Shown here: positions 1 to 64,000 of the stretch, piece by piece | Layout: every line of letters starts with the position of its first letter | Numbering within the stretch: the first letter of the stretch is position 1 | NCBI GenBank assembly: GCA_028715115.1 | Contig: JAQUSN010000002.1 | Coordinates: forward strand, 210,816 to 274,815 | Direction: 5' to 3' | From: Patescibacteria group bacterium | GTDB lineage: Bacteria > Patescibacteriota > Patescibacteriia > UBA2591 > UBA4787 | DNA: 64,000 nt | Translations under genes and position numbers: made by a program | Notes under the pieces: generated by a model | What the model was told of the DNA's origin: nothing | Databases searched by the model: none | What the model saw: the letters and a program-made list of their open reading frames with translations, nothing else

Positions 1-1228
1 GAGCATTTAAGACGATGCTGTCAGAAATATTATGCAACTTGGCCACCCAAATCGGTAGGGACCCCAACATTAAAATTAAAATCGAAACCGTGGCCCAAGA
101 AATTGACCCTTCAAACTGACTAAAGAAAGGTAAAATCTTTTTTTGCCACGGCATTTTTTTGTTTTTACCAAAATTTTCTATCATCCATGGAACATTTTCT
201 ATCCCATATCCCCAACGTCTCATTTGTTTGTATTGGCTAACCATGGATTTCCAAAAACTTCCACTATAAACCGTATCCATCGAAACCGGCATGTACAAAG
301 GAACAACTTTATAATTACCATTATAATAATTTAAACACATCAAAGAAGTTCTTGAATCTTCGCTGACCATATCCTTGGGCCAAAAGCCAACATCAACCAG
401 CGCTTTAAACGGCATACTGTGAGATGCAAAAGTAAAATTGATATTTGGTTTTGCTAATTCAGTAAAAAGCCAAAAGGTCGTTCCGCGCGCTACCACCCTG
501 GTTAATGCCGGTGAATCCCAGATATTGTTATTATAAATAGCGATAGGCTGATAACTGGTGTGCGTCGGATCTGGATCGGTCAAATACCGATAAGTTAAAT
601 AACTAAAATATTCTTTGTGCACTGATGTGTCAACGTCAAAACAGGAAACGATAATATTCTCATATGGAATTCCAATTTCATCAATTATTTTTTTAACCTG
701 ATGACCGGCCCAATTAGTATTCGAACCCTTGCCCGGTATTTCATCGGGCAAGTCTTTTGGATGTGTAGTAATCAATAATTTAAAAAACTTATCGCCATAT
801 TTTTCGCCAATAGCCTTGGCTACCGGTTCGAAAATATGTTTTTTCCTTTCTTCGCCGGTTAAAACGACTATGAATTTTTCCTTAGGATAATTAGTCTTTA
901 AGAGTGATTCAAAGCCTTGTTTAACCACATCAAGACCTTCAACACTAGATGGCAGCATTATCAAATGATAAATCTTCTCCCAACCGGGCAATTCCAGGGT
1001 TAATTTATCAAACCAATTTATCTTAGTGGTTATTTTAAATCGATGCCAAGAAATTAATAAGAATATCAACAAATATATAATCCTTAAAACCCAATATAAA
1101 TCATAAATAATAATCCAATATATTGCCCAGATGGGCTTTACAAATGAAAGAATAATGGCTCCCAAGAAAATAAACCAAATAACAAAGCCGGGGATCATTT
1201 CGTAAAATCTATATCGAGCTGTTTTCAT
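1..1228 (-). CDS. GT2 family membrane glycosyltransferase. Partial: the 3' end runs off the window start. The start codon ATG at 1226-1228 overlaps the polX stop (ATGA).
   Basis: My own translation of the minus strand is an open frame from 1228 to 1. It has N-terminal TM helices, a DxD-like 'SCFDVDT' motif and a C-terminal TM region, as in cellulose-synthase-like GT2 enzymes. It is absent from the ORF track because no stop lies in the window. Confidence 0.5.
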   Translation of the reverse strand, partial: MKTARYRFYEMIPGFVIWFIFLGAIILSFVKPIWAIYWIIIYDLYWVLRIIYLLIFLLISWHRFKITTKINWFDKLTLELPGWEKIYHLIMLPSSVEGLDVVKQGFESLLKTNYPKEKFIVVLTGEERKKHIFEPVAKAIGEKYGDKFFKLLITTHPKDLPDEIPGKGSNTNWAGHQVKKIIDEIGIPYENIIVSCFDVDTSVHKEYFSYLTYRYLTDPDPTHTSYQPIAIYNNNIWDSPALTRVVARGTTFWLFTELAKPNINFTFASHSMPFKALVDVGFWPKDMVSEDSRTSLMCLNYYNGNYKVVPLYMPVSMDTVYSGSFWKSMVSQYKQMRRWGYGIENVPWMIENFGKNKKMPWQKKILPFFSQFEGSISWATVSILILMLGSLPIWVAKLHNISDSIVLNA

Positions 1229-2934
1229 TTTAGGGATTTTAATAAATTATTTAATGACATTGAATTAACGACGTCTTTTTTCTCTATCCAGCCGCGGCGC
1301 GCTATGGCTACGCCAAATTTTATGTTTTGTAATTCAGATATATAATGCGAATCAGTAGAGATGGCAAATTTAACGCCAAAGCTTTTGGCCGTGCGAGCGT
1401 TTACATCGTTTAAATCTAACCTATTCCACTGTGAATTAATTTCTAAAATAGTTTTATTTTTTTTCGCTTCACGATAAATTTCTTCCAAATCTACATTAAT
1501 CGGTTCGCGCCGATTAATTAACCTCGTGGTAGGATGAGCAATAATATCGACGTTAACGTTTCTGACAGCATTAACAATTCTCTTCGTCATTTCCGCCCTT
1601 GGTTGTTTAAAATAACTGTGCACCGAAGCCACAACTACGTCTAGCATAGACAAAACCTTATCAGGCAAACTCAATGATCCATCTTTGTGAATGTCAATTT
1701 CAATTCCCGATAAAATTTTAAAATCTTTGAGAGACTTATTCGCTTTTTTTATTTCTTTCAATTGCTTTATCACTCTGTCTGCCGTTAAACCGTGCGTAAT
1801 GCCTATGGTCGCATCATGATCGGTGATGGCAATATATTTATAACCAAATTTTTTGGCCGCTTGCGCCATCTCTAAAATAGTTTGCGCTCCCTCTGACCAA
1901 ATTGAATGAACATGTAAATCTCCTTTAATATCTTTTTGAGTTATTAATTTTGGCAAAGCGCTTTTTCTGGCCGCTTCGATTTCACCGGTATTTTCCCTTA
2001 TTTCCGGAGGAATCCAGGGTAAATCAATGGCCTTAAAAACATCCATTTCTTCGCGACCGCCAATTTTTCGCCCCCCGCGTTTATAAATTCCATATTCGTT
2101 AATTTTTAAGCCCTTACTAATACCAATTTTTCTAGTAGCAATATTATGAGCTTTTGAACCGGTAAAATAATATAATGCCGCGCCGAACGAATCTGGCTCG
2201 ACCACCCTAAGGTCTGCTTCCAATCCTCTCTTTAAAAAAACATTGGCCTTGGTTGGTCCGGAAGAGAGAATGTTTTTGACTTCCGGCAATTGGCAAAAGA
2301 AGTTGATGGCCTGCTGTGGCCTTTTGCTGGTAGCCAAAAAATCTAAATCGCCCACCGTTTCTTTGCTGCGCCGAAAACTGCCGGCGATTTCTGCCCTATC
2401 GATAATGTAATTTTTTTTAAGTTCATGAAGTATTTTTTGAACTAAATCATCAACTTGGCCTAAGGGTAATCGCTGGGAAAATTTTTCATACAGACCCAAG
2501 CCCTCTTTTATATTATTGACTGTTTTCTCGCCCCAGCCCCTTTGGCTTTCCAATTTATGACTATTTAATAACTTTTTAAGGTCAGATATAGATTTAACTT
2601 TGAATTTTTTATAAATGAATTTTACTTTTTTGGGGCCAAGTCCGTTTATTCGCAACAGCTCAACTAAACCGCGCGGCAGGCTGTTTATAATTCTATCCAG
2701 TTCCACTGAATGGCCTTTTGTAATTAAATCTTTAATATGTTGAGCGATTTTTTCGCCGATCCCGGGAATTTCTTTTAATTTATCGTCTTGATAAATATCT
2801 TTGATGTCTTGTGGTAAAGATTCGATAGATAAAGCAGCTTGCCGATAAGCATTAGCTCTAAAAGGATTAGCGTTTTTTAATTCTAAAACGTCGGCAATTT
2901 CATTAAAAATTTTTGCTATTTCAATATTGTCCAT
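1225..2934 (-). CDS. polX: DNA polymerase X family protein (Pol beta-like nucleotidyltransferase with a C-terminal PHP phosphoesterase domain).
   Basis: N-terminal HhH/Pol-beta-like region (GIGEKIA, GSFRRSKETVGDLD) and C-terminal PHP motifs (HVHS...DH...SHY). Confidence 0.85.
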   Translation of the reverse strand: MDNIEIAKIFNEIADVLELKNANPFRANAYRQAALSIESLPQDIKDIYQDDKLKEIPGIGEKIAQHIKDLITKGHSVELDRIINSLPRGLVELLRINGLGPKKVKFIYKKFKVKSISDLKKLLNSHKLESQRGWGEKTVNNIKEGLGLYEKFSQRLPLGQVDDLVQKILHELKKNYIIDRAEIAGSFRRSKETVGDLDFLATSKRPQQAINFFCQLPEVKNILSSGPTKANVFLKRGLEADLRVVEPDSFGAALYYFTGSKAHNIATRKIGISKGLKINEYGIYKRGGRKIGGREEMDVFKAIDLPWIPPEIRENTGEIEAARKSALPKLITQKDIKGDLHVHSIWSEGAQTILEMAQAAKKFGYKYIAITDHDATIGITHGLTADRVIKQLKEIKKANKSLKDFKILSGIEIDIHKDGSLSLPDKVLSMLDVVVASVHSYFKQPRAEMTKRIVNAVRNVNVDIIAHPTTRLINRREPINVDLEEIYREAKKNKTILEINSQWNRLDLNDVNARTAKSFGVKFAISTDSHYISELQNIKFGVAIARRGWIEKKDVVNSMSLNNLLKSLK

Positions 2935-2947
2935 AGTAATACGTTCT

Positions 2948-2976
2948 ATTATACATAGAAACTACTTATATAACAA
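2948..2976 (-). promoter_or_regulatory. Putative sigma70 promoter for the polX-GT2 operon (TTGTTA, 17 nt spacer, extended -10 TGTATAAT).
   Basis: Read on the minus strand upstream of the polX start. Confidence 0.35.
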
Positions 2977-3030
2977 GTTTGTTTTAATTATAATTCATCA
3001 TTATTAAGCATTTCTTGAAGATGCGAGAGG

Positions 3031-3060
3031 TTGACAAAAATTAATAAAATGATAATATAT
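3031..3060 (+). promoter_or_regulatory. Consensus-like promoter of the 'TTGACAAAA..AAAATGATAATAT' family (cassette a).
   Basis: TTGACA at 3031-3036 and an AT-rich -10 about 17 nt downstream. The same architecture recurs at about ten other sites. Confidence 0.45.
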
Positions 3061-3080
3061 ATTTATCTGGAGGTTGAAGA

Positions 3081-3194
3081 ATGAACAGAAAGATGAGTCC
3101 CTTGGAGTTTCTCGCGGAGATTCTTGACACCATCAGAAACGTGATCGTTTTGGCTATAACAGCAGCTGGACTACTCTTCAATGTGGGCTGTTAG
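3081..3194 (+). CDS. Small hydrophobic peptide of 37 aa (MNRKMSPLEFLAEILDTIRNVIVLAITAAGLLFNVGC). GC-richer than its flanks.
   Basis: GGAGG ribosome-binding site at 3069-3073 with 7 nt spacing to the ATG. One predicted TM helix. A strong terminator follows. Confidence 0.45.
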   Translation: MNRKMSPLEFLAEILDTIRNVIVLAITAAGLLFNVGC

Positions 3195-3205
3195 TCCAGG
3201 CCAAA

Positions 3206-3238
3206 GGGCGGGTGTTCTCAACCCGCCCTGTTGTTTTA
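3206..3238 (+). terminator. Rho-independent terminator (GGGCGGGTGTTCTCAACCCGCCC + TGTTGTTTT).
   Basis: Perfect 8 bp GC stem followed by a T tract. Confidence 0.6.
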
Positions 3239-3243
3239 TCTAA

Positions 3244-3272
3244 ATATAAAAAGGCCTCTTCGTATGGCCTCT
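3244..3272 (-). terminator. Terminator downstream of ppdK (AGGCC..GGCCT stem followed by TTTTT on the minus strand).
   Basis: Hairpin followed by a T tract directly after the ppdK stop. Confidence 0.45.
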
Positions 3273-3287
3273 TTATATAGAAACAAC

Positions 3288-5948
3288 TTACTTAGATGTA
3301 TGCTCTATTTTTAATTTTCTTTTAACCACCGCCTGCGCCGCGGCAATTCTGGCAATCGGTACGCGATATGGAGAACAGCTGACATAATTCATACCTGCTT
3401 CATAACAAAACCCTATGCTAGCTGAATCGCCCCCATGCTCGCCACAAATTCCAATTTTTAAACCTTTCTTTACGCTTCGTCCCTTATTAATGCCAATTTT
3501 TACCAATTGCCCTATTCCCTCCTGATCTAAAGATTGAAACGGATCGGCTGCAATAATTTTTTTATTTAAATAAACCTTTATAAACTTACCTGAATCGTCG
3601 CGTGAAAAACCCATCCCCATTTGCGTTAAATCATTAGTACCAAAAGAGAAAAAATCCGCTTCTTGGGCAATTTGATCGGCTGTTACCGCGGCTCGCGGGA
3701 CTTCAATCATGGTGCCAACCAAATATTCAATCTTAGTTTTATATTGCTTCATAACTTCGGCGGCGATTTTTTTAACCACGTCTTTTTGATTTTTAAGCTC
3801 GTTAACATTACCGACCAATGGAATCATTATTTCCGGAACAACCTTAATATTTTCTTTTTTTAATTCACAGGCTGCAGAAATAATAGCCCGAACTTGCATC
3901 TCGGTAATTTCCGGGTAGGTGATGCCGAGCCGGCAGCCGCGATGACCAAGCATCGGATTAAATTCGTGAAGCTCTTGCGCCTTTGCCCAAATCTTTTCTT
4001 CGGAAATTTTTATTTTTTCCGATAACTCTTTGGCTTCTTTTTGATCCTTTGGCAAAAATTCATGAAGCGGCGGATCAAGGGTGCGAACCGTCACCGGATA
4101 ACCTCTCATCTCTTTGAATAATTCCTTGAAATCTTCTTTTTGAAATGGCAATAATTTATTTAAAGCCGCTCGTCTGGTTTCTTCGGTATCGGCAATAATC
4201 ATCTCCTGTATGTACGGCAGTCTATCTTTGTCAAAAAACATATGTTCGGTTCGGCAGAGCCCAATGCCTTCAGCGCCAAATATTCGCGCCATTTTAGCAT
4301 CGCGCGGCATATCGGCATTGGCTCGTACCTTTAATTGCTTAATTTCATCAACCCATTTCATTAATTGACCAAATTCTCCGCTTAAAGTTGGTTGCACAGT
4401 AGCCACTTTTCCCAAAATAATTTGACCGGTATTGCCATCAAGCGTCAGCCAATCACCTTCATTAACGATATTTTTACCTAAATGAAATTTTTTATTTTTT
4501 TCATCGACTTTCAGTTCTTCACAACCCACCACGCAACAACGGCCCATGCCCCTGGCCACTACGGCCGCATGACTGGTCATACCGCCTCTGGCGGTTAACA
4601 CTCCTTGCGCCACTTCCATACCGTGAATATCATCGGGGCAAGTTTCGGTACGCACCAAAATTACCGGTTTATCTACGCCTAAGGCTGTTGCCTCTTCGGA
4701 ACTAAACACAACATGACCGACTGCCGCCCCTGGTGAAGCCGGCAAACCTCGTCCAATAGCTTGCGATTTAATTTTTGGATCTAAGATTGGATGTAATAAT
4801 TGATTAATTTGCTCCGGCTCAACGCGTAAAATAGCCACCTCTTTGGAAATCATTTTTTCTTTTACCATATCAACGGCATTTTTTATGGCCGCTCGCGCTG
4901 TTCTTTTACCAGTACGAGTTTGTAGAATATACAGTTTATTTTTTTCTACCGTAAATTCAAAGTCCTGCACGTCTTTATAATGTTTTTCTAAACGCTTAGT
5001 AATTGTTTTTAGTTGCCTATATACCAGCGGCATATCTTTGGCTAAACTGGCGATTGGCTGTGGCGTTCTAACTCCCGCCACCACATCTTCGCCCTGGGCA
5101 TTAATTAAATATTCTCCATAAAATTGATTTTCGCCCGTAGCCGGATTTCTTGTAAAACCGACGCCGGTTGCGCAATCGTTGCCCATATTTCCAAAAACCA
5201 TAACCTGAATATTAACGGCCGTTCCTAAATCATCGGATATTTTATTTAAACGGCGATAAGTCTGCGCCCGAGGATTGTTCCAACTTTTAAATACGGCATC
5301 GCGCGCCATTTTTAATTGCTGATACGCATCGACCGGTAAATCATGTTTAGTAATTTCTCTGATTAATTTTTTATACTGACTGATTATCTCTTTTAAATCA
5401 TCTTCCCTTAAATCAAAGTCGTATTTAATATTCCTTTTTTCTTTTATTTCTGTAAGGATTTCTTCGAATTGTTCTTTGGCTATTCCCAAAACCACATTAC
5501 CGAACATTTGAATAAACCGGCGATAAGTATCATAAACAAATCGAGGATTTTTCGTGGTTTTGATTAGATTTACCACATTCTCATCATTCAAACCCAAATT
5601 CAAAATCGTATCCATCATGCCGGGCATAGAAAATCTAGCGCCACTGCGGACTGAAACCAATAACGGGTTTTTACTATCGCCTAATTTTTTATTAACGCTT
5701 TTTTCTATTTTTTTAAGCGCAGATTTTATTTGTTTGTCCAGTTCAGATGGTAATTTATTATTATGATCATAAAAATAATTACAAACCTCGGTAGTAATCG
5801 TAAAACCAGGCGGCACCGGTACTCCAGCCTTGGCCATATCAGCTAACCCCGCGCCCTTGCCTCCCAACGTGTCTTTCATTGTTATATTACCTTCAGTTTC
5901 ACGATCGCCAAAATAATAAACCAATTTCTGCGTTCTTTTTTTTGCCAT
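3288..5948 (-). CDS. ppdK: Pyruvate, phosphate dikinase.
   Basis: 886 aa. N-terminal ATP-grasp region, central phosphohistidine domain (GGMTSHAAVVARGMG) and C-terminal PEP-utilizing TIM barrel. Confidence 0.9.
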   Translation of the reverse strand: MAKKRTQKLVYYFGDRETEGNITMKDTLGGKGAGLADMAKAGVPVPPGFTITTEVCNYFYDHNNKLPSELDKQIKSALKKIEKSVNKKLGDSKNPLLVSVRSGARFSMPGMMDTILNLGLNDENVVNLIKTTKNPRFVYDTYRRFIQMFGNVVLGIAKEQFEEILTEIKEKRNIKYDFDLREDDLKEIISQYKKLIREITKHDLPVDAYQQLKMARDAVFKSWNNPRAQTYRRLNKISDDLGTAVNIQVMVFGNMGNDCATGVGFTRNPATGENQFYGEYLINAQGEDVVAGVRTPQPIASLAKDMPLVYRQLKTITKRLEKHYKDVQDFEFTVEKNKLYILQTRTGKRTARAAIKNAVDMVKEKMISKEVAILRVEPEQINQLLHPILDPKIKSQAIGRGLPASPGAAVGHVVFSSEEATALGVDKPVILVRTETCPDDIHGMEVAQGVLTARGGMTSHAAVVARGMGRCCVVGCEELKVDEKNKKFHLGKNIVNEGDWLTLDGNTGQIILGKVATVQPTLSGEFGQLMKWVDEIKQLKVRANADMPRDAKMARIFGAEGIGLCRTEHMFFDKDRLPYIQEMIIADTEETRRAALNKLLPFQKEDFKELFKEMRGYPVTVRTLDPPLHEFLPKDQKEAKELSEKIKISEEKIWAKAQELHEFNPMLGHRGCRLGITYPEITEMQVRAIISAACELKKENIKVVPEIMIPLVGNVNELKNQKDVVKKIAAEVMKQYKTKIEYLVGTMIEVPRAAVTADQIAQEADFFSFGTNDLTQMGMGFSRDDSGKFIKVYLNKKIIAADPFQSLDQEGIGQLVKIGINKGRSVKKGLKIGICGEHGGDSASIGFCYEAGMNYVSCSPYRVPIARIAAAQAVVKRKLKIEHTSK

Positions 5949-5963
5949 TTTATAATATATTAC

Positions 5964-6182
5964 TTAATTAATTTCTATAATTTTACTTTTAGTTTTATGA
6001 CCGATTGCAATAGATATCCTTGATGCTGGAATTTTAAAATATTCGCTTAATAATTTTATAACCGCTTGATTGGCTTTGCCTTGTTTAGCCGGCGCATTGG
6101 TAAAAACCACATATTCGCATTCGCCTATTTTCATAACTTCATTTTTTTTCACGCCGGGCTTAACTTTTACCAGTATTTTCAT
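5964..6182 (-). CDS. DUF167/YggU family small protein.
   Basis: 72 aa with the typical YggU-like beta-rich sequence. Sits immediately upstream of ppdK on the same strand. Confidence 0.6.
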   Translation of the reverse strand: MKILVKVKPGVKKNEVMKIGECEYVVFTNAPAKQGKANQAVIKLLSEYFKIPASRISIAIGHKTKSKIIEIN

Positions 6183-6204
6183 AATCCTAATAAAATAAAA
6201 ATAT

Positions 6205-6232
6205 ATTTTAGTATATATTCCATACTTGTCAA
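6205..6232 (-). promoter_or_regulatory. Putative promoter of the yggU-ppdK operon (TTGACA, 16 nt spacer, TAAAAT).
   Basis: Read on the minus strand about 25 nt upstream of the yggU start. Confidence 0.35.
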
Positions 6233-6259
6233 TATAATTTTAGAAACGCGCCTCCATTC

Positions 6260-6550
6260 TTAGTGGCGTTTGCTTCGCGGCCGAAATTGTGGATGATGTT
6301 TGTGCCTCCTTTCATGATGACCATTACCATTGTCGCCAGCAATCGTGACCCACCAGATTTTACACTCAGCGCAGCTTCGTGTAATTACAACCTGGTGATT
6401 AACACGAACTACCGATTGACACTCGACTCCCGTGTTGAAGCAACGCGGGCAAAGCTTACTGTCTCTTCTGCCGGCATTGGCATATCCCTTATTCGGGAGT
6501 CCTGTATGCGTACACACCACTTCTGCAATATCTATGTAGAGTGTAGCCAT
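6260..6550 (-). CDS. GC-rich Cys-rich small protein of 96 aa with a possible zinc ribbon (CPRC...CAEC) and a His/Arg-rich tail. Coding strand is ambiguous: an overlapping ORF exists at 6263..6628 on the plus strand.
   Basis: On the minus strand, a TTGACA-N17-TATAAA promoter-like sequence lies directly upstream of the ATG. There are two CxxC pairs. The local GC is clearly above backbone. Confidence 0.3.
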   Translation of the reverse strand: MATLYIDIAEVVCTHTGLPNKGYANAGRRDSKLCPRCFNTGVECQSVVRVNHQVVITRSCAECKIWWVTIAGDNGNGHHERRHKHHPQFRPRSKRH

Positions 6551-6628
6551 AGTTATTTTATATTATATAAAATAAAAAATGTCAACAAATACTTGTTAAC
6601 ATTTAAGGTTAAAATAAATATATATTAA

Positions 6629-7105
6629 TCAGTGATATTTATTTGAAATCTTATCAATCAATCGCGTCGTGGAATAGGTTGATTTTTTAATCTCCGAAAA
6701 TTTTAAAAGCTTCCAAGGACCACGGCCATATTCTTTCGGGCTTTTAGCTTCATCGACGGTCATGGCCACATAATCCGGTTTTAAAAATCTTAATAGCGCC
6801 ACTGATTCGGCTTTTGAATTTGATTTATCGGCAAAAGTATAATCAACGCCCTTTATACTATCAATCACTAATGTTCTGTCTTTTTGATTATTAATTGGCC
6901 TGCTTGATCCTTTTTTAAACTTGGTAAGCTTATCAGATTGCGTTAAAATAATTATTACCTCGGCTCTCTTTCTCAACATCTTAATTAAATATAGATAACC
7001 CGGATGCACGATATCAAAGACGCCCTTCTTTATCAAAACCTTTTGGCCGCGAGATTGGTAACGACTAATAATCTTTTTTAATTTTGATTTATTATTGATA
7101 ATCAT
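6629..7105 (-). CDS. Cytidylyltransferase-like nucleotidyltransferase (RfaE domain II / heptose-1-phosphate adenylyltransferase-like).
   Basis: GVFDIVHPGY motif (the (H/T)xGH family) within a 158 aa Rossmann-like protein. Confidence 0.6.
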   Translation of the reverse strand: MIINNKSKLKKIISRYQSRGQKVLIKKGVFDIVHPGYLYLIKMLRKRAEVIIILTQSDKLTKFKKGSSRPINNQKDRTLVIDSIKGVDYTFADKSNSKAESVALLRFLKPDYVAMTVDEAKSPKEYGRGPWKLLKFSEIKKSTYSTTRLIDKISNKYH

Positions 7106-7160
7106 TTATTTAGTATAGCATTCTTTGACAAATTTGTAAAAAGCGCTAAAGTATAAATCT

Positions 7161-7778
7161 ATGATCGCTACTCTTATAACTTTTTTAGCCAATATCATTA
7201 TCCAGGTCATTAGCTCAATCGGTTATGCCGGCATATATTTATTAATGCTGCTCGAAAGCTGCGGATTTTTAATTCCTTCCGAAATAATTATGCCCTTCTC
7301 GGGGTTTTTAGTGGCGACGGGGAAATTAAATTTTTGGTTAGTTATTTTTTTGGGAACATTGGGCAATCTTTCCGGTTCGCTTCTCGCCTACTGGATTAGT
7401 ATTAAGGGTGGACGGCCCTTAGTTGAAAAATTTGGTAAATATATATTAATTTCAAAACACGACCTAGATGTAGCTGACAATTGGTTTAAAAAACGCGGCA
7501 AATTAACCGTCTTTATAGGCCGCTGCCTGCCGATTGTTAGAACATACATCTCTTTTCCTGCCGGAGTGGCAAAAATGAATGTTTTTCAGTTTTCGTTCTA
7601 TACCTTTATCGGCGCAGCTTTATGGTCAATTTTATTTACTTGGTTAGGCGTTAAATTGCAAAATAATTGGGAATTAATTAACGTAAAGCTACATGAGTTT
7701 AATCTGATTATTGCGATTTTGGTAGTGCTTTTTATCGCCCTTTATATTTGGCGGCACATCAAACATAATAAATCTTAA
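7161..7778 (+). CDS. DedA family membrane protein.
   Basis: SNARE-associated/DedA signature (ISFPAGVAKMN..) and multiple TM helices. Confidence 0.8.
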   Translation: MIATLITFLANIIIQVISSIGYAGIYLLMLLESCGFLIPSEIIMPFSGFLVATGKLNFWLVIFLGTLGNLSGSLLAYWISIKGGRPLVEKFGKYILISKHDLDVADNWFKKRGKLTVFIGRCLPIVRTYISFPAGVAKMNVFQFSFYTFIGAALWSILFTWLGVKLQNNWELINVKLHEFNLIIAILVVLFIALYIWRHIKHNKS

Positions 7779-7787
7779 TAATAAAAA

Positions 7788-7824
7788 AATATGGACTGAA
7801 ATTAGTCCATATTTTTATTTTACC
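7788..7824. terminator. Bidirectional terminator between convergent dedA and uppP (ATATGGACT..AGTCCATAT + TTTTTATTTT).
   Basis: 9 bp perfect stem flanked by an A tract and a T tract. Confidence 0.6.
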
Positions 7825-7833
7825 TTAAATTTT

Positions 7834-8610
7834 TTATAGATTCAAAATAAAGATCGCGAAGATTGTGGCGATTAAAATGCGATATATTCCGAAAGCTATA
7901 AAATTATTTTTTTGAATAAAACTTAATAAAAACTTTATACTGACAACGGCCACGACAAACGAAACAATAAAGCCTATTAATAAATACCAGATTTGATCGA
8001 CCAAAAACGCATTCGCGCTTTTATACAGATCCAGGCCTGTCGCAGCCAGCATGGTCGGCACAGCCAATAAAAACGAAAATTCGACAATGGTTTTTCGTTT
8101 TAATCCCATGCCTAGGCCGCCGATAATTGTCGCGGCAGAACGGGAAACGCCGGGGATAATAGCGATTGATTGGCAAATACCCAAGGCTATCGCCTGCTTA
8201 TTAGAAATTTTTTCAATATCTTCAGTCGCTCCTTGTTTTTCGCGATACAAAAATTCGAAAATGATAATAAATATACCACCAATAAAGAGCGCTAAAACAA
8301 CTACCAAATTATTGCCTAATAAAAATTGCTTAACGATCTTATAAAAAATTAAGCCGATAATCGCCGTGGGAATAAAAGCGATAATGATTTTTTTGAGTAC
8401 CTGCCAGTTTAATAAAAATTTCTTCCAATACAGCACGACTACGGCCAAAATTGCTCCCAATTGAATGATAATTTCAAAGCTTTTAATGAAATCTGGCTGG
8501 CTAATTTTTAAGATATATGAAGCTAAAATCAAATGACCGGTTGATGAAATCGGCAAAAATTCAGTTAGACCTTCAATAAGACCCAAAATGATTGAATGAA
8601 ATAAATTCAT
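7834..8610 (-). CDS. uppP: Undecaprenyl-diphosphatase.
   Basis: BacA/UppP motifs (GLTEFLPISSTGHL, PGVSRSA). Confidence 0.85.
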   Translation of the reverse strand: MNLFHSIILGLIEGLTEFLPISSTGHLILASYILKISQPDFIKSFEIIIQLGAILAVVVLYWKKFLLNWQVLKKIIIAFIPTAIIGLIFYKIVKQFLLGNNLVVVLALFIGGIFIIIFEFLYREKQGATEDIEKISNKQAIALGICQSIAIIPGVSRSAATIIGGLGMGLKRKTIVEFSFLLAVPTMLAATGLDLYKSANAFLVDQIWYLLIGFIVSFVVAVVSIKFLLSFIQKNNFIAFGIYRILIATIFAIFILNL

Positions 8611-8639
8611 ATATAATTAGGTTATCGAGATTATTAAAA

Positions 8640-8683
8640 TTGTCAACTAATATTGACATAAGCGCATAAAATAATATAATTAA
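8640..8683 (+). promoter_or_regulatory. Promoter of the TTGACA family driving cassette c.
   Basis: TTGTCA/TTGACA at 8640-8659, followed by a TATAAT-like element around 8675-8680. Confidence 0.4.
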
Positions 8684-8684
8684 T

Positions 8685-8954
8685 ATGCCGTATCATTCAC
8701 CGCAAGCAAGAAAAGGAGCAATGATGTCTGTAACGGCCAAGGCGACCGTTTTTAAGCGCAGAGATACGTCGGTTATGACCGGCTGGCCAACTCGCGTCGT
8801 GAGACTTAAGGAGGACGAAACGCCACACGACCAGTCCCTGCACTTGGCGCATATCTGCGAATGCGACGCAGATGACCAGGCCAGAAAAGACGTTCTCTCC
8901 TTCTGGCTGCCCGAAAAATCCCTAAGAGAACACTACGAACCCGTGGAGGTGTAA
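8685..8954 (+). CDS. GC-rich small soluble protein. The start is more likely the ATG at 8724, which is preceded by AAGGAG.
   Basis: The ORF is bracketed by a consensus promoter and a strong terminator. No recognisable family. Confidence 0.45.
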   Translation: MPYHSPQARKGAMMSVTAKATVFKRRDTSVMTGWPTRVVRLKEDETPHDQSLHLAHICECDADDQARKDVLSFWLPEKSLREHYEPVEV

Positions 8955-8969
8955 ATGCGACCCAGCAAC

Positions 8970-9010
8970 AAGGGCCCTGACCGATAAGTCAGGGCCCCTT
9001 ATTTTTATTC
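8970..9010 (+). terminator. Strong rho-independent terminator (AGGGCCCTGAC..GTCAGGGCCCCT + ATTTTTATT).
   Basis: About 11 bp GC-rich stem followed by a T tract. Confidence 0.65.
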
Positions 9011-9025
9011 TCTTATAAATTAAGT

Positions 9026-9652
9026 CTACTTAGTAAATAATTTTACCAACCAGCCAAATAAGCTAAATTTATTTTCTTGAGTTTTAACAAAATTATTAAG
9101 TTGCGTTTGTTCTTGCTCTAAAGTATTAATCTGCTCCTGAATGGTTGTTTTAGTAGCGGTTGAATTAGTACTGTCTATTAGTCTATTTAGTTGATCTAAC
9201 CTATTTCTAGTCTGAACAATATCACTCCTTAAGGCGCCAAGATTTTTATAATCACTACCGATTAAAAATGTTTTTATTTTATTCCTATCTTGAATTTTCT
9301 TAATAGTCGCAGCAGTAGAAGTGACTGAATCGCTTTGCTGCTGTGCGATAATCCTAACCTGCTGACCAATTCCCCCGTTTCTATCGGCGGTTTGTAAAAG
9401 ATTTTGGACAAAATTTGCCACTGCGCTTCTGTGGGCTTCGGCCGTAATTTGCCCATTGTTTACCACAGGCACAGTCGGAGTGGCTGAGGTTGTCGGGATG
9501 GCGCTTCCTGAATTATTAAAAGTCTTTGGATTAATTTTACCCGCGTTATTATTCTGATTTTGCGATACGGCAAAACTTATATTAGATACCGAGAAGAAAA
9601 CAAAAAACGCCGCTAAAATTAATAGAATCGGTAGTTTTCTTACTTTATTCAT
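9026..9652 (-). CDS. Secreted coiled-coil protein (signal peptide). Paralog of 25108..25740.
   Basis: N-terminal signal/TM segment and a C-terminal region about 60% identical to the 25108..25740 product (ANFVQ.LL..ADR..GIG.QVR.IAQ.Q......KIQ.R..IKTFL.GSDYKNLGALRS..V.TRNRL.QLNRL...KFSLFGWL.KLF). Confidence 0.6.
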   Translation of the reverse strand: MNKVRKLPILLILAAFFVFFSVSNISFAVSQNQNNNAGKINPKTFNNSGSAIPTTSATPTVPVVNNGQITAEAHRSAVANFVQNLLQTADRNGGIGQQVRIIAQQQSDSVTSTAATIKKIQDRNKIKTFLIGSDYKNLGALRSDIVQTRNRLDQLNRLIDSTNSTATKTTIQEQINTLEQEQTQLNNFVKTQENKFSLFGWLVKLFTK

Positions 9653-9822
9653 ATGATTTTTATTACAAATTAACTATATATATTATATAATAAAAATAAA
9701 TACAATGTAAGATATCAAAAGTGGATAAAATTTCATTGATTTTTAAATAATTTATCCCTCCCAGGCAGGGGGATGCTTTCTTACATTCCCGCCTTCATTT
9801 TTAATTGCTATGTTGACAAAAG

Positions 9823-9851
9823 GGTAAAAATATGCTATATTTATATCATAA
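9823..9851 (+). promoter_or_regulatory. Promoter TTGACAAAAGGGTAAAAATATGCTATATT (cassette d).
   Basis: -35 TTGACA, 17 nt spacer, -10 TATATT. Nearly the same sequence as the promoter at 13285. Confidence 0.5.
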
Positions 9852-9867
9852 CCAAGGAGGCCTATAA

Positions 9868-10044
9868 ATGTTCGGATTCGGAAGCATCGGCGAATTGCTC
9901 AATGACCCCGCTGGTCCGATCTACTGCGGATTCATCCTGCTGGGTATAACGGTGATACTGGCAATCCCGGGACTGTTCATAGCGGCAATGCTGGACACAA
10001 GACGGGCGAAGAAAGAAGAAGAGGCAAAGGGTAGAGCCTCTTAA
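9868..10044 (+). CDS. Small membrane peptide of 58 aa (MFGFGSIGELLNDPAGPIYCGFILLGITVILAIPGLFIAAMLDTRRAKKEEEAKGRAS).
   Basis: AAGGAGG ribosome-binding site 7 nt upstream. One TM helix and a charged C-terminus. GC-rich. Confidence 0.5.
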   Translation: MFGFGSIGELLNDPAGPIYCGFILLGITVILAIPGLFIAAMLDTRRAKKEEEAKGRAS

Positions 10045-10127
10045 ACCAACCACGGAGGACTTGTTCTAGGTCCACCTCAACAGGTCGGTTCTGTAAAGGA
10101 GCCACTCGTAGGTGGGCCTTTGCTTTT

Positions 10128-10200
10128 ATACAAAAAGACGAGATTGTTCTCGCCTTGTTTTTTATATAAAAAGACGAGTGTTCTTGCTCGTCTTTTTATA
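10128..10200 (+). terminator. Tandem terminators of the 'AAAAAGACGAG..CTCG' family.
   Basis: AAGACGAG TGTTCTT GCTCGTCTT perfect hairpin followed by TTTTAT. An upstream partial copy is GACGAGATTGTTCTCGCC. Confidence 0.6.
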
Positions 10201-10217
10201 TCTTTAAAATCTCTCTA

Positions 10218-10595
10218 TTAATCTGCCTTATTCTCTGTTGTTATTAATGCTACTTTTGGGCTTGAACCATACTTATTATCGCCAGGTTGACTATTTTTTA
10301 AAGCAAAGATAGCTAAAATAATAGCTCCGATAAAAGGAATCAAGCCAAGAAGCAGCCACCAACCGCTAAAATTAATATCATGAAGCCTGCGCGCACCCAC
10401 CGCTAAACTCGGCGTTAACACTGCTAAACCATACAAAAGATTAATTATTCTATCTTTATCGCCTATTATAGCTGCGATGATGCCGAGCAAAACACCGATA
10501 ATAAAATTCCACAGAACAAAATTCCAATACTCCTTTCTGCTCGCGCGACCGCTAAAACCCAGATAATTCCTAATGACCATTAGGTAATATTTCAT
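10218..10595 (-). CDS. DUF805 family membrane protein.
   Basis: GRASRKEYW..RRLHD motifs typical of DUF805. Confidence 0.7.
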   Translation of the reverse strand: MKYYLMVIRNYLGFSGRASRKEYWNFVLWNFIIGVLLGIIAAIIGDKDRIINLLYGLAVLTPSLAVGARRLHDINFSGWWLLLGLIPFIGAIILAIFALKNSQPGDNKYGSSPKVALITTENKAD

Positions 10596-10627
10596 AAATT
10601 TTTATTTTTACAGATTAAGATATTTTA

Positions 10628-12868
10628 TTATTTTCTAAAACCATGAATAATGTTTTGCCAAACGGGAGCTAGTCGAGTATTCACAAAACCCGTAACAGTA
10701 ATATTGCCAATAATTGGTTGTGCTACTGAACCTATGCTGGCGACACCAAATTTACGTAAGAAAGAACTCCAAAGAGAACCAGAGCTGCCGGTCAAACCAG
10801 AAATGGGCAATGGCGTAATTTCTGTTGGCGGGGTTGATGGTAAAGGAACAATCTCCTCTGGTATGGTCGGGGTCGGAGTCGGAACTGGCGCTGGGGTTGG
10901 AATAACTGGCGGAATAATTACGGGTTGAATAATTTCTTCACCTAAAGTAGTAAAACAATATTCTGGGCTAACAGTTATGGGACTGCGAGAAACAACTCTA
11001 TAACAATAAACAGTTGAAGGTAATAAATTATATAATGACACTGAATGGAAAAGAACAGCCGGACTAACATTATATTCAGGGGTGGCGTAGACATACCCAA
11101 GTTTTGGCGGATTATCTGAAACCTGACTTAAATCAAGAAGATGTGGCTCATTCTCTTGAGAATAAATAATATAGCTTGTTGCCAAAAGATTAGTATACCA
11201 AGTAAACGCAGCACTACTTTCTGAACGTGAAACTAGTTTTTCATTATAAATTACTAGTGGCACACCACCACCACCTCCTCCTCCACCTCCTCCGCAAGAT
11301 TGTGTATTACAAACTAGACTTGAATCACCTTCGCAATTTTTTCCGCCATTAGCCGGCGCAGGATTAGTGCAAGTTCTTGTTTTGGTCCCACCACCGCAAC
11401 TTACAGAACAAGCACTCCAATCCGACCAACCGCCATCTATTGGCGTGGGCGGCGGAGCTGCCTGGATATCGTTATTAGTAATGGTACAACTTTTGTTGTC
11501 ACCGATAGCTAAAGTAATAACACCATCAGCATCACAATCTCCGCTAAAAGTTGCCGTATAACCACTCGGGCCTTGTTCAGAAACAAGGTAAGTCCCTACT
11601 GGAAAATTATTTGTTTCACCGCTAACAACCTGAGTTTCGCCAACATAAAGAGAAAAGTCGCTAACTTGAGAGGTACCGCCATCGTCATTAATAACCACCT
11701 TGGTAACCGTAAGCGCAGCGCAGTCTGGCGAATATGGAGTAATTTTTATTGGTTCATCAGTAAACTTAAATGTAAAAACAGATTTATCTACATGTCTCTC
11801 GGCAAAAAATATTTGAATAAGATGAGGGCCAGCGGTTAAATGTACAAATCCGTATTTATGTGTTTCACTATGAACCCCTCCGTTATCTATAGCCAAGACT
11901 CCGTCTATATAAACCCAAGAGTCATCATCAGAACCTAAATCATAATAATAGTCAGCTTCTGTTTCGATAGAGGCTACACCAGCCCAAGTCACTCCTAAAT
12001 GAAAATCATGGCCGTAATAAATTTCTTCTGCTGCCATATCGAAAGGAAAAAAGTTTTTACCAAAATCTACCGAGCTGTCTATTCTTGAAAATCTAAAATA
12101 AGATTGATCATACCAATCAGCAGTCCACGGATCCACATAACTCAACGGATCGCCATGCGTCCGGTCGGGCCATTTAGAAGGAGGCAAATTCATGTCCTTG
12201 TGGTGAATAGAATAATTAAAATACTCGCCATACCAACCGCTACCAACTATATCTGGACAAGTTAATTGTTCTAATTCACACGTAGCAGAACATCCATCTC
12301 CGTTAATATTATTATGGTCATCGCATTCTTCGCCATCATCTTTTACTCCGTCACCACACGTAGACAAAACAGGAGCCAAAGATAATGGAGCTAAAAATAA
12401 ATTTATTGGACTATCGTCATTAGTAATAGTACAAACCTTTGATTCGCCTGCTTTTAATAATATATTGCCATTTGAGTCGCAATCACCGCTAAAAGTTGCC
12501 GTATAACCGCTCGGGCCTTGTTCAGAAACAAGGTAAGTCCCTACTGGAAAATTATTTGTTTCACCGCTAACAACCTGGGTTTCGCCAACATAAAGAGAAA
12601 AGTCATCAACCTGAGAAACGCCGCCATCGTCATTAATAACCACTTTTACGATTTTGATTGAAGCTAATTCATTATCAGAATTATTAGGAGCCGATAAAAT
12701 AACGTCCGTGGATGTAGTAGATGCATTGGAGCTAAAGATATCGGCTAATAATTCTTCGGCTGAAACATAATCAAAAGACATAACCGACGATATCATTATC
12801 ATTAAACTAATCAGAAAAACTTTACCCTTGTGTTTGTGATTAATGAGTTTTAATAGAATGTTTTTCAT
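10628..12868 (-). CDS. Large secreted multidomain surface protein: signal peptide, two copies of a roughly 60 aa Ig-like repeat, a Myxococcus-type Cys-rich repeat, a PA14-like domain, a thrombospondin type-1 repeat, a poly-Gly linker, an FN3-like region and a Pro/Thr-rich C-terminal tail.
   Basis: [19 protein letters not shown] (Cys-rich repeat). [20 protein letters not shown] (TSP1 consensus WSxWSxCSxTCGxG). PA14-like [16 protein letters not shown] region. GGGGGGGGGG linker. Confidence 0.7.
11536..11698. repeat. Intragenic direct repeat, copy 1. About 163 bp, nearly identical to 12480..12643.
   Basis: The DNA is almost identical, with only a few mismatches, and encodes the duplicated Ig-like repeat. 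Confidence 0.7.
12480..12643. repeat. Intragenic direct repeat, copy 2.
   Basis: See copy 1. The two copies are 944 bp apart. Confidence 0.7.
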
Positions 12869-13284
12869 AAAAACGTTTTTATTTTACTTGTTTAGATATT
12901 AAGATTAAATGCTTAAATTATTTTTTGTATAAATAAAAGATGACCCTAAATAATAAAAGGCTCATTTATTTCTCGGTTCCAAATTATAGTGCAACACCGT
13001 CCAGCCTCCGTTTCGATTATAAAAAACCAGGACAAGCGCTGCCTTTTTGTCTACATTTTGTCAGCATTCAAAGCGCTATCTACTGTCATATTTTAAATAT
13101 TATTAAAATATGATTAACAGAGTATAAAACGCTTCTATTGCTTATAATACAAGAGGACGCTTTAGAGGTCCTCCTGTATATTAAATATATAATTATATCA
13201 TTAATTGTCAAGGCAGGTTTATCCACAAACACAAATATATGCATTAAAATAAGAGCATTTGCGCATCTATTCAATAATTTACTC

Positions 13285-13313
13285 TTGACAAAATTATAAA
13301 ATATGCTAATCTA
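13285..13313 (+). promoter_or_regulatory. Promoter TTGACAAAATTATAAAATATGCTAATCT (cassette e, first unit).
   Basis: Close match to the promoter at 9823. Confidence 0.45.
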
Positions 13314-13346
13314 TATTCATTGATCGAGGGTCTAAAAAGGAGCTAC

Positions 13347-13409
13347 ATGAAGAAGCTGAAGCCCGATCTTACGTTGATGCACACCCTGTACTGCGCGAGC
13401 GGCGACTGA
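13347..13409 (+). CDS. Possible 20 aa leader peptide (MKKLKPDLTLMHTLYCASGD).
   Basis: Good ribosome-binding site (AAAAAGGAG) 6 nt upstream. Followed by an ORF-free GC-rich region. Confidence 0.25.
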   Translation: MKKLKPDLTLMHTLYCASGD

Positions 13410-13580
13410 TCGCGGACCCGGGCCGGCCCGAACCGGTCGATCCATGGAGGAATAATGAGCGGATTCGTCTAAGAACCAGCCAGGTGCGGGTAAAACCCGC
13501 ACTAGTCCCACAATTAGGGGATGGTTCGAACCGGCGAATACATCCCTGAAGGAGCGTCCTGTGGCGCTCCTTTTCTTTTA
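13410..13580 (+). ncRNA. GC-rich untranslated segment ending in a terminator (AGGAGCG..CGCTCCT + TTTTCTTTT). Candidate small RNA or cis-regulatory leader.
   Basis: No ORF. Internal repeats of 'CGAACCGG'. A terminator hairpin at 13549-13580. Confidence 0.25.
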
Positions 13581-13594
13581 TATTATAGCGTGGC

Positions 13595-13623
13595 TTGACA
13601 AAAAACGAAAAAATAAATAATAT
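13595..13623 (+). promoter_or_regulatory. Promoter TTGACA-N17-TAATAT (cassette e, second unit).
   Basis: The track ORF 13595..14116 begins with the TTG of this -35 box. The true start is more likely 13679. Confidence 0.45.
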
Positions 13624-13678
13624 AAATATGGAGAGTTTATTCTCTTTTTCGCAAAGCACGCAAAACACTGGAGGAACC

Positions 13679-14116
13679 ATGGCAGAAGCAACGATGAGGG
13701 TCAACCGCCCATCGCGGTATCAAGACATCGCCGGGATAGCAATCACTATCCTGATTATGATCTTGGTGGCCTCTCCCGGTCTATACCCGATGATCAAGGG
13801 AGGACTGGTGATGAGCGCCAAGACCTCGGGATGGTTGACTACCACAATTCTTGTCGCGTCCGTGATCGTAGGTGTGATAGCGATGTTTGTCCTGGCCGAA
13901 TGGGATGCCCGTTCCAACAGATTCCCTTTCGCCGCCTGGAAGGTCATCCTCTGTACCTACCTCCTCAACTTCATCGTCTCGCTCACTCTCACCTTTGCCG
14001 CCGCAAGATCACCGGCTCACATCGTCTGCGCAATCGTCGGTGGTCTCTACGTCGGCGTCGTCGCCTTCGTAATGCTGTGTCTGTGGGCTATAGGCAGCAC
14101 CGAGGCGGAGCTCTAG
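13679..14116 (+). CDS. GC-rich polytopic membrane protein (about 145 aa, 4 TM).
   Basis: GGAGG ribosome-binding site 4-5 nt upstream of the ATG at 13679. Hydrophobic segments. Followed by complex terminators. Confidence 0.5.
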   Translation: MAEATMRVNRPSRYQDIAGIAITILIMILVASPGLYPMIKGGLVMSAKTSGWLTTTILVASVIVGVIAMFVLAEWDARSNRFPFAAWKVILCTYLLNFIVSLTLTFAAARSPAHIVCAIVGGLYVGVVAFVMLCLWAIGSTEAEL

Positions 14117-14139
14117 TACGCCCTCGGAGAACAAAATAA

Positions 14140-14240
14140 GTAGGGCTCGCAGAAAGCAAAACCAAATGGGTTTCGCCTACTCGCGAGCCCATTTGATTAT
14201 TATAAAAAGACGAGATTACTCTCGCTTTCTTTTTTTTTGT
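14140..14240 (+). terminator. Nested hairpins plus a copy of the shared 'AAAAAGACGAGATTACTCTCGC' terminator module.
   Basis: GGGCTCGC..GCGAGCCC and AAATGGG..CCCATTT stems, then GACGAGATTACTCTCGC followed by T9. Confidence 0.5.
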
Positions 14241-14246
14241 TTTTTT

Positions 14247-14285
14247 GGGGGGCCCGCCTGTTGACGGACGCAACTAAACTATTAC
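14247..14285 (+). repeat. Degenerate copy of the dispersed TCTGGGGT..ATGCAAG..TTAGAACC element (GGGGGGCCCGCCTGTTGACGGACGCAACTAAACT).
   Basis: Shares the GGGG..CCGCC..TTGACGGA(C/T)GCA core with the copy at 16588. Confidence 0.35.
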
Positions 14286-14313
14286 CAAAATAAACATTAA
14301 TAATTATTTAAAG

Positions 14314-16128
14314 TTATGATTTTATTCCTTTTTGCCTTCTTAGTTCTTCTGTTTCGTCTAAAATTATTTTTCTGATACGTATGTTCTTTGGCGTTACTTC
14401 TACTAATTCATCATCACCAATATACTCCAGGGCATCTTCAAGGTCCATTATTTGCGGAGCGTTAAAATGTTCAGCCGTGCCTTCGCCTCGGGAACGCATA
14501 TTACTAAGCCTCTTCTCTTTACAAACATTAACTCTCATATCTTGAGTGCGACTATTTTGGCCAACCACTTCTCCTTTATAAACCTTTTCACCTGGGCCAT
14601 AAAATAAAATACCGCGACCCTGAGCAATTAATAAACCATACAAACAAGTAATTCCCGATTCATGAGCAACTAATGAACCATGATTTCGTTCAATCTTCTT
14701 GTCAGTCTTTGGCCGATAACCATCAAAAAGAGTGTTCATAATGCCCAGGCCTCGAGTATCTGTTAAAAACCCGCTTCTGAATCCAAAGAGTCCGGCGGTA
14801 GGAACGGTAAACTCAAGATTGGTAATACCGTCTTCTGTTTTCATTTTTAAAAGTTGGCCCTGAACATTGCCAAGTTTTTGAATAATAATACCGGCATATT
14901 GTTCCGGCACATCGATAAAAATCAATTCCCATGGTTCCATCTTCTGACCATTAATTTCTTTTTCAATCACCTGGGGACGCGAAACCTGAAATTCATATCC
15001 TTCACGTCTCATTCTTTCAATTAAAATAGCCAAATGTAATTCTCCTCGTCCAGACACAATCCATTCGCCGGTTTGACTATCTTCAACTCTCAAGGCCATA
15101 TCTGTTTCAAGCTCTTTGTAAAGACGTTCTCTGATTTGACGAGAGGTGCTAAATTGCCCTTCTTTGCCGGCAAAAGGAGAAGAATTAATAGAAAAAATCA
15201 TTTTAACCGTAGGTTCGTCAATTTTTAAAACCGGTAAGGCGGTCGGATTATTAACGTCACTAATTGTTTCACCAATATTGATATCTGAAATCCCGGCTAT
15301 AGCAACAAGATCTCCGGCCTCGACTTTATCAACCTCTACTCTCTCTAGTCCCGAGAAATTCATTAAGCTGGTAAGACGGCAATTTTTAATTTCACCCGTG
15401 CGATTAATGTGGGACACTTCTTGGCCGGCCCTTAAAGTGCCGTTTTGCAACCGACCAATGGCAATACGGCCCTTAAAATTATCATAAGTAGTGGTTGTTA
15501 CTAACATTTGCAGGGTCGCTTGCGAATCAGATTTTGGCGCCGGAATATATTTTTCAATAGCTTCAAAAATGGGAATAATATCTGTCATTTTATCCAAATT
15601 TGCTTGCGTTCCTGCTTTACCTAATTTTGAAGAAGCATAAACTACCGGGAATTCAGCGGTTTCATCGTCAGCCCCAAGTTCTAAAAATAAATCAAAGGTT
15701 TTATCTAAAACAAAATTTGGCCGAGCATCTGGTTTGTCGATTTTATTAATGACCACAATTATTTTATGTTTTGTCTCCAGTGCCTTTTTTAAAACAAATC
15801 TTGTCTGTGGCATCGGACCTTCCTTAGCGTCAACTAGCAAAAGGCATCCATCGGCCATTTTTAAAACACGCTCAACTTCTCCCCCGAAGTCAGCATGACC
15901 GGGAGTGTCGATAATCTTTATCTTCAGATCATGCCACTCTACTGAAGCATTTTTGGAAAAAATAGTAATCCCTCTTTCTCTTTCTAATTCATTACTATCC
16001 ATAATACAAATATTTTGCGCGACTTCTTTTTTTAAGTGAGTTTGCGATTGTCTAAGTAAAGCATCCACGAGCGTTGTTTTGCCGTGGTCTACGTGAGCAA
16101 TGATAGCGACGTTTCTAATTTGTTTCAT
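14314..16128 (-). CDS. typA: Translational GTPase TypA/BipA.
   Basis: AHVDHGKTTL G-domain motif. 604 aa. EF-G-like domain order. Confidence 0.9.
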   Translation of the reverse strand: MKQIRNVAIIAHVDHGKTTLVDALLRQSQTHLKKEVAQNICIMDSNELERERGITIFSKNASVEWHDLKIKIIDTPGHADFGGEVERVLKMADGCLLLVDAKEGPMPQTRFVLKKALETKHKIIVVINKIDKPDARPNFVLDKTFDLFLELGADDETAEFPVVYASSKLGKAGTQANLDKMTDIIPIFEAIEKYIPAPKSDSQATLQMLVTTTTYDNFKGRIAIGRLQNGTLRAGQEVSHINRTGEIKNCRLTSLMNFSGLERVEVDKVEAGDLVAIAGISDINIGETISDVNNPTALPVLKIDEPTVKMIFSINSSPFAGKEGQFSTSRQIRERLYKELETDMALRVEDSQTGEWIVSGRGELHLAILIERMRREGYEFQVSRPQVIEKEINGQKMEPWELIFIDVPEQYAGIIIQKLGNVQGQLLKMKTEDGITNLEFTVPTAGLFGFRSGFLTDTRGLGIMNTLFDGYRPKTDKKIERNHGSLVAHESGITCLYGLLIAQGRGILFYGPGEKVYKGEVVGQNSRTQDMRVNVCKEKRLSNMRSRGEGTAEHFNAPQIMDLEDALEYIGDDELVEVTPKNIRIRKIILDETEELRRQKGIKS

Positions 16129-16257
16129 ATTTTATTTCGCAGCTATAAAATAAAAATCTTCCTGTCCATCAAGAAGATTATTATTCTTCCAGAAATAGCC
16201 TTAATTATTTTAGCTTTTATTATTCTAACAAAAATAGTAAAAATTGTCAACCGTCAT

Positions 16258-16286
16258 CTTGACAAAAGCGCAAAATGTGATAAAAT
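16258..16286 (+). promoter_or_regulatory. Promoter TTGACAAAAGCGCAAAATGTGATAAAAT (cassette f).
   Basis: Family consensus. Confidence 0.5.
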
Positions 16287-16311
16287 GTAAATATTGAACT
16301 CAGGAGGCTTT

Positions 16312-16497
16312 ATGACAAAGATCAGGACTGCAAACTGGATGCTCTGGATAGGATGTACGGCCCTTGTTGTAGGGGTCATCCTCTGCTTCTACACACACCT
16401 AAGCTGGTGGAAGGTGACGATGACTGGGATTGGGGCTGCGTCTTTACTGACGTCCATCTCCCTCGACCCCAGGGTAGCCTTCCCTTTCTTGGGATAG
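16312..16497 (+). CDS. Small membrane peptide of 61 aa (MTKIRTANWMLWIGCTALVVGVILCFYTHLSWWKVTMTGIGAASLLTSISLDPRVAFPFLG).
   Basis: AGGAGG ribosome-binding site 5-6 nt upstream. Two hydrophobic helices. The track ORF 16294..16497 begins at an upstream TTG. Confidence 0.5.
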   Translation: MTKIRTANWMLWIGCTALVVGVILCFYTHLSWWKVTMTGIGAASLLTSISLDPRVAFPFLG

Positions 16498-16585
16498 GCT
16501 CACCAAGAGTCTCCAGCAAATGGGACTCGACGTGAGCCTTTTGCTTTTACAAAAAAAGACGAGATTACTCTCGCCTCTTTTTATC
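16498..16585 (+). terminator. Hairpin GGCTCAC..GTGAGCC followed by TTTTGCTTTT, then the shared 'ACAAAAAAAGACGAGATTACTCTCGCCTCTTTTTAT' module.
   Basis: Same terminator module as at 10128 and 14205. A variant occurs at 27661. Confidence 0.55.
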
Positions 16586-16587
16586 TT

Positions 16588-16655
16588 GAGGAGGCGGCTC
16601 CACTAGTTGACGGATGCAGGGACGCCCGTTTATCGCCGCAGACAGATTATAACCG
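16588..16655 (+). repeat. Copy of the dispersed element (..GGCGGCTCCACTAGTTGACGGATGCAGGGACGCC..CAGACAGATTATAACC).
   Basis: Core ATGCA(A/G)GGACGCC + ..AGATTA(G/T)AACC shared with 17745. Confidence 0.4.
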
Positions 16656-16666
16656 GGATTATAATA

Positions 16667-17110
16667 TTATTTCTCTAACATTTCTTTTAATTTGTCTATA
16701 ACGGCATGTTTCCAAAAACGCATTGCATACCAACCAATTAATGGTTTAGCGAAAATGCGGAGAATAAAACTTTTTAACTCAATATTATAGGTATAATTAA
16801 TTTTCGTCCCCCCTGTAATTTCTTCCATTAAAAATTCTTCATGACCAGAAGTGCCAATGCCACTTTTATTGTCCGAAACATATCCAAGGGGCGGATGCAG
16901 TTGGGTGTCCATCTGTGCTGAAATAGTTCGGCCAAATGTTTTAGCTTTAATCTCCATAATGAGATGATTACCCTCTCGCTTAATAACGCGAATGGATTCG
17001 GCTACCGCTGGAAAATATTTGGGCATATTTTCAAAGTCGCTCATTATTCTATAAATTTCTTCTCGAGAAGCTTTTATAATCCAAGAGGCTTTTAAAATAA
17101 TTGTTTTCAT
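16667..17110 (-). CDS. SRPBCC (polyketide-cyclase/START-like) family protein.
   Basis: 147 aa with an SRPBCC-like pattern. Weak call. Confidence 0.4.
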   Translation of the reverse strand: MKTIILKASWIIKASREEIYRIMSDFENMPKYFPAVAESIRVIKREGNHLIMEIKAKTFGRTISAQMDTQLHPPLGYVSDNKSGIGTSGHEEFLMEEITGGTKINYTYNIELKSFILRIFAKPLIGWYAMRFWKHAVIDKLKEMLEK

Positions 17111-17180
17111 ATAATTATTATATTATAAAAAGAGTCCTTTATCAAGGCTCTTTTTATGTTGAAGTCACCCATCAGATAAT

Positions 17181-17678
17181 TTATAATCCTTGCTTAGTTC
17201 CCTTGGCCCTCTTAATCAGCTGTTCCCTTAATTCTTCAGCAACTTGAATCTTAAGACCAAAAAATCTACCTTCGCTCATGTTTCTGTTATTACCATAAGT
17301 AGAATAGCCGGCTGTTTGAACCTGTAAATCGCTTAGCCCTAACATTCTGCCAAGCAAACCCCGATAAATATCAATATTTTGTATTCTTTCATAGGGAATC
17401 GAAGTATATTTTTTCCAAATAACCCCTTTTTCAACTTTAATAGCGTCATCAGTAAGTTCATAGCGCCAAGAACGATAAAACAATTTCGACCATACAAAAC
17501 ACCAAATAAGACCAACAACAATAACAGCCACTGCCCAAAAAACAAAAGAAGCCAATGAAGTCCATTCCGTTATAATTAGTTTAAGTAAGGCAATGCACAA
17601 TATTACTAACAGAATAAGAAACCGAGAAATGCCCCTGAAGAAAAATAACCAAACCGCCTTAGGGTCTAATTGTTGCAT
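17181..17678 (-). CDS. Membrane protein with a bacterial PH domain (bPH_2/YdbS-like).
   Basis: Two N-terminal TM helices, then YERIQNIDIYRGLLGRMLGLSDLQVQTAG, typical of bPH_2. Confidence 0.55.
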   Translation of the reverse strand: MQQLDPKAVWLFFFRGISRFLILLVILCIALLKLIITEWTSLASFVFWAVAVIVVGLIWCFVWSKLFYRSWRYELTDDAIKVEKGVIWKKYTSIPYERIQNIDIYRGLLGRMLGLSDLQVQTAGYSTYGNNRNMSEGRFFGLKIQVAEELREQLIKRAKGTKQGL

Positions 17679-17744
17679 AATGATAAATAAAATTTATTAT
17701 TAATAAAACCTTAATTCCCAATATACAATAAAATAGTAATAAGT

Positions 17745-17795
17745 CAAGGTGCGGATGCAAGGACGCCTGCCCACTAGCAGGCAGATTAGAACCTA
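17745..17795 (+). repeat. Copy of the dispersed element (GCGGATGCAAGGACGCCTGCCCACTAGCAGGCAGATTAGAACCT).
   Basis: Contains the ATGCAAGGACGC and AGATTAGAACCT blocks. Confidence 0.45.
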
Positions 17796-17868
17796 AGAAT
17801 TGACAAGCTGGAATATAGACTTACTTTTTTAATGATATTTTTATCTGAAATGAGCCACAGACGTTTGT

Positions 17869-18411
17869 CTATGGCTCATCTTCTGTTTCCTCTGTGTGGT
17901 CCACTATTGGGAAAACGCTCAGGATCATCACGCTTAGGACTTTTCTCGGCAACATTAGCGTCACCATCTCGCCCATTGTTTTGCCTAACAGTTGTTGAGC
18001 CAACGGAGAATCAACCGAGGCAAAACAAATCTCTCTTCCTTTAGATTCCCGATAGCGTGGGTTAAAAACCAGATCGGCGGCTCCTACGATCCCGTAAACA
18101 TCCATCTCTTGAGTGTCGATGTCCAGCGTTTTGGCGCACATTCCTGGCCTGACTGTTGGAAGAACTCCGCTTTCGGGCGGCAGGTCTTCGATGAACTTAG
18201 GATCGTGCAGAAATTGCCGAACCGTTGCCAGGTTCTGCATCCGGCTCTTTTGCTGCCGCAGCAGGTTCAACCAATCAGGATTGTCGTGCCAACCACCACC
18301 AGTCTCGTACGATCTCCCAACCTGTCCCGATACTCGCTCTAACTCCTTCATTAGACTTGCGTGTTCTTTTTGAAGGAGCATAAGCGTTTCTCGAAACATT
18401 ATGTTTTCCAT
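17869..18411 (-). CDS. GreA/GreB-family transcription elongation factor-like protein. GC-rich cassette g.
   Basis: C-terminal FKBP-like segment ICFASVDSPLAQQLLGKTMGEMV resembles the GreA 'ISVNSPIARGLIGK..' region. N-terminal coiled coil. AAAGGAGG ribosome-binding site. Confidence 0.6.
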   Translation of the reverse strand: MENIMFRETLMLLQKEHASLMKELERVSGQVGRSYETGGGWHDNPDWLNLLRQQKSRMQNLATVRQFLHDPKFIEDLPPESGVLPTVRPGMCAKTLDIDTQEMDVYGIVGAADLVFNPRYRESKGREICFASVDSPLAQQLLGKTMGEMVTLMLPRKVLSVMILSVFPIVDHTEETEDEP

Positions 18412-18449
18412 TAGACCTCCTTTCTAGACTATAGTAGCTCTCTCTAACA

Positions 18450-18485
18450 CTATTAATATATCATTTTTTTACTTTTTGTCAAGTA
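18450..18485 (-). promoter_or_regulatory. Promoter CTTGACAAAAAGTAAAAAAATGATATATTAAT (minus strand) for the GreA-like gene.
   Basis: Same family consensus as the plus-strand cassettes. Confidence 0.45.
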
Positions 18486-18592
18486 AACAATTTTTAAAGG
18501 AATTAATCCTCTGTTTGGGCTTTTATTTTTTTTAAAAAAAATATCGTCGCGACATAAACGACAGTTAAACTTCACTCTATTATTTTAAATAA

Positions 18593-19051
18593 TCAAATAA
18601 CGATCAAATCTTCATTTTTAATTATTTTTTTTAATTCTAATAATTTATTAACAACATCAGGAATGGTGGAAATTTTTGGCTCGAATTGAGTCAATTTATT
18701 AATCGCTACCCATTGATATTCACTATATTCATCGCTTAATATAATTTCTCCTTCAATATGGCGGGCATAAAAATGTGGCAAAATCATAGAATCACCGCTT
18801 TTCTTTAAGTAAATATGATTAATCGTGAAAATGGGATAAATTTCTATTTTAAATCCTCCTCCGACCTCTTCGTTTTTTTCCCTTTGCAAACCGGCGATAA
18901 AAGATTTATCTGGAGTTTCCATTTTACCGCCTATAAAAGAGTATACCCCATCATAATCATTCTCTCCCTTTCTCTTGCATAGTAAAACACTTGTCATATC
19001 CTTGGAGAAGACTACTGTTTTCTGGCAATATTGAAAATTATATTTTTCCAT
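18593..19051 (-). CDS. NUDIX hydrolase.
   Basis: Nudix box GGKMETPDKSFIAGLQREKNEEVG. Confidence 0.7.
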   Translation of the reverse strand: MEKYNFQYCQKTVVFSKDMTSVLLCKRKGENDYDGVYSFIGGKMETPDKSFIAGLQREKNEEVGGGFKIEIYPIFTINHIYLKKSGDSMILPHFYARHIEGEIILSDEYSEYQWVAINKLTQFEPKISTIPDVVNKLLELKKIIKNEDLIVI

Positions 19052-19065
19052 GAACTAAGGCTTAA

Positions 19066-20652
19066 TTATTGAATTTTTATTGGTTGCCCGTTTCGAGACT
19101 TATCTCTATAGATCGTAATACCTTTTAAATTTAAATCAATGGCCATTAATAAAATATTTTTTATTTCATCTACCGTGGTATCTTCGGAAACATTCACGGT
19201 TTTAGAAATTGATTCATCTACAAATTCCTGTATGGCTGATATTATTAACAACTGATCCTTCGGTGAGATCCTTAACATGTCACGAAAGAATGGTTCTATG
19301 GATTGAGAAGCCTTGATAATAAGGCACGACCGGCCGGTAGGAGGCAAAGAAACAGTGGCGCAATTTCTAATCCCGTGCTCCCTAATCTCTGCATCAAGAG
19401 CCAACCAACTGTCTCTAGAAACAGTTTCGGTTTCTTGACGAGAATATCTTCTAATAATACTATCATCTCCGACATACCTGGATTTTTCAAAATCACCAAA
19501 AGCCCCGCGCTCTAAAGCTAATTCTGATGATGTTTTTTTTGAAATATAATTTATAAAACTAAAAATATTTCTAGCCAACTCTATAGCCTCAGGACTAGCA
19601 TAATCAATTTTTAACTTGGCTAATAAATCTGCAAAGCCGCAAACCCCGAGGCCAATTTTCCTTTTTTTCTTTGCTATGTCCCTACTTGCATCACTTTCAT
19701 ATCGTGAAATATTATATTCAACAGTATCGTCAAGGAATCTCACCACCAATTCAATCGCTTGTTTTAGTCCATCATAATCAATTGAACCATCATTAACAAA
19801 TTGACCAAGATTAATATAGGAAAACTGGCATGTTTCTCCTTCGGCCAAGCCTACTTCTCCGCATGGTGCTAGTGATTTATATGCTCCGGCACTTGGCACC
19901 TGATTATCCCTATTCAATCGATCAACAAAAGACAATCCTGGCTCACCGCTAGTATATATAGATCTTGCCATCTGATCTATTATCTCCGTTGAAGAAACGG
20001 TGCGGCCATCCTTTGAAATAATTGGTTCGCCGTTTTTAATTTTATGAGCGCTGTCCTCGTCAACATTCACTGAAAAATTAAATATCCAAGGACGATTTTT
20101 ATGAGCATTCTTAATCTGAATAAAATCGGTTATTCTTGGATGAGTAATAGCTAAGGACCCCATATTCCCAACTGGTCTAAGCTGCTTATCACTTGCCTGT
20201 CCTTCGATTGCTATATTATTTAAATATTCAATAATTGGAGTTGGATCCTCAATATCATCAAAATTAAAACCCGTACCCATTCCACTATTATGTAAATTGT
20301 CTACAACCCTTTTAACCCTAGATAAATCGCCCCCAAGGTCAACTGACGGAACAATGCAAGCCGATAACGGCTCGTTTTTCATTCTTCCAGCATTCATTAA
20401 AATAGGCGTGCTGGGAATAAATTTTTTGTCTTTTAAAAGCTGAAAGATTTGGGCCTTAAACCGATCGACGCGCTCCTGATCCGAATAAATCGTTTCGACT
20501 TCTGCCACGGCATCTACCACTCGCTGGAAAATTCTCAAAATATTTTCGCCTTTTTCGGCAATACCGAATTTATACAAAGCCTCTTCGCTAATAAATCCTT
20601 CTGTTTCTTCTGAATGTTTTGGATTACTTGCTTCAAAGTGTTCTAGTGTCAT
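19066..20652 (-). CDS. nrdJ: Ribonucleotide reductase, class II (adenosylcobalamin-dependent)-like. The track ORF extends to 20724, but its first 24 codons lie in the dispersed repeat, so the start is more likely MTLEHF at about 20652.
   Basis: PSTPILMNAG, NSGMGTGFNF and APCGEVGLAEGETCQFSYINL motifs of the RNR catalytic barrel. Confidence 0.65.
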   Translation of the reverse strand: MTLEHFEASNPKHSEETEGFISEEALYKFGIAEKGENILRIFQRVVDAVAEVETIYSDQERVDRFKAQIFQLLKDKKFIPSTPILMNAGRMKNEPLSACIVPSVDLGGDLSRVKRVVDNLHNSGMGTGFNFDDIEDPTPIIEYLNNIAIEGQASDKQLRPVGNMGSLAITHPRITDFIQIKNAHKNRPWIFNFSVNVDEDSAHKIKNGEPIISKDGRTVSSTEIIDQMARSIYTSGEPGLSFVDRLNRDNQVPSAGAYKSLAPCGEVGLAEGETCQFSYINLGQFVNDGSIDYDGLKQAIELVVRFLDDTVEYNISRYESDASRDIAKKKRKIGLGVCGFADLLAKLKIDYASPEAIELARNIFSFINYISKKTSSELALERGAFGDFEKSRYVGDDSIIRRYSRQETETVSRDSWLALDAEIREHGIRNCATVSLPPTGRSCLIIKASQSIEPFFRDMLRISPKDQLLIISAIQEFVDESISKTVNVSEDTTVDEIKNILLMAIDLNLKGITIYRDKSRNGQPIKIQ

Positions 20653-20696
20653 TTGGTTAATGAAATTATTATAAAATAAAGTATTTAATTTTTTAT

Positions 20697-20760
20697 ATTT
20701 TGGGGTGGCTCCGCCATTCGCCAATCGGCGAAGGCAGATGCAAGAATGTTAGAACCTATT
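20697..20760 (+). repeat. Copy of the dispersed element (TTTTGGGGTGGCTCCGCC..GGCAGATGCAAGAATGTTAGAACCT).
   Basis: The left end TGGGGTGGCT equals the complement of the 3' end of tRNA-His at 29843. Contains the minigene ATGCAAGAATGTTAG. Confidence 0.5.
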
Positions 20761-21132
20761 TTGTTTTTTCCTTACCCAATTAATAATAAATAAAACTCCT
20801 ATAAAGAATGCCGGACCAGCAACCATTAAAATCCAAGATACCATATACCACTGAAATGAATCTTTTAATATATTAACCAATATTAATATAACATATAATA
20901 TACCGGCCATAATAAAGACAATTCCGCTAATGATCTCTCGTTTCCAAAATGTTATCAAAATAATTAATAGAATAAATACCGGGATATTATGTATAAATAA
21001 TCCTATAATTATTTGCCAAAAACTTAATTCGGGAGAAATAATATCAAGCGAAAATAAGGTTAAAAAAAAGATAAATATTATTGATAAAATTCTTGGCGCC
21101 CAATATATAAATTTATTTATTTTTTGATTCAT
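20749..21132 (-). CDS. Hypothetical polytopic membrane protein.
   Basis: Four predicted TM helices. No family recognised. Confidence 0.4.
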   Translation of the reverse strand: MNQKINKFIYWAPRILSIIFIFFLTLFSLDIISPELSFWQIIIGLFIHNIPVFILLIILITFWKREIISGIVFIMAGILYVILILVNILKDSFQWYMVSWILMVAGPAFFIGVLFIINWVRKKQNRF

Positions 21133-21340
21133 AAACTAATTATAATCAGAAAAATTTTTAAAGCAAGAGGCCAAAAACCCTTATACAGAAAGATTAGGGC
21201 CGGTCTTGCACCATAAGCCAAAAAAATTCCCGGAAAATAAATTATAAACCACCTTAGACCATAGTATTTATGTTTGCATACTATAAGATTGCCCCCGCAT
21301 TCTCCTTTATCTATAACCTCAACAGAATATCCGTCTGATA

Positions 21341-24007
21341 TTAAACTAATTTATATGTTTTTTTATGTTTAACAATAAAATAGTATTTTACTATTTCAAT
21401 TAACAAAACATTTATTAGTCCCAGTCCCCCTATAATTATCCATGGGGATGCTGGCAAGGCAACTGTGCCCAATAATCGATTTAAAAATGGTAAATATACT
21501 GCTAATAACAAACCCAGAATACTCAAAAACCACGCACCAACTAAAAACTTATTATTCAGCAGATTAATATTCCACAAATTTTTTCTTAAACTCTTACAGC
21601 AAAAAACATACAACATAGAATCCACGGCAAGGGAGGCAAATATAATTGTTCTTACATATTCTATATTATGATTATTATTCCAGAGCCAAAAAAACAATCC
21701 TAAAAGTATAAAATCAGTTAATAAACCTATAACAAAAATAATTATCTTCATTTCTTTTGTTAATAGGGGGGTATTTTTACTTTGTGGTTTTTGTTTCATT
21801 AAATCTTTTTCTTTCGGCTCAAATGCTAGGGCAATATTGGGAAGCCCATCTTCTAGTAAATTGATCCATAAAATCTGAACAGCTGTCACTGGCAGAGGAA
21901 GACCCAACATTATACTAACCCCTATTAAAACTATCTCGGTAGAACTATCTGATAAGAGATATGTAATTACCTTTCTTATATTATCTAAGATTGATCTACC
22001 CTCTTCTACCGCTGATACAATAACAGAAAAATCATCTGTTAGAAGAACCATATCTGAAACCTCTTTTGCGACTTCTGTTCCAGACCCCAAAGCAACTCCT
22101 ATATTAGCTTGTTTTAGCGCCGGAGTATCATTAATTCCATCGCCTGTCATGGCAACCACCTCTCCTACGGCCTGCCAGGCTTTTATAATTCTTAGCTTAT
22201 GTTTAGGTTCAACTCGTGCATAAATATCTATATCTTTAAATCTAGAATTAAATTTCTCCTCTGACATTTTGTCTAAATCTCTACCCTCTAAAATATTTTT
22301 GTCTTTTATATTTAATCCCAATTTATTTGCAACCGACTTTGCGGTTAATTTATGATCTCCGGTAACAATAATAGCCCGCATTCCTGCCTGATAACATTTT
22401 TGTATAGCCTGTTTTGCTGATTTGCGAACTGGATCTTCTAAAAAAATAAATCCTGCAAAAATTAAATCATGTAGAGATTCGTCAGGATTTAAGTGCTGAC
22501 TTTGTATGTTTTTATAGGCTGTGCCTAAAACTCTATACCCATCGGTAGTTAATTTTTCGTACTTTTTGTTTAAAAAATCCCTTAGCTCCCTATTTATTTC
22601 AATTTTCTTGTTTTTTGAATATAAATATTTTGATTTCTCTAAAATTACCTCCGGAGCACCTTTCATATAAATAATATTTTCATTATTATTGGTAGATGAT
22701 TTTCTTAGTGTGGTAGAATATTTATATTCAGAACTAAATGAAATCTGATCAATTTGCGGTTCTAATTCTTCTAATTTATTTTTAATGAAATCATATTTAG
22801 CCCCCTCTAAAATTATTGATTTTTCCGTAGACATTCCTGTAATTTTCCAATTTTCTGGTTTATCTTCTGGATTTTCGATAAAAGACTCACTACATAAAAT
22901 AGCTATTTTAATAACTAAACTTTCATCTTCTGGACTACTTTCAGCGTATGTGTAAACTCCCGCTACACTCATTTTTCCTTCTGTTAATGTGCCTGTTTTA
23001 TCGGTTGCAATTATTGATGTACTACCAAGCGTCTCAGCTGCAGACAATTTTCTTACTAAACCATTTTTTTTAAAAATTTTCTGCATACCAATAGCTAAAA
23101 TAACTGTCATTGCTACTGGTAGGCCCTCAGGAATAGATGCCACGGCCACAGCAACAGCTGTAACAAAAATTTCAAAAAAATTTCTACCGACTAAAATACC
23201 CTCAATAAAAACAGCAAAACAAATTAATAATATTATGAGTCCAATAATTTTAGAAAAATTAGCTAATTTTTTTTGATAAGGTGTTGCATCTTCTTTTGCG
23301 CCCCTAACCAAGCTAGTAATCTTGCCAATTTCTGTTTTTATTCCACTGCTTGTGACAATAAACTTAGCACGACCATCTTCAACAACGGTGCCCATATAAA
23401 CCATATTATCTCTATCCGCAAGTGAAATGCCCTCCTCTAAAATTTTATTATCTTTTGATGCTGATAACCATTCTCCGGTTAAAGTCGATTCATTAACTTT
23501 TAAATTATTTACATCTATCAATCTGCCATCCGCTGGTACCTTGTCCCCGGGCCTTAATAAAACGATATCCCCAGGAACAAGTTCTTCTGCTAAAACCTCT
23601 TTCTCTCTTCCATCTCTTAAAACAATGGTCTTTATACTTAAAACATTTTTTAGTTTTCTAAGAGCTTTTGACGACTTGCTTTCCTGTATATAACCCACAA
23701 ATGTATTTATAAATACAGCGAAAAAAATCACCCCGGAATCAGTATATTCTTTCAATAATAAAGTTATTATTCCGGCTAATAGTAGGATGTAAATTAAGGG
23801 GCTCTTCAATTGCTCTAAAAAAATTATCAACTGAGATAGTGGTTTTTCTTGAGGAAGTTTGTTCTTACCAAATTTTTTTTGGTTAATCTCTACTTGATCC
23901 ATCGATAAACCATTTTTCAAATCAGAATAAAAGTGTTTTATTACTTCATTTATAGAAATGGCGTGCCAAATAATTTTACTATTTAATTCTTTTAATATAC
24001 TGCTCAT
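21341..24007 (-). CDS. Cation-transporting P-type ATPase (P2, Ca2+/Mg2+-type).
   Basis: DKTGTLT phosphorylation site, TGDGINDTPAL hinge motif, 10 TM topology. Confidence 0.85.
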   Translation of the reverse strand: MSSILKELNSKIIWHAISINEVIKHFYSDLKNGLSMDQVEINQKKFGKNKLPQEKPLSQLIIFLEQLKSPLIYILLLAGIITLLLKEYTDSGVIFFAVFINTFVGYIQESKSSKALRKLKNVLSIKTIVLRDGREKEVLAEELVPGDIVLLRPGDKVPADGRLIDVNNLKVNESTLTGEWLSASKDNKILEEGISLADRDNMVYMGTVVEDGRAKFIVTSSGIKTEIGKITSLVRGAKEDATPYQKKLANFSKIIGLIILLICFAVFIEGILVGRNFFEIFVTAVAVAVASIPEGLPVAMTVILAIGMQKIFKKNGLVRKLSAAETLGSTSIIATDKTGTLTEGKMSVAGVYTYAESSPEDESLVIKIAILCSESFIENPEDKPENWKITGMSTEKSIILEGAKYDFIKNKLEELEPQIDQISFSSEYKYSTTLRKSSTNNNENIIYMKGAPEVILEKSKYLYSKNKKIEINRELRDFLNKKYEKLTTDGYRVLGTAYKNIQSQHLNPDESLHDLIFAGFIFLEDPVRKSAKQAIQKCYQAGMRAIIVTGDHKLTAKSVANKLGLNIKDKNILEGRDLDKMSEEKFNSRFKDIDIYARVEPKHKLRIIKAWQAVGEVVAMTGDGINDTPALKQANIGVALGSGTEVAKEVSDMVLLTDDFSVIVSAVEEGRSILDNIRKVITYLLSDSSTEIVLIGVSIMLGLPLPVTAVQILWINLLEDGLPNIALAFEPKEKDLMKQKPQSKNTPLLTKEMKIIIFVIGLLTDFILLGLFFWLWNNNHNIEYVRTIIFASLAVDSMLYVFCCKSLRKNLWNINLLNNKFLVGAWFLSILGLLLAVYLPFLNRLLGTVALPASPWIIIGGLGLINVLLIEIVKYYFIVKHKKTYKLV

Positions 24008-24232
24008 TTTAAAAAATTGAAATTATAAATTAAATGACTTATATGTAAACACAAACTATTATATATTGTATCATGAAGAGTTAAATTTATTAAAATTATA
24101 ATTATTTCGGATATTATTATTCTATCACCATACTTTTATTTCTGGCGGAATTACTTACGATATATGACAAAAAATTTAAGGTTATCATTTTCATCAACTA
24201 TATCAAATAATTCTTCGTTCATAGATTATTTT

Positions 24233-24859
24233 TTAAAATTTAACTTCTTGACCGTCTCCGATAAACCCACAAATACCGTCTTCGCAAAACATGCCCTGTC
24301 CATCTCGTAATATATGCAATGGATGTTTGAGGTTTTTTAAGTTTCGCCTCACTGATTCTTCTTTATCATCATTATAATGAACCTTTAGAACAAAGGGCAC
24401 ATAATTTAAGGCAGTATAATCAGTTATTCCAAATTTATCTTTACCGTCTTGATTCCAATTGGCTACCTCGATGGTTGGACACATAATATAAGACCCGCAA
24501 CTTGTGCCAACATAAACTCTACCTTCATCAAGTAGCTCTTTAAGAATATCGGCAAAACCGGTTTCTCTTATCGCTTTTAATAAATAGAAAGTATTACCGG
24601 CTTCAATGTAAACGACATTTTTATCTTTAAAAAAATCTTTTATTTCCTGCTTGGTTTTCCCTTCTATATCAAAATCTTCGATATTATAGCCATTTTCTTT
24701 TATCGTCTCTGTTATTTTCTTGAAAAAATCTATATGAGTACGAGACACTTTATAGGCAGTTATAATATGACCGATTTTCATCTCACTCTTTGAAATGCCA
24801 GTTAAATTAAAACCGTACTTAAGAATAAATGTATAATCTGATCCAAGTATTAATTTCAT
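24233..24859 (-). CDS. Peptidase S51 (dipeptidase E-like) family protein.
   Basis: GTSCGSYIM nucleophile motif and overall S51 fold pattern. Confidence 0.6.
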   Translation of the reverse strand: MKLILGSDYTFILKYGFNLTGISKSEMKIGHIITAYKVSRTHIDFFKKITETIKENGYNIEDFDIEGKTKQEIKDFFKDKNVVYIEAGNTFYLLKAIRETGFADILKELLDEGRVYVGTSCGSYIMCPTIEVANWNQDGKDKFGITDYTALNYVPFVLKVHYNDDKEESVRRNLKNLKHPLHILRDGQGMFCEDGICGFIGDGQEVKF

Positions 24860-24879
24860 ATTTTAATTATAAATAAAAA

Positions 24880-24963
24880 TTGCCCAAATGGCAATAGTTA
24901 TATAAAAACGGTCTGGGGTCACTCCGCCAGTTGGCGGATGCAAGAATGTTAGAACCTGTTGCT
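24880..24963 (+). repeat. Full-length copy of the dispersed element (CCAAATGGCAATAGTTATATAAAAACGGTCTGGGGTCACTCCGCCAGTTGGCGGATGCAAGAATGTTAGAACCTGTT).
   Basis: Shares both the AAATGGCAATAGTTATAATAAAAAC and the TCTGGGGT..TTAGAACCTGTT modules with the copies at 25785, 28198 and 29420. Confidence 0.55.
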
Positions 24964-25107
24964 ACCCTACCCCTTAACTCGAGATGTGTTTTTCTGGAAG
25001 ACTGAGACGATTTTCGAACTTTTAGGTTAGCTTAATTTAATTACCTTTAATTCTAAAAATCGCTCTTTTTAAAGAACGACTTTTAGAATAATTATTATTG
25101 GTAATAA

Positions 25108-25740
25108 TTAATTAAACAATTTCAATAACCAACCAAATAGGCTAAATTTTCCTTCTTGTGCCTTTATAAAATTTTCAATTTTTGTCTGTTCCTGCTCTAA
25201 TATTTTAATTTGACTCTGGATTTCTGTTTGATCGCCTTCGTTTTGATTATTTTCCATTAACCTGTTTAATTGCTCTAACCTGTTTCTAGTTCTAACGGTT
25301 TCACTTCTTAAAGCACCGAGGTTTTTGTAATCAGAACCAAAAAGAAATGTTTTAATTTGACTTCTGGTCTGAATTTTTTCCATTGATTGAAGGGATTTTT
25401 CCGTTGATTGATTTTGTTCTTGAGCGATTACTCTAACTTGCTCTCCGATTCCCTCCTCTCTGTCAGCAACCCCTAAAAGACTTTGAACAAAATTTGTTAC
25501 GGTGCTTTTGTGGGCTTGAACCGAAAGCTGTTCCTGTTGTTGAGCTTGTAATTGTTCCTGATTCTGTTCCTGATTCTGTTCCTGATTCTGTTCCTGCCCT
25601 ACATTCATCTCTTGATTCTGTTCACGACTTTGTACTTGATTCATGTTTTGTGCTCTCGCATTAACGCTAAAAGCTAAAGAAAAGACAAGAACCATTGTTA
25701 AAATAACTACGAATAATTTAATTTTTTTGATATTTTCCAT
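25108..25740 (-). CDS. Secreted coiled-coil protein, paralog of 9026..9652, with an N-terminal QNQE tandem repeat.
   Basis: Signal peptide. 12 nt tandem repeat (TTCCTGATTCTG x3-4 at about 25560-25600, coding QNQEQNQE..). Conserved C-terminal region shared with 9026..9652. Confidence 0.6.
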   Translation of the reverse strand: MENIKKIKLFVVILTMVLVFSLAFSVNARAQNMNQVQSREQNQEMNVGQEQNQEQNQEQNQEQLQAQQQEQLSVQAHKSTVTNFVQSLLGVADREEGIGEQVRVIAQEQNQSTEKSLQSMEKIQTRSQIKTFLFGSDYKNLGALRSETVRTRNRLEQLNRLMENNQNEGDQTEIQSQIKILEQEQTKIENFIKAQEGKFSLFGWLLKLFN

Positions 25741-25784
25741 AGTTTTTTTAGTTTTAATAAATCGACCTTTCGTTTATTCTATCA

Positions 25785-25858
25785 AAAAACCGCCTAAATG
25801 GCAATAGTTATAATAAAAACTTCTGGGGTGGTCTATTAGACACTATTAGAACCTGTTT
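25785..25858 (+). repeat. Copy of the dispersed element (AACCGCCTAAATGGCAATAGTTATAATAAAAACTTCTGGGGTGGTCTATTAGACACTATTAGAACCTGTT).
   Basis: As above. The central part is divergent. Confidence 0.5.
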
Positions 25859-25988
25859 TGATAAAGAGAGATTTGGGTTTGTGAGAGAGTGGATTTAGAT
25901 AAAATCTGCTTGGCTAAAGCCATTTCGCTACGTAAAATTACAATATTCTTTATTAACTATAATTTGGACTAAAAATAGATAATCAAAA

Positions 25989-26219
25989 TTACTTATTTCT
26001 TATTCCCTTTAAAATTACAGCACTTAAGATAAAGGCAATGGTAAAAAATATCGCTCCGTAAAAACAAGGCGTCAAAAAGGGATTAACCAGACCCTGAACG
26101 CAGCCAGTAGTGCAGACTCGTTTGTTGAGCCAATTAACCAATTCAATCGTAAAGATAACCCAAGCGAATATGGTGCCGCCCAGCAAGATTATAAATTGGG
26201 TTAAAATAGTTTTTTTCAT
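25989..26219 (-). CDS. Small two-TM membrane protein with a CxxC motif (CTTGC).
   Basis: 76 aa, hydrophobic. No family assigned. Confidence 0.35.
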   Translation of the reverse strand: MKKTILTQFIILLGGTIFAWVIFTIELVNWLNKRVCTTGCVQGLVNPFLTPCFYGAIFFTIAFILSAVILKGIRNK

Positions 26220-26273
26220 AATAATCTTTATTAATGTTAATCGTATTAAATCAGAAGAAAATTAAAAAAATAT

Positions 26274-26555
26274 TTATTGATTCTTTTTTATTTTAATCGC
26301 TTTGCCTTCAACCAAAGCCTCGGCAATTTTTTGTCTAGCTGATGTTAGAATTCTTTGTAATGTGCTTTGGGAAATCTTCATTTTCTTCGCCGCCTCTGTT
26401 TGCTCAAAATTTTTAGAATCACACAGTCTAATTGCTTCTAATTCATCAGCCTTCAATTCAACCTCTTCTAACATTGAAAGAGGAACGGCTCTTGGCTTAA
26501 AGTAAACTACGTTTGGATTGAATTTTATTAATCTTGATATTTGTGGTCTTGTCAT
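26274..26555 (-). CDS. DUF134 (UPF0251) predicted DNA-binding protein.
   Basis: Typical DUF134 sequence with a C-terminal sigma-70 region-4-like HTH (ISQSTLQRIL). Confidence 0.65.
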   Translation of the reverse strand: MTRPQISRLIKFNPNVVYFKPRAVPLSMLEEVELKADELEAIRLCDSKNFEQTEAAKKMKISQSTLQRILTSARQKIAEALVEGKAIKIKKNQ

Positions 26556-26637
26556 ATTCTATATTTTATGTTAATCTTTTTTTGGAAGAAGGCCCCCGGC
26601 CCCTTATTGCAAAGAGGCCGGTTCCCGGTGCCTTCTT

Positions 26638-26898
26638 TTATTTTTGCTGGTCTTTCAGGGCAGCTTTTTCTTCACGAATTGCCGCCAGCTTTTCTTCAAG
26701 ATTTTTTTCTTCTTTTTCTAAAGCAGCTAGTTCATTTTTAGGAGAGATAAATCTTCTAAAACCGAAGCTATAGCCATAGCCGCATCCGCATCCGCAACCA
26801 CGGCCCCGCCTCATTCCCATACCACCACCGCAAGGACCCATCCCTCGACCAGTACCAGCACCTTGTCCCATTGGACCAGTTCCATCTAATTTTGGCAT
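26638..26898 (-). CDS. DUF5320-like Gly/Cys-rich protein with a C-terminal coiled coil.
   Basis: MPKLDGTGPMGQGAGTGRGMGPCGGG N-terminus and CGCGCG run typical of DUF5320. This family is commonly adjacent to DUF134. Confidence 0.55.
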   Translation of the reverse strand: MPKLDGTGPMGQGAGTGRGMGPCGGGMGMRRGRGCGCGCGYGYSFGFRRFISPKNELAALEKEEKNLEEKLAAIREEKAALKDQQK

Positions 26899-27014
26899 AG
26901 TTTTAAAGTTAGTTGTTGATAATGGCAGAGTGACCTTTATTATCCCTGCCTATTATGAATATATATTCAAAACTATCTTTTGTCAAATTATACCTGTGGA
27001 TAAGTTAAAATAAA

Positions 27015-27090
27015 AAAATCGCCTAATTAGCAACACTTTTTAGACTCAAGTCTTCTCTAGGTCCCTTATGCAAGGACGTTAGAACCCGGA
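27015..27090 (+). repeat. Copy of the dispersed element (..TCTCTAGGTCCCTTATGCAAGGACGTTAGAACCC). It is the left direct repeat of cassette h.
   Basis: 19 nt (27068-27086, ATGCAAGGACGTTAGAACC) identical to 27712-27730. Confidence 0.55.
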
Positions 27091-27119
27091 TATTGATAAA
27101 TATGGCTAAAATGGGGGTC

Positions 27120-27147
27120 TTGACAAAAGGATAAAATGTGATATGAT
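27120..27147 (+). promoter_or_regulatory. Promoter CTTGACAAAAGGATAAAATGTGATATGAT (cassette h).
   Basis: -35 TTGACA, 16 nt spacer, -10 TATGAT. Confidence 0.5.
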
Positions 27148-27218
27148 ATAAGTACAGAATTCAATAGAGTCTTCTAATCCCTTGTCTCACGACAAGGATA
27201 TTCTCAAGGAGGTAACTC

Positions 27219-27605
27219 ATGAAAAAGCTGGCCCTGTTTGCAACGTATAGCGTTTTGACGTGGGGGTGCATTTTCGCCACGACCCACAAGCCCCTCCCTG
27301 GCCTCATCGGCATTCTGTTGTATGCAGTATTGGTTCTCTACTTCGATGTCGAGGACCGCAGATGGTGGGCTCGCAACCACAAACGGACACAGTCACCTGC
27401 ACCCAACTTCGACGTCATCACGGGATATAGTTGGCTGATGGTAGGCGCAGTCTCTTTCTTGGTGAGCCTACCCTTCATGCCAAGCACCGCCACCATCTTC
27501 CATGTCTTCGCTCCTACGTTTGTAACGACCATCATCGCCGGAGCTATCAACACGCTGATGAGACTACACCAAAACAGCCACGACCAGAAAGTCGTCAGAG
27601 GCTAA
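27219..27605 (+). CDS. GC-rich membrane protein of 128 aa.
   Basis: AAGGAGG ribosome-binding site 6 nt upstream. 3-4 TM helices. The 5' UTR contains a CCTTGTC..GACAAGG hairpin. Confidence 0.5.
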   Translation: MKKLALFATYSVLTWGCIFATTHKPLPGLIGILLYAVLVLYFDVEDRRWWARNHKRTQSPAPNFDVITGYSWLMVGAVSFLVSLPFMPSTATIFHVFAPTFVTTIIAGAINTLMRLHQNSHDQKVVRG

Positions 27606-27624
27606 GGCCTCGTTCCGACAAATA

Positions 27625-27698
27625 AGGGGACACGAACAGTAGCGTGACCCCTTTTCAGTTAACAAAAAAAGAGTAATCACTTACTCTCTTTTTATTTT
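27625..27698 (+). terminator. Two hairpins, the second being a variant of the shared module (ACAAAAAAAGAGTAATCACTTACTCTCTTTTTATTTT).
   Basis: AGAGTAA..TTACTCT stem flanked by an A tract and a T tract. Confidence 0.55.
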
Positions 27699-27735
27699 AA
27701 GGAGGTCACCTATGCAAGGACGTTAGAACCTGTTG
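27699..27735 (+). repeat. Copy of the dispersed element (AAGGAGGTCACCTATGCAAGGACGTTAGAACCTGTT). It is the right direct repeat of cassette h and contains an SD + ATG-CAA-GGA-CGT-TAG minigene.
   Basis: Identical 19-mer to the copy at 27068. Confidence 0.55.
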
Positions 27736-28175
27736 CGAAGTTGTTTAAGGTGAAAATTTAAAAACTTTCTTTGTTCCGAAATTATATTATTAGGCAACTT
27801 GTTAAAAATTGCTATTTTTGTAGCTTCTTTATTAAGTTTAAATTTTTCTGATTCGGGTTTACATAAAAGAGCTAAACCAATTGTTCGTCCATATCCCCGC
27901 TCTTTCCGTTCGCTAGGATATTCAATAAAGCCAATGCTTTTTATTATTTTAACCGAAACACCAATCTCTTCTTTAGAAATTCTAGTAGCCGCCCTTCTTA
28001 TCGTTTCGTTATACAAAACCGTTCCCCCTGGAATATGCCATTGATTATACCAGTGCGGAAGGTCTCTTAGAGTTAAGACTATTCCTTTTTTTGTTTTAAC
28101 AACAAGCTCAATGGTTAATCTTGGAACCTTGGAATATATTTGCTTAAATTCTTTTAAAGAAAATGGTTTTCCCAT
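27723..28175 (-). CDS. NUDIX-like hydrolase (GDP-mannose mannosyl hydrolase-like variant).
   Basis: Degenerate Nudix box GGTVLYNETIRRAATRISKEEIG. Adjacent to a glycosyltransferase. Confidence 0.45.
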   Translation of the reverse strand: MGKPFSLKEFKQIYSKVPRLTIELVVKTKKGIVLTLRDLPHWYNQWHIPGGTVLYNETIRRAATRISKEEIGVSVKIIKSIGFIEYPSERKERGYGRTIGLALLCKPESEKFKLNKEATKIAIFNKLPNNIISEQRKFLNFHLKQLRNRF

Positions 28176-28197
28176 ATCATTTATTCTATCAAAGAAT

Positions 28198-28265
28198 TAC
28201 CAAATGGCAATAGTTATAATAAACCGATCTGGGGTCCCTTATGCAACTATTTTACTTAGAACTAG
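28198..28265 (+). repeat. Copy of the dispersed element (CCAAATGGCAATAGTTATAATAAACCGATCTGGGGTCCCTTATGCAACTATTTTACTTAGAACTAG).
   Basis: Both modules are present. The right end is divergent. Confidence 0.5.
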
Positions 28266-29382
28266 CCCGTTTGATGACTGACATTATTTGAGCATTAATA
28301 ACCCTAGGATTAAGAATTTTTCTTAAATTATTAATTTTTTTAGGTATTATTTGTTGACCACATAAAGACATTATTTTCTCAACCGTTTTTTTAGTATCAT
28401 TAAAAGACACTATCAAATTTTCTAAACCCGCCATTTTAAAAACTTCAGCACAGCCCATGTTTTCACTAACAAGGGCAGGGACCCCCATACATGCAGCTTC
28501 TATTGGAACATTCCCAAAAGTTTCAAACGACGAAGGACAAACAATAAGTCCTTGTGATAAATAAAATTTTAAAAGTTTGTCGTGTGTCATAGGCATAAGT
28601 CTATTTATTTTATTTGGGAAATTTTTAATTTTTGCTCCTCCCGTAACAAATGAAGCTTTATGCCTCCACCCTTTTTTTAGCAATGTTTTATGAATATTAA
28701 AAAATTCCTTAAAATTTTTTATCTCATCCCATCTGCCAACGGCAGCAATACGCCGCTTCAAACCCTTAAAAGTTATTTTTCCTGCGGGAATATTAAATGG
28801 ATTGGGTATTATAAAAGAATTTTTTATTTTTTTATTTATAATCTCTTTTTCAACCACATTCCTACATAAACGTGATGGAAAAATAAAATAATTAACTCTT
28901 TTCTGAAAAGATTTTTCTATTTGATTAAAAAATTTCTTTGCCTTTGGTTTTTCGTTCTTTGTTTCCTTTGAGTAGACCCCAGCATATCTTAAAACTATCG
29001 GGATTTTAAGCTCATAAGCAGCAATAGACATAAGCCAAGGTACATAATATGTTCCGTTTAAAAAAACTACTCTTGGCTTGTTCTTAATTAATATTGCCTT
29101 AATTATTTTAATAATAGGACGATATTTTTTTTCTAAATCCTTAAGAGATTTTGAAGAATAAATAGCTTTATATATTGAAATGTCATGAATGTTTATAATG
29201 TGATGATTAAACCAGGGCGAAGGAAGATGCTTAAAAATATCAGGGCCCAACACATATCTTCTATTATTTAACTCTAAACCAATAATTCCTTTACTTTTTC
29301 CATAAAGAAAATTTATAAAACTAATATTGGACCTCGTGATTCCGCCAAGGTATTCTCTTGTAACATTTGTTGCTATTGTCAT
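28252..29382 (-). CDS. Glycosyltransferase family 1 (GT4-like).
   Basis: C-terminal E..G..LEA..G.P motif region (FETFGNVPIEAACMGVPALV). Confidence 0.75.
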   Translation of the reverse strand: MTIATNVTREYLGGITRSNISFINFLYGKSKGIIGLELNNRRYVLGPDIFKHLPSPWFNHHIINIHDISIYKAIYSSKSLKDLEKKYRPIIKIIKAILIKNKPRVVFLNGTYYVPWLMSIAAYELKIPIVLRYAGVYSKETKNEKPKAKKFFNQIEKSFQKRVNYFIFPSRLCRNVVEKEIINKKIKNSFIIPNPFNIPAGKITFKGLKRRIAAVGRWDEIKNFKEFFNIHKTLLKKGWRHKASFVTGGAKIKNFPNKINRLMPMTHDKLLKFYLSQGLIVCPSSFETFGNVPIEAACMGVPALVSENMGCAEVFKMAGLENLIVSFNDTKKTVEKIMSLCGQQIIPKKINNLRKILNPRVINAQIMSVIKRASSK

Positions 29383-29419
29383 ATTTTTTAATTATACTAA
29401 AAAAGAACTTATTGTTAAG

Positions 29420-29463
29420 GCTCTTCTGGGGTCCCTTATGCAAGAACGTTAGAACCTGTTTGT
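29420..29463 (+). repeat. Copy of the dispersed element (CTCTTCTGGGGTCCCTTATGCAAGAACGTTAGAACCTGTT).
   Basis: Near-consensus right module with the ATGCAAGAACGTTAG minigene. Confidence 0.55.
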
Positions 29464-29511
29464 CATAAAACTCAAAGGGCGGCAGATGCCGCCCCCGATA
29501 AAGTATTCTAC

Positions 29512-29745
29512 TTAACCAAAAATTATAACATTTAAAATTATTCCAATAACCCCCATAATCATTTCACAAACACCCAGCCATCGATAAGTAATATAGGTAA
29601 GATTGGTAATTTCAGTTGCTATCCCGAATGATTGATTGCCTCGTTTAACCCATTTATTAACAAAAGATTCAAATTGAGATAAAATGCCAAAAACAAAAAT
29701 AATTGTAAAAAACAAAAACAATAAATTTGAATAGAGAGTTTTCAT
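29512..29745 (-). CDS. Small hypothetical membrane protein (77 aa).
   Basis: Two hydrophobic helices. Confidence 0.3.
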   Translation of the reverse strand: MKTLYSNLLFLFFTIIFVFGILSQFESFVNKWVKRGNQSFGIATEITNLTYITYRWLGVCEMIMGVIGIILNVIIFG

Positions 29746-29842
29746 AATAAAGTTTTTAATGTTTTAAAAGATTAACCTTAACCAATAAAGCTTATTATAA
29801 CAAAAAATAATAGAATAACAATAGTCAAAAAGGGTTTATTCC

Positions 29843-29917
29843 TGGGGTGGCTAACGGGATTCGAACCCGTGCTAAAAGCTCCACAGGCTTCTGTGCTACC
29901 ACTACACCATAGCCACC
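29843..29917 (-). tRNA. tRNA-His (anticodon GTG), with G-1 and an encoded CCA.
   Basis: Folded by hand. 8 bp acceptor stem with G-1:C73, D arm GTGT/GCAC, anticodon loop CTGTGGA, T arm ACGGG-TTCGAAT-CCCGT. Lies directly downstream of hisS. Confidence 0.8.
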
Positions 29918-29928
29918 ATATTATAAAA

Positions 29929-31290
29929 TTATCCAACTATTTCTTTTACTTTTTGGACTAAATCTTTTTCTTTTACTTCAAATTGTTCGCGAGTTTTGAT
30001 ATTTTTTATTTGTATCACTCCCCTTTTCAATTCATCAGAACCAATAATGATAATCACCGGAAAATCCTGACAAACGCCATATGACAATTGCCCCTTAATG
30101 GTTTTCTCGTTGCCAAAATACATTTCCGAAGCAATGCTGTTTTTTCTTAAAAGAGTTAAAACCTTTTCCGCCTCTTGCCGCGCTGAAGGCTCAATGTCCA
30201 GAACCAAAACCTTAGAAACGGTTTTTGGCGATTCGATTAACTTCATTTCTTTTACAGCCACGAACAATCTATCAACACCAACCGAGGCGCCAGTCGCCGG
30301 AATGGAATTAGCCATAAAACGATTAACCAACCCGTCGTATCGGCCACCGGAAAAAACGCTGCCAAGCTGAATCATATCGGTCAAAATAGTCTCATATACC
30401 GGACCAGTATAATAACCAAGGCCGCGCGCGATAGACAAGTCAACCACCCATTTATCTTTTGGCACACCCAAAGCATCTAGATGACCGATTATTTCTTCTA
30501 ATTCGGCTATGCCTTCCTGGGCAATGGCAGAATCTTTCATTAAAGATTTAATTTTAGCTAAAACATTACTTGAATCTTTATCATTAATGTCGATAATATT
30601 TTTAATCGCCTGGATTTGTTGGTCGTTTAAATTTAATTTTTTATCCTCATCTTCTTCTATTTCTTTACCGGATAATAATTTTTTAACATCGTCCCAACCG
30701 ATTTTATCCACCTTGTCCAAGATACGGATAACTTCGGCATTTTTCTCTGCCTCATAGCCAGCGTATTCAGACAAACCGTTTAAAATTTTACGGTTATTTA
30801 TTTGAATTAAAAAATTCTTAAAACCCAAATTACTCATTATTTCAGACATTAGGGCGATAATTTCCGCGTCAGCCATCATACTCTTGGTGCCGACAATATC
30901 AGCGTCAAACTGAACAAACTCTCTGAAGCGTCCTGCTTGCGGCCGTTCACCGCGCCAAACTTTGCCGATTTGATATCGCTTAAACGGCAAGCTGATTTGT
31001 TCTTGAGACGAGGCTACTACGCGCGCCAAAGGAACAGTCAAATCAAACCTTAAAGCTAATTTATCGTTGCTATCTTTTAATCCGGCACGATAAATTTGTT
31101 TTTTAAAATCTTCATCACCGCCAGTTAAAATTTCCTCTCGCTCTAAACAAGGAGTGTCCAACGGCAAAAAACCGAACTTCTGAAAGGTTTGTTCGATGAT
31201 GTTAAGCATTTTTTGCCGAGCAATCATTTCTTGCGGCAAATAGTCGCGAAAACCGCTCGGCAATTCTGGATTGATATTGTTTTTGGCCAT
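29929..31290 (-). CDS. hisS: Histidine--tRNA ligase.
   Basis: Class II aaRS motifs and a HisRS-specific N-terminus (PSGFRDYLP), 453 aa. Confidence 0.9.
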   Translation of the reverse strand: MAKNNINPELPSGFRDYLPQEMIARQKMLNIIEQTFQKFGFLPLDTPCLEREEILTGGDEDFKKQIYRAGLKDSNDKLALRFDLTVPLARVVASSQEQISLPFKRYQIGKVWRGERPQAGRFREFVQFDADIVGTKSMMADAEIIALMSEIMSNLGFKNFLIQINNRKILNGLSEYAGYEAEKNAEVIRILDKVDKIGWDDVKKLLSGKEIEEDEDKKLNLNDQQIQAIKNIIDINDKDSSNVLAKIKSLMKDSAIAQEGIAELEEIIGHLDALGVPKDKWVVDLSIARGLGYYTGPVYETILTDMIQLGSVFSGGRYDGLVNRFMANSIPATGASVGVDRLFVAVKEMKLIESPKTVSKVLVLDIEPSARQEAEKVLTLLRKNSIASEMYFGNEKTIKGQLSYGVCQDFPVIIIIGSDELKRGVIQIKNIKTREQFEVKEKDLVQKVKEIVG

Positions 31291-31301
31291 ATATTTAGAG
31301 A

Positions 31302-32011
31302 TTAAAATCTTAAATATTTATTCCAAATCTCATATAATTCTTTAGTGGCCACTAAATCTCCCGCGTTATATCGGGCTATATCTAAATATTTTTTATCTTG
31401 AAATAGTTTACCCACTTCGTGGCCGTTTATCTCGCCATCCTTCGGACTTTTTATACCAAAGGCTCTGGTCCATAAATGTAAGCTTCCTTTTTTCCTTACT
31501 GCGCCATAAAATGATAATTGATCATATAAATCGACATGCTTAATACCAAATTTTTGGCTTTCTAAATAACGATTGGGCATTAAATTAACCGTTGGCCTAA
31601 TATTATTAATCGCCGAACGAATCATTAAAAACGGAGCATCAAAAGCGCGACCATTAAAACTCACGCATTCATCATAATTTTTAACCCCTGCCAAAACTTT
31701 TCCAACATTTCTTTTTCGGTCAATTGTTGAAATTTATACCCATTTTCTTCAAAATCTTTATTCTTCTGTCCTGGAGCTTGATAATACACAGCTCCTTGTT
31801 TTTTTTCATAGTCTAAAACACCTATAACTACAATCTGGCCAGTATACGGAGAAATACCAAGGCGATCTTTTACATTTTTAAGGGCATTCTGATATTCTTC
31901 TTCACCAGTATATTCTTGCTTGATCCATTCTGTTAATGCTTCTTGGGTTTTCTTATCCATCTCGTTGAAATCCTCGCCCACTGTCTCAATGTCAAAAATT
32001 AATTTAGCCAT
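31302..32011 (-). pseudogene. PolB-exonuclease-like 3'-5' exonuclease (COG3298-like), split by a frameshift near an A5 run (overlap 31661-31694).
   Basis: The upstream frame carries Exo I (FDIETVG). The downstream frame carries Exo II (FNGRAFDAPFL) and Exo III (YNAGD). The two frames overlap by 34 nt around GGGGTTAAAAATT. Confidence 0.5.
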
Positions 32012-32015
32012 AAAG

Positions 32016-32480
32016 TTAAATTTGAATTAAAAATTTTTTTAATCGTTCAATATGGCTATTGGTACTTACTTCTAATGCGAGTAAAACCTGAATCAGTTCC
32101 GGTAAATCGCCCTGAAAAACTTCAAAAAATTTATTTTCAATCATTGATTCTTCCAAAGAGAGACTAAACTGGGCCTCTTCTTTTAAATTTAATCGCCTTG
32201 TTTCGGCAGAAGTTATTCTTGCTTTCACCGACTCGGCATAATTATCAATCGCCCATTTAGAAAAACGCCCTTCTTCAAATAATATTTTATCTTCATTAAC
32301 TAAATTCAATAAATTTTTAATCCACTTGCCATGTTCTAATTCCTCTTGACTGATTTGCTGCCAAAAATCAGCAAATTGATTAAATTGATTAGAATAAAGA
32401 TGATAAAGACGGCTCAAAGATTCTTCATTAGCGGCTAATGATTCAATTAAATTTTTTTGATAGGTAGTGACATTTGTCAT
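32016..32480 (-). CDS. Hypothetical all-helical protein (possibly ferritin-like).
   Basis: 154 aa. E..H-containing helical pattern. Weak call. Confidence 0.3.
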   Translation of the reverse strand: MTNVTTYQKNLIESLAANEESLSRLYHLYSNQFNQFADFWQQISQEELEHGKWIKNLLNLVNEDKILFEEGRFSKWAIDNYAESVKARITSAETRRLNLKEEAQFSLSLEESMIENKFFEVFQGDLPELIQVLLALEVSTNSHIERLKKFLIQI

Positions 32481-32551
32481 AAAATTTATAAAACTGCTTA
32501 TACTAAAATTATTATAAGATATTTTATTTTTAAAATCAAGTTTATTAAATA

Positions 32552-33823
32552 CTATTCATATCGTAAGGCCTCGATCGGACTTTTTAGTGAAGCGCGACGG
32601 GCCGGGTAAAGTCCAAAAACTAAACCGATTAAACCGGCCACCCCAAGCCCCAAAATTATAGCCGAGAGCGATAAATTAAAAGCCCAATTAACTCCTAGAA
32701 TTTTAGTCAAAATAACTGAAACCAATAATGAAAAGGTTGCGCCTAATAAGATTCCCGCCAAACCACCAACCGCGGTTAACATTACCGATTCTATCAAAAA
32801 TTGAGATAAAATATTGCTGTCAGTAGCGCCCAGGGCCTTGCGTAGACCGATTTCTCGCGTTCGTTCTGTAACTGAAACCAACATGATGTTCATTATTCCA
32901 ATTCCGCCGACTATAAGCGAAATGGCGGCGATTGAACCTAAAAATAAAGTTAAAACGTTAGTAATGGTGCTAACCATCGAAGTAATCTCGGCTTGGGTTT
33001 GAAGATAAAAATCATCTTTGGCAGGATCGGTAATTCCGTGCGAATTACGTAAAGTAATATTAATATCTTTGACGGCCTGGGGAATGTTTTGTTCAGAATC
33101 AACCTGAACTACAATATGGTGAAAATATTTCGCACCAAAAATATATTGTTGAGCGGTAGTATGTGGCATGGCCACAGTTTCATCAAAATTAATAAAAGAA
33201 AGCTGGCCTTTTTTCGGCAAAATGCCAATAACCCGAAAATTTCTGCCCTTAATGCGAATTTGCTGACCAAGGGCTGGGGTAGAGCCGAATAACTTCTCTT
33301 CAACCTTACTGCCAATCACCACGACACTATTTCTCCCGCGAACATCGTCATCAGTAAAAAAATTACCTAAAGATGGCTGAATGTCGTAAATTTTAGAAAT
33401 TAATTGAGTCGCGCCAATAATGGTTAGGCGATAATTTTGGTTCTCACGCGAAGCCGTAGCCACGCCCACAACAATTGGCATCGTATCAACTGCATCCGGT
33501 ACATTTGATTTTTTTGATAAAAGGATCAAATCTCTGTCGGTCAAAGATTGATTAGACAAACTATCCAAAATGCTTGGATCGGTTAAACCCTTGGGTTGTC
33601 TGCCCGGAGAAATAATAATAGATTTGGAGCCCAACCCTTGAATCTGACTCAAAATTAAACCTTCTGCGCCTTTGCCCAGCGACATAACCATAATGATTGA
33701 CAAAATGCCGATGGTAATGCCCAGGATAGTCAAAAGCGAGCGCGATTTGTGCGCCCTCATGGCTCGTAGGGCTGACTGAAAACCGTATTTTACTTTCATA
33801 ATTATTGACAACCAAGTGAACAA
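32552..33823 (-). CDS. ABC transporter permease, MacB/FtsX family.
   Basis: N-terminal TM helix, large periplasmic domain, C-terminal FtsX 3-TM bundle. Confidence 0.8.
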   Translation of the reverse strand: MFTWLSIIMKVKYGFQSALRAMRAHKSRSLLTILGITIGILSIIMVMSLGKGAEGLILSQIQGLGSKSIIISPGRQPKGLTDPSILDSLSNQSLTDRDLILLSKKSNVPDAVDTMPIVVGVATASRENQNYRLTIIGATQLISKIYDIQPSLGNFFTDDDVRGRNSVVVIGSKVEEKLFGSTPALGQQIRIKGRNFRVIGILPKKGQLSFINFDETVAMPHTTAQQYIFGAKYFHHIVVQVDSEQNIPQAVKDINITLRNSHGITDPAKDDFYLQTQAEITSMVSTITNVLTLFLGSIAAISLIVGGIGIMNIMLVSVTERTREIGLRKALGATDSNILSQFLIESVMLTAVGGLAGILLGATFSLLVSVILTKILGVNWAFNLSLSAIILGLGVAGLIGLVFGLYPARRASLKSPIEALRYE

Positions 33824-33907
33824 AGAAAAAATAATTATTTTTCTCTTCCAAAACGAGCACCGGCCCGCCCAGACTCGGCGAGGCTGGCAACACGGGGTTT
33901 AGGCCCT

Positions 33908-34627
33908 TTATTTATGGAATCCATCTACAGCGCGCAAGCGATGATCAACTAGCTTGTCACTATCAATCAGCCCGTCTTTCATGTGTATAATTCGTTGAGC
34001 GTGCTGCGCCGTATAGGTTTCGTGAGTAATTAAAATAATAGTATGTTCTTTTTCGTCATTAAGTTTTTGTAAAAAATTCATGATAATTTGTCCCGACTTA
34101 GAATCCAGGTTGCCAGTCGGTTCGTCGGCAAAAATAACTTGAGGGTTATTGACCAAAGCTCGAGCAATGGCCACGCGCTGTTTTTCGCCACCCGATAATT
34201 GTGAGGTCTCATAATTCAAACGATGGCTTAAATCAACGGCAGTAATAGCCTCTTTGGCTAGCTTGTCCCACTCTGATTCTTTTGCGTCTGAATATAATAG
34301 CGGCAGCTTAACGTTTTCTAAAACGGTCATTCGCGGTAATAAATTAAAAGATTGAAAAACAAATCCCATCTTGCGATTACGAACATGAGCAAGCTCGTCG
34401 CCCGAATAATCATCAATGGTTTTACCGTCAAAAAGATATTGACCGCCGCTCTGGCGATCAAGAAAACCTAACATATGCAACAGGGTCGATTTCCCCGAAC
34501 CTGACGGCCCCATAATAGCCACGAATTCACCGGCTTTAACAGCAAACGAAACTCCGCATAAGGCAGGAGTTTCTGTTTGGCCATCAACGTATATTTTTTT
34601 TAAATTTTTAATCTCGATTAGCTCCAT
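33908..34627 (-). CDS. ABC transporter ATP-binding protein (MacB/LolD-type).
   Basis: Walker A GPSGSGKST, signature LSGGEKQRVAIARAL, Walker B VIFADEPT. Confidence 0.85.
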   Translation of the reverse strand: MELIEIKNLKKIYVDGQTETPALCGVSFAVKAGEFVAIMGPSGSGKSTLLHMLGFLDRQSGGQYLFDGKTIDDYSGDELAHVRNRKMGFVFQSFNLLPRMTVLENVKLPLLYSDAKESEWDKLAKEAITAVDLSHRLNYETSQLSGGEKQRVAIARALVNNPQVIFADEPTGNLDSKSGQIIMNFLQKLNDEKEHTIILITHETYTAQHAQRIIHMKDGLIDSDKLVDHRLRAVDGFHK

Positions 34628-34631
34628 ATCT

Positions 34632-36167
34632 TCATTGATTAATTATTTTATCGCCTTCTTTTAAACCGTTAATAACTTCTATATTGCCGTCTGAACCGCG
34701 CAATCCTAGCTCCACCTTTACTTCTTGTAATTGTTTGTCATCGGTCCCTGAAATTTGAACAAATTTTTGCCCATCTTTGGTGATAACAGCTCTTTGTGGA
34801 ATGTATAAAATATTATCTCTCTTGTCGGTAGTAATATCGATGTTGGCGGTCATACCCGGCCTAATCCGCTCGTCGTCTCGGGTGAACTGTAAAGTAGTTT
34901 TATAAGTAGCCACGCCGTCAATAATAATTTCAGCTGGATCAATTTTTACCACTGCGGCGTCAAAGACATTTTCACTGCCATAAGCATCGAGCGTTATTTT
35001 GGCGGCATTGCCCACTTTAAGATTGGCAATATCAACTTCGGCAATATTGGTTTCGATTTCGAATTTCGCGTCAGAAATAACCGAAGCTACGTTAACGTTT
35101 GCCGACACTATCTCGCCTACTTTAGTATCTAATTGACTGACGACTCCTTTGATTGGTGAACGTAAAATCGTTTTGTCTAATTGCGCTTGCGCCGCATCAA
35201 CGTTAGCTTGAGCCTGTTTAACCAACGCCCGCCCGGCGGCAATTTGCTCCTGGGTTGAACCGGCTAAAATTAAATTTAATTGATTCTGATAAGATTCAAC
35301 GGTTAATTTTTGCGAAGCGATTAAATCCTGGCGAGTATTAATGCTGGTCATGGCCGTATTAATATTAGTTCTTGCCGTGGCTACGCTAGTTTTATAAGCA
35401 TCAAGGTTTGTTTGTGATAAATTAACCGCGCCGTTTAGGGTCGTGTAGAGATTGTTTAAAAAAATCCTGACAACATCTAAATGACGTTCTGCATTCATCA
35501 TTTCTTGATCTATGGCTGAATAATCGGCACCCAAAAAGCTAATTTCTGATTTAAAATTTCCCAATTCGGTTTCTATTGCCAAGCGTTGATTTTTCACGTC
35601 TGTTTCTGTCTGCGATTCAGTAGTAACAAACGTCAATTGCGGATTTGATGCCGGATTGCTAAATAGAGAATTTTGCTTATTAACCGCATCATCTGCTTTA
35701 TTGTAAGCATCATTTAAAATATCGATAACGCCATTATAATCATTAGTTAAATCTTGCTGGCTCTTCTTGAGGTCTGTTTGTCTGATGGAAATGTCTTCTG
35801 GCCGGCTGCCCCGAAGTAAAGCGTCGAGCTGAGCCTGATAATTAGCCAAGCCGGCTTGCGCCTGTTCTAATTGAGCGACCAAATCAGCATTATTTAACAC
35901 CATTAAAGTTTGCCCTTCAAATACCGTATCGCCCACTTTGACATTAACACGGATAACCTTGCCGCTTCTTTCAAAGGCTAAATCAATATCTTCGGCCGGA
36001 TTAACACGACCCGTTGAGCTAACCTCTTGAACAACCGTGCCGCGCGCTACGGTCGAAACAACGACCGTGGTTTTATTTTTCTTCCCACCAGAAATAATCA
36101 AAATTAAAATTAATAATAAAATTCCAACAATAATAAAAAAAACTGGCTTTTTAAAAAATTTCTTCAT
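34632..36167 (-). CDS. Membrane-fusion/HlyD-family periplasmic adaptor (MacA-like) with a long coiled coil.
   Basis: N-terminal TM helix, biotinyl/lipoyl-like hairpin regions flanking an extended coiled coil. Sits in an operon with the ABC pair. Confidence 0.7.
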   Translation of the reverse strand: MKKFFKKPVFFIIVGILLLILILIISGGKKNKTTVVVSTVARGTVVQEVSSTGRVNPAEDIDLAFERSGKVIRVNVKVGDTVFEGQTLMVLNNADLVAQLEQAQAGLANYQAQLDALLRGSRPEDISIRQTDLKKSQQDLTNDYNGVIDILNDAYNKADDAVNKQNSLFSNPASNPQLTFVTTESQTETDVKNQRLAIETELGNFKSEISFLGADYSAIDQEMMNAERHLDVVRIFLNNLYTTLNGAVNLSQTNLDAYKTSVATARTNINTAMTSINTRQDLIASQKLTVESYQNQLNLILAGSTQEQIAAGRALVKQAQANVDAAQAQLDKTILRSPIKGVVSQLDTKVGEIVSANVNVASVISDAKFEIETNIAEVDIANLKVGNAAKITLDAYGSENVFDAAVVKIDPAEIIIDGVATYKTTLQFTRDDERIRPGMTANIDITTDKRDNILYIPQRAVITKDGQKFVQISGTDDKQLQEVKVELGLRGSDGNIEVINGLKEGDKIINQ

Positions 36168-36177
36168 ATAAATTATT

Positions 36178-37062
36178 CTATTTTATTAATTCATCTTTAT
36201 CTAGATATGGCTGTATTTCGTCCAAAAAACGAAGCGCTTTTTCTTTAACTTCGGGATCTGTTTTTTTAGTTGGTAACCCAAATTCCAAAATTTGCGTAGT
36301 AAGCTGACTAATAAAAATTCTCAAAAGGTTTATTTCGCTATGACCGGTCGAATCTCCGCTCGTATCAAATGTTTTAATATAAGCCTCTAAATCTTCGGGG
36401 CCAATTGCTAAATAAAAAACTGGAATCTTTCTTTCTTCGCCCTTTGCAACCGGCCTATTTTGCCCCGTGCTGTGATCAATGCCTAAGCTATATTTTAATT
36501 TTGCTGCGCCAAATTCATTAAGTTGTTCAGACCTTGTTTTTTTTGTATTAATGTCCTTTCCTATTCTACCATTGGGATTATCGCAAAAATCATCAATAGC
36601 ACAGACCACTTCTCCGGTTTTCTTATTCAATATAACGTTATCAATGTTATTAAAAATATCATCATACTCCGAAGATCTAACGACAATAAACTTATTTCCC
36701 ATATGTTTCTGAAAGACTGCTGTCTTTAGCAACTCTAGTCTTTCGCCCTGCAAAATTCTTTTATTTACATCTGATCCCCATTTTGCTTTTTGCTCGTCTA
36801 CTCTTCTATTATCTACGGCTATTTCGTCGGCAGTATAAACCGAAGAATAACTCATCGGATTAAGACGGCCTGTTTCGGGGTCTATTAACACTCCGTCTTT
36901 TTCTATTTCAACGGCGCTACGTCTAATAAACTCCTCTATTTTTTTAATGGAAACCGTTAGTTCTCCCTCTCTTTTTACCTCGTTTAAAGATCTTTCTTGG
37001 GTTCTACGCATCCTTGGATCCATGTGTCTATCACTAAAAAATCCTTGCATCATGCGGTCCAT
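36178..37062 (-). CDS. Hypothetical protein.
   Basis: 294 aa. No family recognised. Confidence 0.35.
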   Translation of the reverse strand: MDRMMQGFFSDRHMDPRMRRTQERSLNEVKREGELTVSIKKIEEFIRRSAVEIEKDGVLIDPETGRLNPMSYSSVYTADEIAVDNRRVDEQKAKWGSDVNKRILQGERLELLKTAVFQKHMGNKFIVVRSSEYDDIFNNIDNVILNKKTGEVVCAIDDFCDNPNGRIGKDINTKKTRSEQLNEFGAAKLKYSLGIDHSTGQNRPVAKGEERKIPVFYLAIGPEDLEAYIKTFDTSGDSTGHSEINLLRIFISQLTTQILEFGLPTKKTDPEVKEKALRFLDEIQPYLDKDELIK

Positions 37063-37134
37063 ATTTATATAAAATTAATTATTAATAACTATTATTATAA
37101 CATATTTCTATATAAAAACAAGATTAAAGACAAA

Positions 37135-37690
37135 AAACGAAGGGCCTGACTGCATAGTCAGGCCCCTGGACATGGAAAGGGGTCAAACGCCGAGTTCTCG
37201 TTGCTTCCACCAGAAAGACGAATGGAGGCCTAAAGAAGCCTTTGCCCTATCGCTTTCGAGTTGCACTGACTCGTTTACGAGAACCTGTGTGCCCGGTCAA
37301 CGAGTAAACCAAGCTTAAGCGCGCAACCCCAAATATAAGCCGATGGCTAAGGATCGCTCCGTGGACCGGTTGGGAACCAGCCGCGCAAAGAAAAGGAGCG
37401 AACTCAAATCAGATGCTGACACGCAAGGACTTTCGTTTGTCTACTATATGAAGTTAACGGAGGCACTTCACCCGCCCCGTTATAGCTCAGTTGGTTAGAC
37501 CTTGCGGTAAACACCGGAGGAAGGTTTGGGTATGAGTTGAGTCTTACCTCTCACCATCGGCGAAAACCTCCAAATGGCGCCAGAATTGAAACAGTGACAA
37601 GGGCGGACGCGATAGTGGTGAAATATCGATAGCTACGAAGCAGTAAGCCGCCACGTACGCCGCTCATTTCTGGCTTATTTAATATAACAT
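37135..37690 (-). ncRNA. ORF-free GC-rich region of about 550 nt bounded by terminators. Candidate structured RNA(s) or a decayed GC-rich cassette. Identity unresolved.
   Basis: There is no ORF of 60 aa or more on either strand despite elevated GC. A terminator (GGGCCTGACT..AGTCAGGCCC followed by T6 on the minus strand) sits at 37135-37170. The region contains GAAAGTCC, CGGCTTA and GGTGAGAGGTAAGA, which resemble RNase P RNA motifs, but in the wrong order for a canonical RNase P RNA. Confidence 0.2.
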
Positions 37691-37711
37691 TTTATAAATT
37701 AAAGTCCAGTG

Positions 37712-37750
37712 GAAAATAAAAAACTTTCGAGGCCTAACGGCCTCGAAAGA
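37712..37750 (-). terminator. Strong terminator after the DUF1015 gene (CTTTCGAGGCC TAAC GGCCTCGAAAG + T tract).
   Basis: 11 bp perfect stem. Confidence 0.65.
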
Positions 37751-37797
37751 AAATATATATTTTTTTATTACTTTCTATTAAATAGAAGCTTATTTGT

Positions 37798-39132
37798 TTA
37801 CGGCCTGATTTTGCGGCATTCTAAATAATAACGCTTTTCATCTGCTTCGCCGAGAGAAAAAGTTTTGCGCGGCAAAGCGCCGTCTAAAATAACCGTCTTA
37901 AATAAATCATGTTTATCCATGACCGGCAAATAAAAACCTAAATTTCCGCTCTTTCGCCCAAGCTTGGCCACGGCTTTGTCGCCATGCACATAATCAATTT
38001 TTGTTTCTTTATGTTTGACTAAATATTCATCCAAGAATGATTGCAGCGTCCCGACTTCAAGATTTAATTTAGGATTTTTTATTTGCAAAACGCCAAATTT
38101 TTTACCACTAACGAATTTTATCAGGTGTTCGCTCCCCTTCTTCGCTTTCCTTGTCGCCTGTTCAGCCGCTTTATCGGTTTTAAATAATTTATAATCCAGG
38201 GTTGATTTTTGCTTTTTGTAATAGTAGTCCATTTCTTTTAATAATCGTTCAAGGTTTACATTAAAGAGAACACGATGAATTGGTTCGAAAATTAAACCAG
38301 TATCGTGAATATTCAATACTTCAACTAAAGCATATCTGGCAGGATGGTTAACCAATTTAGATTTTGGCAAACGTTTCTTAAATAATTCCCAAGTAGCCTT
38401 GGCCGTGGCCAGAGAATGATTACCATCTCCGGCGGCAAAAAGCACTATTGGTTCGTTTTTTACGCCATACTTTCGGCTAAAAGACCTTTTATCGGCTAAT
38501 TTTTCCAGATTCTTAATAGTTTTTTCTATTATTTTTTCGTCATTTATCTTATAGCCCCTAAGGTGTCCTCCGCTAAACATTAAATTAAAATCATAAATCT
38601 TATTCCTATGCTTCAGGTTTTTAAATAGTGGTTCGACGACGGTTTTCTTGGGGTCATCGATTAAAATCAGGATATGCGGCAATTCTATCAGCGCTTCTTT
38701 ACGAATGGCAATTCGCGGCGGCAAACGATTTAAAACCGTGCCTTCGGTGCAACGAATTAAACTCTTGGCGCCCTTATGATAATTATAATTCTCTAAATCA
38801 AGAGCCATAATCAAACCTTTGCGCGATTTTACCTCGTTAGTCTTGCGGTCAACTAAGACAAAACATTTTTCCGGTGTTAATACGGTCTGTAAATATTTTT
38901 TCATCTGCGCTTTTATGCGCTTAATTCTTTCTTGCTTACCTGGCGCCTCCAAGTATACTTCCGGAAAAATGATATTTAAAGTCGAAGGATTTGACCCGAC
39001 TATTTTTTTAACCTTTTGCCAATATTCCGGTTCGGAAGTATATTGATCGCAGGCCACGACCGACCACTTGCGCAAATCAACATTTTTAGGCAACAGGATT
39101 TCTGGAACAAGAACGCCGATTTTGTTTTTCAT
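37798..39132 (-). CDS. DUF1015-like family protein.
   Basis: 444 aa with CDQY and GDGNHS motifs that I associate with DUF1015. Moderate call. Confidence 0.45.
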   Translation of the reverse strand: MKNKIGVLVPEILLPKNVDLRKWSVVACDQYTSEPEYWQKVKKIVGSNPSTLNIIFPEVYLEAPGKQERIKRIKAQMKKYLQTVLTPEKCFVLVDRKTNEVKSRKGLIMALDLENYNYHKGAKSLIRCTEGTVLNRLPPRIAIRKEALIELPHILILIDDPKKTVVEPLFKNLKHRNKIYDFNLMFSGGHLRGYKINDEKIIEKTIKNLEKLADKRSFSRKYGVKNEPIVLFAAGDGNHSLATAKATWELFKKRLPKSKLVNHPARYALVEVLNIHDTGLIFEPIHRVLFNVNLERLLKEMDYYYKKQKSTLDYKLFKTDKAAEQATRKAKKGSEHLIKFVSGKKFGVLQIKNPKLNLEVGTLQSFLDEYLVKHKETKIDYVHGDKAVAKLGRKSGNLGFYLPVMDKHDLFKTVILDGALPRKTFSLGEADEKRYYLECRKIRP

Positions 39133-39175
39133 TTTTTAAATCTAAATTAATTATTAACGAACTACTGTTAAATTA

Positions 39176-39562
39176 TTAAAAAATATTATTATCTGAATGG
39201 TGATTGTCGGGGTGATCATTCGTCGTATCGCTTTCTCCCCAGGTAGAAGAAATTTTTTCGGCAATTAATTCATATGTCTTGATTTCTTCCTCTGATGCGG
39301 CTTGTACGATCATGTTGGTTAATTTGTGGCGGACAAAGGCTTGCGGACGCTGCATATCTGGATCGTAATCTTTAAAATCACATATTTCAGTTATGATGTC
39401 TATGAATGCTTGTTTTTTACTATTATCAATATTTGAATCTTGCACAAATTTAATCAACCCTCCCTTCAATTCTCTTACCCTGTCCATGAATTGTTCGTTC
39501 GGATTCTTTGGCGCCTCAGCTGACGGTATAACTTCGCCAATACCCGGTATTTTTTCAATCAT
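39176..39562 (-). CDS. Hypothetical protein.
   Basis: 128 aa, acidic. No family. Confidence 0.3.
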   Translation of the reverse strand: MIEKIPGIGEVIPSAEAPKNPNEQFMDRVRELKGGLIKFVQDSNIDNSKKQAFIDIITEICDFKDYDPDMQRPQAFVRHKLTNMIVQAASEEEIKTYELIAEKISSTWGESDTTNDHPDNHHSDNNIF

Positions 39563-39741
39563 TTTTTATAAGCGTTAACAAAGGTCAACTTGATATTGTA
39601 GTTTAAGCTTATTAATAATACATTAATACTATAACAAATCTAACCGATAATATAAGACTTAAGCTGTTGATTAACTTTATGAGAGATAAAAAACTGGCTC
39701 ATTATAAGGGTCAGTTTTTGAGTATATATCGTAATCTATTT

Positions 39742-40164
39742 CTAAATCTGGGTCAAGTCGCCATTAAGCACTACGTCAACCATGGCCTTAATTTCATCAA
39801 CGTAAGAAACGTTTTCCGGAATCGGGTTTAATAAAAACACTTTCTTATTATTGACGTAAGCAAAGCCGATTTCCATTAAAGTATTGCCGCCGATATAATT
39901 TTTAATACCGTTTTTATCAAAGTTACAAACTAAAAGTGCGTCACCCGATAAAATTATATCATACCAGGCCTTAATGTAATTATATTTTCTTTTTATCTCT
40001 GCATGCTCGCGACCGTCATCGCACAGAAGTTCCGGTGCATCGCCGCGAACAATACCAAAAACATCGCTATGCATTAATGGCTCATGGCCCATGGCTTTAA
40101 GCTTATTATAAACCTCAACCAACTTGTTAGCGCAAGCCATGCTGCCATTCACGGTTATTTTCAT
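39742..40164 (-). CDS. Nucleoside 2-deoxyribosyltransferase-like (Rossmann-like) protein. The N-terminus overlaps the next gene.
   Basis: Pattern ..GD.LLVC..GGNTLMEIGFA.. resembles NDT-like folds. Weak call. Confidence 0.3.
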   Translation of the reverse strand: MKITVNGSMACANKLVEVYNKLKAMGHEPLMHSDVFGIVRGDAPELLCDDGREHAEIKRKYNYIKAWYDIILSGDALLVCNFDKNGIKNYIGGNTLMEIGFAYVNNKKVFLLNPIPENVSYVDEIKAMVDVVLNGDLTQI

Positions 40165-40597
40165 GGGGTATAATATTTAGTTTTTTAAAAAAATATTCCC
40201 AAACATTTTGTAAATTTAATTTTCCCATTTCTTCTAAAGTATACCAGCCAATCGATTTTGTTTCTATTTTATTTTGCATTACCTCTCCTTCTGTGTCGCA
40301 TTCATATACGCGCCAATAATGAACTTCTATTCCTTTACTACAGGTATCCCAATCTAATTCTTCTTCCAATAATAATTTGTAATTTTTTACTTTTAATCCG
40401 CTTTCTTCCTCAACTTCACGAACCAAAGATTGTTCTGGCGTTTCGCCTTGATCAACATGGCCGGCCACGCAGGCAAAACCAAACGGAGTTTTCATGCGAT
40501 CGATTAACAAAAACTTTCCGCCTCGTTTAATCAAAGCACCAACTGAATAATGCTTGGACTTACCGTTGGCCGCTGTGTCTAAAATTGGACTAGACAT
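40127..40597 (-). CDS. NUDIX hydrolase.
   Basis: Nudix box GHVDQGETPEQSLVREVEEESGL. Confidence 0.7.
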   Translation of the reverse strand: MSSPILDTAANGKSKHYSVGALIKRGGKFLLIDRMKTPFGFACVAGHVDQGETPEQSLVREVEEESGLKVKNYKLLLEEELDWDTCSKGIEVHYWRVYECDTEGEVMQNKIETKSIGWYTLEEMGKLNLQNVWEYFFKKLNIIPHENNREWQHGLR

Positions 40598-40601
40598 AAA
40601 C

Positions 40602-41213
40602 TTATTTAATTTTAAGCGAAGAAACCATTAGTTCGATGGGTTGATTAATGGTTATGGTACGGTCGAGATTTCTACATTCGGTTTCAAATTGTGTTTCGCA
40701 ATATGCCCCGCAACTACCATCGCCACAACCAAGATGAGACCAAACCACAAAATATAAAACATAAAATTTTTGGTGCTTCTGGGCCACGTAGCAATAAGTA
40801 TTATATAACGAACCAGCGCCAGCATCCGAACCCTTCCAAAATTGATAACTGATTTTATTAATAGTCACGTCTTGTTCGACGCTGCCGGTCGGAAGCTCCG
40901 GACAACCGATCTTTAAGGCGTCTTGGCTGCTTTGGACGATTGTTAATTTTGGCGGCCAGGATTGCGCTCGCCAAACATTAGCGCCAAAAGTAGCTGGATA
41001 GCGAAAAGTAGTGCCGTTAATGTTGTCGAGATATGTCAGCCAATCACTGGGAATTTTATAGGCTGGATTATTTGGTTGGTAATTAACGATAAATTTAGTC
41101 GCCAATAAGAGCAAAATGGCGAAAACAATAACAATGATAATCCAAATGATTCTTTTTTTCATAAAATTAAATTTATATATTAAAATTATATCTTGATATA
41201 ATTTTACTGTCAA
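40602..41213 (-). CDS. Hypothetical secreted/TM-anchored Cys-rich protein.
   Basis: N-terminal TM helix. C-terminal CGDGSCGAYCETQFETEC. Confidence 0.35.
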   Translation of the reverse strand: MTVKLYQDIILIYKFNFMKKRIIWIIIVIVFAILLLLATKFIVNYQPNNPAYKIPSDWLTYLDNINGTTFRYPATFGANVWRAQSWPPKLTIVQSSQDALKIGCPELPTGSVEQDVTINKISYQFWKGSDAGAGSLYNTYCYVAQKHQKFYVLYFVVWSHLGCGDGSCGAYCETQFETECRNLDRTITINQPIELMVSSLKIK

Positions 41214-41229
41214 TATATTAAAATATCTT

Positions 41230-41263
41230 TAAAAAATAAAGGCGGCGCTTGCGCACCGCCTCG
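41230..41263 (-). terminator. Terminator of the GC-rich pyr island (GGCGGTGCGC AAGC GCGCCGCC + T tract on the minus strand).
   Basis: GC-rich hairpin directly after the PRTase stop. Confidence 0.55.
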
Positions 41264-41282
41264 GTTACTGACACCTTCCTGC

Positions 41283-42026
41283 CTACTGCCTTGTCTTGGC
41301 CATGGCCTCCATCAGTCGAGGCCACTCTGCCTTCGGTTTCAAGATCACGTTGCCGGCTGCGATGTCAGCCGCAACTGCCGGATCGTCCTGCTTCCACTGC
41401 TCGGTTGGCTTATTGACCAGAGCCACAACCGGCCTCTTTTCCCATTCCATTTTACCGGAACGGTTCAAGAAACAACCAACCCCAACCAGTCTTGCGCCGG
41501 TAGTCCCAATCGCAGCAGCGGCCTGACCGGTAGTAGAGTAGTTATTGCAGACATCTTCCACCAACAGGCATGGCGCATCGCGACCGATGTCATGACGCGA
41601 CAGAACCAGTTCGGACTGCTCGCGGCTCGTACCGGTAGCCAAGGCCGTCACCCTCTTCTCCAGGAAGGCAAACCGCTTACGCAGCGCCATCGCTACCAAA
41701 GCGGCCAATACGATACCTCCCATAGGTGCACCAATGACGACGTCGAATTGCGAATCGAAATCGCCATGACGCAACTCAAAGCCCAGTCTCTCGGCTTCTT
41801 GTCGAAGAACGTTGGGGTCTTGCTCGAGTGTAGCAACGTTGAAGTAAACGTCGCCGACATACTGCAGTTTCTGCCCATCAGATCCCTCGTAACGGCCAGC
41901 ATAACCGACTAGAGGTCCGAGACGCTTGCCGGTTATGGGGTCTCTTGGACAGGCATAGTAGCCACCCGCGGCATGAAGTATATCTAGCGGATCACTTGCC
42001 GGACCTATTTCTTCCATTTCATTCAC
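41283..42026 (-). CDS. Type I phosphoribosyltransferase, orotate phosphoribosyltransferase-like. GC-rich.
   Basis: PRPP-binding motif LLVEDVCNNYSTTGQAA. Directly downstream of pyrF. Confidence 0.5.
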   Translation of the reverse strand: MNEMEEIGPASDPLDILHAAGGYYACPRDPITGKRLGPLVGYAGRYEGSDGQKLQYVGDVYFNVATLEQDPNVLRQEAERLGFELRHGDFDSQFDVVIGAPMGGIVLAALVAMALRKRFAFLEKRVTALATGTSREQSELVLSRHDIGRDAPCLLVEDVCNNYSTTGQAAAAIGTTGARLVGVGCFLNRSGKMEWEKRPVVALVNKPTEQWKQDDPAVAADIAAGNVILKPKAEWPRLMEAMAKTRQ

Positions 42027-42050
42027 CTCCTTTCATTGGTGAGTTTGGAG

Positions 42051-42953
42051 TTATACGTGCTCGTCGCCAGCGGGAAAAGGAATGTCGCCGCCAGCCGCCC
42101 TGATCTGATCGCGTAGCTTCTCGGCTTCTGCGGCCGGATCGCTGGCGAAGATGATGCCGGACGATGAGTTGATGGTGATGGAACCGGGTCCTGCGAAAGC
42201 AGCCTTGACCGTCTCTTCGACGAATCCCTTCTGCGTTCCGATGCCCGGAATGAGCATCCACATCTCGTTGCCCACGATCTCCCTACATCTTGAAAGGTGC
42301 CAGAAGTAGACCTTGGACTCGTCGCTCGGATCCTTGTGAGCCGCGCCCATGACTACGCCGGCATTCTCGATGACCCCCAGCTCTTTCGACCACTGAAGCA
42401 GATTCTGGACCATGAACTCCCAGAAACGCAGACCGCTCTCCATCTTCGCATCCTAGATAACCCAGGCTTCTTTGTTGCTGGTCCGACCGAGGCCGACTAG
42501 TGCTCGACCCGGACGCTTTTCGTCGATCAGCGACATGAGCGTATCCTTGCCCATGTATCCGACGAAGTTCATCCCATCGGCGTTTTCGAGGCCGAGGTGA
42601 GTATTGCCGTAGAGCCTCTGAGTACGATCGATGTCGCCCCTCTTGCAGTCAACCATCACCGGAATGTCCGGATGATTCGCGTGGATGTAGCCGATGAGCA
42701 TCTTGAGAACCCCAAGCCCATCGGGAATTGCCTCCCAGTGAGCGTGCTGGAACTTGAACATCGACGCAGCGTGTTCGGTATCATCGATGACGCCCATCAT
42801 CCACAGATAGAGAGCGACATGCACAGCACATCCCATCTCCAGGAACCTGGACGGCATCCTCTCGATCAGCGGATCGAGGCCGACACAGACGAGGGAGTTT
42901 GCCCTCTTCTGCCTTTCTGTTAGCTTCTTGCGGAACCGTCTGTCTTCTGCCAT
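42051..42953 (-). pseudogene. pyrF: Orotidine-5'-phosphate decarboxylase (type 2 PyrF) interrupted by an in-frame TAG at 42444-42446.
   Basis: The upstream part has VCVGLDP and MVDCKRGDI (D-x-K-x-x-D). The downstream part has LIPGIGTQ. The two track ORFs (42453..42953 and 42051..42443) are in the same frame, separated by a single amber codon. Confidence 0.65.
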
Positions 42954-43034
42954 TACGAACTCCTTTGTGTTTGGTGTTTTTCCTAAAGAACAAGAGGCTA
43001 AGCCCTCCTAGCAGCTTTGCCCCCTCTATAATTA

Positions 43035-43063
43035 CATTATCCTGCTTTTTCTAGTTTTGTCAA
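43035..43063 (-). promoter_or_regulatory. Promoter TTGACAAAACTAGAAAAAGCAGGATAATG (minus strand) for the pyrF/PRTase island.
   Basis: Family consensus. AAGGAG ribosome-binding site before the pyrF ATG. Confidence 0.4.
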
Positions 43064-43108
43064 TAATAAAAAATACCCCTATATTAAAAAGGTATTTTAA
43101 AGTTTAAT

Positions 43109-43615
43109 TTATAATAGATCCTTGACTCTCTCGAAATCATTTCTGAATCCTTCACAAAACTTATCATGATTTTCTTTCGTCCCCTGTTCTATCTCGTTAA
43201 ATGTCATTCTGCTATAAGAAACCAATTCATGATTAAGCTTCGGTTCCTGGTCTGTCTCGGCTAAAAATACGCCGCAAAAAATCTTAAACCTTTTTCCATT
43301 ATATTCATTCTCTTGATAAAACTTATCGAGCATTTTTAGCTCGCAGTCGATGCCCAATTCTTCCATTAATTCTCTTTTTGCCGCGGTTTCATAATCTTCA
43401 CCGGCATCAACGTTGCCAAAGGCAGATAAATCGTATTTATCGGCGTCTAGTTTTTTATGAGAAGCGCGCTTGCTGACTACAAATCTGTTGTTCGAATCGC
43501 GCACAAAAATAGCCACAACTCGGGAAATAAAATTAAGTTCTGGCTTTTTACTTTTTAATTCCTTGCCGATCACCTCGTCGTTTTCATCCACTACGTCTAC
43601 ATAATGATCTGCCAT
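43109..43615 (-). CDS. NUDIX hydrolase.
   Basis: Nudix box GNVDAGEDYETAAKRELMEELGI. Confidence 0.7.
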   Translation of the reverse strand: MADHYVDVVDENDEVIGKELKSKKPELNFISRVVAIFVRDSNNRFVVSKRASHKKLDADKYDLSAFGNVDAGEDYETAAKRELMEELGIDCELKMLDKFYQENEYNGKRFKIFCGVFLAETDQEPKLNHELVSYSRMTFNEIEQGTKENHDKFCEGFRNDFERVKDLL

Positions 43616-43627
43616 AATTGTTGAAAA

Positions 43628-44044
43628 TTAAAATTCTTTACTCATATAATACCAATCGTGATTATAATAATAATCTAATAACACTGCATCTTTCTTATAT
43701 CCGCTCTTTTCATAAAACCTAATCGTATCTACGAAGACTGACGGTACTTTAATTACTGATTTCTTACAATTATTGTCGTTCGCCCATTTTTCAATATATT
43801 TAAGCAAATTAGTGCCAATACCCTTACCGGTTAATTCGTTTTTGACCAGGATATCTCTTATTTCGACCACGCCCCCTCTAAGTTCAACTTTAGCATAAGC
43901 TGATAAATTTTTATCAACATAAACTCCAAAGAAAAATGTTTCCTTTGGAGGCAAAAGATTATATTTTTTATTTATGACTTCCCATTCTTTGTCGAAAAAT
44001 TCTTTAATTTCCGTTGCATTAATTTGCTGTATTCGAATATCCAT
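43628..44044 (-). CDS. GNAT family N-acetyltransferase.
   Basis: Motif A (LTGKGIGTNLL) and a GNAT fold pattern. Confidence 0.7.
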   Translation of the reverse strand: MDIRIQQINATEIKEFFDKEWEVINKKYNLLPPKETFFFGVYVDKNLSAYAKVELRGGVVEIRDILVKNELTGKGIGTNLLKYIEKWANDNNCKKSVIKVPSVFVDTIRFYEKSGYKKDAVLLDYYYNHDWYYMSKEF

Positions 44045-44109
44045 TTCAATTAAATAAATTTATATCATTGGCAAAACTGCGAGGCTTGGATTCCCGGCCC
44101 AAGGCCGAT

Positions 44110-44203
44110 CGGAGTCTAATCTGGGAGACCTGGATTCGAACCAGGATAGACAGATCCAGAGTCTGCCGTCCTACCGTTAGACGATCTCCCAGATTAGACT
44201 CCG
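44110..44203. repeat. 19 nt inverted repeat (CGGAGTCTAATCTGGGAGA / TCTCCCAGATTAGACTCCG) enclosing tRNA-Gln. It extends the acceptor stem by 11 bp.
   Basis: The arms are perfect reverse complements, at 44110-44128 and 44185-44203. Confidence 0.6.
44121..44191 (-). tRNA. tRNA-Gln (anticodon CTG). No encoded CCA.
   Basis: U1:A72 and G73 as in bacterial tRNA-Gln. T arm CCTGG-TTCGAAT-CCAGG identical to E. coli tRNA-Gln. Anticodon loop CTCTGGA. Confidence 0.7.
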
Positions 44204-44212
44204 CTATACAAT

Positions 44213-44238
44213 ATTCTAACATTCTTAAGAATGTTAGA
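44213..44238. terminator. Perfect 26 nt palindrome TTCTAACATTCTT|AAGAATGTTAGAA, just downstream of the dnaX stop and upstream of tRNA-Gln.
   Basis: Perfect inverted repeat. It shares the 13-mer AAGAATGTTAGAA with the dispersed element. Confidence 0.45.
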
Positions 44239-44264
44239 ATATTATTTTATGAAAAAAATAAAGT

Positions 44265-45350
44265 TTATGAGCAAATTTTAATAACAGCCAGTTCTAGCGG
44301 CAGCTGAGGAATCTTGGCGTATGATAATTCTTGCTGCACGGAAATAAATTGTTCAATCATCAATATCAAAGCGTTCTGCTCAAATTTATTCGCAAAATCT
44401 CTTACTTTTTCTTGAACCTCATTGTCTAAATATTGTAAAATCCTTTCTTGATCAGCACCAACTTTAACTAATAAAACTTTTCGCAAAAATTCTATCAAAT
44501 CCTTGGTAAATTGTTCTAAATCAACGCCCTCTTCAAGTAATTTATTTATCAATCCTATCGCCTCTTTCTTATCTTTAGAGGCCAGTAATTTAACAAAATT
44601 AACTATTAGATTCAACTTAGTCGAAGGAATGACGAGTGACGCTTCTTCCATAGTAATTTCTTGGTCGTCAAATGTAAAAATCTGCGATAGCAAACTTTCG
44701 GCATCGCGCACACTGCCTTCAGAACGTTGGGCAATAATTTTTAAAACTTCTGACTCTATTTTAACCTTTTCACTTTTAGCGATTTTAGCCAAACGTTCGA
44801 CAATTTTATCTAAATCAACCTTGGTTAAATCAAATCTCTGGCAGCGCGAAATAATCGTATCTGGAACTTTATGGATTTCGGTCGTGGCTAAGATGAAAAT
44901 AATATATGACGGCGGCTCTTCCAGCGTCTTCAAGAGCGCGTTAAAGGCCGCGGTCGAAAGCATGTGAACTTCGTCGATGATAAAAATTTTATATTTTCCT
45001 CTCGATGGCGGCACGCGCGTGCCGGCGATAATGTTCTCGCGAACATTGTCCACGCCTGTTTGCGAAGCGGCATCCATTTCAATTAAATCAAAAAATTTAC
45101 CCTGCATTAATTCCAAACAATTGGAACATTTATTGCATGGCTCACTCTCGCCTTTCTTGCGATTCTCACAATTAACCGCTTTGGCCACTAAGCGCGCCAA
45201 GGTTGTTTTACCTAAACCTCGAGGACCGGTTAAAAGATAAGCATGAGCTAAGCGTTCTTGCTTAATCTCATTTTCCAAAGTTCTAATAACGTGTTCTTGG
45301 CCAATAACCTCGCTAAAGTTTTGTGGACGATATTTACGATAAATTACCAT
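44265..45350 (-). CDS. dnaX: DNA polymerase III subunit gamma/tau (short form).
   Basis: AAA+ clamp-loader motifs (LLTGPRGLGKTT, DEVHML, SRC-like) and a zinc module CNKCSNC. Confidence 0.85.
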   Translation of the reverse strand: MVIYRKYRPQNFSEVIGQEHVIRTLENEIKQERLAHAYLLTGPRGLGKTTLARLVAKAVNCENRKKGESEPCNKCSNCLELMQGKFFDLIEMDAASQTGVDNVRENIIAGTRVPPSRGKYKIFIIDEVHMLSTAAFNALLKTLEEPPSYIIFILATTEIHKVPDTIISRCQRFDLTKVDLDKIVERLAKIAKSEKVKIESEVLKIIAQRSEGSVRDAESLLSQIFTFDDQEITMEEASLVIPSTKLNLIVNFVKLLASKDKKEAIGLINKLLEEGVDLEQFTKDLIEFLRKVLLVKVGADQERILQYLDNEVQEKVRDFANKFEQNALILMIEQFISVQQELSYAKIPQLPLELAVIKICS

Positions 45351-45498
45351 AGTATAGAAAATAGAAGTTAGAAAACAGAAAATAGAATAATGCCGTTAAT
45401 CACCAGTCACCAATGCCCAATTTCCAAAATAATTTATAAAAATTCTTAAAAAAAATTATTCGCAATTCGTTTAAAACTAGTAATTATTAGGAAAGGCA

Positions 45499-46686
45499 TC
45501 AGTCACCGCTGCAGTTGGTACAATTACTGCAAAATGCTTTTGATTGATATCGACGACAAAGAGCGCAAACTTCGCAAGATTGAAGAGCGCGTTTATAAAC
45601 ACGGACTTCATCTTCTAGACCGTTGGAGTAATAACCACCTGAGTACGTTCCTATATTAGTGCTACTGCCGGTTATTAATGATCCTGAAACATTTTGCTGT
45701 GTTGTTTGCGAAGCATCAATATAGGCAGTCAATTTTGAACCGTTATAAGTAAAGCTTAAAAAATGCCAATTACCATCTGTCAAACCAGATCCCGAATTAA
45801 ATACTTGTCTACTCATCGTATTAGTAGTTACGCCGGTTCTAATCTGACCGCCAGAATCAGGAACGCTATTTTCGATTTGTGTACCTTGCATAAAAATAAT
45901 ATGATAACCACTTGCCGGGACTCCTAATCTTTTAAACCAACCAATCACAGATACATATTCAGGTGGGTTTACCGGATTAACCTTTACATAATTGCTTGTT
46001 CCATTAAAACTTAAACAATTGCCAGAGATACAATTTGATGTTTGCCAAGTCGGACCAGCTGCCGGGCAAGTACTAGCATCACACAATTGTCCGTTATTGG
46101 CATAGGCAGATGAATCATTAGCATCAGTTCCGCTGCCTTCATTAAAGTGCCAATCACCCACAATTGAGGTGTCTTGGTATTGCTGTTGGTTGGTCATAAT
46201 CTGATTTAAGGTCGTATTGGTCAAAGAGATTTGACTGGTTTGAGCTCCGGCAGATTTGTAGATCTCATAGTAGCTTGAAGCAGTGCCGTTGTCGCTTGAG
46301 GCAGAAGCGGTATCTCGTTCCAGATAGACAGCTAACTTGTAATTGATGCCAGTTGAATCAGAAATATAGTAATAGCAGTATTTGGAAGAATTGGGGTCAG
46401 TGGGCAAAGAAGAAAGATAGGTGGAATTAATCAGAGCAGTAATTAAAGGATTGTAAGGGTCTGAAGTACAACCTCCTGAAGCCCAAATGGGATAAACCCC
46501 ATTAGTATTAAGATAAAGATCAAGTGTTTTAGAGAATTGGTTTAAGTCCCCTATTCTTCGCACATCCCTGGCTTTGGCCGAAGCTGTAGAAACAGAGGTT
46601 AAGGCAATAGCTGAGAGAAGACCGATAATGGCGACTACGACCAGGAGTTCGATCAAGGTGAAGCTTCTGCGAGAACGGCTAGACAT
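45499..46686 (-). CDS. Type IV pilin-like protein (prepilin N-terminal methylation motif) with a C-terminal LamG/concanavalin-like domain.
   Basis: SFTLIELLVVVAIIGLL class III signal. A LamG-like region (DWHFNEGSG..NCLSFNG..) and a Cys-rich C-terminus. Confidence 0.7.
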   Translation of the reverse strand: MSSRSRRSFTLIELLVVVAIIGLLSAIALTSVSTASAKARDVRRIGDLNQFSKTLDLYLNTNGVYPIWASGGCTSDPYNPLITALINSTYLSSLPTDPNSSKYCYYYISDSTGINYKLAVYLERDTASASSDNGTASSYYEIYKSAGAQTSQISLTNTTLNQIMTNQQQYQDTSIVGDWHFNEGSGTDANDSSAYANNGQLCDASTCPAAGPTWQTSNCISGNCLSFNGTSNYVKVNPVNPPEYVSVIGWFKRLGVPASGYHIIFMQGTQIENSVPDSGGQIRTGVTTNTMSRQVFNSGSGLTDGNWHFLSFTYNGSKLTAYIDASQTTQQNVSGSLITGSSTNIGTYSGGYYSNGLEDEVRVYKRALQSCEVCALCRRYQSKAFCSNCTNCSGD

Positions 46687-46723
46687 AAAATTAAATTATG
46701 AACAAAATATCATATAATAATAT

Positions 46724-47260
46724 TTATATCACATATAGGTAGACTGGTTTGTCTTGCGGCGTGGGCCGAATAATTTTTATCGGCGTCAGAGCTTTAATTT
46801 GAAAACAAATAGAGACAACGCGTGTACCGGGCTTTAAATTAGATAATAATTTTGGTCCTAAACGATCCATCAAAGCCGGCATTAAAAAAAGCGCTACGGC
46901 GGTCGCGTCAGAATAATCGGCTTTTAAAATATCGCCACATCTAACTTGCGCTAATTTATCTAAACCTAAAAATTTAATTCGCCAATTAGCGTAGATACAC
47001 AACCACCAAACCAATTCAATGCCTCTTGCTTTAACGTGATATTTTTTAGCCGCTTCAATGGTTATTCGTCCGTCTCCACAGCCTAAATCGTAAAAAATAT
47101 CATTTGGCTGAAGTTCCAGCGCTTCAAGAGCTCGATCAATGTATTTTTTCATCAGCGGTATCCAAGGTGTGGCAAAACTAAGCCCAAGAAATAATAAAGA
47201 AAAAAATACAAAGGCTAGGAATAAAATTATTATCAGTAGAATCGTTAAAAAAATAAGCAT
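46724..47260 (-). CDS. Class I SAM-dependent methyltransferase with an N-terminal TM helix.
   Basis: Motif I DLGCGDGRITIEA. Confidence 0.6.
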   Translation of the reverse strand: MLIFLTILLIIILFLAFVFFSLLFLGLSFATPWIPLMKKYIDRALEALELQPNDIFYDLGCGDGRITIEAAKKYHVKARGIELVWWLCIYANWRIKFLGLDKLAQVRCGDILKADYSDATAVALFLMPALMDRLGPKLLSNLKPGTRVVSICFQIKALTPIKIIRPTPQDKPVYLYVI

Positions 47261-47263
47261 AGA

Positions 47264-49843
47264 TTAAAGCGTCGAAGTTGGAGTAGAAGCAGGACCGTAA
47301 TTAGGCGTAGTTGGTTTTTTGTCTAATTCAATTGCTTTGGCTCTTTCTAAAATTTCGCTCTCAACAACCGCTTTGGGTCGGCCGTATTTTAAGTGCGACA
47401 TTTCTTTTACTAACTTCGCCACTTCTTCGTTCCCTTTGCGCGGCGGCATGCCCAACATATTAAACGGCCTGACTGCTTCTTTATCAACCAGTAATTTCAC
47501 GTAAGCGTTAAATCGCTCAACATTAATTAAATCATATTCATTTAAAACGGGCGCAAATTGTTTAACCAAAACTTGCGCATCTTCAATGCCGATATTAAAA
47601 GCTATCATCGTGCCTACCGTGCCCAGCACCGCGTCGCGAATTGAAGTGTCGTTATTTTTTGTCAGCTGCCCCATATATTGATGGGCAATGGTCAGATCAA
47701 GTTTATATTTTCTCGCTTCGGACAAAATCACGCCAATCGTATCAGTGATAAAATTCTGGAACTCATCAATGTATAAATAAAAATCTCGGCGATTTTCTTC
47801 GGTGGTATCAGCGCGTGAAAACGCGGCCATAGTAATTTTACCAACGATAACTAAGCCCAAAAGATATGCATTCAGATCTCCCACCAAGCCTTTTGGCAAG
47901 GTTACCAGCACGATTTTGCCTTCGTCCATGGCCTTGCGGAAATTAAAAGCACTGGCCTGCTGGCCGATAATCGGCCGCATAATATCGTTAGAAATAAATT
48001 GATTCAACTTTGAAGTGATATAAGGAGTCATGTTGGAAAGAGCTGCTTCACCGCCAGCCTTCTCGGCTTCTTTAATCCAGAAATCGCGCACTACCGGATT
48101 GGTACAATGTTTTAATTTAAAATGGCGGAATTCAGGGTCGGCCATTACTTTGGGAATTTCCATTAGCGTCGAACCGGATTCGGGATGTTCCATAATCAAC
48201 AGCATGGCGTTACGCATATATTGTTCGAACATCGGGCCACCGGTTTGGCGCAAATCATAAAGCTTATCCATTATCTTAATCATTTCGTTAATCACAAAAG
48301 TTTTTTGTTCCGGATATTTTGAATCGTATTCAAGTAGATTCAAGCCCATCGGCCTATCAATATTGGCCGGATTAAAATAAATTACGTCCTCAGCTCGCTC
48401 TTTGGGAACGTTAGCTAAAATATTTTCCACTAAATCGCCATTCGGATCAATAACGCAAACGCCCTCGCCGTTTTCGATATCTTGAATGGCCATATTGGAG
48501 ATCAGGACGGATTTACCCACGCCGGTTTTACCGATTAGATATACATGTCGGCGGCGATCGTCGCGTTTAATGCGGATAATTTTTTCTTCTCCGCGATAAA
48601 TGTTTTTGCCTAAAATAATTCCTTCGGTCGGAATATTAACCGGCGCCGGAGCCTTCTTGGCTAAGAGCCACTGAATATTCGGCACTTCGGTAATTGATAA
48701 AGGAAAATGAAACAAACTGGTCAACTCTTCAGTATTTAAAACAAAACCGGTAGACGGAATAAAATCGCGATAAATAAAATTACGAACTACGTTAGCCGAG
48801 GCGCTGGTTGGCACGGCCTTAAAACCATTGCCATATTCATAACCGGTATACTGAGCAAAAGAATTTAAAATATTTTGCAAAGACATTTTAGCCGCATTTT
48901 TGTCCTGGCTGGCCACGACTATTCTAATATTAATATCAAGTCCTGCTTTCGAACTTTTTGCCTCTAAACCTTTGATTATCTCTTGCTCCATTGGTGAAAG
49001 CTGATGTGGCTTATTTATATCTTTTAACTGGTCTTTTTTGTTATCGGTGGCATAAAAACTTTTCACGAATTTCCAAACGCCGCCCTTTTTCTTGCTCATC
49101 ACTTCGCTCAACTTTTTTCCTTGCTGCATTTCAGTCGCAATCTTGGCGCCGACGCGATGCCACTCGGCATTAGCCGAACGCGCGACTATCTGAATAGCTG
49201 CCGAGCTGCCCTGCGGAATCTTTGATAAAGAAGTTAAAATGCCATTTAATGGATCATTTTCTAGCTGTTGGTAAGTTTTAATGGGAAAGGCCCATTTATT
49301 ACGAAGTTTGAGGTAGGCCGACTCGATTTGGGATTTAGAATCAAAAAGATTATAATCTTCAACTGTTTCGATTTGGGCGGCCGGATGTTGAGCATGAATT
49401 TGCTGTTCAACAAATTGCCTTAAAGATTTTGGCATCACGACGTAAAAACGGATCACGCCATCCTTGTTGATTACTATTTCAAAACTAATATGATCGTTAC
49501 GGCCCAAAAAATTTACCTTCAAACCGTGTTGAGCTTTTAATCCGCCGATATTAGCAAAAAAACCTTCCATCGGCGATAGCAAATCCTTGATTTGCTTTTG
49601 TTGTTTATTGTCGTCGCCACTCGATTCTTTGGGCACGGTGATTAATAAAACCACTTTGTCAAAAGCAGTCGAAAAACGGGCTATATTTTTTAAATAATTT
49701 TTTAATACAGCGAAAATAATTAAAAATAAAATAATAATTCCGATAAAAATTAAAAAATAAATGAAAAATCCGCCACTAAGCAATCCTATTCCTGCTTGTT
49801 GGGCGGTATTGAGATCTAAACTTGGCACTTGAAGATCATTCAT
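47264..49843 (-). CDS. Membrane-anchored P-loop ATPase of the type IV secretion/conjugation superfamily (VirD4/TraG- or VirB4-like, DUF87-like).
   Basis: N-terminal TM segment. Walker A LIGKTGVGKS followed by VIDPNGD. Walker B YLYIDEFQNF. An AHQYMGQL motif. Confidence 0.5.
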   Translation of the reverse strand: MNDLQVPSLDLNTAQQAGIGLLSGGFFIYFLIFIGIIILFLIIFAVLKNYLKNIARFSTAFDKVVLLITVPKESSGDDNKQQKQIKDLLSPMEGFFANIGGLKAQHGLKVNFLGRNDHISFEIVINKDGVIRFYVVMPKSLRQFVEQQIHAQHPAAQIETVEDYNLFDSKSQIESAYLKLRNKWAFPIKTYQQLENDPLNGILTSLSKIPQGSSAAIQIVARSANAEWHRVGAKIATEMQQGKKLSEVMSKKKGGVWKFVKSFYATDNKKDQLKDINKPHQLSPMEQEIIKGLEAKSSKAGLDINIRIVVASQDKNAAKMSLQNILNSFAQYTGYEYGNGFKAVPTSASANVVRNFIYRDFIPSTGFVLNTEELTSLFHFPLSITEVPNIQWLLAKKAPAPVNIPTEGIILGKNIYRGEEKIIRIKRDDRRRHVYLIGKTGVGKSVLISNMAIQDIENGEGVCVIDPNGDLVENILANVPKERAEDVIYFNPANIDRPMGLNLLEYDSKYPEQKTFVINEMIKIMDKLYDLRQTGGPMFEQYMRNAMLLIMEHPESGSTLMEIPKVMADPEFRHFKLKHCTNPVVRDFWIKEAEKAGGEAALSNMTPYITSKLNQFISNDIMRPIIGQQASAFNFRKAMDEGKIVLVTLPKGLVGDLNAYLLGLVIVGKITMAAFSRADTTEENRRDFYLYIDEFQNFITDTIGVILSEARKYKLDLTIAHQYMGQLTKNNDTSIRDAVLGTVGTMIAFNIGIEDAQVLVKQFAPVLNEYDLINVERFNAYVKLLVDKEAVRPFNMLGMPPRKGNEEVAKLVKEMSHLKYGRPKAVVESEILERAKAIELDKKPTTPNYGPASTPTSTL

Positions 49844-50012
49844 AAAATATAAAAAATAAAACCTAAAAGATAAAAAATATAAATGCCAATGCGCCGATTA
49901 AAAATTAAATCACAAGCACAAAATTACAAATCAAAATTTAAAAATTTAAATTCTAGATTATATTTTCCTGTCTACCGCCTGCCTAACGGTAGTCAGGGCG
50001 GGCAGGTAGATT

Positions 50013-50516
50013 CTACTTTCTTTTCTTTTCCGCTAAAGCTAAAATTTTGTCTGTTCTGATTTTTGATTCCTGCTCTAAAAAAAATCTATTAACTCCGGGA
50101 AGAATTTTCAACCAATTATAAATCAATTCTAAAATTTTCTTGACCGTAAATTTTGTTTGCGAAATAAGTTGTTCTATTTTCGTAGCTGTTTCCTCCCCCT
50201 TCTTTCTAAACTGCTCCTGTAAGGCGGCTGACAAATTTTTATAAACCGGCTCTAAATCCTCGGACAGAATGTTCTCAATCTCTTTTAACGTTTCACTTTT
50301 AGCTAAAACAACTGTCGGCACTTTTTTGCTTTTAACGGATGGTCTAACTGTTTTTGCCTGTGGTTGGATCTCGCCTGATTTTTCAACCGGTAAAGTTTCC
50401 GCCTGCTCTAATTTTTGCGCTTCGATTTCCGGAGTAATAGGCTGTTCAACCGTCGCTTTTTCGGTCGATGGCGCTATTTTTGGCTCTAACTCTTGGGGTG
50501 AATTTAACTCAGCCAT
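50013..50516 (-). CDS. Hypothetical protein with an acidic, low-complexity N-terminus.
   Basis: 167 aa. No family. Confidence 0.35.
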   Translation of the reverse strand: MAELNSPQELEPKIAPSTEKATVEQPITPEIEAQKLEQAETLPVEKSGEIQPQAKTVRPSVKSKKVPTVVLAKSETLKEIENILSEDLEPVYKNLSAALQEQFRKKGEETATKIEQLISQTKFTVKKILELIYNWLKILPGVNRFFLEQESKIRTDKILALAEKKRK

Positions 50517-50580
50517 AAAGGTAATAATAAATATTATGCGTTAATTATATACGAATAAAGAGAAATAGCAAGAAAATATA

Positions 50581-50652
50581 TAGCGCGTAAGGGAATCGAA
50601 CCCTTGTTATATGGTTGAGAACCATATGTCCTAGCCACTAGACGAACGCGCC
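50581..50652 (-). tRNA. tRNA-Glu (anticodon CTC). No encoded CCA.
   Basis: D arm TTCGTCTAGTGGCTAGGACA closely matches the E. coli tRNA-Glu D arm. Anticodon loop TTCTCAA. T arm AAGGG-TTCGATT-CCCTT. Confidence 0.65.
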
Positions 50653-50655
50653 CCA

Positions 50656-51843
50656 TTATAGATTTTCGTCTTGCAACTTTTCAAATAAATCTTTCTGCTT
50701 TTTATTTAAATTCTTGGGGACTTTTATCTCCACTTCAACAATCTGATCACCACGGCCATGGCCCTTTAAAAACGGCACACCCTTACCTGATAATTTAAAT
50801 TCCTGTCCCGAATAAGTGCCGGCCGGAATTTTAAGAACCACTTCACCGTCAATGGTTCTCACATTAATTTTCCCGCCTAAAACTGCTTGCGAAATTGAAA
50901 TTTGTTCCTGCGAATATAAATTATAACCCTCGCGTTTAAAATATTTATCTGGCCTGATATGCAAATGAATATATAAATCGCCCGCCGTCGCGCTCTTAGC
51001 GCCAGCTTCGCCATAACCAGCTAAACGAATAACCCCGCCGTCGTTTACACCGGCTGGAATTTTAACTTTAATATTCTGATATTGCTGGTATCGGCCCTCA
51101 CCTTTACACTGCACACATTTCTTACTCGTTAATTTACCTTCTCCTCTGCATTCTGGACACTCACCAACAGTGCGAAAAGTACCAAAAAAGGTTGTCTGGT
51201 CTTGCGCTACTTGCCCGGTTCCGCGACAACGAGAACAATTAATAATTTTACTGCCTGGCTCAGCGCCAGTCCCGCCACACTTTTGACAGGTGGCATTTTT
51301 TTCTAGTCTTAATTCTTTCTCTGTACCAAAAACAGCTTCTTTAAAGTCAACGCTTATTTCTATTTCCATGTCCCGTCCGGTCTTTTTTCTGGCCCTTGTA
51401 CGGCCACCGCTAAAACCGCCAAACAAGTCTCCAAAGATATCTCCCAAATCGCCGAACTCGGCTCCCTGAAATCCCTGATTGGTTTGATGACCATTTTGTT
51501 TCATAGCTTCGGCCCAAGTGGCCCAATCGCGGAAATTATCAAATCCAGAAAATCCGCCTTGTGAGCGAGCCTGTTGGAATGTTTCGCCATACTGGTCATA
51601 CATCTTTCTTTTTTCGGCATCAGAAAGGGTCTGATAAGCTTCGTTCACTTCTTTGAATTTTTCCGCATTGCCACCGGCTTTGTCGGGATGGTATTTGTGC
51701 GCCAATTCACGAAACGCTCGCCTGATTTCATCAGCCGAAGCATTCTTATTGATTCCTAAAGTTTTATAATAATCTGCCATAAATCTTAAAATTTTTGATC
51801 CGCCGGCTGGCGGAGATAAATTTTTAGCAACAATTATGAGCAC
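50656..51843 (-). CDS. dnaJ: Molecular chaperone DnaJ.
   Basis: J domain with HPD, a G/F region, and four CxxCxGxG zinc repeats. Confidence 0.9.
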   Translation of the reverse strand: MLIIVAKNLSPPAGGSKILRFMADYYKTLGINKNASADEIRRAFRELAHKYHPDKAGGNAEKFKEVNEAYQTLSDAEKRKMYDQYGETFQQARSQGGFSGFDNFRDWATWAEAMKQNGHQTNQGFQGAEFGDLGDIFGDLFGGFSGGRTRARKKTGRDMEIEISVDFKEAVFGTEKELRLEKNATCQKCGGTGAEPGSKIINCSRCRGTGQVAQDQTTFFGTFRTVGECPECRGEGKLTSKKCVQCKGEGRYQQYQNIKVKIPAGVNDGGVIRLAGYGEAGAKSATAGDLYIHLHIRPDKYFKREGYNLYSQEQISISQAVLGGKINVRTIDGEVVLKIPAGTYSGQEFKLSGKGVPFLKGHGRGDQIVEVEIKVPKNLNKKQKDLFEKLQDENL

Positions 51844-51886
51844 TCCGACTGTCTCGTCGGAGTAGCCATAAATATTAACGATAGAA

Positions 51887-52627
51887 CTATTTGATAGTCA
51901 TGCGAATAAAATTAATGATAGTTGGCCAACCAAAATAAGCAATAATAATTGCTATTATTATTCCGATAATTTTCCATAAATCTTTCTTAAACTCTCTACC
52001 TGATTTTATATCATCTGATTTTATAACGAGAGGAGGATAAAATCGAGGAAAGACCCGAATAATAAAATAAGCTATGCCTCCGCCCAATAGAATAAAAAAT
52101 ATAAAAAATAAAAATATATAAATAATACTAGGAGATTCATGAACGGAAATGAATTTTCGAGCTGGTATTATGAAAAGGGGTACTAATATTATAAACATTA
52201 TCATGGGACCGAAGATGTCTACCCCCCTATAAATAAATGTATTCCAATTTTTATTTTGAAAAAATTCAACTATCTTTTTTTTATAAACTATCGTTAGTTT
52301 TTCGTCTGAACTAGTTATATCGAGATAAAGATCATCTTCATTATATGAAAAAACTATATCTATATCATGACCATAATATCTTAATTTTAATGATTCTATA
52401 TTTAATATATCTTTCTTAATTCTATCTTCGAGTTCTTCTGATTTTTTAAATTCATAAATTTCTCCATTTTTAAATGATGCTATAAAGCATGGTTCTTTAA
52501 AATATTCATCTTTAAATATATTTTTTTCTTCTAAATATATGGTAATTAGAAAATCGGTTAACTTTTTTAAATCAATTAAATTTATACTAAAACTTTTAAT
52601 TTTTGTTCTGGATTTAAACTTGCTCAT
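51887..52627 (-). CDS. Hypothetical membrane protein.
   Basis: Soluble N-terminal domain and C-terminal TM helices. Confidence 0.35.
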   Translation of the reverse strand: MSKFKSRTKIKSFSINLIDLKKLTDFLITIYLEEKNIFKDEYFKEPCFIASFKNGEIYEFKKSEELEDRIKKDILNIESLKLRYYGHDIDIVFSYNEDDLYLDITSSDEKLTIVYKKKIVEFFQNKNWNTFIYRGVDIFGPMIMFIILVPLFIIPARKFISVHESPSIIYIFLFFIFFILLGGGIAYFIIRVFPRFYPPLVIKSDDIKSGREFKKDLWKIIGIIIAIIIAYFGWPTIINFIRMTIK

Positions 52628-52683
52628 ATTATTAATTTATTTTTAAAAAGATTAAAACTTATTAATCAGAATGAAAAATAAGT

Positions 52684-53748
52684 TTATATTTTAATCACTT
52701 CTGCTTCTTTCATTTCTTTTTCAATAGAAACCACGTCAATCAACCTGAAAACATAGAAAATAATTTGTGTTAATATTAGACCGATTCCGGCTAAAAAGCT
52801 AAAAATAAATTTGGCTAATAAAAACACTATGATAAGAATTAAGTAAGAAATATATTTTCCATACGGACCAATAAAATCGCCCAAGCGGTTGTTGATAATG
52901 GTCGTTAAAATGTCGTCCATTTTTTCTTTACCGGTTAAAGTAATGCCCAACGATTGGCCCATATCAACTCTCATTTGAGTAATCAAATTCGGGTTAATTT
53001 TTTTTGCCTGTTGCGAAAGTTGCAATAAAACAGTTTGATTAATTTCTGGATTACCAGCCAAAGCGCTAAAGTCTATTTTACCCGTTTTCTTGTCGACAAA
53101 CTTCTCTAGATTGATGGAATTAGGGTCTAAGCTCGGCTGAAATTCATTCGCCGCCAAAGACATCGACAATATTTCGTCCAGTGTTTTGTTTGAATCACAA
53201 AATGGTAATATTTTATTCAAGAACGGAGAAATAGGAACAATAGTCCATTTTATCAATTGTGGCGGCAGGGTAATTTTATTATTTTCAAACTTTATTAAAG
53301 GATGAACAAAATAGATAGATGAAAGAAAAATCGCCAAGCCGATTGATAATAGCGGAATACCGCGGCGGCAAAATCTTATTAGCGATACTTTGCAATATAA
53401 ATCTTTTTCAGTCGCAATAAGCTCGAAAGCAATAACCAAAGAAAAATAAAAAATAACCAAACCGATTAAATACCAAATAAGCGTACCGTGGCCAAAATAC
53501 CGAAAACCGACTGCGACAAACACGATCACCAAAATCAAGCTTGTGCCATAAATCACTCGCCTATCTTCGATTAAGCCAAAAAGCAACAAAACGGCGCCGA
53601 AGAAAAACACAGCAATAACCGCTGCCGCAATCGCATTAGCCGTAGAAATAGGCTTAACAAAAAAACTTAAAGTTTTATCTACAAGTAAAACTCCTGTTAA
53701 TAAAAATAAAAACGATAAAATCAGAATAACTGCCAATTTCTTGGACAT
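52684..53748 (-). CDS. Hypothetical polytopic membrane protein.
   Basis: About 6 TM helices plus a soluble loop. Confidence 0.35.
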   Translation of the reverse strand: MSKKLAVILILSFLFLLTGVLLVDKTLSFFVKPISTANAIAAAVIAVFFFGAVLLLFGLIEDRRVIYGTSLILVIVFVAVGFRYFGHGTLIWYLIGLVIFYFSLVIAFELIATEKDLYCKVSLIRFCRRGIPLLSIGLAIFLSSIYFVHPLIKFENNKITLPPQLIKWTIVPISPFLNKILPFCDSNKTLDEILSMSLAANEFQPSLDPNSINLEKFVDKKTGKIDFSALAGNPEINQTVLLQLSQQAKKINPNLITQMRVDMGQSLGITLTGKEKMDDILTTIINNRLGDFIGPYGKYISYLILIIVFLLAKFIFSFLAGIGLILTQIIFYVFRLIDVVSIEKEMKEAEVIKI

Positions 53749-53776
53749 ACTTCTGGTTATGAGCTAGCTTATATTG

Positions 53777-54544
53777 CTATCTTAATTCAAAACCTAACGT
53801 AACATTAACGGTAATTTCTTGACTACCCTGTTCTATGCTCGGGGCGCCGCCTCCACCAATACCGCTCATCGCCTTGTCTAAATAAATCGGTTGCGAATAA
53901 GTATATGTCCCGTCATTTTCAGAGAAAGAAACTACTCGACCAAGGGAAAAGCCAACGCTCTTGGCAATGTCTCTGGCTTTTTCTTTTGCCTGGGCAATAG
54001 CTTTTTCTCGAGCATCATTTCTTAATTTTTCCTTGTCGTCAATAATAAATTGAATATCGCCAACCTGATTGGCGCCACGAGAAACCGCACCATCAATAAT
54101 TTCACTAACCTTATCCAAGTTTCTCATTTTTACTGAAATACTTGAGGTCAACTCATAGCCGCGATCGATTCTGATACCATCTCTCCAATCATAACGAGGG
54201 CTTAAATAATAGCCAGTTGTTTGAATGTCTTTCACGTCAACACCGCTGTCTTTCACGAATTTAATGATTTCGTTCATTTTACTGGAATTTTCTTGCATTA
54301 CTTCTTTGGCCGTTAACTTATCGGTAACTACCGACAAAGTAACTAGGCCAATATCTGGTATGCCAATGGCCTTGCCTTCACCGCTGACAGAAATATTCTG
54401 CTGCGGATTAAATTTTGCCTTCCAGCCGCCAATTTGGCTAACCGACAAGGTCAGCAATAAAACAGCCAACAAAATCATAATAATGATTTTTATAGCTTTG
54501 TGGCCATGACACATTGGATGGTGCATCATTTGTTGTTCATCCAT
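53777..54544 (-). CDS. SIMPL/DUF541 (BP26-like) domain protein.
   Basis: N-terminal TM helix, then the characteristic DUF541 pattern (..VTLSV.T....A..A..EN...M..II..VK..GV...DIQT...SLSP.YDW..). Confidence 0.6.
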   Translation of the reverse strand: MDEQQMMHHPMCHGHKAIKIIIMILLAVLLLTLSVSQIGGWKAKFNPQQNISVSGEGKAIGIPDIGLVTLSVVTDKLTAKEVMQENSSKMNEIIKFVKDSGVDVKDIQTTGYYLSPRYDWRDGIRIDRGYELTSSISVKMRNLDKVSEIIDGAVSRGANQVGDIQFIIDDKEKLRNDAREKAIAQAKEKARDIAKSVGFSLGRVVSFSENDGTYTYSQPIYLDKAMSGIGGGGAPSIEQGSQEITVNVTLGFELR

Positions 54545-54598
54545 AAAATTTTAATTACGAATTAAATTTACCCTCACACCAAGTTAAAGGTATGGGAA

Positions 54599-55444
54599 TT
54601 AATTATTTAATAATGTTTTTGCTTCTTTGATTAATTGCAATAAAATATTAAGGGGGATTCTGTTTGTTCTGGAAAATTTATCAGGATCGATCTTCAATAA
54701 GTCTTCGGCGAGCATTATTCTCTTGTTCGCAAAAATATCAAAATGAAATTGTTTTAAAGACGGTAAAATGGTAATGGGATATAATTTTTGGCTCTCAATA
54801 TAATACTGTAAATTATTCGTTCCGGGATAACCCCAGCCCAACAATTTATTTCCTACGCAATTCGAGTAATCTATCGCCTGCTCGCTAAACTTAGTGTTGG
54901 TAACCAAAAGGCTGGAAATTTTGAGCCCGGCAAATTCTTTTTTATTAAAAAAGTTCCCTTGCTTAATGTCTAAAAATCTGGCGTGATTTGCCAGCGCCAC
55001 CTTTAAATCAGTACGAAATCCCAAAACATTATGATACTTGCATTCACCGACAAAAAGCTCTTTATCCTTCTTAGCTAAAAAATCTATTTCGTAATCAACA
55101 CAATAGCCCTTAATTATTTGATTGAGCTGCACCCAATAACCTTGTTTGGTTAAAATTGCAGCAATATATTTTTCAAATGGAAATCCACTCGGCCCTAATT
55201 TACGCAGAGAGCTCTTTAAGCTAAATTTAATAGCCACGGCCGGAACCTCTTTTCCTAAAAGTTGTTTAATGCGATCATAAATCTCGGTAGTTGTTATTCC
55301 GGGTCGAGCTTCTCGCCCAATAACTTCCATGGCCTTGCGCGCCACAAATTTGTCGGCTCCGGCGTGCCTAGCGCTACGATAAACCTTTTTTAAAGATAAA
55401 GGTTCTTTCTCTCCCAATAAATTAATGACGTAGATGGATTTCAT
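54599..55444 (-). CDS. ATP-cone domain protein fused to a PD-(D/E)xK (Mrr-like) restriction-endonuclease-like domain.
   Basis: N-terminal ATP-cone-like segment. C-terminal D..E.K (DYEIDF..GECKYH). Confidence 0.45.
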   Translation of the reverse strand: MKSIYVINLLGEKEPLSLKKVYRSARHAGADKFVARKAMEVIGREARPGITTTEIYDRIKQLLGKEVPAVAIKFSLKSSLRKLGPSGFPFEKYIAAILTKQGYWVQLNQIIKGYCVDYEIDFLAKKDKELFVGECKYHNVLGFRTDLKVALANHARFLDIKQGNFFNKKEFAGLKISSLLVTNTKFSEQAIDYSNCVGNKLLGWGYPGTNNLQYYIESQKLYPITILPSLKQFHFDIFANKRIMLAEDLLKIDPDKFSRTNRIPLNILLQLIKEAKTLLNN

Positions 55445-55512
55445 GGCTACTATAAATTATAAATTTTTACTCTATATATCATACAGGAAATATTTTATAA
55501 AAACAAGCTAGT

Positions 55513-56688
55513 TTACTTCTTTAAGCGCCGTTGGCGGCGACTTAAACTCAAAGCAAAACGATGGGCCTCGTCGCGCACTCTTAAAAATACATTTTTTGAC
55601 AATAAAACCATATCTTTTAGCGCTTTTTTACTTTTGGGCGGAAAAACCAACTCGTCTCCCCCGTATTTAGAAATGCCCACTAGAGGAATATTTATATTTT
55701 TATCTTTTAAAACTTTGGTCAAAAAATTAATCTGCGGACGCCCGCCATCGATCATTAGATAATCTGGGAACAGCCATTCTTTATGATTAAAACGCCTAAT
55801 TAAAACTTCTTCAAGGGCCCGCAAATCGTCATTGGCTGGCGCGGTTCTAATCTTAAAAAGTCGATATTGATTCTTGTCTGCTGCCCCGTTAACAAAAACC
55901 ACCATCGAGCCAACGGTTTCTCGACCGGTTAAATGGGAAATGTCATAACCTTCAATCTTGGTCAAGCGTTTGTCAAAATTCATATTCATTTCATTTTCAA
56001 TAGACAACAAAGCTACATCTTGCAAGTGCTTTAAGGCTAAAGCTTGAGCCGGATTTTGCTTGGTTAATTTTTTTAGCAATGACTTCTTTTGTCCACGCAA
56101 CAGGGCAATGATATTTTTTATACTTTCTTGGTATTGCTCATTTGATATCTTGCCAACGCAAGCTCCAGGACAAAGACCAATTTGGTAATTAAAACATGCT
56201 TCTCCGGACAATGGCCGGCAAGTGCTATAAGGAAAAACTTTTCTAATCAAACGCAAAAATTTTCTAACCAACATTAAACTTTGATACGGACCGAATATTT
56301 CAGCTCGGCTCGGCGGATATTTCTCCAATTCCCTTCGGCGCATCACCATCGGATACGGCCATTCGGTTTTCGGAATAACGATATAAATAAACGAACGGTC
56401 GTCTCGGTCTTTGATGTTATACTTCGGCCAATGTTTTTTTATCAAATTTGCTTCAAGAATTATTGCCTCCAAAACCGTATCAGTCGAAATGTATTTAATC
56501 TCTTTAGCCTTTTTTACCATCTCGAGTAGCCGTGATTCAAGATTTTTCTGAAAATAACTAGTCACTCGCCTTTTAAGCGAAGTGGCCCGGCCAACGTAAA
56601 GAATCTTTTTATTTTTATCAAGATACAAATATACGCCGGGCCGATCCGGTAAACTGCTGGCTCTTTTTTGTAATTTCCCCAAAGCCAT
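55513..56688 (-). CDS. uvrC: Excinuclease ABC subunit C, short form lacking the C-terminal (HhH)2.
   Basis: N-terminal GIY-YIG (GVYLYLD..ILYVGRA), a Cys4-like region, and the C-terminal RNase-H-like endonuclease motif VRDEAHRFA. Confidence 0.65.
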   Translation of the reverse strand: MALGKLQKRASSLPDRPGVYLYLDKNKKILYVGRATSLKRRVTSYFQKNLESRLLEMVKKAKEIKYISTDTVLEAIILEANLIKKHWPKYNIKDRDDRSFIYIVIPKTEWPYPMVMRRRELEKYPPSRAEIFGPYQSLMLVRKFLRLIRKVFPYSTCRPLSGEACFNYQIGLCPGACVGKISNEQYQESIKNIIALLRGQKKSLLKKLTKQNPAQALALKHLQDVALLSIENEMNMNFDKRLTKIEGYDISHLTGRETVGSMVVFVNGAADKNQYRLFKIRTAPANDDLRALEEVLIRRFNHKEWLFPDYLMIDGGRPQINFLTKVLKDKNINIPLVGISKYGGDELVFPPKSKKALKDMVLLSKNVFLRVRDEAHRFALSLSRRQRRLKK

Positions 56689-56690
56689 AA

Positions 56691-59201
56691 TTATTTCAAG
56701 TATTCCTTTAGATAATAACCGGTATATGAACCTCTTTTCTGGGCCACTTCTTCGGGCGTACCGGAAACGACAACTTCGCCACCGTGCTCGCCCCCCTCAG
56801 GCCCGAGATCAATCAGATAATCCGCAGATTTTATAAAATGTAAATTATGCTCGATAACAATAACCGTATTGCCTTTATCTACCAACTTATTAATAACCTT
56901 CAAAAGCATTTCAATGTCATGATAATGCAAACCAACCGTGGGCTCGTCTAATAAATATAATGTTTTTTTGCCTAAGGGCTGAGTCAATTCGCGGCCTAAT
57001 TTTATTCTCTGCGCTTCACCGCCAGACAAAGTCGTAGCGCTTTGGCCCAGTTGAATATAGCCCAAACCGACTTCTTTTAAAACTTTTAATTTGTCAGTAA
57101 TTTGATAGATGTCTTTGAAAAAATCGTAAGCTTCGTCGATGGTCATGGCCAAGACTTCGCTGATATTTTTCTTTTTATACTTAACCTGCAGCGTCTCTCG
57201 ATTAAAACGCAAGCCACGACAGACGTCACATTGGACCAAAACCGGCGGCAAGAAATGCATTTCCACTAAATTAAAACCTGCTCCACCGCAAGCTTCACAA
57301 CGGCCGCCAGGTACGTTAAAGGAAAAACGCGAGGCCTTATATCCTCTCTCTTTGGCTTCGGGTAATTCGGCAAAAAAGTCCCTAATCGGCGTAAAAATTC
57401 CAGTGTAAGTGGCTGGATTAGAGCGCGGTGTACGGCCTATCGGTGATTGATTAACCATCACAATTTTATCCAAATAATCGCTGCCGCTAATTTTACTAAC
57501 TCCGATTAATTTATCGGAAATGTGATTTTTCATTTTATTGACATTTTGATACAAAACATCATGGACTAAAGTCGACTTGCCGCTACCGGAAACTCCGGTC
57601 ACACAGACAAATTTGCGCAGCGGAATCTCGACGGAAATATTTTTTAAATTATTAATCTTAGCGCCAGTAATTTTCATTTTCTCGTTGATTTTCACGCGGC
57701 GATGAAGAGGTAGGGCGATTTCTTTTCGGCCACTTAAATAATCAAGCGTCATAGATTTTTTAAAGGAGCGCGAATTGATGATTTGCGGCAATTCGCCCTC
57801 GGCCACTATCTCGCCGCCCAATCGTCCAGCGGCCGGACCGAGATCAACTAAATAATCGGAGTTTAAAATAGTTTTTTCGTCATGCTCAACGATAATAACC
57901 GTATTGTTCTGATCGCGCAACGACTTAAGAGTTTTAATTAATTTTTCGGTGTCGCGTTCGTGTAAGCCAATTGTCGGTTCATCTAATACATATAGTGTAC
58001 CAGAAAGTTGCGAACCGATTTGCGAAGCCAAGCGAATTCTTTGCGCTTCACCGCCCGATAAGGTCTCGGCTTCGCGCGATAAAGACAGATAATCTAAACC
58101 GACTTCCAATAAAAATTTCAATCGATCGCTTATTTCTTTAACCAAGGTTATGGCAATGGTTTTTTGCCGCGCAGTCAATTTTTTTTCATAATCGGCGAAG
58201 AAATCAGCCATCTGGCCAATACTCATTCTGGTTAATTGGCAAATATTTTTGCCGCCGATCTTGACTGATAGAGATTCGGGCTTTAAGCGTTTGCCCTCAC
58301 AATCAGTGCAAATAGTATTTAAAAATAAATCTGTTTTACCCAAGCCATGACAAGTCGGACAAGCGCCCATCGGACTATTAAAAGAAAACAAACGCGGTTC
58401 GATTTCCGGAAAAGCGAAATTATCTTCTGGACAAGTCCAACGACTCGATAAAACAAATTCTGCTTCGTCTTTTTTGCCCTCCTTAAACACGAAGGTCACC
58501 AATCCCTTACTGTAATCAAGGGCATTTTCCACAGCTTCAAACAATCTTGTCTCATCGGTCAGCATAACGCGATCCATAACAATATCGATGGAGTGGACTT
58601 TATAACGAGAAAGAATTATTTGATCGTGAAGCGAATGCATTTTACCGTCAACTCTAGCTTCAGTAAATCCAAGATTAAGATAATCATAAAGCATTTGGTA
58701 ATATTCGCCCTTTCTGCCGCGCACCACTGGCGACAAAATGGTTACGATTTTTTCCTGCGCTGCCTTGCCTTGCTTAATAATAATATTAACCATTTCCTCG
58801 ACAGAAAGTTTTTGAATTTTCATATTACACTTAGGACAAAAAACTTCGCCCAAGCGCGCATATAAAACTCTCAAGTAATCATAAATCTCTGTTAAAGTGC
58901 CGACGGTTGAGCGTGGATTATGCGACAAAGCGCGCTGGTCAATGGCGATAGCTGGTGACAAGCCGGTGATTTTATCAACGTTCGGTCGATCCATCTGGCC
59001 CAAGAATTGCCGAACATAAGGCGACAGCGATTCAATGTAGCGGCGTTGGCCTTCGGCAAAAATTGTATCAAAAGCTAGTGATGATTTGCCGCTGCCGGAA
59101 ACGCCGGTAAAAACTATCAATTTATTTTTCGGCAATTCTAAGTCCACATCCCTGAGGTTATGGACTTTAGCGCCCTTGATTTTTATGGTATCAATTGACA
59201 T
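56691..59201 (-). CDS. uvrA: Excinuclease ABC subunit A.
   Basis: Two ABC ATPase modules ([10 protein letters not shown] and [10 protein letters not shown]; LSGGEAQRI twice) and zinc fingers. Confidence 0.9.
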
Positions 59202-59204
59202 AAA

Positions 59205-61037
59205 TTATTTTTCTTCTAAATTAATTAAATTCTCAATATTTCTTGAAACGGACTTAGCTACTAGGTGGTGTTTTTTATTATAAGCCATTTGTTTTTCCCG
59301 TCGACGGTTAACTTCGCTGACGGCACGCTTAATCGAACCGGTAATGTTGTTGGCATACAAAATAACGCGACCGCTAACATTGCGGCTGGCCCGGCCCATG
59401 GTTTGAATAAGAGATGTTTCACTACGCAAAAATCCTTCTCGGTCAGCATCTAAAATCGCGACCAGCGTTACTTCGGGTAAATCAAGACCTTCACGCAAAA
59501 GATTCACGCCAACTAAAACATCAAATTTGCCCTGGCGGAATTCATTTAAAATCTGCGTCCGCTCCAAAGTCTTGGTATCCGAATGCATAAACTTGGCCTT
59601 GTAATCTTTTTGTGTCAAAAAATCTGTCAAATCTTCGGCCATTTTTTTGGTTAAAGTATTAACTAAAATTCTTTCTTTTTTAGCGACAACCTTTTTTATT
59701 TCATCCATTAAATCTTCTATCTGGCTGTGGTTGTGGACCTTATCGAAAACCTTGCGCACCTCAACCGGCGGATCAATTAGGCCAGTAGGTCTGATAATTT
59801 GTTCAACCACTTGTTGAGATTTTTTTATCTCCCAATCGCTCGGCGTAGCTGAAGTAAAAATAACCGAACCGACACGTTGTTCAAACTCAGTAAACTTTAA
59901 CGGCCGATTATCAAGCGCTGACGGCAAGCGCCAACCATATTGGACTAAAATTTCCTTGCGGCTGCGGTCGCCTGCATACATACCGCGAATCTGCGGCACG
60001 GCCACGTGCGACTCATCAATGATGGTAAGAAAATCCGGCCAGCCGTTTTTTTTGGGGAAAAATGACAATAATGTTTCCGGCGGTTCGCCGGCCAGCTTAC
60101 CACTCAAGTGCCGTGAGTAATTTTCAATGCCATGACAATAACCCACGGTCTTAAGCATTTCTAAATCATATTTTGTCCGCCGTCCCAAACGGTCGGCTTC
60201 TAAATACAATTTTTTCTGTTTGAAATATTTTAGCCGTTCTTGCAATTCCTGCCTAATATCTTTAATGGCTTGTTCTCGTTGCGGTTCGCTGCTGATAAAA
60301 TGTTTGGGCGGAAAAATAACAATATCTTGCAGTTTATTGACTATTTTTCTAGTAGTCGGATCAACCAACATTATTTCATTAACCTTCTGATCTAATAACT
60401 CTAAATAATAAACTACCTCGCCCGAGGCTGGCATTATCTCAACGATATCGCCGCGAGCCCGAAATAATCCGCGCGCTAAAACGCCGCTTGTCCGCTCAAA
60501 ATGCATTCTGACTAATTGTCTGATTAAATCGCCGCGCGTTAAGGGCTTGCCGATTTCTAAATGTAAAGTCGCCGACAAATAATTTAATGGCACTCCTAAG
60601 TTATAAATACAAGAAACCGACGCGACAATAATCACGTCGCGGCGGGACAATAAAGCACTAGTAGCTTTGTGGCGCAAACGATCTATTTCTTCATTTATCA
60701 TCGCCTCTTTCTCAATATAAGTATCGCTAGTCGGCAGATAAGCTTCGGGCTGATAATAATCGTAATAAGAAACAAAATAATTGACCGAATTATGAGGAAA
60801 AAAATTTTTATATTCTCGATAAAGCTGAGCGGCTAAAGTTTTATTCGGCGCCATAACTAAAACCGGCTGGTCAAAATGGCTTAAGACATTGGCCGCGGTG
60901 AAAGTTTTGCCTGAACCAGTCACACCCAAAAGCGTCTGGCGGTCATGTCCCTTTTTTAAACCAGCTACTAGTTTTTTTATCGCTTCCGGCTGATCACCAG
61001 CCGGGCGATACTTTGATTCTAATTTAAATAAAGACAT
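59205..61037 (-). CDS. uvrB: Excinuclease ABC subunit B.
   Basis: [10 protein letters not shown] Walker A. Helicase motifs. 610 aa. Confidence 0.9.
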
Positions 61038-61174
61038 ATTTATATAATAAAATAATTTTCGTTAATTCAAGACTAACCTCAACTAACCAAAAAGTCCCGC
61101 TTGTCGCGGTCTAGGGGGCTATAGATCTGTAAAGATATTATAGCATAAATATAAATTTTAGCCAGAGATAAAAA

Positions 61175-61490
61175 GAGGAGGGCCAGCTTTCGCCGGCCCT
61201 CATTGCACTCCAGGTTGTAGTCTGTCTTTCGACAAGACCGAGCTCGCCATCCGAGACAACGATAGCCTTCTTAAGGCTTAGGTTATAACCCCGGCTGTTC
61301 GCCGAGCACCTGTTTTGTTGTCTCCGATAACTCGCCCGTATTCTAGTAGTCCTTCTCCACTGCGCCTCCATGGGGAGCCGCGCGACTCGACGCCGCACGA
61401 CGGTTTAGAGCTTCCGGATCTTGCTCGACCGTACAGCGCACCAGTGAAACACCGGCGCGGCGGACAGACGATATCCGTTAGGACGTATCC
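61175..61490 (-). ncRNA. GC-rich transcription unit of about 315 nt with a strong promoter and terminator but no credible ORF. Candidate small RNA.
   Basis: On the minus strand: promoter TTGACA-N17-TATTAA (61525..61497) and terminator GGGCCGGCGAAAGCTGGCCC followed by TCCTCTTTTTATC (61179-61201). The only long ORF (61138..61398) is Arg-rich and reads through the terminator. Confidence 0.3.
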
Positions 61491-61546
61491 ATGATTATTA
61501 ATATACCAAAAACAAAAAAAATGTCAAGGGATTTTTCCACAGACCT

Positions 61547-61571
61547 AACCCCCGCTTTCTTAGAAAGCGGG
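61547..61571. promoter_or_regulatory. Perfect 12 bp-arm palindrome CCCCCGCTTTCT t AGAAAGCGGGGG between divergent promoters, abutting the -35 box of the promoter at 61574.
   Basis: Perfect inverted repeat. It could be an operator or a bidirectional hairpin. Confidence 0.4.
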
Positions 61572-61573
61572 GG

Positions 61574-61602
61574 TTGACAAAAGCCAAAAAATATATTAAA
61601 AT
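61574..61602 (+). promoter_or_regulatory. Promoter TTGACAAAAGCCAAAAAATATATTAAAAT (cassette k).
   Basis: -35 TTGACA, 17 nt spacer, -10 TAAAAT. Confidence 0.5.
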
Positions 61603-61622
61603 AAAAACATTCAAGGAGGCCT

Positions 61623-62003
61623 ATGGCTCTTCCCATAACGAAAAATCCACCTACGACGATTAGTAGAGGTGACGTCATGAGGCGCCTAAGAGAATCCGGA
61701 AATCCTGTCTGGAGAAGCTTTGTCCTGCCAAGGCGCGAACATCTACGGCCCGATGAGAAACTCCGACTCTTCAGCTTCGCACCGGTTCAAGAGACTCTTC
61801 TGCCGATCCCCTTGTCAGTTGACGAACTGAGAATAGAAGCGATCGAAGGCGACCGGATCATCTTTGCCGATCCGTGGCAAGACGGCATTACGCCAAGACC
61901 CAGTCCGCTGTCCATCGTCGAAATACTCACAGACACAGTCAGGCTGACGCCGGAAGGAGAGTTCACGCTCTATCTGGTACGCCTTGAACGCCCCCGTCAC
62001 TAA
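61623..62003 (+). CDS. GC-rich hypothetical soluble protein (126 aa).
   Basis: AAGGAGG ribosome-binding site 3-4 nt upstream. Promoter and terminator bracket the ORF. No family. Confidence 0.45.
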   Translation: MALPITKNPPTTISRGDVMRRLRESGNPVWRSFVLPRREHLRPDEKLRLFSFAPVQETLLPIPLSVDELRIEAIEGDRIIFADPWQDGITPRPSPLSIVEILTDTVRLTPEGEFTLYLVRLERPRH

Positions 62004-62007
62004 TCGA

Positions 62008-62050
62008 AAGCCGGCTCGCGCTATACGCGGGCCGGCAATTAGTTTTTATG
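62008..62050 (+). terminator. Terminator GCCGGCTCGCG CTATA CGCGGGCCGGC followed by AATTAGTTTTT.
   Basis: About 11 bp GC stem with one mismatch. Confidence 0.55.
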
Positions 62051-62056
62051 AATATT

Positions 62057-62779
62057 TTATCTTTTATTGATTGCCCATAAAAATCCCATCTTCTTGTCAA
62101 ATTGCGAAGGGAAAATTTTCACGCTGAATCCATTACTTCTTAACTTTTCTTCTATTAAGCGATAATCGCGCCAATTATCATTATGATACTCTAAAACCAT
62201 GGCTTCAATTATTTTAAAATCATCTATAGATAAACTATCGATTATCTGATATTCGCCGCCTTCGATATCCATTTTTAACAAACCTATTTCGGTAATTTTA
62301 TTTGCTTGACGCCAATCGCTCAAATTATATATTTTTACCTTTTGAAATTTTTGCTCCGGAGCTGCTTCTTGCTCGGCTAAATGATGATTATGATTATCAG
62401 CTGCTATGACCAATTCCCCTTCTCCACTTTTCTCGCCTATCGCCGCTCTGATTAAATTAATCCGTAAATTATTATCTATATTTATTTTTTCAAGCGCTTT
62501 AAAATTATTTTCTTCCGGCTCGAAGGCGTAAATAAAAACATTCGGGTTTAAGGCCCGACAATATAAACTAAACAGGCCAATGTGGGCTCCGATATCTAAA
62601 ATCGGCGCTTTGGCCTGTTTTATTTTATCTATAGCGCAACGATATTCTTCTATTTTAAATATCTCATTAAAAACACTCTGGTCAACTTCGTCGCGCAATA
62701 ATACTTTAAAATCACATTGATTATAATTTAAGTTAATTAATTGCATATTAAGGCTGTAAAGAAGTCTCTGAATCGCCAT
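62057..62779 (-). CDS. FkbM family methyltransferase.
   Basis: DIGAHIGLFS and LKMDIEGGE motifs. Confidence 0.7.
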   Translation of the reverse strand: MAIQRLLYSLNMQLINLNYNQCDFKVLLRDEVDQSVFNEIFKIEEYRCAIDKIKQAKAPILDIGAHIGLFSLYCRALNPNVFIYAFEPEENNFKALEKINIDNNLRINLIRAAIGEKSGEGELVIAADNHNHHLAEQEAAPEQKFQKVKIYNLSDWRQANKITEIGLLKMDIEGGEYQIIDSLSIDDFKIIEAMVLEYHNDNWRDYRLIEEKLRSNGFSVKIFPSQFDKKMGFLWAINKR

Positions 62780-63653
62780 TAACGGAAATAATCACGCTCT
62801 TTACCGTCGAAAATTGTTTTAGAGTTTCGGTAATTTCCGATCTGATGGCCGCCACTCGGCAAGAGCCGCCGACCTGATTTTGTATCTGCTCATTGAAATC
62901 AATTTTAGCTACACCATTTTCGATTGTCAGACTTTGAATTTCTACTCCCGGATTAATGCTAGTATAATATCCTTGCGTACGCTCAACTGCGGTCGGCCCC
63001 TTCAATAATTCACTAATAGCCGCCCTGGCTACAGCTTCGGTTTTGGGAACTTGCCTGTCAACGACAAAAACTTTATTACAAGAAACCTGCGGATCTAATT
63101 TGTCATTATTAAAATAAACTTTCACGGTCATTGCTTCGGTCGCGGGCGGAAATTGTACCGGCACCTCAAAGCTCTTTCGATTCTGGGGCAATCCGGAAGG
63201 ATTGTCGTTTTGAAAAATTAATTTGCCAGTAGTGGCCAGGCCCTGATCAAAAGTCATTTCACCTTTAAAATGAACAAAATCTTCCGTCATCCAGTCTTCG
63301 GTGGCTTGAACTGGCATCTGAGCCAACAGATTTCCGTTTGCGTCATATAATTTCACCGGAAAGCTGGCCTCAAAAAACCACGTGCCCTTGGCTTGGCCTT
63401 CAAGCAACAACGGACTGCTGATGATAGCATTGGGCTGCGGCGAAGTAACGATAATCTCGCTTTCAATTGGCGGTGGGATTTGGCCAGGGCAAGGCGTAGT
63501 CGGCATAAGTGTTGAAGGCGCCCCATGTTTAACCCATTGGCCATTTTGGCAAAGCCAAGCATCTTCAGACCCACTAAATATTCTGACCACTATAAATAGT
63601 AAAATAGCTAAACCAAGGATAAATAATGAGAATAATAATTTTTTATTTTTCAT
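62748..63653 (-). CDS. Secreted GerMN domain protein.
   Basis: Signal/TM N-terminus. C-terminal GerMN-like segment (AISELLKGPT..GYYTSI..GV..IDFN..). Confidence 0.55.
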   Translation of the reverse strand: MKNKKLLFSLFILGLAILLFIVVRIFSGSEDAWLCQNGQWVKHGAPSTLMPTTPCPGQIPPPIESEIIVTSPQPNAIISSPLLLEGQAKGTWFFEASFPVKLYDANGNLLAQMPVQATEDWMTEDFVHFKGEMTFDQGLATTGKLIFQNDNPSGLPQNRKSFEVPVQFPPATEAMTVKVYFNNDKLDPQVSCNKVFVVDRQVPKTEAVARAAISELLKGPTAVERTQGYYTSINPGVEIQSLTIENGVAKIDFNEQIQNQVGGSCRVAAIRSEITETLKQFSTVKSVIISVNGDSETSLQP

Positions 63654-63675
63654 AATTAAAATAACGAAGAAACAA

Positions 63676-64000
63676 CTAAAATTCTTCGCACTTCAACTGA
63701 TAAAACGATTGGGCATGATCACATGATGGACATTTTGCCGGAGGCTGAGTGCCAAAGTGAGCATAACCGCATTCACGGCAAACCCACCAAACCTCCTTGT
63801 CTTTCTTAAAAATCTTACCGGCTTCCAATTGTTCTAAAATCTTTTTATATCTTTCTTCGTGGTGCTGCTCGGCCTTGGCAATAGACCTTAACCTCATGGC
63901 AATCTCTTTTAAACCTTCTTTTTCGGCTAAATCGGCAAATTCAGGATACATTTTTGTATACTCGTGATTTTCTCCGCCGATCGCCGCCTTTAGATTCTCG
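63676..64000 (-). CDS. Rubrerythrin. The 5' end is truncated by the window edge.
   Basis: The frame is open through 64000 (ENLKAAIGGENHEYTKMYPEF matches the rubrerythrin diiron helix). C-terminal rubredoxin-like CxxC..CxxC. Confidence 0.65.
   Translation of the reverse strand, partial: ENLKAAIGGENHEYTKMYPEFADLAEKEGLKEIAMRLRSIAKAEQHHEERYKKILEQLEAGKIFKKDKEVWWVCRECGYAHFGTQPPAKCPSCDHAQSFYQLKCEEF

Follow-up and report, generated by a model that had tools for sequence, protein, structure and literature searches.

Candidate moron-like expression units in the intergenic slots of an AT-rich Patescibacteria chromosome

INTRODUCTION

Horizontal gene transfer has been documented mostly between Patescibacteria, and mostly for genes without assigned function (PMC12455944). 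Genes that arrive with their own expression signals may be 'moron-like' additions, gained by ordinary transfer, or they may be mobile cassettes that all move by a single dedicated mechanism, be it site-specific recombination, integron-like capture or a non-autonomous transposon, so that each cargo comes with the same standard promoter and terminator. Here we compare both with a set of units in a 64,000-nt window of a Patescibacteria (CPR) chromosome; all coordinates are positions in this window. A sequence-only reading of the same DNA had described self-contained transcription units with unrelated cargo, and that description stands: the units are compositionally foreign, their promoters are recognisable by style, and a truly homologous terminator module is common to three or four units. 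They are most likely moron-like genes that were acquired, and not mobile cassettes of a new kind.

THE GC ISLANDS AND THEIR COMPOSITION

A 120-nt scan with a threshold of GC ≥0.50 called 12 GC islands, of 50–55% GC versus 38%, all in intergenic slots of the chromosome. Eleven of these (3091-3236, 6246-6549, 8679-9016, 9843-10142, 13301-14212, 16295-16647, 17854-18380, 27174-27663, 41211-42989, 61148-61515 and 61610-62067) recover every GC-rich locus listed before, and one (37119-37680) is additional. Cassettes occupy 11% of the window, and units bunch at 3–18.5 kb.

The foreign composition proposed earlier is borne out. Cassette ORFs (n = 13) have a mean GC of 0.53 and GC3 of 0.64, backbone ORFs (n = 48) of 0.37 and 0.33, and the ranges do not overlap for either measure (Mann-Whitney p = 4e-8). 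Pooled GC1/2/3 is.56/.42/.63 in cassettes versus.45/.34/.34 in the backbone, so that the third position, the least constrained, is the most elevated. The relation between genomic GC and GC by codon position is well established, and the cassette pattern fits genes from a genome of ~55% GC. As had been noticed, most units lie on the plus strand (8 plus, 5 minus) while 47 of 48 backbone genes lie on the minus strand; such near-random orientation is expected of additions not yet sorted by selection.

THE UNITS

Features named below lie on the strand of their unit. The first, c1 (3031..3240, plus), has promoter TTGACAAAAATTAATAAAATGATAATAT, the Shine–Dalgarno sequence (SD) GGAGG, an ORF for a 37-aa one-helix membrane peptide (3081-3194) and a terminator hairpin (3205-3229). 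Unit c2 (6260..6590, minus) has a TTGACATTTTTT-type promoter (6585), no SD, and a 96-aa ORF with four Cys (6260-6550); its GC is 0.49, and weak codon periodicity makes it an atypical member. In c3 (8653..9005, plus) a perfect TTGACA-16-TATAAT promoter precedes a soluble protein of 77-89 aa, starting at 8685 or 8721 and ending at 8954, and a called terminator (8972-8997). Unit c4 (9813..10200, plus) has promoter TTGACAAAAGGG...ATGCTATATT, SD AAGGAGG and a 58-aa membrane peptide (9868-10044), followed by its own hairpin, the common terminator module (10128-10160) and a second, bidirectional hairpin (10165-10199).

Two units adjoin at 13–14 kb. In c5a (13285..13580, plus) a TTGACAAAA promoter and an SD serve a 20-codon ORF (13347-13409), after which come a 140-nt GC-rich untranslated stretch and a terminator (13548-13573). 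Unit c5b (13595..14235, plus), again with a TTGACAAAA promoter and with SD GGAGG, encodes a 145-aa four-helix membrane protein (13679-14116) and ends in its own hairpin and the common terminator module (14196-14235). The promoter of c6 (16259..16585, plus), TTGACAAAAGCGCAAAATGTGATAAAAT, stands back to back with that of typA; SD AGGAGG, a 61-aa membrane peptide (16312-16497) and the common terminator module (16545-16584) follow. Unit c7 (17845..18482, minus) has a TTGACAAAAAGTAAAAAAATGATATATT promoter, SD AAGGAGGT, a 180-aa ORF with a GreA_GreB C-terminal domain (17869-18411) and a hairpin at its 3' end. A borderline member (26638..26986, minus) has a TTGACAAAA promoter and no SD, and encodes a Gly/Cys-rich DUF5320 protein of 86 aa with a GC3 of only 0.29.

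Unit c8 (27120..27692, plus) has promoter TTGACAAAAGGATAAAATGTGATATGAT, a 70-nt 5' UTR, SD AAGGAGGT, a 128-aa polytopic membrane ORFan (27219-27605), a hairpin and a loose variant of the terminator module (27661-27690). It is flanked by a 28-nt direct repeat, the D3 motif (...ATGCAAGGACGTTAGAACC), with its left copy at 27059..27086 (plus) and its right copy at 27703..27730 (plus), the latter overlapping the stop codon of a minus-strand NUDIX gene. Unit r37 (37135..37708, minus), absent from the earlier reading, has a TGGACT-16-TATATT promoter with a TG extension and a predicted GC-rich, ORF-less transcript of ~540 nt, ending at a strong terminator (37167-37140). Unit c9 (41235..43063, minus; GC 0.56-0.58) has a TTGACAAAACTAG... 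promoter (43063), a 90-nt 5' UTR, a pyrF-like OMP decarboxylase split by an in-frame TAG (42953-42453 and 42443-42051), a phosphoribosyltransferase (PRTase; 42026-41283) and a terminator (41262-41239). In c10 (61170..61527, minus) a TTGACATTTTTTTT... promoter with extended -10 would produce a GC-rich, non-coding RNA of ~320 nt, terminated at 61201-61178. Last comes c11 (61574..62045, plus), whose TTGACAAAAGCC... promoter abuts a hairpin; it has SD AAGGAGG, a 126-aa soluble protein (61623-62003) and a terminator (62010-62036).

The cargo is thus as heterogeneous as first described: hydrophobic peptides of 37, 58 and 61 aa, hydrophobic proteins of 145 and 128 aa, the GreA_GreB C-terminal domain, OMP decarboxylase and PRTase (all three domain identities confirmed), and units without an ORF. 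Most cassette ORFs have no Pfam, PHROG or PADLOC match. For two, 5.8 billion clusters hold no relative, for one there is just one relative in 1.8 billion representatives, and no donor was identified for any of the small ones. Neither the unit at 61.2 kb nor that at 37.1 kb shows codon periodicity, and stops interrupt every frame of both, so they are non-coding; their folding surpasses that of shuffled sequences (z = -4.2 and -3.0). We regard the two or three units that lack an ORF as probable structured non-coding RNAs, not as foreign genes, and their GC-richness probably has structural reasons, as for structured RNAs in AT-rich genomes.

EXPRESSION SIGNALS

The most discriminating feature of the cassettes, missed earlier, is that they use SDs and host genes do not. 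An SD of 4–8 nt precedes 12 of the 13 cassette ORFs, and 47 of 48 backbone genes have none; of the window's 16 instances of GGAGG followed by ATG within 3–11 nt, 14 lie inside cassettes. Six backbone genes have a full promoter positioned for leaderless mRNA, and several are probably translated from such messages. The same division is found in other SD-poor CPR loci, where an SD precedes 9 of 10 ORFs in GC-rich islands versus ~13% of those in the backbone. SDs are as scarce in GC-rich CPR genomes as in AT-rich ones. This tells against acquisition of the units, as it leaves SD-bearing genes without an obvious source among ordinary CPR chromosomal genes.

The units had been assigned a single promoter family, and this proved true in part. 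TTGACAAAA occurs 11 times versus 1.6 expected, a number reached in none of 100 shuffles; a GC island directly follows nine of the copies, the DUF5320 gene follows one, and one is intragenic. But this form is absent from the units at 6585(-), 8653(+), 61527(-) and 37708(-), whose promoters match sigma70 well, the likeness among cassette promoters is confined to the -35 to -10 core, and comparison of the promoter regions found nothing common upstream of -35. Spacers are A-rich in cassettes and T-rich in the backbone (p = 0.006). Promoter identity is 0.67 within the cassette set, versus 0.56 to the backbone and 0.58 to other genomes; two pairs are closer, c6/c8 (78% over 46 nt) and c1/c7 (92% over 24 nt). 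In other CPR genomes the TTGACAAAA form also drives housekeeping typA, and the resemblance is, we think, mostly the clade's strong-promoter consensus.

GC-rich hairpins with T-runs were called for most units. Of the four common terminator modules reported, three hold exactly: the 21-nt core AAAAAGACGAGATTRYTCTCG occurs at 10132, 14204 and 16553 (0.12 expected), with 3' UTR homology around it of about 60–90 nt in c4, c5b and c6, though their ORFs are unrelated. The site at 27661 is a loose variant only, having ACAAAAAAAGA, TTACTCTC and TTTTTAT in common. Neither terminator nor promoter modules were found in 170 related loci or in IMG/VR. Real copying within the genome is seen only for the terminator module and a few promoter pairs. 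The common 3' module, together with an A-rich-spacer promoter class unlike the backbone promoters, hints at something beyond independent acquisitions.

RELATIVES AND SEQUENCE CHANGE

The architecture of these units recurs in related CPR genomes. Turnover among relatives, which had been anticipated, is seen in the slot upstream of typA, which holds different cargo in four relatives. It contains c6 in the window genome and different DNA in L088; in L163 it holds a GC-rich SD cassette with promoter TTGACAAATCTTAAATATTATGCTATACT and in L091 an AT-rich ORF without SD, these last two being collinear at about 81% nt identity. A GC-rich 559-aa island ORF of the same two genomes, which we take to be TROVE/Ro60-like, is 90.7% identical, exceeding the backbone identity. 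The homologues of the pyrF/PRTase pair are CPR proteins: in L168 and L171 the pair again forms an SD-bearing island (52–55% GC), and in L172 and L174 it has native composition.

With a 7-SNP contig-end cluster inside uvrA left out, all nine remaining SNPs versus the sister MAG fall in c1 (3200, 3261, 3263 and 3265), c4 (10030, giving G55C) and c8 (three amino-acid changes). All four coding changes alter the protein.

ORIGIN OF THE UNITS

We judge it somewhat better than an even chance that the units are autonomously expressed, fast-evolving, horizontally acquired genes, with two or three GC-rich non-coding RNAs and a terminator module copied locally. The best-surviving alternative, possible but rather unlikely, is a native class of genes conserved in the lineage: leadered and SD-dependent, they would be strongly transcribed, would encode small membrane or secreted proteins or give rise to ncRNAs, and would owe their high GC to selection, for example for mRNA/RNA stability or structure, or for a translational regime separate from the leaderless bulk. 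In its favour is c11: another organism holds, in the same gene neighbourhood, a homologue of its 126-aa ORF at 60% identity and with the same GC-rich type of amino-acid composition. At least one unit is therefore old yet not ameliorated, which pure recent transfer does not predict; the 'recent' insertion once suggested fails for this unit. The survival of perfect SDs and near-consensus promoters against AT-biased decay likewise implies selection in the host, and the folding of the ORF-less members and the recurrence of the architecture across CPR lineages agree with it. A native class, however, sits poorly with the elevated GC3, with random orientation, and with units that are ORFans almost without homologues; nor does it suit the varying typA-slot cargo, the native composition of pyr genes in other CPR genomes, or the nonsense codon in pyrF, a TAG at the point where relatives continue.

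The dedicated mobile or integron-like mechanism first proposed we regard as unlikely. The exact terminator cores with their common 3' UTR, the two promoter pairs, the higher promoter identity within the set, the bunching of units and the repeat that brackets c8 would all suit it, but no integrase, transposase or reverse transcriptase was found in the 64 kb or in 15 kb of flanks, no attC-like sites in the window, and no terminal inverted repeats or target duplications at the units, bar the c8 repeat pair. Flanking direct repeats exceed background at only 1 of 11 units, and that one, at c8, is a motif that recurs in multiple copies at the 3' ends of backbone genes. The lack of likeness upstream of -35, the failure to find the modules elsewhere, and the use of TTGACAAAA by typA in other genomes also count against it.

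Very unlikely is the reading of c1, c4, c6 and perhaps c5a as type I toxin-antitoxin-like loci or other small toxic membrane peptides, with an antisense RNA targeting the conserved 3' UTR/terminator. Peptides of 37–61 aa with one hydrophobic helix, strong promoters, a 3' UTR conserved around unrelated ORFs and a bidirectional outer terminator are in keeping with it, yet neither an antisense promoter nor a small-RNA gene can be placed between the terminators and the backbone gene that faces them, profile searches of the small proteins, once likened to toxin families, gave no toxin or defence match, and the soluble, enzymatic and non-coding cargo would be left unexplained. Finally, although the units look 'designed' (consensus promoter, consensus SD, strong terminators), assembly chimera, contamination or engineered DNA can practically be dismissed and synthetic origin is excluded, as DNA that is identical or 99.96% identical occurs in two NCBI MAGs and also in Logan assemblies, where six or more independent contigs span cassette–backbone junctions, and unrelated environmental CPR genomes hold similar units.

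IMPLICATIONS FOR THE HOST

The host is an ultra-small, AT-rich CPR bacterium whose own genes would be translated without SDs, several probably from leaderless mRNAs. Under the favoured reading of acquired genes, it carries about ten autonomous moron-like expression units scattered over intergenic slots. Each, as far as expression can be read from sequence alone, would start at a near-consensus sigma70 promoter with extended -10 and A-rich spacer, continue through a 25–90-nt leader with a canonical SD into a GC-rich ORF or short operon, and end at one or two GC-rich intrinsic terminators, the outer one, bidirectional, shielding the unit from the backbone gene that runs towards it. Most likely, the coding units are xenologues, acquired within the CPR gene pool through ordinary horizontal transfer and through replacement slot by slot. 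They would since have been retained as accessory genes that evolve fast and are expressed independently; small membrane proteins and ORFans predominate, beside a pyrF/PRTase pair in decay. Where translation otherwise depends on AU-rich start regions free of structure, as in this host, mRNAs that are GC-rich and structured may require a strong SD, and this would explain why GC-richness and the SD travel together.

Host chromosome and backbone genes

The window has a GC content of 38% and a GC skew that is negative throughout, and nearly all of its long ORFs lie on the minus strand. Its backbone genes—those outside the GC-rich units—are the housekeeping genes of a reduced bacterium. They encode DNA polymerase X, pyruvate phosphate dikinase (PPDK), BacA and TypA/BipA, as well as a P-type ATPase, a ribonucleotide reductase fragment, several NUDIX proteins and a MacB-type ABC transporter. 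HisRS, UvrABC, DnaJ and a type IV pilin appear to be present too, as read from translations, and family profiles for UvrB and UvrA match the same DNA as the window. At gathering thresholds, Rfam finds three tRNAs in the window and nothing more.

Searches with exact proteins find the DNA of the window in two NCBI Patescibacteria MAGs (GCA_028686935.1 and GCA_028713815.1), and several Logan assemblies of SRR22315506-9 contain it as well. The contigs with proteins identical to those of the window all belong to the same population, at 99.9-100% identity. The nearest other TypA proteins come from Patescibacteria MAGs; the best of them, encoded on a 2.4-kb contig, has 90% identity, and those that follow reach 73% at most. 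Because the DNA recurs in two MAGs and several Logan assemblies, and because the nearest TypA proteins belong to Patescibacteria, we regard the window as natural chromosomal DNA of a CPR bacterium, and neither phage nor construct. The engineered or synthetic origin that the sequence-only reading had entertained can be set aside. A literature search found no publication for the accessions.

Some backbone genes are unusual in themselves. A PolB-type 3'-5' exonuclease/RNase H-like gene at 31302-32011 (-) consists of two ORFs overlapping by 34 nt, and may represent a frameshift or a pseudogene. Two ORFs, 51887-52627 and 20749-21132, have GC contents of 0.24 and 0.25, far below the backbone and atypical in the opposite way to the cassettes; the former has no Pfam match and the latter matches DUF7670 (PF24709). 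The gene for a 746-aa surface protein contains a 179-nt internal repeat (11523-11701 and 12468-12646, 91%), and that for a 210-aa protein, a paralogue of 9026..9652, a 12-nt tandem repeat at 25532-25642.

Composition and cargo of the units

A 120-nt GC scan recovers, at 0.50 GC or above, all of the islands picked out earlier from the sequence alone, and adds one more at 37119-37680 (r37). The units, or cassettes, range from 0.2 to 1.8 kb and occur in both orientations. Mean GC and GC3 are 0.53 and 0.64 for the 13 cassette ORFs, and 0.37 and 0.33 for the 48 backbone ORFs, with no overlap between the ranges of the two groups (Mann-Whitney p=4e-8); the cassette ORFs are clearly set apart, as the claim of a distinct composition had supposed. 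The cargo is as first described: three tiny membrane peptides (c1, c4 and c6), two polytopic membrane proteins (c5b and c8), two soluble proteins (c3 and c11) and a four-Cys ORF (c2). The identities of the GreA/GreB C-terminal-domain protein (c7) and of the pyrF/PRTase pair (c9) hold up, and the transcripts called ORF-less lack codon periodicity. As an observation, then, the earlier description is confirmed as a whole.

Homology searches return no relatives of c7 or c8, and only one of c11. IMG/VR protein scans with c5b, c7 and c11 give no match, nor does tblastn against GenBank phages. PHROGs and PADLOC yield two marginal matches, c8 to phrog_25953 (E=0.0087) and c2 to TniQ (E=0.0056), and no others. 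AlphaFold models of c7 and c11 have pLDDT values of 38 and 43. We infer that the cargo consists mainly of small membrane proteins and ORFans, and that it evolves fast.

Translation signals

It is in the signals for translation initiation, rather than in GC, that cassettes and backbone differ most. A Shine-Dalgarno (SD) core upstream of the start is absent from 47 of the 48 backbone genes (e.g. those starting at 7105, 17110, 24859, 28175, 29382, 36167 and 55444). In six backbone genes with a complete sigma70 promoter, 4-10 nt separate the end of the -10 box from the ATG, as in genes with leaderless mRNAs, and backbone genes with such promoters probably do give leaderless mRNAs. Among the cassette ORFs, by contrast, 12 of 13 possess an SD of 4-8 nt, typically AAGGAGG, within a leader of 25-90 nt. 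When annotation is disregarded and GGAGG followed within 3-11 nt by ATG is simply counted, the window contains 16 occurrences, 14 of them inside the cassettes, which make up 11% of its length.

This pattern extends to other CPR genomes, in many of which typA likewise has no SD. In other SD-poor CPR loci, an SD precedes nine of ten GC-rich island ORFs versus ~13% of backbone ORFs. GC-rich CPR genomes are as SD-poor as AT-rich ones, which rules them out as SD-using donors; ordinary CPR chromosomal genes are therefore no obvious source of SD-bearing genes. As far as could be found, no description exists of such a contrast, with an SD on the cassettes and none on the genes of the host.

Promoters and terminator module

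The promoter motif noticed at first sight is confirmed: TTGACAAAA occurs 11 times in the window against 1.6 expected, and nine of these copies stand directly before an island. The other units match sigma70 promoters well, in a form that departs slightly from this one. Cassette promoters are a class of their own, with spacers that are A-rich (…AAAATGTGATAnnAT), whereas those of backbone promoters are T-rich (…TTTTTTGATAGAAT; p=0.006). In alignments, the likeness is confined to the core, with nothing in common upstream of -35. The best pairs agree over 46 nt at 78% (pair D8) or over 24-26 nt at 88-92%, and mean identity within the cassettes, 0.67, is only modestly higher than to the backbone (0.56) or to other genomes (0.58). 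Since TTGACAAAA, with an extended -10, is also found upstream of the housekeeping gene typA in three other CPR genomes (L089, L090 and L093), it is the strong-promoter form of the clade and no signature of a mobile element.

The terminator is a different matter. Its core, AAAAAGACGAGATTRYTCTCG, occurs exactly at 10132, 14204 and 16553 (0.12 expected); at 27661, the last of four sites originally proposed, there is merely a loose variant. Alignment reveals that c4, c5b and c6 have ~60-90 nt of 3' UTR in common, part of the first hairpin included. The module sits between a cassette and a converging backbone gene, and takes the form of a bidirectional hairpin with an A-run on one side and a T-run on the other. 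Among the shared modules it is the only clearly copied DNA, and reads as an insulator duplicated locally within 6.5 kb. Neither the promoter and terminator modules nor D3, a 28-nt direct repeat motif found around c8, were detected in the ~170 related loci fetched, and pattern scans of IMG/VR found neither module.

A second intergenic module, ACCCCAGA...TTTTTATTATAACTATTGCCATTTRGGC...TGATAGAAT, is repeated at 24863-24919, 25773-25829 and 28179-28235, where it supplies the promoter to each of three backbone genes that are unrelated to one another; the copying of regulatory modules is thus not confined to the GC-rich units. The leader of typA contains, between promoter and start codon, a hairpin and T-run (16155-16179 (-)) that recur in L089, L090, L091, L093 and L163, and may be a conserved attenuator.

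Units without ORFs

The additional island, r37 (37119-37680), is predicted to produce a GC-rich, ORF-less transcript of ~540 nt from its own promoter, ending at a 12-bp terminator. A stretch of its plus strand, GTTATAGCTCAGTTGGTTAGACC, is similar to the 5' half of a tRNA. Lax Rfam scans of 37.05-37.76 kb and 61.1-61.56 kb give chance-level matches only, and rule out RNase P, tmRNA, 6S, SRP and known riboswitches as identities for the ORF-less islands. r37 and the other ORF-less unit, c10 (perhaps also c5a, a 20-codon ORF with a GC-rich untranslated part), fold better than shuffled sequences (z=-3.0 and -4.2). No homologues of the r37, c10 or c5a RNA were found in the related loci fetched. For these units, native structured RNAs of an AT-rich genome are the simpler explanation, and the units are candidates for new structured RNAs without an Rfam family.

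Search for a dedicated mobile mechanism

The units had been suggested to be a family of mobile, possibly integron-like, cassettes, and here the evidence goes the other way. Genes for an integrase, transposase or reverse transcriptase are absent from the window and from 15 kb of its flanks; the window has no attC-like sites, the 3' ends of the units being plain hairpin and T-run terminators; and the likeness of the promoters stops at the core. Flanking direct repeats were detected at c8 only (D3, 28 nt, at 27059..27086 and 27703..27730; score 22 versus a null maximum of 10), and D3 is a multi-copy motif located at the 3' ends of many backbone genes. Copies of this type lie at 14250-14285, 16600-16655, 17745-17795, 20730-20760, 24930-24960, 25820-25855, 27060-27090, 27704-27734 and 29430-29460. 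Read on the minus strand, the motif is ...ACAGGTTCTAACGTCCTTGCAT.GG.ACC..., with a hairpin inserted mid-motif in some copies. At least two genes (20749..21132 and 27723..28175) take their stop codon from the TAA of this motif, which matched no known family.

Variation, turnover and transfer

Nine SNPs distinguish the window from the sister MAG, GCA_028713815.1, and all of them fall in c1, c4 and c8, while ~29 kb of backbone is identical (a contig-end cluster left out). Compared with L177 and L087, the cassette SNPs lie at 3200-3265, 10030 and 27276-27396. The contig-end cluster comprises seven SNPs (58254-58320, inside uvrA), and was set aside as possible assembly noise, a matter of judgement rather than a result. 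Five of the cassette SNPs produce four coding changes, and all four alter the protein. The amino-acid changes in c8 (A20T, K55T and P60T) are all to threonine. Such concentration of strain variation in cassettes is, as far as could be found, undescribed.

The slot upstream of typA changes its content between genomes. In the window it holds c6, and in L088, the closest relative, different DNA. L163 and L091 are collinear at ~81% nucleotide identity; the slot contains a GC-rich, SD-bearing 299-aa unit with the promoter TTGACAAATCTTAAATATTATGCTATACT in the former, and an AT-rich, SD-less ORF in the latter. These two loci also have in common a GC-rich, SD-led island ORF of 559 aa (L091 14365-16044; L163 14712-16391) that is 90.7% identical, above the ~81% of the backbone, and whose product we read as putatively TROVE/Ro60-like. 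Just downstream of this ORF is an element of ~75 nt, present in three further copies in L163 (17898-17953, 18619-18694 and 19078-19154), that might be a Y-RNA-like partner of the protein.

Whereas the typA slot turns over in L088, L091 and L163, c11 is syntenic in a relative: its one homologue, 60% identical and on a JGI contig, has the same methyltransferase and Gmad2/Germane neighbours and the same GC-rich type of amino-acid composition. Because neighbourhood and composition are both shared, either c11 is older than a species-level split and has not ameliorated, or it has been replaced allele-for-allele.

As for c9, its PRTase has hundreds of homologues, and the named ones are mostly from CPR genomes. 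The pyrF/PRTase pair forms a 52-55% GC island with an SD also in L168 (a 38% GC genome) and in L171, but is of native composition in L172 and L174. The pair is thus not GC-rich in all CPR genomes, and the GC-rich version therefore moves among AT-rich ones. In the window, the pyrF-like OMP decarboxylase is split by an in-frame TAG at 42453-42455 (-) (...AWVI*DAKMESG...), either a nonsense mutation or a site of read-through. The TAG presumably arose from CAG by a C-to-T change, and is in keeping with a dispensable acquisition that is decaying. The unit has a 90-nt leader, in which a hairpin and the T-rich run after it (42991-43010 (-)) may act as a transcription attenuator.

Comparison with known systems

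Functionally, the closest system is that of the phage morons. A moron (Juhala/Hendrix, as summarised in PMC3714127) is a discrete gene with a sigma70-type promoter on one side and a factor-independent terminator on the other, inserted between genes from which it differs in G+C content; it is expressed independently of them, and can be exchanged as a functional cassette. Our units likewise appear to have a sigma70-like promoter before the gene and a terminator of the factor-independent type after it, and differ in G+C from adjacent genes. Unlike morons, they sit among PPDK, BacA, TypA, HisRS and UvrABC in a CPR chromosome, with no phage or prophage; no convincing phage gene, PHROG or IMG/VR match surrounds them, the sole PHROG match being the marginal one of c8. 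Nor does the moron concept extend to a contrast between SD and SD-less initiation. Because their carrier is no phage, the units are not themselves morons.

Horizontal transfer in Patescibacteria takes place mostly within the group, and mostly involves genes without assigned function (PMC12455944). The units resemble these genes and islands in their atypical composition, mostly unknown function and exchange mainly among Patescibacteria, but those are many-gene islands or single genes detected by phylogeny. That work describes no tiny single genes framed by a stereotyped promoter, SD and terminator, and the word 'promoter' is absent from its text. Putative mobile promoters (Matus-Garcia et al. 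2012, PMC3488235) also place similar promoters before unrelated genes in one genome. Their definition calls for 80% identity or more over 50-100 nt in front of genes that are not homologous, and the best pairs among the units are shorter or less alike than this.

Integron cassettes are comparable in being modular units of unrelated small ORFs, many of them ORFans. They are, however, promoterless and arrayed in one orientation, whereas each unit has its own promoter and terminator, and the units lack intI and attC and are scattered in both orientations. Type I toxin-antitoxin loci include cases in which convergent RNAs share a bidirectional terminator, such as the par locus of pAD1 and txpA/ratA. 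Tiny hydrophobic peptides (c1, c4 and c6), strong promoters, bidirectional terminators and a conserved 3' UTR recall these loci, but only three or four of the 13 units fit, and sequence scans found no antisense RNA gene or promoter-like site at a fitting place by the toxin-like units. Only the three peptides may be type I toxins. MITEs and insertion sequences have terminal inverted repeats and target-site duplications that the units do not, c8 alone having a flanking repeat, itself a backbone motif. Classical genomic islands (>10 kb, tRNA-adjacent, with integrase and direct repeats) differ in size, and none of the units abuts a tRNA or carries an integrase.

Origin and significance of the units

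We lean towards the view that the units are expression units acquired by a CPR chromosome and similar in kind to morons. In every unit, as judged from sequence, a promoter close to consensus is followed by a leader that bears a canonical SD; the body is GC-rich, as is the intrinsic terminator, which is often doubled, with a bidirectional outer hairpin. Such units would be expressed independently of the flanking operons, with the outer hairpin halting transcription from both sides, out of the cassette and out of the converging backbone gene. The host would normally initiate on unstructured AU-rich or leaderless starts; GC-rich, and hence structured, foreign mRNAs would be translated only if a strong SD were present, and GC-richness and SD would for that reason have been retained together. 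Of the original interpretation, this keeps the unrelated cargo in self-contained units of foreign composition and the shared terminator module, and gives up the dedicated mobile mechanism, there being neither recombinase nor attC.

Two other explanations are less likely: that the units are a special class of native genes, or that they are drawn from a dedicated gene pool. Both are favoured by the synteny of c11 at 60% identity with its GC-rich-type composition, by the equal SD-poverty of GC-rich CPR genomes, and by the failure of our searches to find phage or plasmid relatives of the units. A more ambitious version, which we consider improbable, holds that the SD-independent, largely leaderless Patescibacteria share a circulating pool of GC-rich, SD-dependent genes in a standard expression frame. 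That this frame comprises an A-rich-spacer TTGACAAAA promoter, a consensus SD and the doubled bidirectional terminator module, in intergenic slots, is a suggestion we make with just as little confidence. If true, it would amount to an undescribed gene-capture and expression system, or to an orthogonal translation class, and would furnish the interface between symbiont and host with small membrane proteins that diversify rapidly.

The genomes of CPR bacteria are tiny, and the bacteria rely on other cells; little is known of how new genes are acquired and expressed in them. The window offers a clean natural contrast within one chromosome, between a bulk that is AT-rich, SD-less and often apparently leaderless and a minority that is GC-rich, SD-led, and individually promoted and terminated. 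It provides a test case for the translation of foreign, structured mRNAs in hosts that do not normally use SD pairing. If the pattern is genome-wide, high GC combined with an SD where the genome otherwise has none would be a simple sequence rule for an accessory, fast-evolving gene set, much of it composed of small membrane proteins that could act at host contact.

Follow-up and report, generated by a model that had tools for sequence, protein, structure and literature searches.

A modular protein of a Patescibacteria group bacterium, probably exported and built on a fibrillar-adhesin-like plan, with a compact thrombospondin type-1 repeat and homogenised SpaA_2 cores

A gene from a Patescibacteria group bacterium, uncultivated and ultra-small, encodes a protein of 746 amino acids that is read here, at a probability of roughly 60%, as an exported modular binding protein organised on a fibrillar-adhesin-like plan, with the cores of its two SpaA_2 stalk domains homogenised by gene conversion. 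The window, which is the whole stretch of DNA analysed, comprises 64,000 nt of assembly GCA_028715115.1 (contig JAQUSN010000002.1, positions 210,816 to 274,815 of the forward strand), and the coding sequence, 746 codons and a stop, occupies 10628..12868 on its minus strand, as do all features described below. The molecular basis by which members of the CPR/Patescibacteria attach to hosts or surfaces is, to our knowledge, largely unknown, and this protein offers an expressible candidate, with a PA14 head and a compact thrombospondin type-1 repeat (TSR) suited to ligand tests. It is built from known parts and changes no paradigm.

The gene, its setting and the order of modules

The product is identical to the NCBI entry 'MAG: hypothetical protein PHV78_03680 [Patescibacteria group bacterium]' (P0001) and is the one member of its 90% cluster. 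At 746 aa it is of ordinary size, despite having been called giant in the earlier note. The N-terminal half presents a signal peptide, a SpaA_2 domain, a Cys-rich repeat, a PA14 domain and a second SpaA_2 domain, followed in the C-terminal half by the TSR, a run of ten glycines, an FN3-like domain, a Pro/Thr-rich stalk and a short tail. The full-length AF2 model resolves six folded modules with disordered linkers between them. Profile searches place SpaA_2, TSP_1, PA14, Pur_ac_phosph_N and TIGR02232 all above their curated cut-offs, and the domain calls are backed as well by PDB matches and by the AlphaFold model with Foldseek. PA14 in the company of SpaA-family stalk domains supports the adhesin-like architecture first proposed for this protein, and a signal-peptide-like N-terminus and 18 cysteines that fall in even number within each domain speak for export and an extracellular location.

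The signal peptide (aa 1-37; 12758..12868) has a basic n-region and a hydrophobic core, recognised from the Kyte-Doolittle profile, whose highest window in the protein (1.95) lies at aa 17, and from the model, where residues 16-29 form a helix; its cleavage site, before EE, was placed by eye without a predictor. The two SpaA_2 domains (PF19403; 53.3 bits against a cut-off of 25, E 4.4e-14, in two stretches, the best being 384-463) are copy A at aa 68-152 (12413..12667; pLDDT about 84-92) and copy B at aa 385-467 (11468..11716; pLDDT 90-97). These are prealbumin/transthyretin-like stalk domains, and not the Ig-like repeats that they were initially taken for. Hundreds of homologous domains occur among the database matches.

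Ahead of the gene, the best candidate for a sigma-70-like promoter is TTGACA-16-TATATT at 13184..13211, which agrees with the consensus at 11 of 12 positions and is a consensus match only. Downstream, 32 nt past the stop codon, lies a gene for a DUF805 membrane protein (10218..10595; PF05656, E 8.5e-32), which is probably co-transcribed with the adhesin-like gene; no terminator-like site separates the two, the first on the minus strand being at 10156-10135, and the gene order is kept in L002 and L003. An Rfam scan covering the entire window returned three tRNAs only, with nothing in the 725 ORF-poor nucleotides that precede the gene, and none of the neighbouring genes points to a host-interaction locus.

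The only long homologue, P0002, is an uncharacterised protein with an ORF of 1381 aa and a signal peptide, encoded by MAG GCA_964485905.1 (contig CAZAJY010000035.1, labelled uncultured Candidatus Saccharibacteria). It is 51% identical over aa 162-713 and displays the same order of Cys-repeat, PA14, middle part, compact TSR, poly-Gly, FN3-like domain and Pro-rich stalk, and both proteins carry a PIS(G/E)LTGS(S/T)GSL motif. The homologue differs in its lack of SpaA_2 domains, in its two Cys-repeat-PA14 modules and additional Cys repeats, in a run of six rather than ten glycines, and in its genuine C-terminal transmembrane (TM) helices. The plan common to relatives consists of a DUF4215-PA14 unit, stalk domains and a C-terminal FN3-like domain.

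The Cys-rich repeat, the PA14 module and the compact TSR

The Cys-rich acidic repeat (aa 167-203; 12260..12370) follows the pattern CGDG..EECDD..GDGCS..C, with cysteines at 171, 182, 193 and 197, and its assignment as a Myxococcus-type repeat stands, with TIGR02232 (myxo_disulf_rpt) giving 42.4 bits over aa 169-201 against a cut-off of 20.8. Pfam DUF4215 falls below its own cut-off on the same segment (24 against 27). The repeat also matches residues 866-903 of pappalysin-1 in the PDB and is modelled with pLDDT of about 78-82. It leads directly into a PA14 domain with insertions (aa 204-384; 11717..12259), bounded by Cys204 and Cys383. The PF07691 score of 26.8 bits against 24 over aa 280-364 is marginal on its own; the module nevertheless shares 51-55% identity with its PA14 counterparts in P0002, whose own score is 86 bits, and the region matches PA14 proteins in the PDB by sequence, so that the PA14 assignment holds. 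Fibro_Slime (TIGR02148) reaches 34 bits here, below its cut-off. Foldseek matches the model, which is of moderate quality and includes low-confidence insertions (pLDDT 48-58 over aa 221-290), to 3ac0, 6qe7 and 6m8m (TM 0.54 normalised to the target), in agreement with the β-barrel of solved PA14 domains. Carbohydrate binding by PA14 domains is often Ca2+-dependent. Within the domain lies a conserved motif whose DD pair we take to be the DcisD calcium site of the Flo/Epa adhesins, and the Cys-repeat and PA14 together are, judging from the sequence, likely to form a glycan-binding unit. The combined module is widespread, with 401 representatives at E<=1e-30 in an exhaustive HMMER search, which was used in place of a word-indexed search that returned 6 weak matches for the module alone and missed known relatives.

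TSRs are usually regarded as domains of animals and apicomplexans. The TSR of the present protein (aa 476-525; 11294..11443) scores 35.1 bits with TSP_1 (PF00090) over aa 480-525 against a gathering score of 21.6 (E 1.6e-8), and in a phmmer search of the PDB it matches the TSRs of human thrombospondin-1 (E 4e-16), as well as UNC5, ADAMTS13, properdin and the apicomplexan MIC2, leaving its membership of the family in little doubt. Its six cysteines (487, 491, 500, 512, 520 and 525) align with those of TSP-1 in the canonical order and would presumably be paired in disulfide bonds. In the full-length AF2 model the domain has pLDDT 80-87; modelled by itself, its best model reaches pLDDT 83.9 and the other four of the five lie near 40, and the top-50 Foldseek matches of this TSR-only model in the PDB are all TSRs (TM 0.4-0.65).

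The resemblance to animal TSRs (human TSP-1 TSR2 and TSR3, PDB 1lsl, 3r6b and 7yyk; UNC5, properdin, ADAMTS13) extends to about 50% identity and the motifs WxxW, CSxxCGxG, R-x-C and NP.P..GG, and may include the elongated three-strand fold that is predicted for the domain. The full Trp and Arg ladders are absent, however, with only WSDW and K-T-R, of the form WxxW and (Q/K)xR, where animal TSRs have WxxWxxW and RxRx, and the spacing class is (6,8,7) rather than (9,10,9). Since alignment to TSR2/3 of TSP-1 requires three coordinated gaps, which take 3 residues from the Trp strand and 2 each from the Arg strand and the third strand, and the ladders are short, the domain is a shortened variant of the family; from its sequence, it is a distinct compact form with one Trp/Arg rung fewer than its animal counterparts. 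The earlier description of a eukaryote-like repeat is accordingly correct as to the TSP_1 family, although not in implying a plain eukaryotic type. The eukaryotic O-fucosylation and C-mannosylation would not be expected on this domain.

A similar qualification applies to the rarity of such repeats in bacteria, which holds across all prokaryotic species, although at least 191 prokaryotic genome stretches, among species-representative genomes, encode relatives of this TSR. Among the best 80 of these, 41 belong to CPR lineages, and the carriers outside the CPR include DPANN archaea, Bdellovibrionota, Rickettsiales MAGs, Myxococcota and Planctomycetes. The compact form makes up the majority of TSR units among the prokaryotic relatives, and none of the eukaryote-type TSR matches examined has the short C2-C3 spacing. 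The prokaryotic TSRs can thereby be recognised as a shortened class, found chiefly in organisms whose life is spent on or inside other cells, and they provide a tractable handle on both a shared adhesion toolkit and the evolution of the TSR fold. Only 2 relatives of the compact TSR were found in 2.9 million viral contigs. A recent horizontal gain of the TSR was considered and set aside, the GC3 of the segment (0.26) equalling the gene mean (0.27) and offering no compositional signal. In other prokaryotes the TSR is mounted on pilin N-termini or adjoins VWA domains, and its pairing with PA14 was seen only in the present protein and one homologue.

A microbial surface TSR beside another adhesive domain is also the arrangement of the apicomplexan proteins TRAP and MIC2 (PDB 4okr), and the stalk is membrane-tied in the relatives. 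The CPR proteins P0010, P0024 and L004 come closer still, combining VWA domains and TSRs as TRAP and MIC2 do, whereas in the protein described here the partner of the TSR is PA14 and not VWA, and the organism is bacterial. The apicomplexan TSR is regarded as having been acquired from animals (PMC3417536). Within the literature covered, a search on TSRs in Patescibacteria, DPANN or Bdellovibrio returned nothing relevant, its matches concerning TSP type-3 repeats or generic 'thrombospondin genes'.

It may tentatively be proposed, at something less than even confidence, that the compact TSR is a prokaryote-specific or strongly prokaryote-enriched subclass that lacks exactly one Trp/Arg rung in all three strands and has spread as a cell-contact module, mainly in host-dependent, episymbiotic or predatory lineages. 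These would be the CPR, DPANN archaea, Bdellovibrionota and Rickettsiales-like MAGs, with pilins, VWA proteins and PA14 adhesins as its mounts. If true, the relation of the compact form to the animal and apicomplexan TSRs, whether as ancestor or through early inter-domain transfer followed by shortening, would bear on the origin of an animal extracellular-matrix domain.

The C-terminal cassette, anchoring and the proposed function

The Gly10 hinge (aa 526-535; 11264..11293; pLDDT below 50), for which the imperfect trinucleotide tract GGAGGAGGTGGAGGAGGAGGTGGTGGTGGT codes, and the Pro/Thr-rich disordered stalk (aa 646-700; 10769..10933; 53% P+T+S, pLDDT 30-43) are directly visible in the sequence, as noted from the outset. 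A poly-Gly run also precedes the FN3-like domain in P0002, P0054, P0086, P0099 and P0110. The FN3-like domain itself (aa 536-645; 10934..11263; pLDDT up to 94) is of the Pur_ac_phosph_N type, with PF16656 barely above its cut-off over aa 547-641 (30.6 against 30) and a Foldseek match to 3b83 (TM 0.71-0.74 normalised to the target), and homologous domains occur in P0002, P0054, P0040, P0099, P0086 and P0079. This domain had gone unmentioned in the earlier note. The protein ends in a tail (aa 701-746; 10631..10768) of low pLDDT, preceded by a motif common to P0002.

The C-termini of the relatives carry either a TM helix with a basic tail or the sortase-type motifs LPATG (P0099) and IPETG (P0048). 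In the C-terminus of the 746-aa protein, no Kyte-Doolittle window of 19 residues reaches 1.6 (the maximum is 1.31), the 45-aa tail being weakly hydrophobic, and no LPXTG-like motif with an adjoining hydrophobic helix and basic tail is present; a three-frame translation of the 3' end of the gene likewise yielded no hydrophobic ORF that might encode a hidden anchor. As the anchor of the relatives is absent, a cell-surface location is a candidate one, and the protein, its anchor missing or degenerate, would be either released or held non-covalently.

A survey of fibrillar adhesin-like proteins by Monzon, Lafita and Bateman (2021) describes PA14 as an adhesive domain that is both common and promiscuous and names the SpaA family as their common stalk, and reports that a known anchor is absent from nearly half of the fibrillar adhesin-like proteins surveyed (PMC8286594). 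The present protein likewise joins PA14 to SpaA-family and FN3-type stalks, with a signal peptide and a low-complexity stalk, and its PA14, two SpaA_2 and FN3-like domains are the domain content by which such proteins are recognised in the survey, although a recognisable cell-surface anchor is lacking (PMC8286594). Compared with the fibrillar adhesin-like proteins it is much shorter, its 2-3 stalk domains being few for a fibrillar adhesin, and it has no known anchor. It differs from them in the fusion of its PA14 to a Myxococcus-type Cys-rich repeat, and also in its TSR, a domain that goes unnamed in the passages of the survey consulted, where no word begins with 'TSP' (PMC8286594). RTX adhesins in which a PA14 is the sugar-binding domain (PDB 6m8m) are an example of the group, but the present protein has no RTX or T1SS features.

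From these parts, the protein would be a Sec-exported, disulfide-rich surface or secreted binding protein of the CPR cell, on the fibrillar-adhesin-like plan. Two rigid SpaA_2 β-sandwich domains would stand on either side of the Cys-rich-repeat-PA14 head, and the compact TSR after the second of them would probably serve as a second ligand-binding unit. The flexible Gly10 hinge, the FN3-like domain and the Pro/Thr-rich stalk would carry these distal modules; in relatives the same cassette lies next to the membrane and is closed off either by a TM helix or by a sortase signal. More speculatively, the DUF805 membrane protein might hold the adhesin-like protein non-covalently. Adhesion to a host cell or surface, like ligand binding, export and the orientation of the molecule, is something that we infer from sequence, and an adhesin role is credible on the domain composition. 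The connection with an episymbiotic lifestyle drawn in the earlier note is plausible.

The missing anchor invites the alternative that the protein is released as an unanchored polysaccharide- or particle-binding protein, serving nutrient scavenging or matrix attachment instead of adhesion of the cell to a host, with PA14 binding the glycans of the substrate, its role in glycosidases and cellulosome-type proteins. Two close PA14-module relatives (P0074 and P0110) contain dockerins, an indication of polysaccharide-utilisation contexts more than of adhesion to a host. The fibro-slime profile relates the domain to proteins of the Fibrobacter type, and the structural matches 3ac0 and 6qe7 are a β-glucosidase and the RsgI3 polysaccharide sensor, respectively. 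Neither the protein nor the adjacent genes include a catalytic domain, however, the stalk-like C-terminal cassette is membrane-proximal in the relatives, and the pilin and VWA partners of prokaryotic TSRs are typical of cell-surface adhesion; this explanation is rather doubtful.

A mainly structural, envelope- or S-layer-associated protein, the domains of which would be spacers and scaffolds without specific ligand binding, is less plausible still and must be considered unlikely. The β-sandwich stalks, the Pro-rich segment and the FN3-like domain do make up about half of the protein, and the FN3-like cassette is common to many otherwise different CPR surface proteins. Against this, every PA14 or TSR domain that has been studied is a binding module (PDB entries), and the gene is present as a single copy in the window, where tblastn finds no paralogue, and encodes no S-layer-type repeats. 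The exported binding protein on a fibrillar-adhesin-like plan is the reading retained.

Sequence exchange between the SpaA_2 domains

The two SpaA_2 domains share a stretch of nearly identical DNA that was noticed from the start and is far above chance: at a spacing of 945 nt, 152 of 163 positions over 11536-11698 are identical (93.3%), compared with 52-55 of 163 at spacings of 944 and 946. A repeat search delimits it as 11523-11701 against 12468-12646, at 91%. Of the coordinates originally assigned to the pair (11536-11698 and 12480-12643), the second are off by one base, with 12481 in place of 12480. The similarity is concentrated in a core of 119 nt with 2 mismatches, found in copy A at 12486..12604 and in copy B at 11541..11659, and the longest exact run is 68 nt. 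Over a core of 41 codons, pS is 0.14 and pN is 0, all four differences being synonymous, whereas the flanks of the domains give a saturated pS of 0.70 (dS about 2) and a pN of 0.28; in a permutation test, none of 20000 replicates reached the observed run. A near-identical core between saturated flanks is what gene conversion leaves behind in old, non-adjacent copies, and not the mark of a recent duplication; it indicates that about 120-165 nt of the two old SpaA_2 cores were homogenised by intragenic gene conversion.

The earlier note had left open a very recent duplication or gene conversion, and it is the latter that fits the data. A very recent duplication of the whole repeat would accord with the mutual similarity of the copies, which resemble one another more than any external domain (66 of 78 residues identical, or 85%, with a maximum of 74% for the external ones), and with a 945-nt spacing that is in frame, but it is very improbable given how unevenly the divergence is distributed, with C-terminal thirds that are strongly different, and given that the copies are not tandem, the PA14 module lying in between. 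An assembly artefact, in the form of a chimeric or collapsed repeat, is barely conceivable even for a sequence derived from short-read metagenome assemblies, as the longest exact repeat spans only 68 nt, the repeat is in frame with only synonymous differences in its core, both copies are modelled as complete SpaA_2 domains, and the coding sequence is identical in L002 and L003, with the gene 100% identical across three assemblies, one of which has 6 SNPs, all outside it.

The same identity across three assemblies shows that the gene is not visibly variable in copy number, and with copies that are not tandem and a 90% cluster of one member, the suggestion of a hotspot for repeat-number variation finds no favour. 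Gene conversion between the SpaA_2 cores means that stalk domains in genes of this kind exchange sequence without being adjacent, which bears on how 'recent duplications' in surface proteins of MAGs are to be interpreted. A homogenised pair of its own is present in the homologue P0002, where about 630 nt of the Cys-repeat-PA14 module differ by 2 mismatches.

Domain architecture and proposed role of P0001

P0001, the 746-aa protein of the confirmed ORF at 10628-12868 (minus strand), is assembled from catalogued domains and is already present unannotated in public MAGs, being entered in NCBI as 'MAG: hypothetical protein PHV78_03680 [Patescibacteria group bacterium]'. A signal-peptide-like N-terminus (aa 1-37), the most hydrophobic window of the protein, is followed by a Ser/Thr-rich linker (aa 38-67) disordered in the AlphaFold model, a first SpaA_2 domain, copy A (aa 68-152; PF19403, E 4.4e-14, two stretches), a Cys-rich acidic repeat (aa 167-203; TIGR02232, 42.4 against a cut-off of 20.8), a PA14 domain (aa 204-384; PF07691, 26.8 against a cut-off of 24) and a second SpaA_2 domain, copy B (aa 385-467; PF19403, best stretch 384-463). 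Beyond these lie the thrombospondin type-1 repeat, or TSR (TSP_1, aa 476-525; PF00090, 35.1 against a cut-off of 21.6), a run of ten Gly residues seen directly in the sequence (Gly10, aa 526-535), an FN3-like domain (aa 536-645; Pur_ac_phosph_N, 30.6 against a cut-off of 30), a Pro/Thr-rich segment (aa 646-700; P+T+S 53%) and a C-terminal tail of low model confidence (aa 701-746). The domain list of the earlier note (TSP1, PA14, Cys-rich repeat, Gly10 and Pro/Thr stalk) is borne out, though the FN3-like domain was absent from it; its Ig-like repeats are instead SpaA_2 prealbumin-like stalk domains (PF19403), and a protein of only 746 aa is hardly giant.

The full-length AlphaFold model, built from a domain-trimmed alignment of 60 rows (A3), displays six folded modules at the domain positions, with the linkers, Gly run, stalk and tail disordered. 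Foldseek against the PDB matched this model to FN3 domains (3b83; TM 0.71-0.74, target-normalised) and to the PA14 structures 3ac0 (K. marxianus beta-glucosidase), 6qe7 (RsgI3) and 6m8m, the last being the PA14 sugar-binding domain of an RTX adhesin. Each of the 18 cysteines falls within one domain, in even counts (2, 4, 2, 2, 6 and 2) that are consistent with intradomain disulfides in an exported protein. The Cys-rich repeat aligns over aa 170-204 (12257-12361) with residues 866-903 of human pappalysin-1 (PAPP-A; PDB, E ~7e-5) and, on this alignment, the Myxococcus-type repeat is another module that surface proteins of prokaryotes have in common with an extracellular protein of animals. An imperfect run of GGA/GGT trinucleotides encodes the Gly10 hinge (11264-11293, minus strand), to which Gly6 corresponds in the homologue; the run is a possible in-frame slippage site, with no length variation among three assemblies.

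P0001 would be exported via Sec and would fold with intradomain disulfides, its N-terminal half presenting a PA14 head supported by a rigid SpaA_2 sandwich on either side. The compact TSR would act as a second binding unit, and the cell-proximal part (Gly10 hinge, FN3-like domain and Pro/Thr stalk) would make the protein flexible and extend its reach. This arrangement matches the adhesive-plus-stalk grammar that PMC8286594 describes for fibrillar adhesin-like proteins, and the fit of PA14 and stalk domains to that grammar supports the adhesin-like architecture proposed earlier. Its ligands, its retention at the surface and any part in episymbiosis are presumptive.

The main rival is that P0001 is released and binds glycans or particles, a reading favoured by its lack of an anchor and by its dockerin-bearing relatives. 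An exhaustive HMMER search of 1.84 billion representatives with the PA14 head (aa 160-385) returned 401 proteins with E <= 1e-30; in dozens of them the match spans the entire Cys-repeat+PA14 unit, with 46-54% identity. Proteins of Woesearchaeota and Nanoarchaeota (P0074, P0108) are among those of named origin. In the closest relatives, DUF4215-PA14 is followed by stalk domains (SdrD_B, SpaA or DUF11) and, at the C-terminus, by an FN3-like domain of the Pur_ac_phosph_N type. Poly-Gly, FN3-like domain and low-complexity stalk form a cassette that is found again in P0002, the sole long homologue of P0001, and in P0054, P0086, P0040, P0079 and P0099, where it ends in a strong TM helix with a basic tail or in an LPATG signal, whereas P0001 bears no C-terminal anchor (top C-terminal 19-residue hydrophobicity 1.31) and none is hidden in the other reading frames of the 3' end of its gene. 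A 12-residue motif near the C-terminus is kept in common with P0002. A DUF805 membrane-protein gene starts 32 nt past the P0001 gene, no terminator-like site was found between the two, and one may speculate that its product helps to retain P0001. The database gene call of P0002 is 1098 aa long and lacks a signal peptide; the open frame (L001, 2074-6216, plus strand) spans 1381 aa and starts with the signal-peptide-like MEKRFLKFLGRKKLRIILGSFAIGI, and the call appears truncated at its N-terminus.

Compact type-1 repeats and their distribution

The most interesting by-product of the analysis is a class of compact TSRs concentrated in CPR (Patescibacteria-type), DPANN and predatory or intracellular lineages. 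In a phmmer search of the PDB, aa 475-525 of P0001 align with TSR2 and TSR3 of human thrombospondin-1 and with UNC5, ADAMTS13 and properdin, with three gaps in every alignment: compared to animal TSRs, the Trp strand is three residues shorter (WSDW against WxxWxxW), the Arg strand two residues shorter (TKTRTC against xRxRxC) and the third strand two residues shorter. This coordinated 3+2+2 loss would, in structural terms, remove one rung of the Cys/Trp/Arg ladder. Residue spacings were measured in all TSR units of the homology-search matches. Across seven prokaryote-looking proteins (P0001, P0002, P0010, P0024, P0048, P0097 and P0117), W1-to-C1 is 6 and C2-C3 is 8 in 31/31 units, with the full (6,8,7) spacing in 29 of the 31. 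The ~370 units of 31 eukaryote-type proteins are mostly (9,10,9), none with a C2-C3 below 10; since the query is itself compact, compact eukaryotic units should rank high if common. A TSR-only AlphaFold model built from 27 compact units (A2) reached a pLDDT of 83.9 in one of five models, whose PDB matches were exclusively TSR structures, the best TM-scores (~0.6) being to the short TSRs of complement C6-C9.

A compact-TSR profile scan of one genome per prokaryotic species gave 245 pattern matches, 191 of them confirmed. By record title, the best 80 of these 191 loci comprise 41 from CPR lineages (Saccharibacteria-labelled, Moran-, Yanofsky-, Kaiser-, Nomura-, Paceibacterota, Woese-, Shapiro-, Magasanik- and others), 10 from Gammaproteobacteria / Pseudomonadales MAGs, six from unclassified 'bacterium' records, five from Bdellovibrionota / Oligoflexia, four from Myxococcota / Deltaproteobacteria, three each from DPANN archaea, Rickettsiales MAGs and other Proteobacteria, two from Planctomycetales, and one each from a Methanosarcinales-labelled archaeon, Omnitrophota and Thermodesulfovibrionia. 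They hold 104 compact and 16 long units, with both kinds present in three loci; the compact query biases this count. TSP1 is thus rare in bacteria in general, as the earlier note held, yet the domain recurs in CPR and in other cell-dwelling or predatory organisms. Viral relatives number just two in 2.9 million viral contigs. TSP1 has been treated as an animal domain handed on to Apicomplexa (PMC3417536), and no paper dealing with type-1 repeats of CPR or DPANN turned up in the literature searched.

Among 64 TSR-bearing ORFs taken from the best 80 loci, a Pfam survey found as partners VWA (3), pilin N-terminal methylation motifs (3) and a sortase domain (1), along with PKD, FN3, dockerin and SdrD_B. 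Neither PA14 nor SpaA_2 is within the top 25, and the TSR+PA14 combination was seen in P0001 and P0002 only. VWA is joined to arrays of compact TSRs in the CPR-labelled L004 (2240-4639), P0010 and P0024, a combination also present in TRAP and MIC2, the invasion adhesins of apicomplexans; the likeness could reflect convergence or shared history. Compact TSRs also sit on type IV pilin-like N-termini (P0117; L008, 3026-4153; L046, 242-1687; L048, 2975-4402), with such fusions in Rickettsiales, Moraniibacteriota and Bacteriovoracaceae MAGs, which suggests display on pili in several lineages.

The internal DNA repeat

Positions 11536-11698 match their partner 945 nt away (315 codons, in frame) at 152 of 163 positions, against just 52-55 at spacings of 944 and 946, and a repeat search of the window reports 179 nt at 91%. 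The core (11541-11659) shows 2 mismatches over 119 nt and a longest exact run of 68 nt, unlike the heavily diverged outer parts of both SpaA_2 domains. A Nei-Gojobori count over 83 aligned codons gives pS 0.14 and pN 0 in the 41-codon core, compared to pS 0.70 (dS ~2, saturated) and pN 0.28 in the 42 flank codons. Codon-column shuffling never produced a 119-nt stretch with <=2 mismatches (0/20000), and the identity at synonymous sites makes amino-acid conservation an insufficient explanation. Recent duplication of the domain would predict evenly low divergence, contrary to the saturated flanks; of the two origins offered by the earlier note, only gene conversion survives. The sequences are best read as an old SpaA_2 pair whose cores were homogenised by gene conversion and then acquired four synonymous changes. 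Copies A and B are more alike than either is to any external SpaA_2 domain (85% aa identity, against <=74% to any of ~390), which fits concerted evolution.

The proposed hotspot of repeat-number variation finds no support, the copies being non-tandem, the three assemblies identical and the 90% cluster one-membered. A 68-nt exact repeat could in principle allow in-frame deletion of the PA14 module by homologous recombination; no such variant was seen in the three assemblies. The P0002 gene holds a module pair (L001, ~3030-3666 and ~4311-4947) of ~630 nt with only 2 mismatches, the homogenised unit being the whole Cys-repeat+PA14 module rather than a stalk domain as in P0001, and these separate pairs make intragenic exchange seem a habit of the gene family.

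Genomic setting and other candidates

The 2241-nt P0001 CDS is 100% identical in two further public assemblies, GCA_028713815.1 and GCA_028686935.1; the former differs from the window at six positions, every one outside the gene, and the exact gene is therefore shared by two or more populations that differ slightly. With a GC of ~38% and nearly all genes on one strand, the window is typical of a small bacterial genome; the neighbours are housekeeping genes (BipA, UppP, PPDK, PolX, RNR, HisRS and UvrAB), and the gene displays no compositional anomaly (GC 0.40; GC3 0.27 for the whole gene, 0.26 for the TSR segment). The ~725 nt upstream (12869-13594) contain no convincing ORF or Rfam match, and the best promoter-like site lies 316 nt ahead of the start codon, implying a long leader or an unrecognised element. 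A hairpin, CGAGATT(GT/AC)TCTCG, occurs at 10139-10152, 14211-14224 and 16560-16573, the first two at sites resembling terminators, shortly after the DUF805 and BipA genes end; it is doubled after the DUF805 gene within a tandem 36-nt repeat (10116-10187) and may be a genome-specific terminator or REP-like element.

A second candidate adhesin of the window, presumably pilus-borne, is a 395-aa protein (45499-46686, minus strand) in which the N-terminal methylation motif of type IV prepilins (PF07963) is joined to a ConA-like lectin domain (Laminin_G_3, E 1.4e-19). Just downstream of this pilin-lectin neighbourhood, an 859-aa protein (47264-49843, minus strand) has a modest match to T4SS-DNA_transf, of type IV secretion coupling proteins (33.9 bits against 20.1).

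Follow-up and report, generated by a model that had tools for sequence, protein, structure and literature searches.

Organization of the locus

The window, that is, the entire stretch of 64,000 nt of contig JAQUSN010000002.1 that was analyzed, is part of a Patescibacteria genome with about 37% GC. Between its AT-rich housekeeping genes lie about ten GC-rich orphan cassettes, most of which carry small orphan genes, often for membrane proteins. Units in which a promoter, a Shine-Dalgarno (SD) sequence, a GC-rich ORF and a terminator follow one another were located at 3031, 8650, 9813, 16259, 27120 and 61574 on the + strand and at 18482 and 43063 on the − strand. The GC3 of the cassettes is between 0.54 and 0.73, compared with about 0.3 for the host. 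The locus under study has typA and genes for a DUF805 protein, a large surface protein and a polyketide-cyclase-like protein as its neighbors, and its GC content (59–64%) deviates from that of the flanking intergenic DNA (27–31%) and of the genome. A preliminary description had proposed two tandem units here, the first with a promoter, a short ORF, a GC-rich tail and a terminator (unit 1, 13285–13580), the second with a promoter and a membrane-protein gene (unit 2). All of these parts were present, in the following order:

13285–13312, + strand: promoter 1, sigma-70-type, read from the sequence
13337–13342, + strand: SD sequence AAGGAG, 4 nt 5′ of the ATG, read from the sequence
13347–13409, + strand: 20-codon ORF MKKLKPDLTLMHTLYCASGD and its stop codon (ATG at 13347, TGA at 13407–13409)
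13410–13547, + strand: GC-rich noncoding tail, 138 nt, 58.7% GC, negative codon scores
13444–13455, + strand: second mini-ORF, MEE and stop, read from the sequence
13446–13472, + strand: internal SD-like GGAGG (13446–13450) and 5-codon mini-ORF, MSGFV and stop (ATG at 13455, TAA at 13472)
13483–13503, + strand: hairpin H1, perfect 9-bp stem (GGUGCGGGU/ACCCGCACU), without T-tail
13517–13547, + strand: hairpin H2, 12 pairs, one bulge, loop AACCGG
13548–13580, + strand: intrinsic terminator, 11-bp stem (13548–13573), CUGU loop, T-run to 13580, from the terminator scan
13595–13623, + strand: promoter 2, TTGACA, 17-nt spacer, TAATAT, 10/12 match in the promoter scan
13679–14116, + strand: gene for a 145-aa orphan membrane protein, SD sequence GGAGG 4 nt before the ATG
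14140–14233, + strand: 3′ module of unit 2, composed of a long hairpin and, after it, the recurring terminator hairpin AAAAAGACGAGATTACTCTCGC and its T-run

The short reading frame of unit 1

Promoter 1 begins at 13285, where it had been placed before. Its −35 hexamer (TTGACA, 13285–13290) matches the consensus perfectly, and the 16-nt spacer ends in TG (13304–13305), which makes for a weak extended −10. The −10 hexamer itself (TAATCT, 13307–13312) agrees with the consensus at only three of six positions and is the weakest in the set of cassettes, which is why a generic promoter scan did not call promoter 1. The element can nevertheless be aligned base for base with the promoters of the cassettes at 9813, 16259 and 27120. 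The motif CTTGACAAAA, with at most one mismatch allowed, occurs 19 times in the window versus 8.4 ± 2.6 times in shuffled sequences, and none of 100 shuffles reached 19.

The predicted ribosome-binding site and 20-codon ORF were found as well, and the distance from SD sequence to ATG falls into the range covered by the remaining cassettes. The GC3 of the ORF amounts to 18 of 20 (0.9), as opposed to ∼0.3 in host genes, and its 3-base periodicity is significant (p = 0.0007). Under a codon-usage model built from 11 cassette ORFs, it scored +5.7 bits (p = 0.003), about the same as the median of true 20-codon windows from the cassettes (5.5 bits; the 95th percentile of off-frame windows was 1.3), and relative to host codon usage the score was +15.7 bits. 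Coding score within unit 1 was limited to these codons under the cassette model. By these measures, the 20 codons are genuinely coding in character, as are the ORFs of the remaining GC-rich orphan cassettes, all of which are longer (37–247 aa). Its product is hydrophilic (mean Kyte-Doolittle value −0.21), and a hydrophilic peptide of 20 aa is without precedent among the other cassettes of the window. What the head of unit 1 shares with cassette g is only the common MKKL start.

Translation beyond the UGA, by read-through or insertion of selenocysteine, was considered and set aside. The 20 codons past the TGA scored −0.06 bits, which is ambiguous, with a GC3 of 11/11 in the first 11 codons. The hairpin 3′ of the UGA was no better than those of shuffled sequences (z = +0.2), and five host genes use TGA as a normal stop codon. 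The conceptual 41-aa read-through product yielded no candidate when 5.8 billion proteins were searched by word index.

The GC-rich tail and its hairpins

The stretch between the ORF and the terminator had been described as ∼140 nt of GC-rich, ORF-free sequence; corrected to 138 nt, it has a GC content of 58.7%, compared with about 29–31% in neighboring intergenic DNA. Its codon score was negative in all six frames (−6 to −21 bits), and its periodicity was not significant (p = 0.12). The internal GGAGG and the ATG following it are laid out like the SD-ATG heads of the other cassettes, an arrangement for which we estimated a chance expectation of about 0.02, and the stop codon of the 5-codon ORF is positioned 10 nt 5′ of H1. 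From the stop codon of the 20-codon ORF to the first T-tail of a terminator, 165 nt have to be covered in unit 1 versus 37–77 nt in eight other cassettes. The internal repeats reported previously, CGAACCGG, were indeed present at 13429 and 13527, but they are not specific to unit 1 because further copies exist at 48170 and 59334 in the window (estimated chance expectation about 0.2).

Taken one by one, the three predicted hairpins were stable. H1 (−15.6 kcal/mol; z = −4.3) has pair probabilities of 0.8–1.0 in the full transcript, and H2 (−15.0 kcal/mol; z = −3.1) of about 0.6–0.8. The clean terminator claimed for unit 1 is real, with coordinates corrected to 13548–13580, an energy of −17.1 kcal/mol (z = −5.6) and a formation probability of about 1.0. 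In the folding check that had been recommended, the single hairpins reached z-scores from −3.1 to −5.6, and the tail as a whole folded only weakly better than its shuffles (z = −2.06), with the opposite strand performing equally well (z = −2.46). For the whole transcript of unit 1, the z-score was −1.75.

Such a transcript might be a trans-acting small RNA, possibly a dual-function one, the hairpin-rich 3′ half of which, with its unpaired UAGUCCCACAAUUAG linker, would base-pair with target mRNAs from other places in the genome. The promoter and terminator of unit 1 would delimit a short RNA with three consecutive stable hairpins of high pair probability, and a noncoding stretch that is GC-rich within an AT-rich genome is a usual mark of structured RNA. 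Furthermore, GC-rich units without an ORF that run from a promoter to a terminator are found at 61172–61530 in the window (z = −4.7) and at 3643–3850 in the related locus L167 (z = −4.6), so that the lineage does carry unannotated ncRNA-like genes. Compared with these two, however, the fold of unit 1 (transcript, tail and opposite strand alike) is far weaker. Moreover, unit 1 matches no Rfam family, has no homology to the RNA of L167 (39 of 500 shuffles align equally well) and has no copy among 168 other loci fetched. A trans-acting RNA is an unlikely identity for unit 1; the GC-rich tail, with its hairpins intact, could instead be the functional part and act as an sRNA.

Small RNAs with a dual, peptide-coding function are RNAIII/hld of S. 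aureus and SR1/SR1P of B. subtilis. Unit 1 resembles them in being short, in having its own promoter and terminator, and in combining a small 5′ ORF with several 3′ hairpins. It differs from them in that it has neither shared sequence nor an Rfam relationship with them, in that no target complementarity was found for it, and in that its structure signal is weak and the element itself is not conserved.

Unit 1 and the expression of the adjoining gene

The second promoter at 13595 and the 145-aa membrane protein, both part of the preliminary description, were confirmed by the 10/12 match of the promoter and by the four hydrophobic segments of the protein. The protein is deposited at NCBI as MDD5396326.1 and annotated as a hypothetical protein. 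It matched no Pfam or NCBIfam family, and among 5.8 billion proteins, it matched only itself. To judge from the numbering of the locus tags, the NCBI annotation apparently contains nothing between the genes for a 746-aa protein and for this 145-aa protein.

Two regulatory relationships between the units had been envisaged, neither of which held up. In the first, unit 1 would be a leader-peptide attenuator, and translation of the 20- or the 5-codon ORF would modulate the terminator at 13548–13580 and, hence, read-through into the 145-aa gene. Attenuators of this kind are those of the trp, his and pyrBI type, with which unit 1 shares the order of an SD-led short ORF, hairpins and an intrinsic terminator 5′ of a gene on the same strand; the stop codon of the 5-codon ORF, shortly before H1, would also suit such a device. 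What unit 1 does not have is an antiterminator that is mutually exclusive with the terminator. Before the 3′ arm of the terminator exists, its 5′ arm was only weakly and variably paired; when the terminator was forbidden in folding, 14.6 kcal/mol were lost, and no replacement helix formed; and H2 and the terminator are adjacent without overlapping. In addition, the leader MKKLKPDLTLMHTLYCASGD contains no run of regulatory codons, no leader family was matched in NCBIfam or Rfam, and a complete consensus promoter (13595–13623) is placed between the terminator of unit 1 and the gene. With a terminator that is predicted to form with a probability of about 1.0, attenuation is very improbable.

In the second, the units would form a type I toxin-antitoxin-like pair, in which the RNA of unit 1 represses the membrane protein or in which the small peptide is itself the toxin. 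A small RNA-like unit does adjoin a gene for a small membrane protein, but the two transcripts have little to pair with: unit 1 and the mRNA of unit 2 are complementary over at most 8 nt, a length that 167 of 200 shuffles match or exceed, and the duplex energy is also at the level of shuffled sequences (equalled or surpassed by 69 of 100). The units are arranged in tandem on one strand, neither overlapping nor convergent. As to the toxin, the 20-aa peptide is hydrophilic, and a protein of 145 aa with four transmembrane helices is far above the size of type I toxins (less than about 60 aa). A weak Rfam match to BsrG was noise (11.6 bits, with a gathering threshold of 55). Of all readings considered, this one is the least credible. 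As modeled here, there is no sign that unit 1 exerts control over the adjoining membrane-protein gene, and given the strong terminator and a promoter of its own, we propose that the 145-aa gene would be expressed independently.

Relatives and variability of the site

Apart from its promoter and T-tail motifs, unit 1 has no paralogues within the window. When the window was searched against Rfam at gathering thresholds, only three tRNAs were found; the Rfam check proposed earlier for the element thus returned no family, and in E-value mode, every match in 13200–14300 was far under its threshold. Pfam and NCBIfam searches with the reading frames of unit 1 yielded no match, nor did tblastn of its + and − strand frames versus plasmids or blastn of unit 1 versus phages and plasmids. 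In viral contigs scanned for exact copies of the H1 and H2 cores, each core was hit once, by chance and with no match beyond the core. When 1.84 billion representative proteins were searched exhaustively with HMMER, a stop-free frame of 79 aa retrieved two tandem-repeat proteins. These were dismissed as artefacts, the score having been summed over weak repeats (26.6 bits for a single one). A homologue identifying 13347–13580 as a degraded protein gene, the finding that might have overturned the preliminary description, was looked for, and none was found.

Relatives were gathered through typA from GTDB genomes, JGI metagenomes and a protein collection. Their TypA proteins are 82–94% identical (91–94% in the closest, which are about 84% identical at the DNA level). 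Units 1 and 2 were absent from these typA-anchored relatives, including those with TypA up to 94% identical, and unit 1 was not found in any of the 168 other loci fetched, whether related or matched by pattern; its only other copies are on contigs that are 100% identical and stem from the same population. In the closest relatives, similarity stops exactly at the ends of typA, and the flanks are taken up by other small genes that are driven by promoters. The boundaries of similarity, at the stop codon of typA and at about 16243, are located next to promoters, and the flanks beyond are strongly diverged. As synteny with the relatives is lost, a clean empty site for unit 1 could not be delimited in them. 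On a JGI contig whose typA is 84% identical in DNA, the site of cassette f harbors different GC-rich content. By the measure of these comparisons, unit 1 is a species-specific orphan without relatives in the proteins, phages, plasmids and related loci searched.

A proposed autonomous mini-cassette, or a relic

Among the explanations weighed, the best is, in our tentative judgment, that unit 1 (13285–13580) may be an autonomous, moron-like mini transcription unit, one of the about ten GC-rich orphan cassettes. The best reading is that it would be either the mRNA of a micro-ORF or the truncated head of a cassette, in both cases insulated from its neighbor. The ordinary sigma-70-type promoter of the host would drive synthesis of a transcript of ∼260 nt. 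Near its 5′ end, the SD sequence would direct translation of the 20-codon ORF, with the foreign codon usage of the cassettes, into a peptide that might have a role of its own. The 138-nt untranslated tail would protect the 3′ end through H1, H2 and the terminator hairpin, transcription of unit 1 would be ended by the strong intrinsic terminator, and the 145-aa membrane-protein gene would be served independently by its own promoter. The short ORF, the long tail and the orphan SD-ATG within it suggest that earlier cassettes were truncated or recombined to give rise to unit 1, and as the distance from stop codon to terminator is so much larger than elsewhere (165 versus 37–77 nt), the unit may even be a dead remnant.

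That last possibility, taken to its end, would make unit 1 a nonfunctional relic, in which the head of one former cassette, or of two, has decayed and has been fused by deletion or recombination to leftover 3′ hairpins within a hyperplastic region. A truncated ORF and a second, decapitated SD-ATG would then be what is left of the coding sequences, and transcription might still occur but without function. In line with this are the ORF being the shortest and the −10 hexamer the weakest of the set, the extended distance to the terminator, and the orphan internal GGAGG-ATG with just five codons after it. H1 also resembles the terminator stems of cassettes (GCGGGT...ACCCGC; e.g., 3206–3229) but has no T-tail, and unit 1 is absent from all relatives examined. 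Hyperplastic regions of phages contain degraded promoter/stem-loop modules as well (PMC4122927). Between 13310 and 13546, one frame is open and stops at the terminator, so that the loss of one G downstream of the ATG could have produced the present arrangement. However, the codon table of the cassettes gave this open frame a negative score (−11 bits for 45 codons), it has no real homologue in the 1.84 billion representative proteins, and a simple nonsense mutation is excluded by the five stops in 46 codons of the ATG frame. The tail, too, has not decayed as would be expected but still has 59% GC and perfect hairpins, which recent acquisition could explain. Dead DNA in the small, AT-biased genomes of Patescibacteria is expected to be deleted or enriched in AT quickly. 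We regard a relic as rather unlikely, and the autonomous mini-cassette remains the preferred reading.

Comparison with phage morons

Morons are defined by their own promoter, their own terminator and a deviating GC content (PMC3594210). Like those of temperate phages, unit 1 has its own sigma-70-type promoter and intrinsic terminator, its composition is off from that of the surrounding genes (59–63% versus about 30–37% GC), and it is inserted between conserved genes, absent in close relatives and equipped with a small orphan cargo. In contrast to them, it belongs to the chromosome of a Patescibacteria cell, where it lies beside typA, is not surrounded by phage genes and has no matches to phage DNA, and its cargo comprises only 20 codons and a long noncoding tail. 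Because the context is a cellular chromosome and not a prophage, "moron" is used here as a term for the layout, not for membership.

On its own, unit 1 matters little, being a species-specific orphan without a demonstrable regulatory role. Its context is more instructive: in a small Patescibacteria genome with 37% GC, about ten GC-rich genes are placed behind the consensus promoter and SD sequence of the genome and are closed by terminators, and even among relatives with a flanking typA of 84% identity, the cassette sites are wholly different. Were this a general pattern, it would illustrate the way in which ultra-small episymbiotic bacteria take up genes that are foreign or new and try them out, similar to phages with their morons, and micro-ORFs and small RNAs would be missing from the NCBI annotation provided by depositors.

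Stem-loop/promoter composites

The terminator of unit 1 and promoter 2 just 3′ of it together constitute a stem-loop/promoter composite (13548–13623). Another one is found at 61545–61600 in the window, and relatives contain them at 2945–3005 and 3600–3670 (L167) and downstream of typA (L169). In the hyperplastic regions of T4-like phages, composites of a stem-loop and a promoter (PeSL, promoter-early stem-loop) border variable ORFans (PMC4122927). The composite at 13548–13623 is similar in that the stem-loop of a terminator is directly followed by a near-consensus promoter (TTGACA-N17-TAnnnT), and those at 61545–61600, in L167 (2945–3005) and in L169 also border variable ORFans; partial or degraded modules are known from T4-like phages, too. 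The differences are that a bacterial chromosome, not a phage genome, is concerned, that the stem-loops vary in sequence from junction to junction (the one hairpin that recurs, GACGAGATTACTCTCGCC, does not belong to unit 1), and that recombination at the motifs is here a presumed one.

A more far-reaching reading would be chromosome-wide shuffling, comparable to the moron or PeSL systems of phages, with conserved promoter and terminator modules of host type serving as recombination points that capture GC-rich foreign fragments, and with unit 1 being a lineage-specific, dual-function, peptide-coding sRNA. This is distinctly unlikely; if true, unit 1 would not be junk, and captured foreign fragments would be expressed as micro-genes or new small RNAs. 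The 3′ module of unit 2 (14140–14233) is composed of the repeat families D3 and D8 and can be aligned with copies at 10139 and 16550 and in the relative L169; the terminator scan matched it on both strands.

Anatomy of unit 1

The window belongs to a 308,640-bp contig of a metagenome-assembled Patescibacteria (candidate phyla radiation) genome, whose genes lie almost all on the minus strand with a GC content of ~37% and a GC3 of ~0.3. As TGA terminates five long host genes, its genetic code is the standard one. All the elements that the preliminary description had listed for unit 1 and for unit 2, the membrane-protein gene behind it, were found in the sequence:

13285-13290, plus strand: promoter 1, -35 element TTGACA, perfect
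Directly downstream, plus strand: promoter 1, spacer of 16 nt ending in TG
13307-13312, plus strand: promoter 1, -10 element TAATCT, weak (3/6 matches)
13337-13342, plus strand: Shine-Dalgarno (SD) sequence AAGGAG, upstream of the ATG at 13347
13347 (ATG) to 13407-13409 (TGA), plus strand: 20-codon ORF
13410-13547, plus strand: tail, 138 nt, GC 58.7%
13483-13503, plus strand: hairpin H1 in the tail, perfect 9 bp, -15.6 kcal/mol, z = -4.3
13517-13547, plus strand: hairpin H2 in the tail, -15.0 kcal/mol, z = -3.1
13548-13573, plus strand: terminator, 11-bp stem, T-run to 13580, -17.1 kcal/mol, z = -5.6
13595-13623, plus strand: promoter 2 of unit 2, 10/12 consensus matches (promoter scan)
13679-14116, plus strand: 145-aa ORF of unit 2, four hydrophobic segments

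The locus was present at 99.97-100% identity in four independent Logan assemblies (runs SRR22315506-09) and is therefore no assembly artefact; the four copies held no variation usable for comparative analysis. Promoter 1 was missed by a generic promoter scan because of its weak -10 element, and can be aligned with three other promoters (9813, 16259, and 27120). Sites resembling CTTGACAAAA numbered 19 in the window versus 8.4 ± 2.6 expected (none of 100 shuffles was as high). What had been called a family promoter is no more than the sigma-70 consensus of the genome; the typA promoter on the minus strand reads TTGACA-17-TAGAAT. The GC content of the tail compares with only 29-31% in the adjoining intergenic DNA. 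The internal CGAACCGG repeat is real (13429 and 13527), but this 8-mer has two further occurrences, at 48170 and 59334.

Coding capacity of the ORF and the tail

Scored against a codon table from 11 other GC-rich cassette ORFs of the window, the 19 codons that follow the ATG reached +5.7 bits (shuffle p = 0.003), which equals the median (5.5) of true 20-codon cassette windows, the off-frame 95th percentile being 1.3; the other two frames scored -19 and -1.5. GC3 was 18/20, and three-base periodicity was significant (p = 0.0007). Judged by codon score, GC3, and periodicity, the ORF is real coding sequence, now or until recently, and shares its foreign type with the other cassettes.

The tail scored negative in 6/6 frames (-6 to -21 bits), its periodicity was not significant (p = 0.12), and the ATG frame contains 5 stops in 46 codons. 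Between 13310 and 13546, one frame is uninterrupted, its stop lying at the base of the terminator. Loss of one G downstream of the ATG could have turned a 67-codon gene into the present arrangement, but this open frame scores negative and lacks any real homologue: among 1.84 billion representative proteins searched exhaustively with HMMER, only two tandem-repeat proteins matched, with E-values that are the sum of up to twelve weak repeats (single repeat, 26.6 bits). Homology searches with a conceptual 41-aa read-through product and tblastn of plus- and minus-strand frames against plasmids returned nothing, and neither Pfam nor NCBIfam gave a match. Thus, the clear homologue that would mark the region as a degraded protein gene was searched for and not found. 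A dead relic was considered rather unlikely.

RNA structure and regulatory readings

H1, H2, and the terminator follow one another as three hairpins, each robust singly, with pair probabilities in the full transcript of 0.8-1.0, 0.6-0.8, and ~1.0, respectively. The fold as a whole, in contrast, was only weakly better than shuffles (z = -1.75 for the entire transcript and -2.06 for the tail), the tail in antisense folded as well as the sense strand (z = -2.46), and Rfam contained no family matching unit 1 at the gathering threshold, the matches in E-value mode being noise. Two ORF-less GC-rich units, each running from promoter to terminator, folded far better, one in the window (61172-61495, minus strand; z = -4.7) and one in a related locus (L167, 3672-3850; z = -4.6). 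Set beside these folds, an sRNA, with which the individual hairpins are compatible, is an unlikely identity for unit 1.

The arrangement had also been likened to a leader-peptide attenuator and to a type I toxin-antitoxin layout, both of which are disfavoured. For attenuation, a helix competing with the terminator would be needed, but in the nascent fold up to the terminator loop, the 5′ arm of the terminator has only weak, variable partners, and forbidding the terminator costs 14.6 kcal/mol without yielding a substitute helix. H2 and the terminator adjoin without overlapping, the 20-codon leader contains no regulatory codon run, and a full promoter lies between the unit 1 terminator and the 145-aa gene. 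Despite the suggestive order of short ORF, hairpins, and terminator, attenuation is therefore very improbable. A toxin-antitoxin pair, suggested by a small RNA next to a membrane-protein gene, is hardly credible: unit 1 and the unit 2 mRNA share no complementary stretch longer than 8 nt (equalled in 167/200 shuffles), their duplex energy is no better than that of shuffles, the 20-aa peptide is hydrophilic, and the units lie in tandem without overlap. The 145-aa protein (MDD5396326.1, annotated at NCBI as a hypothetical protein) matched only itself among 5.8 billion proteins.

Comparison with cassettes and relatives

Similar GC-rich units occur at these positions of the window:

3031, 8650, 9813, 13595, 16259, 27120, 61574, plus strand: GC-rich cassettes
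18482, 43063, minus strand: GC-rich cassettes

Their promoters follow the consensus TTGACA(AAA), usually with an extended -10, and are followed by a GGAGG-type SD, a GC-rich ORF (GC3 0.54-0.73), and one or two terminators. Most cargoes are orphans (37, 58, 61, 77, 126, 128, and 145 aa; 5/7 with hydrophobic helices); three are of known family, namely, a GreA/GreB-like protein, a TAG-split OMP decarboxylase, and a phosphoribosyltransferase. Among the cassettes, unit 1 has the shortest ORF and the weakest -10, and 165 nt separate its stop codon from the first T-tail (37-77 nt in the others). It also contains an orphan SD-ATG (GGAGG at 13446-50, ATG at 13455) followed by five codons only.

Relatives were retrieved with TypA as the anchor (protein identity 94% for loci L167 and L168, 92% for L169 and L170, 91% for L171, 83% for L172, and 82% for L173 and L174). 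In the two closest, nucleotide similarity to the window (~84%) stops at the ends of typA, with borders near 14302-14314 and, on the other side, at 16135-16243. None of the eight loci carried unit 1 or unit 2 in the typA flanks, which hold different, promoter-driven small genes, and a JGI contig with 84% identical typA DNA had different GC-rich content at the 16259-cassette site. As similarity ends at typA and the flank genes differ, the site is hyperplastic and unit 1 lineage-specific.

The L167 unit at 3643-3850 (TypA 94% identical) runs from a consensus promoter through a GC-rich, ORF-less RNA of 165 nt, closed by a 5′-3′ helix (fold z = -4.6) and without an Rfam match, to a terminator; behind it stand a second promoter and the gene for a 78-aa protein. 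Despite the same layout, it was rejected as a homologue of unit 1, as 39/500 shuffles aligned equally well. Stem-loop plus promoter composites occur at cassette borders in the window (13548-13623 and 61545-61600) and in relatives (L167 2945-3005 and 3600-3670; L169, downstream of typA).

Interpretation of unit 1

Of the readings considered, that of an autonomous, moron-like mini transcription unit has the best support; that unit 1 is an independent micro-ORF unit is plausible but tentative. Host RNA polymerase would initiate at promoter 1, the transcript would carry the translatable 20-codon ORF with cassette-type codon usage at its 5′ end and a hairpin-rich untranslated tail as its 3′ half, and the strong terminator would shield unit 2, expressed from its own promoter, from unit 1. 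An origin from earlier cassettes, through truncation or recombination, is suggested by its odd proportions and by the orphan SD-ATG inside it.

Phage morons are defined by a promoter and a terminator of their own and by a GC content that deviates (PMC3594210), a layout that unit 1 matches, and the terminator-promoter junction between units 1 and 2 is similar to the PeSL composites bordering variable ORFans in T4-like phages (PMC4122927). Membership in neither class is claimed: unit 1 lies in a cellular chromosome without phage genes, and the recombination at promoter/stem-loop modules is inferred. Unit 1 is a new, species-specific orphan insertion of a kind already known, which brings along the signals for its own expression. 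More deserving of attention is the broader pattern: in a tiny AT-rich Patescibacteria genome, hypervariable sites hold many GC-rich orphan cassettes and several unannotated structured-RNA-like units.

Further observations in the window

At 16222-16264, the typA promoter (minus strand) and the 16259-cassette promoter (plus strand) stand back to back, 8 bp apart, and similarity to relatives stops between them, at 16243. The GC-rich 180-aa protein at 17869-18482 (minus strand), with a GreA/GreB C-terminal domain and its own consensus promoter, is a further composition-deviant cassette, of recognisable family. The GC-rich (~55%) operon at 41283-43063 (minus strand, consensus promoter) encodes an OMP decarboxylase, cut into two ORFs by one in-frame TAG (42453-42455), and then a phosphoribosyltransferase. 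The operon may have been acquired horizontally not long ago, and the decarboxylase may be either a pseudogene or expressed by read-through.

Three cassettes share at their 3′ ends a nearly identical bidirectional terminator hairpin, GACGAGATTACTCTCGCC (AAAAAGACGAGATTACTCTCGCC plus T-run; 10139-10161, 14201-14233, and 16550-16582), which is found again in L169 (1403-1432 and 8343-8384) and is a conserved, repeated terminator module. The 31-nt repeat GGTCnCnTATGCAAGGACGTTAGAACC has five copies in the window (20730, 24930, 27060, 27704, and 29430), two of which flank the 27120 cassette, one per side; a further copy is conserved in a related species (L167 ~3847-3876, reverse complement). The repeat could serve as a site of recombination or of binding.

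The unit at 61172-61530 (minus strand) has a TTGACA...TATATT promoter, a ~320-nt GC-rich (55%) transcript, and a clean terminator (GAGGGCCGGC-GAAA-GCTGGCCCTC plus T-run). Its only sizeable sense-strand ORFs (32 and 86 aa) are GTG-started without a ribosome-binding site, and we take them to be chance ORFs; no Rfam family matched, the z-score of the fold is -4.7, and the unit is probably an unannotated structured ncRNA. A GC-rich, ORF-poor 550-nt block at 37125-37700, bounded on one side by a terminator-like hairpin (37135-37165) and on the other by a promoter-like site (minus strand), contains a tRNA D-arm-like motif, TATAGCTCAGTTGGTTAGAC, on the plus strand but gave neither a tRNA nor an Rfam call; a partial L10-leader match adjoins it (37709-37780; 29 bits, where the gathering threshold is 44). 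Finally, a 179-nt direct repeat (11523-11701 and 12468-12646; 91% identity) inside the gene for a 746-aa surface protein is a duplicated prealbumin-like (SpaA_2) domain, and the protein has PA14 and thrombospondin type 1 domains as well.
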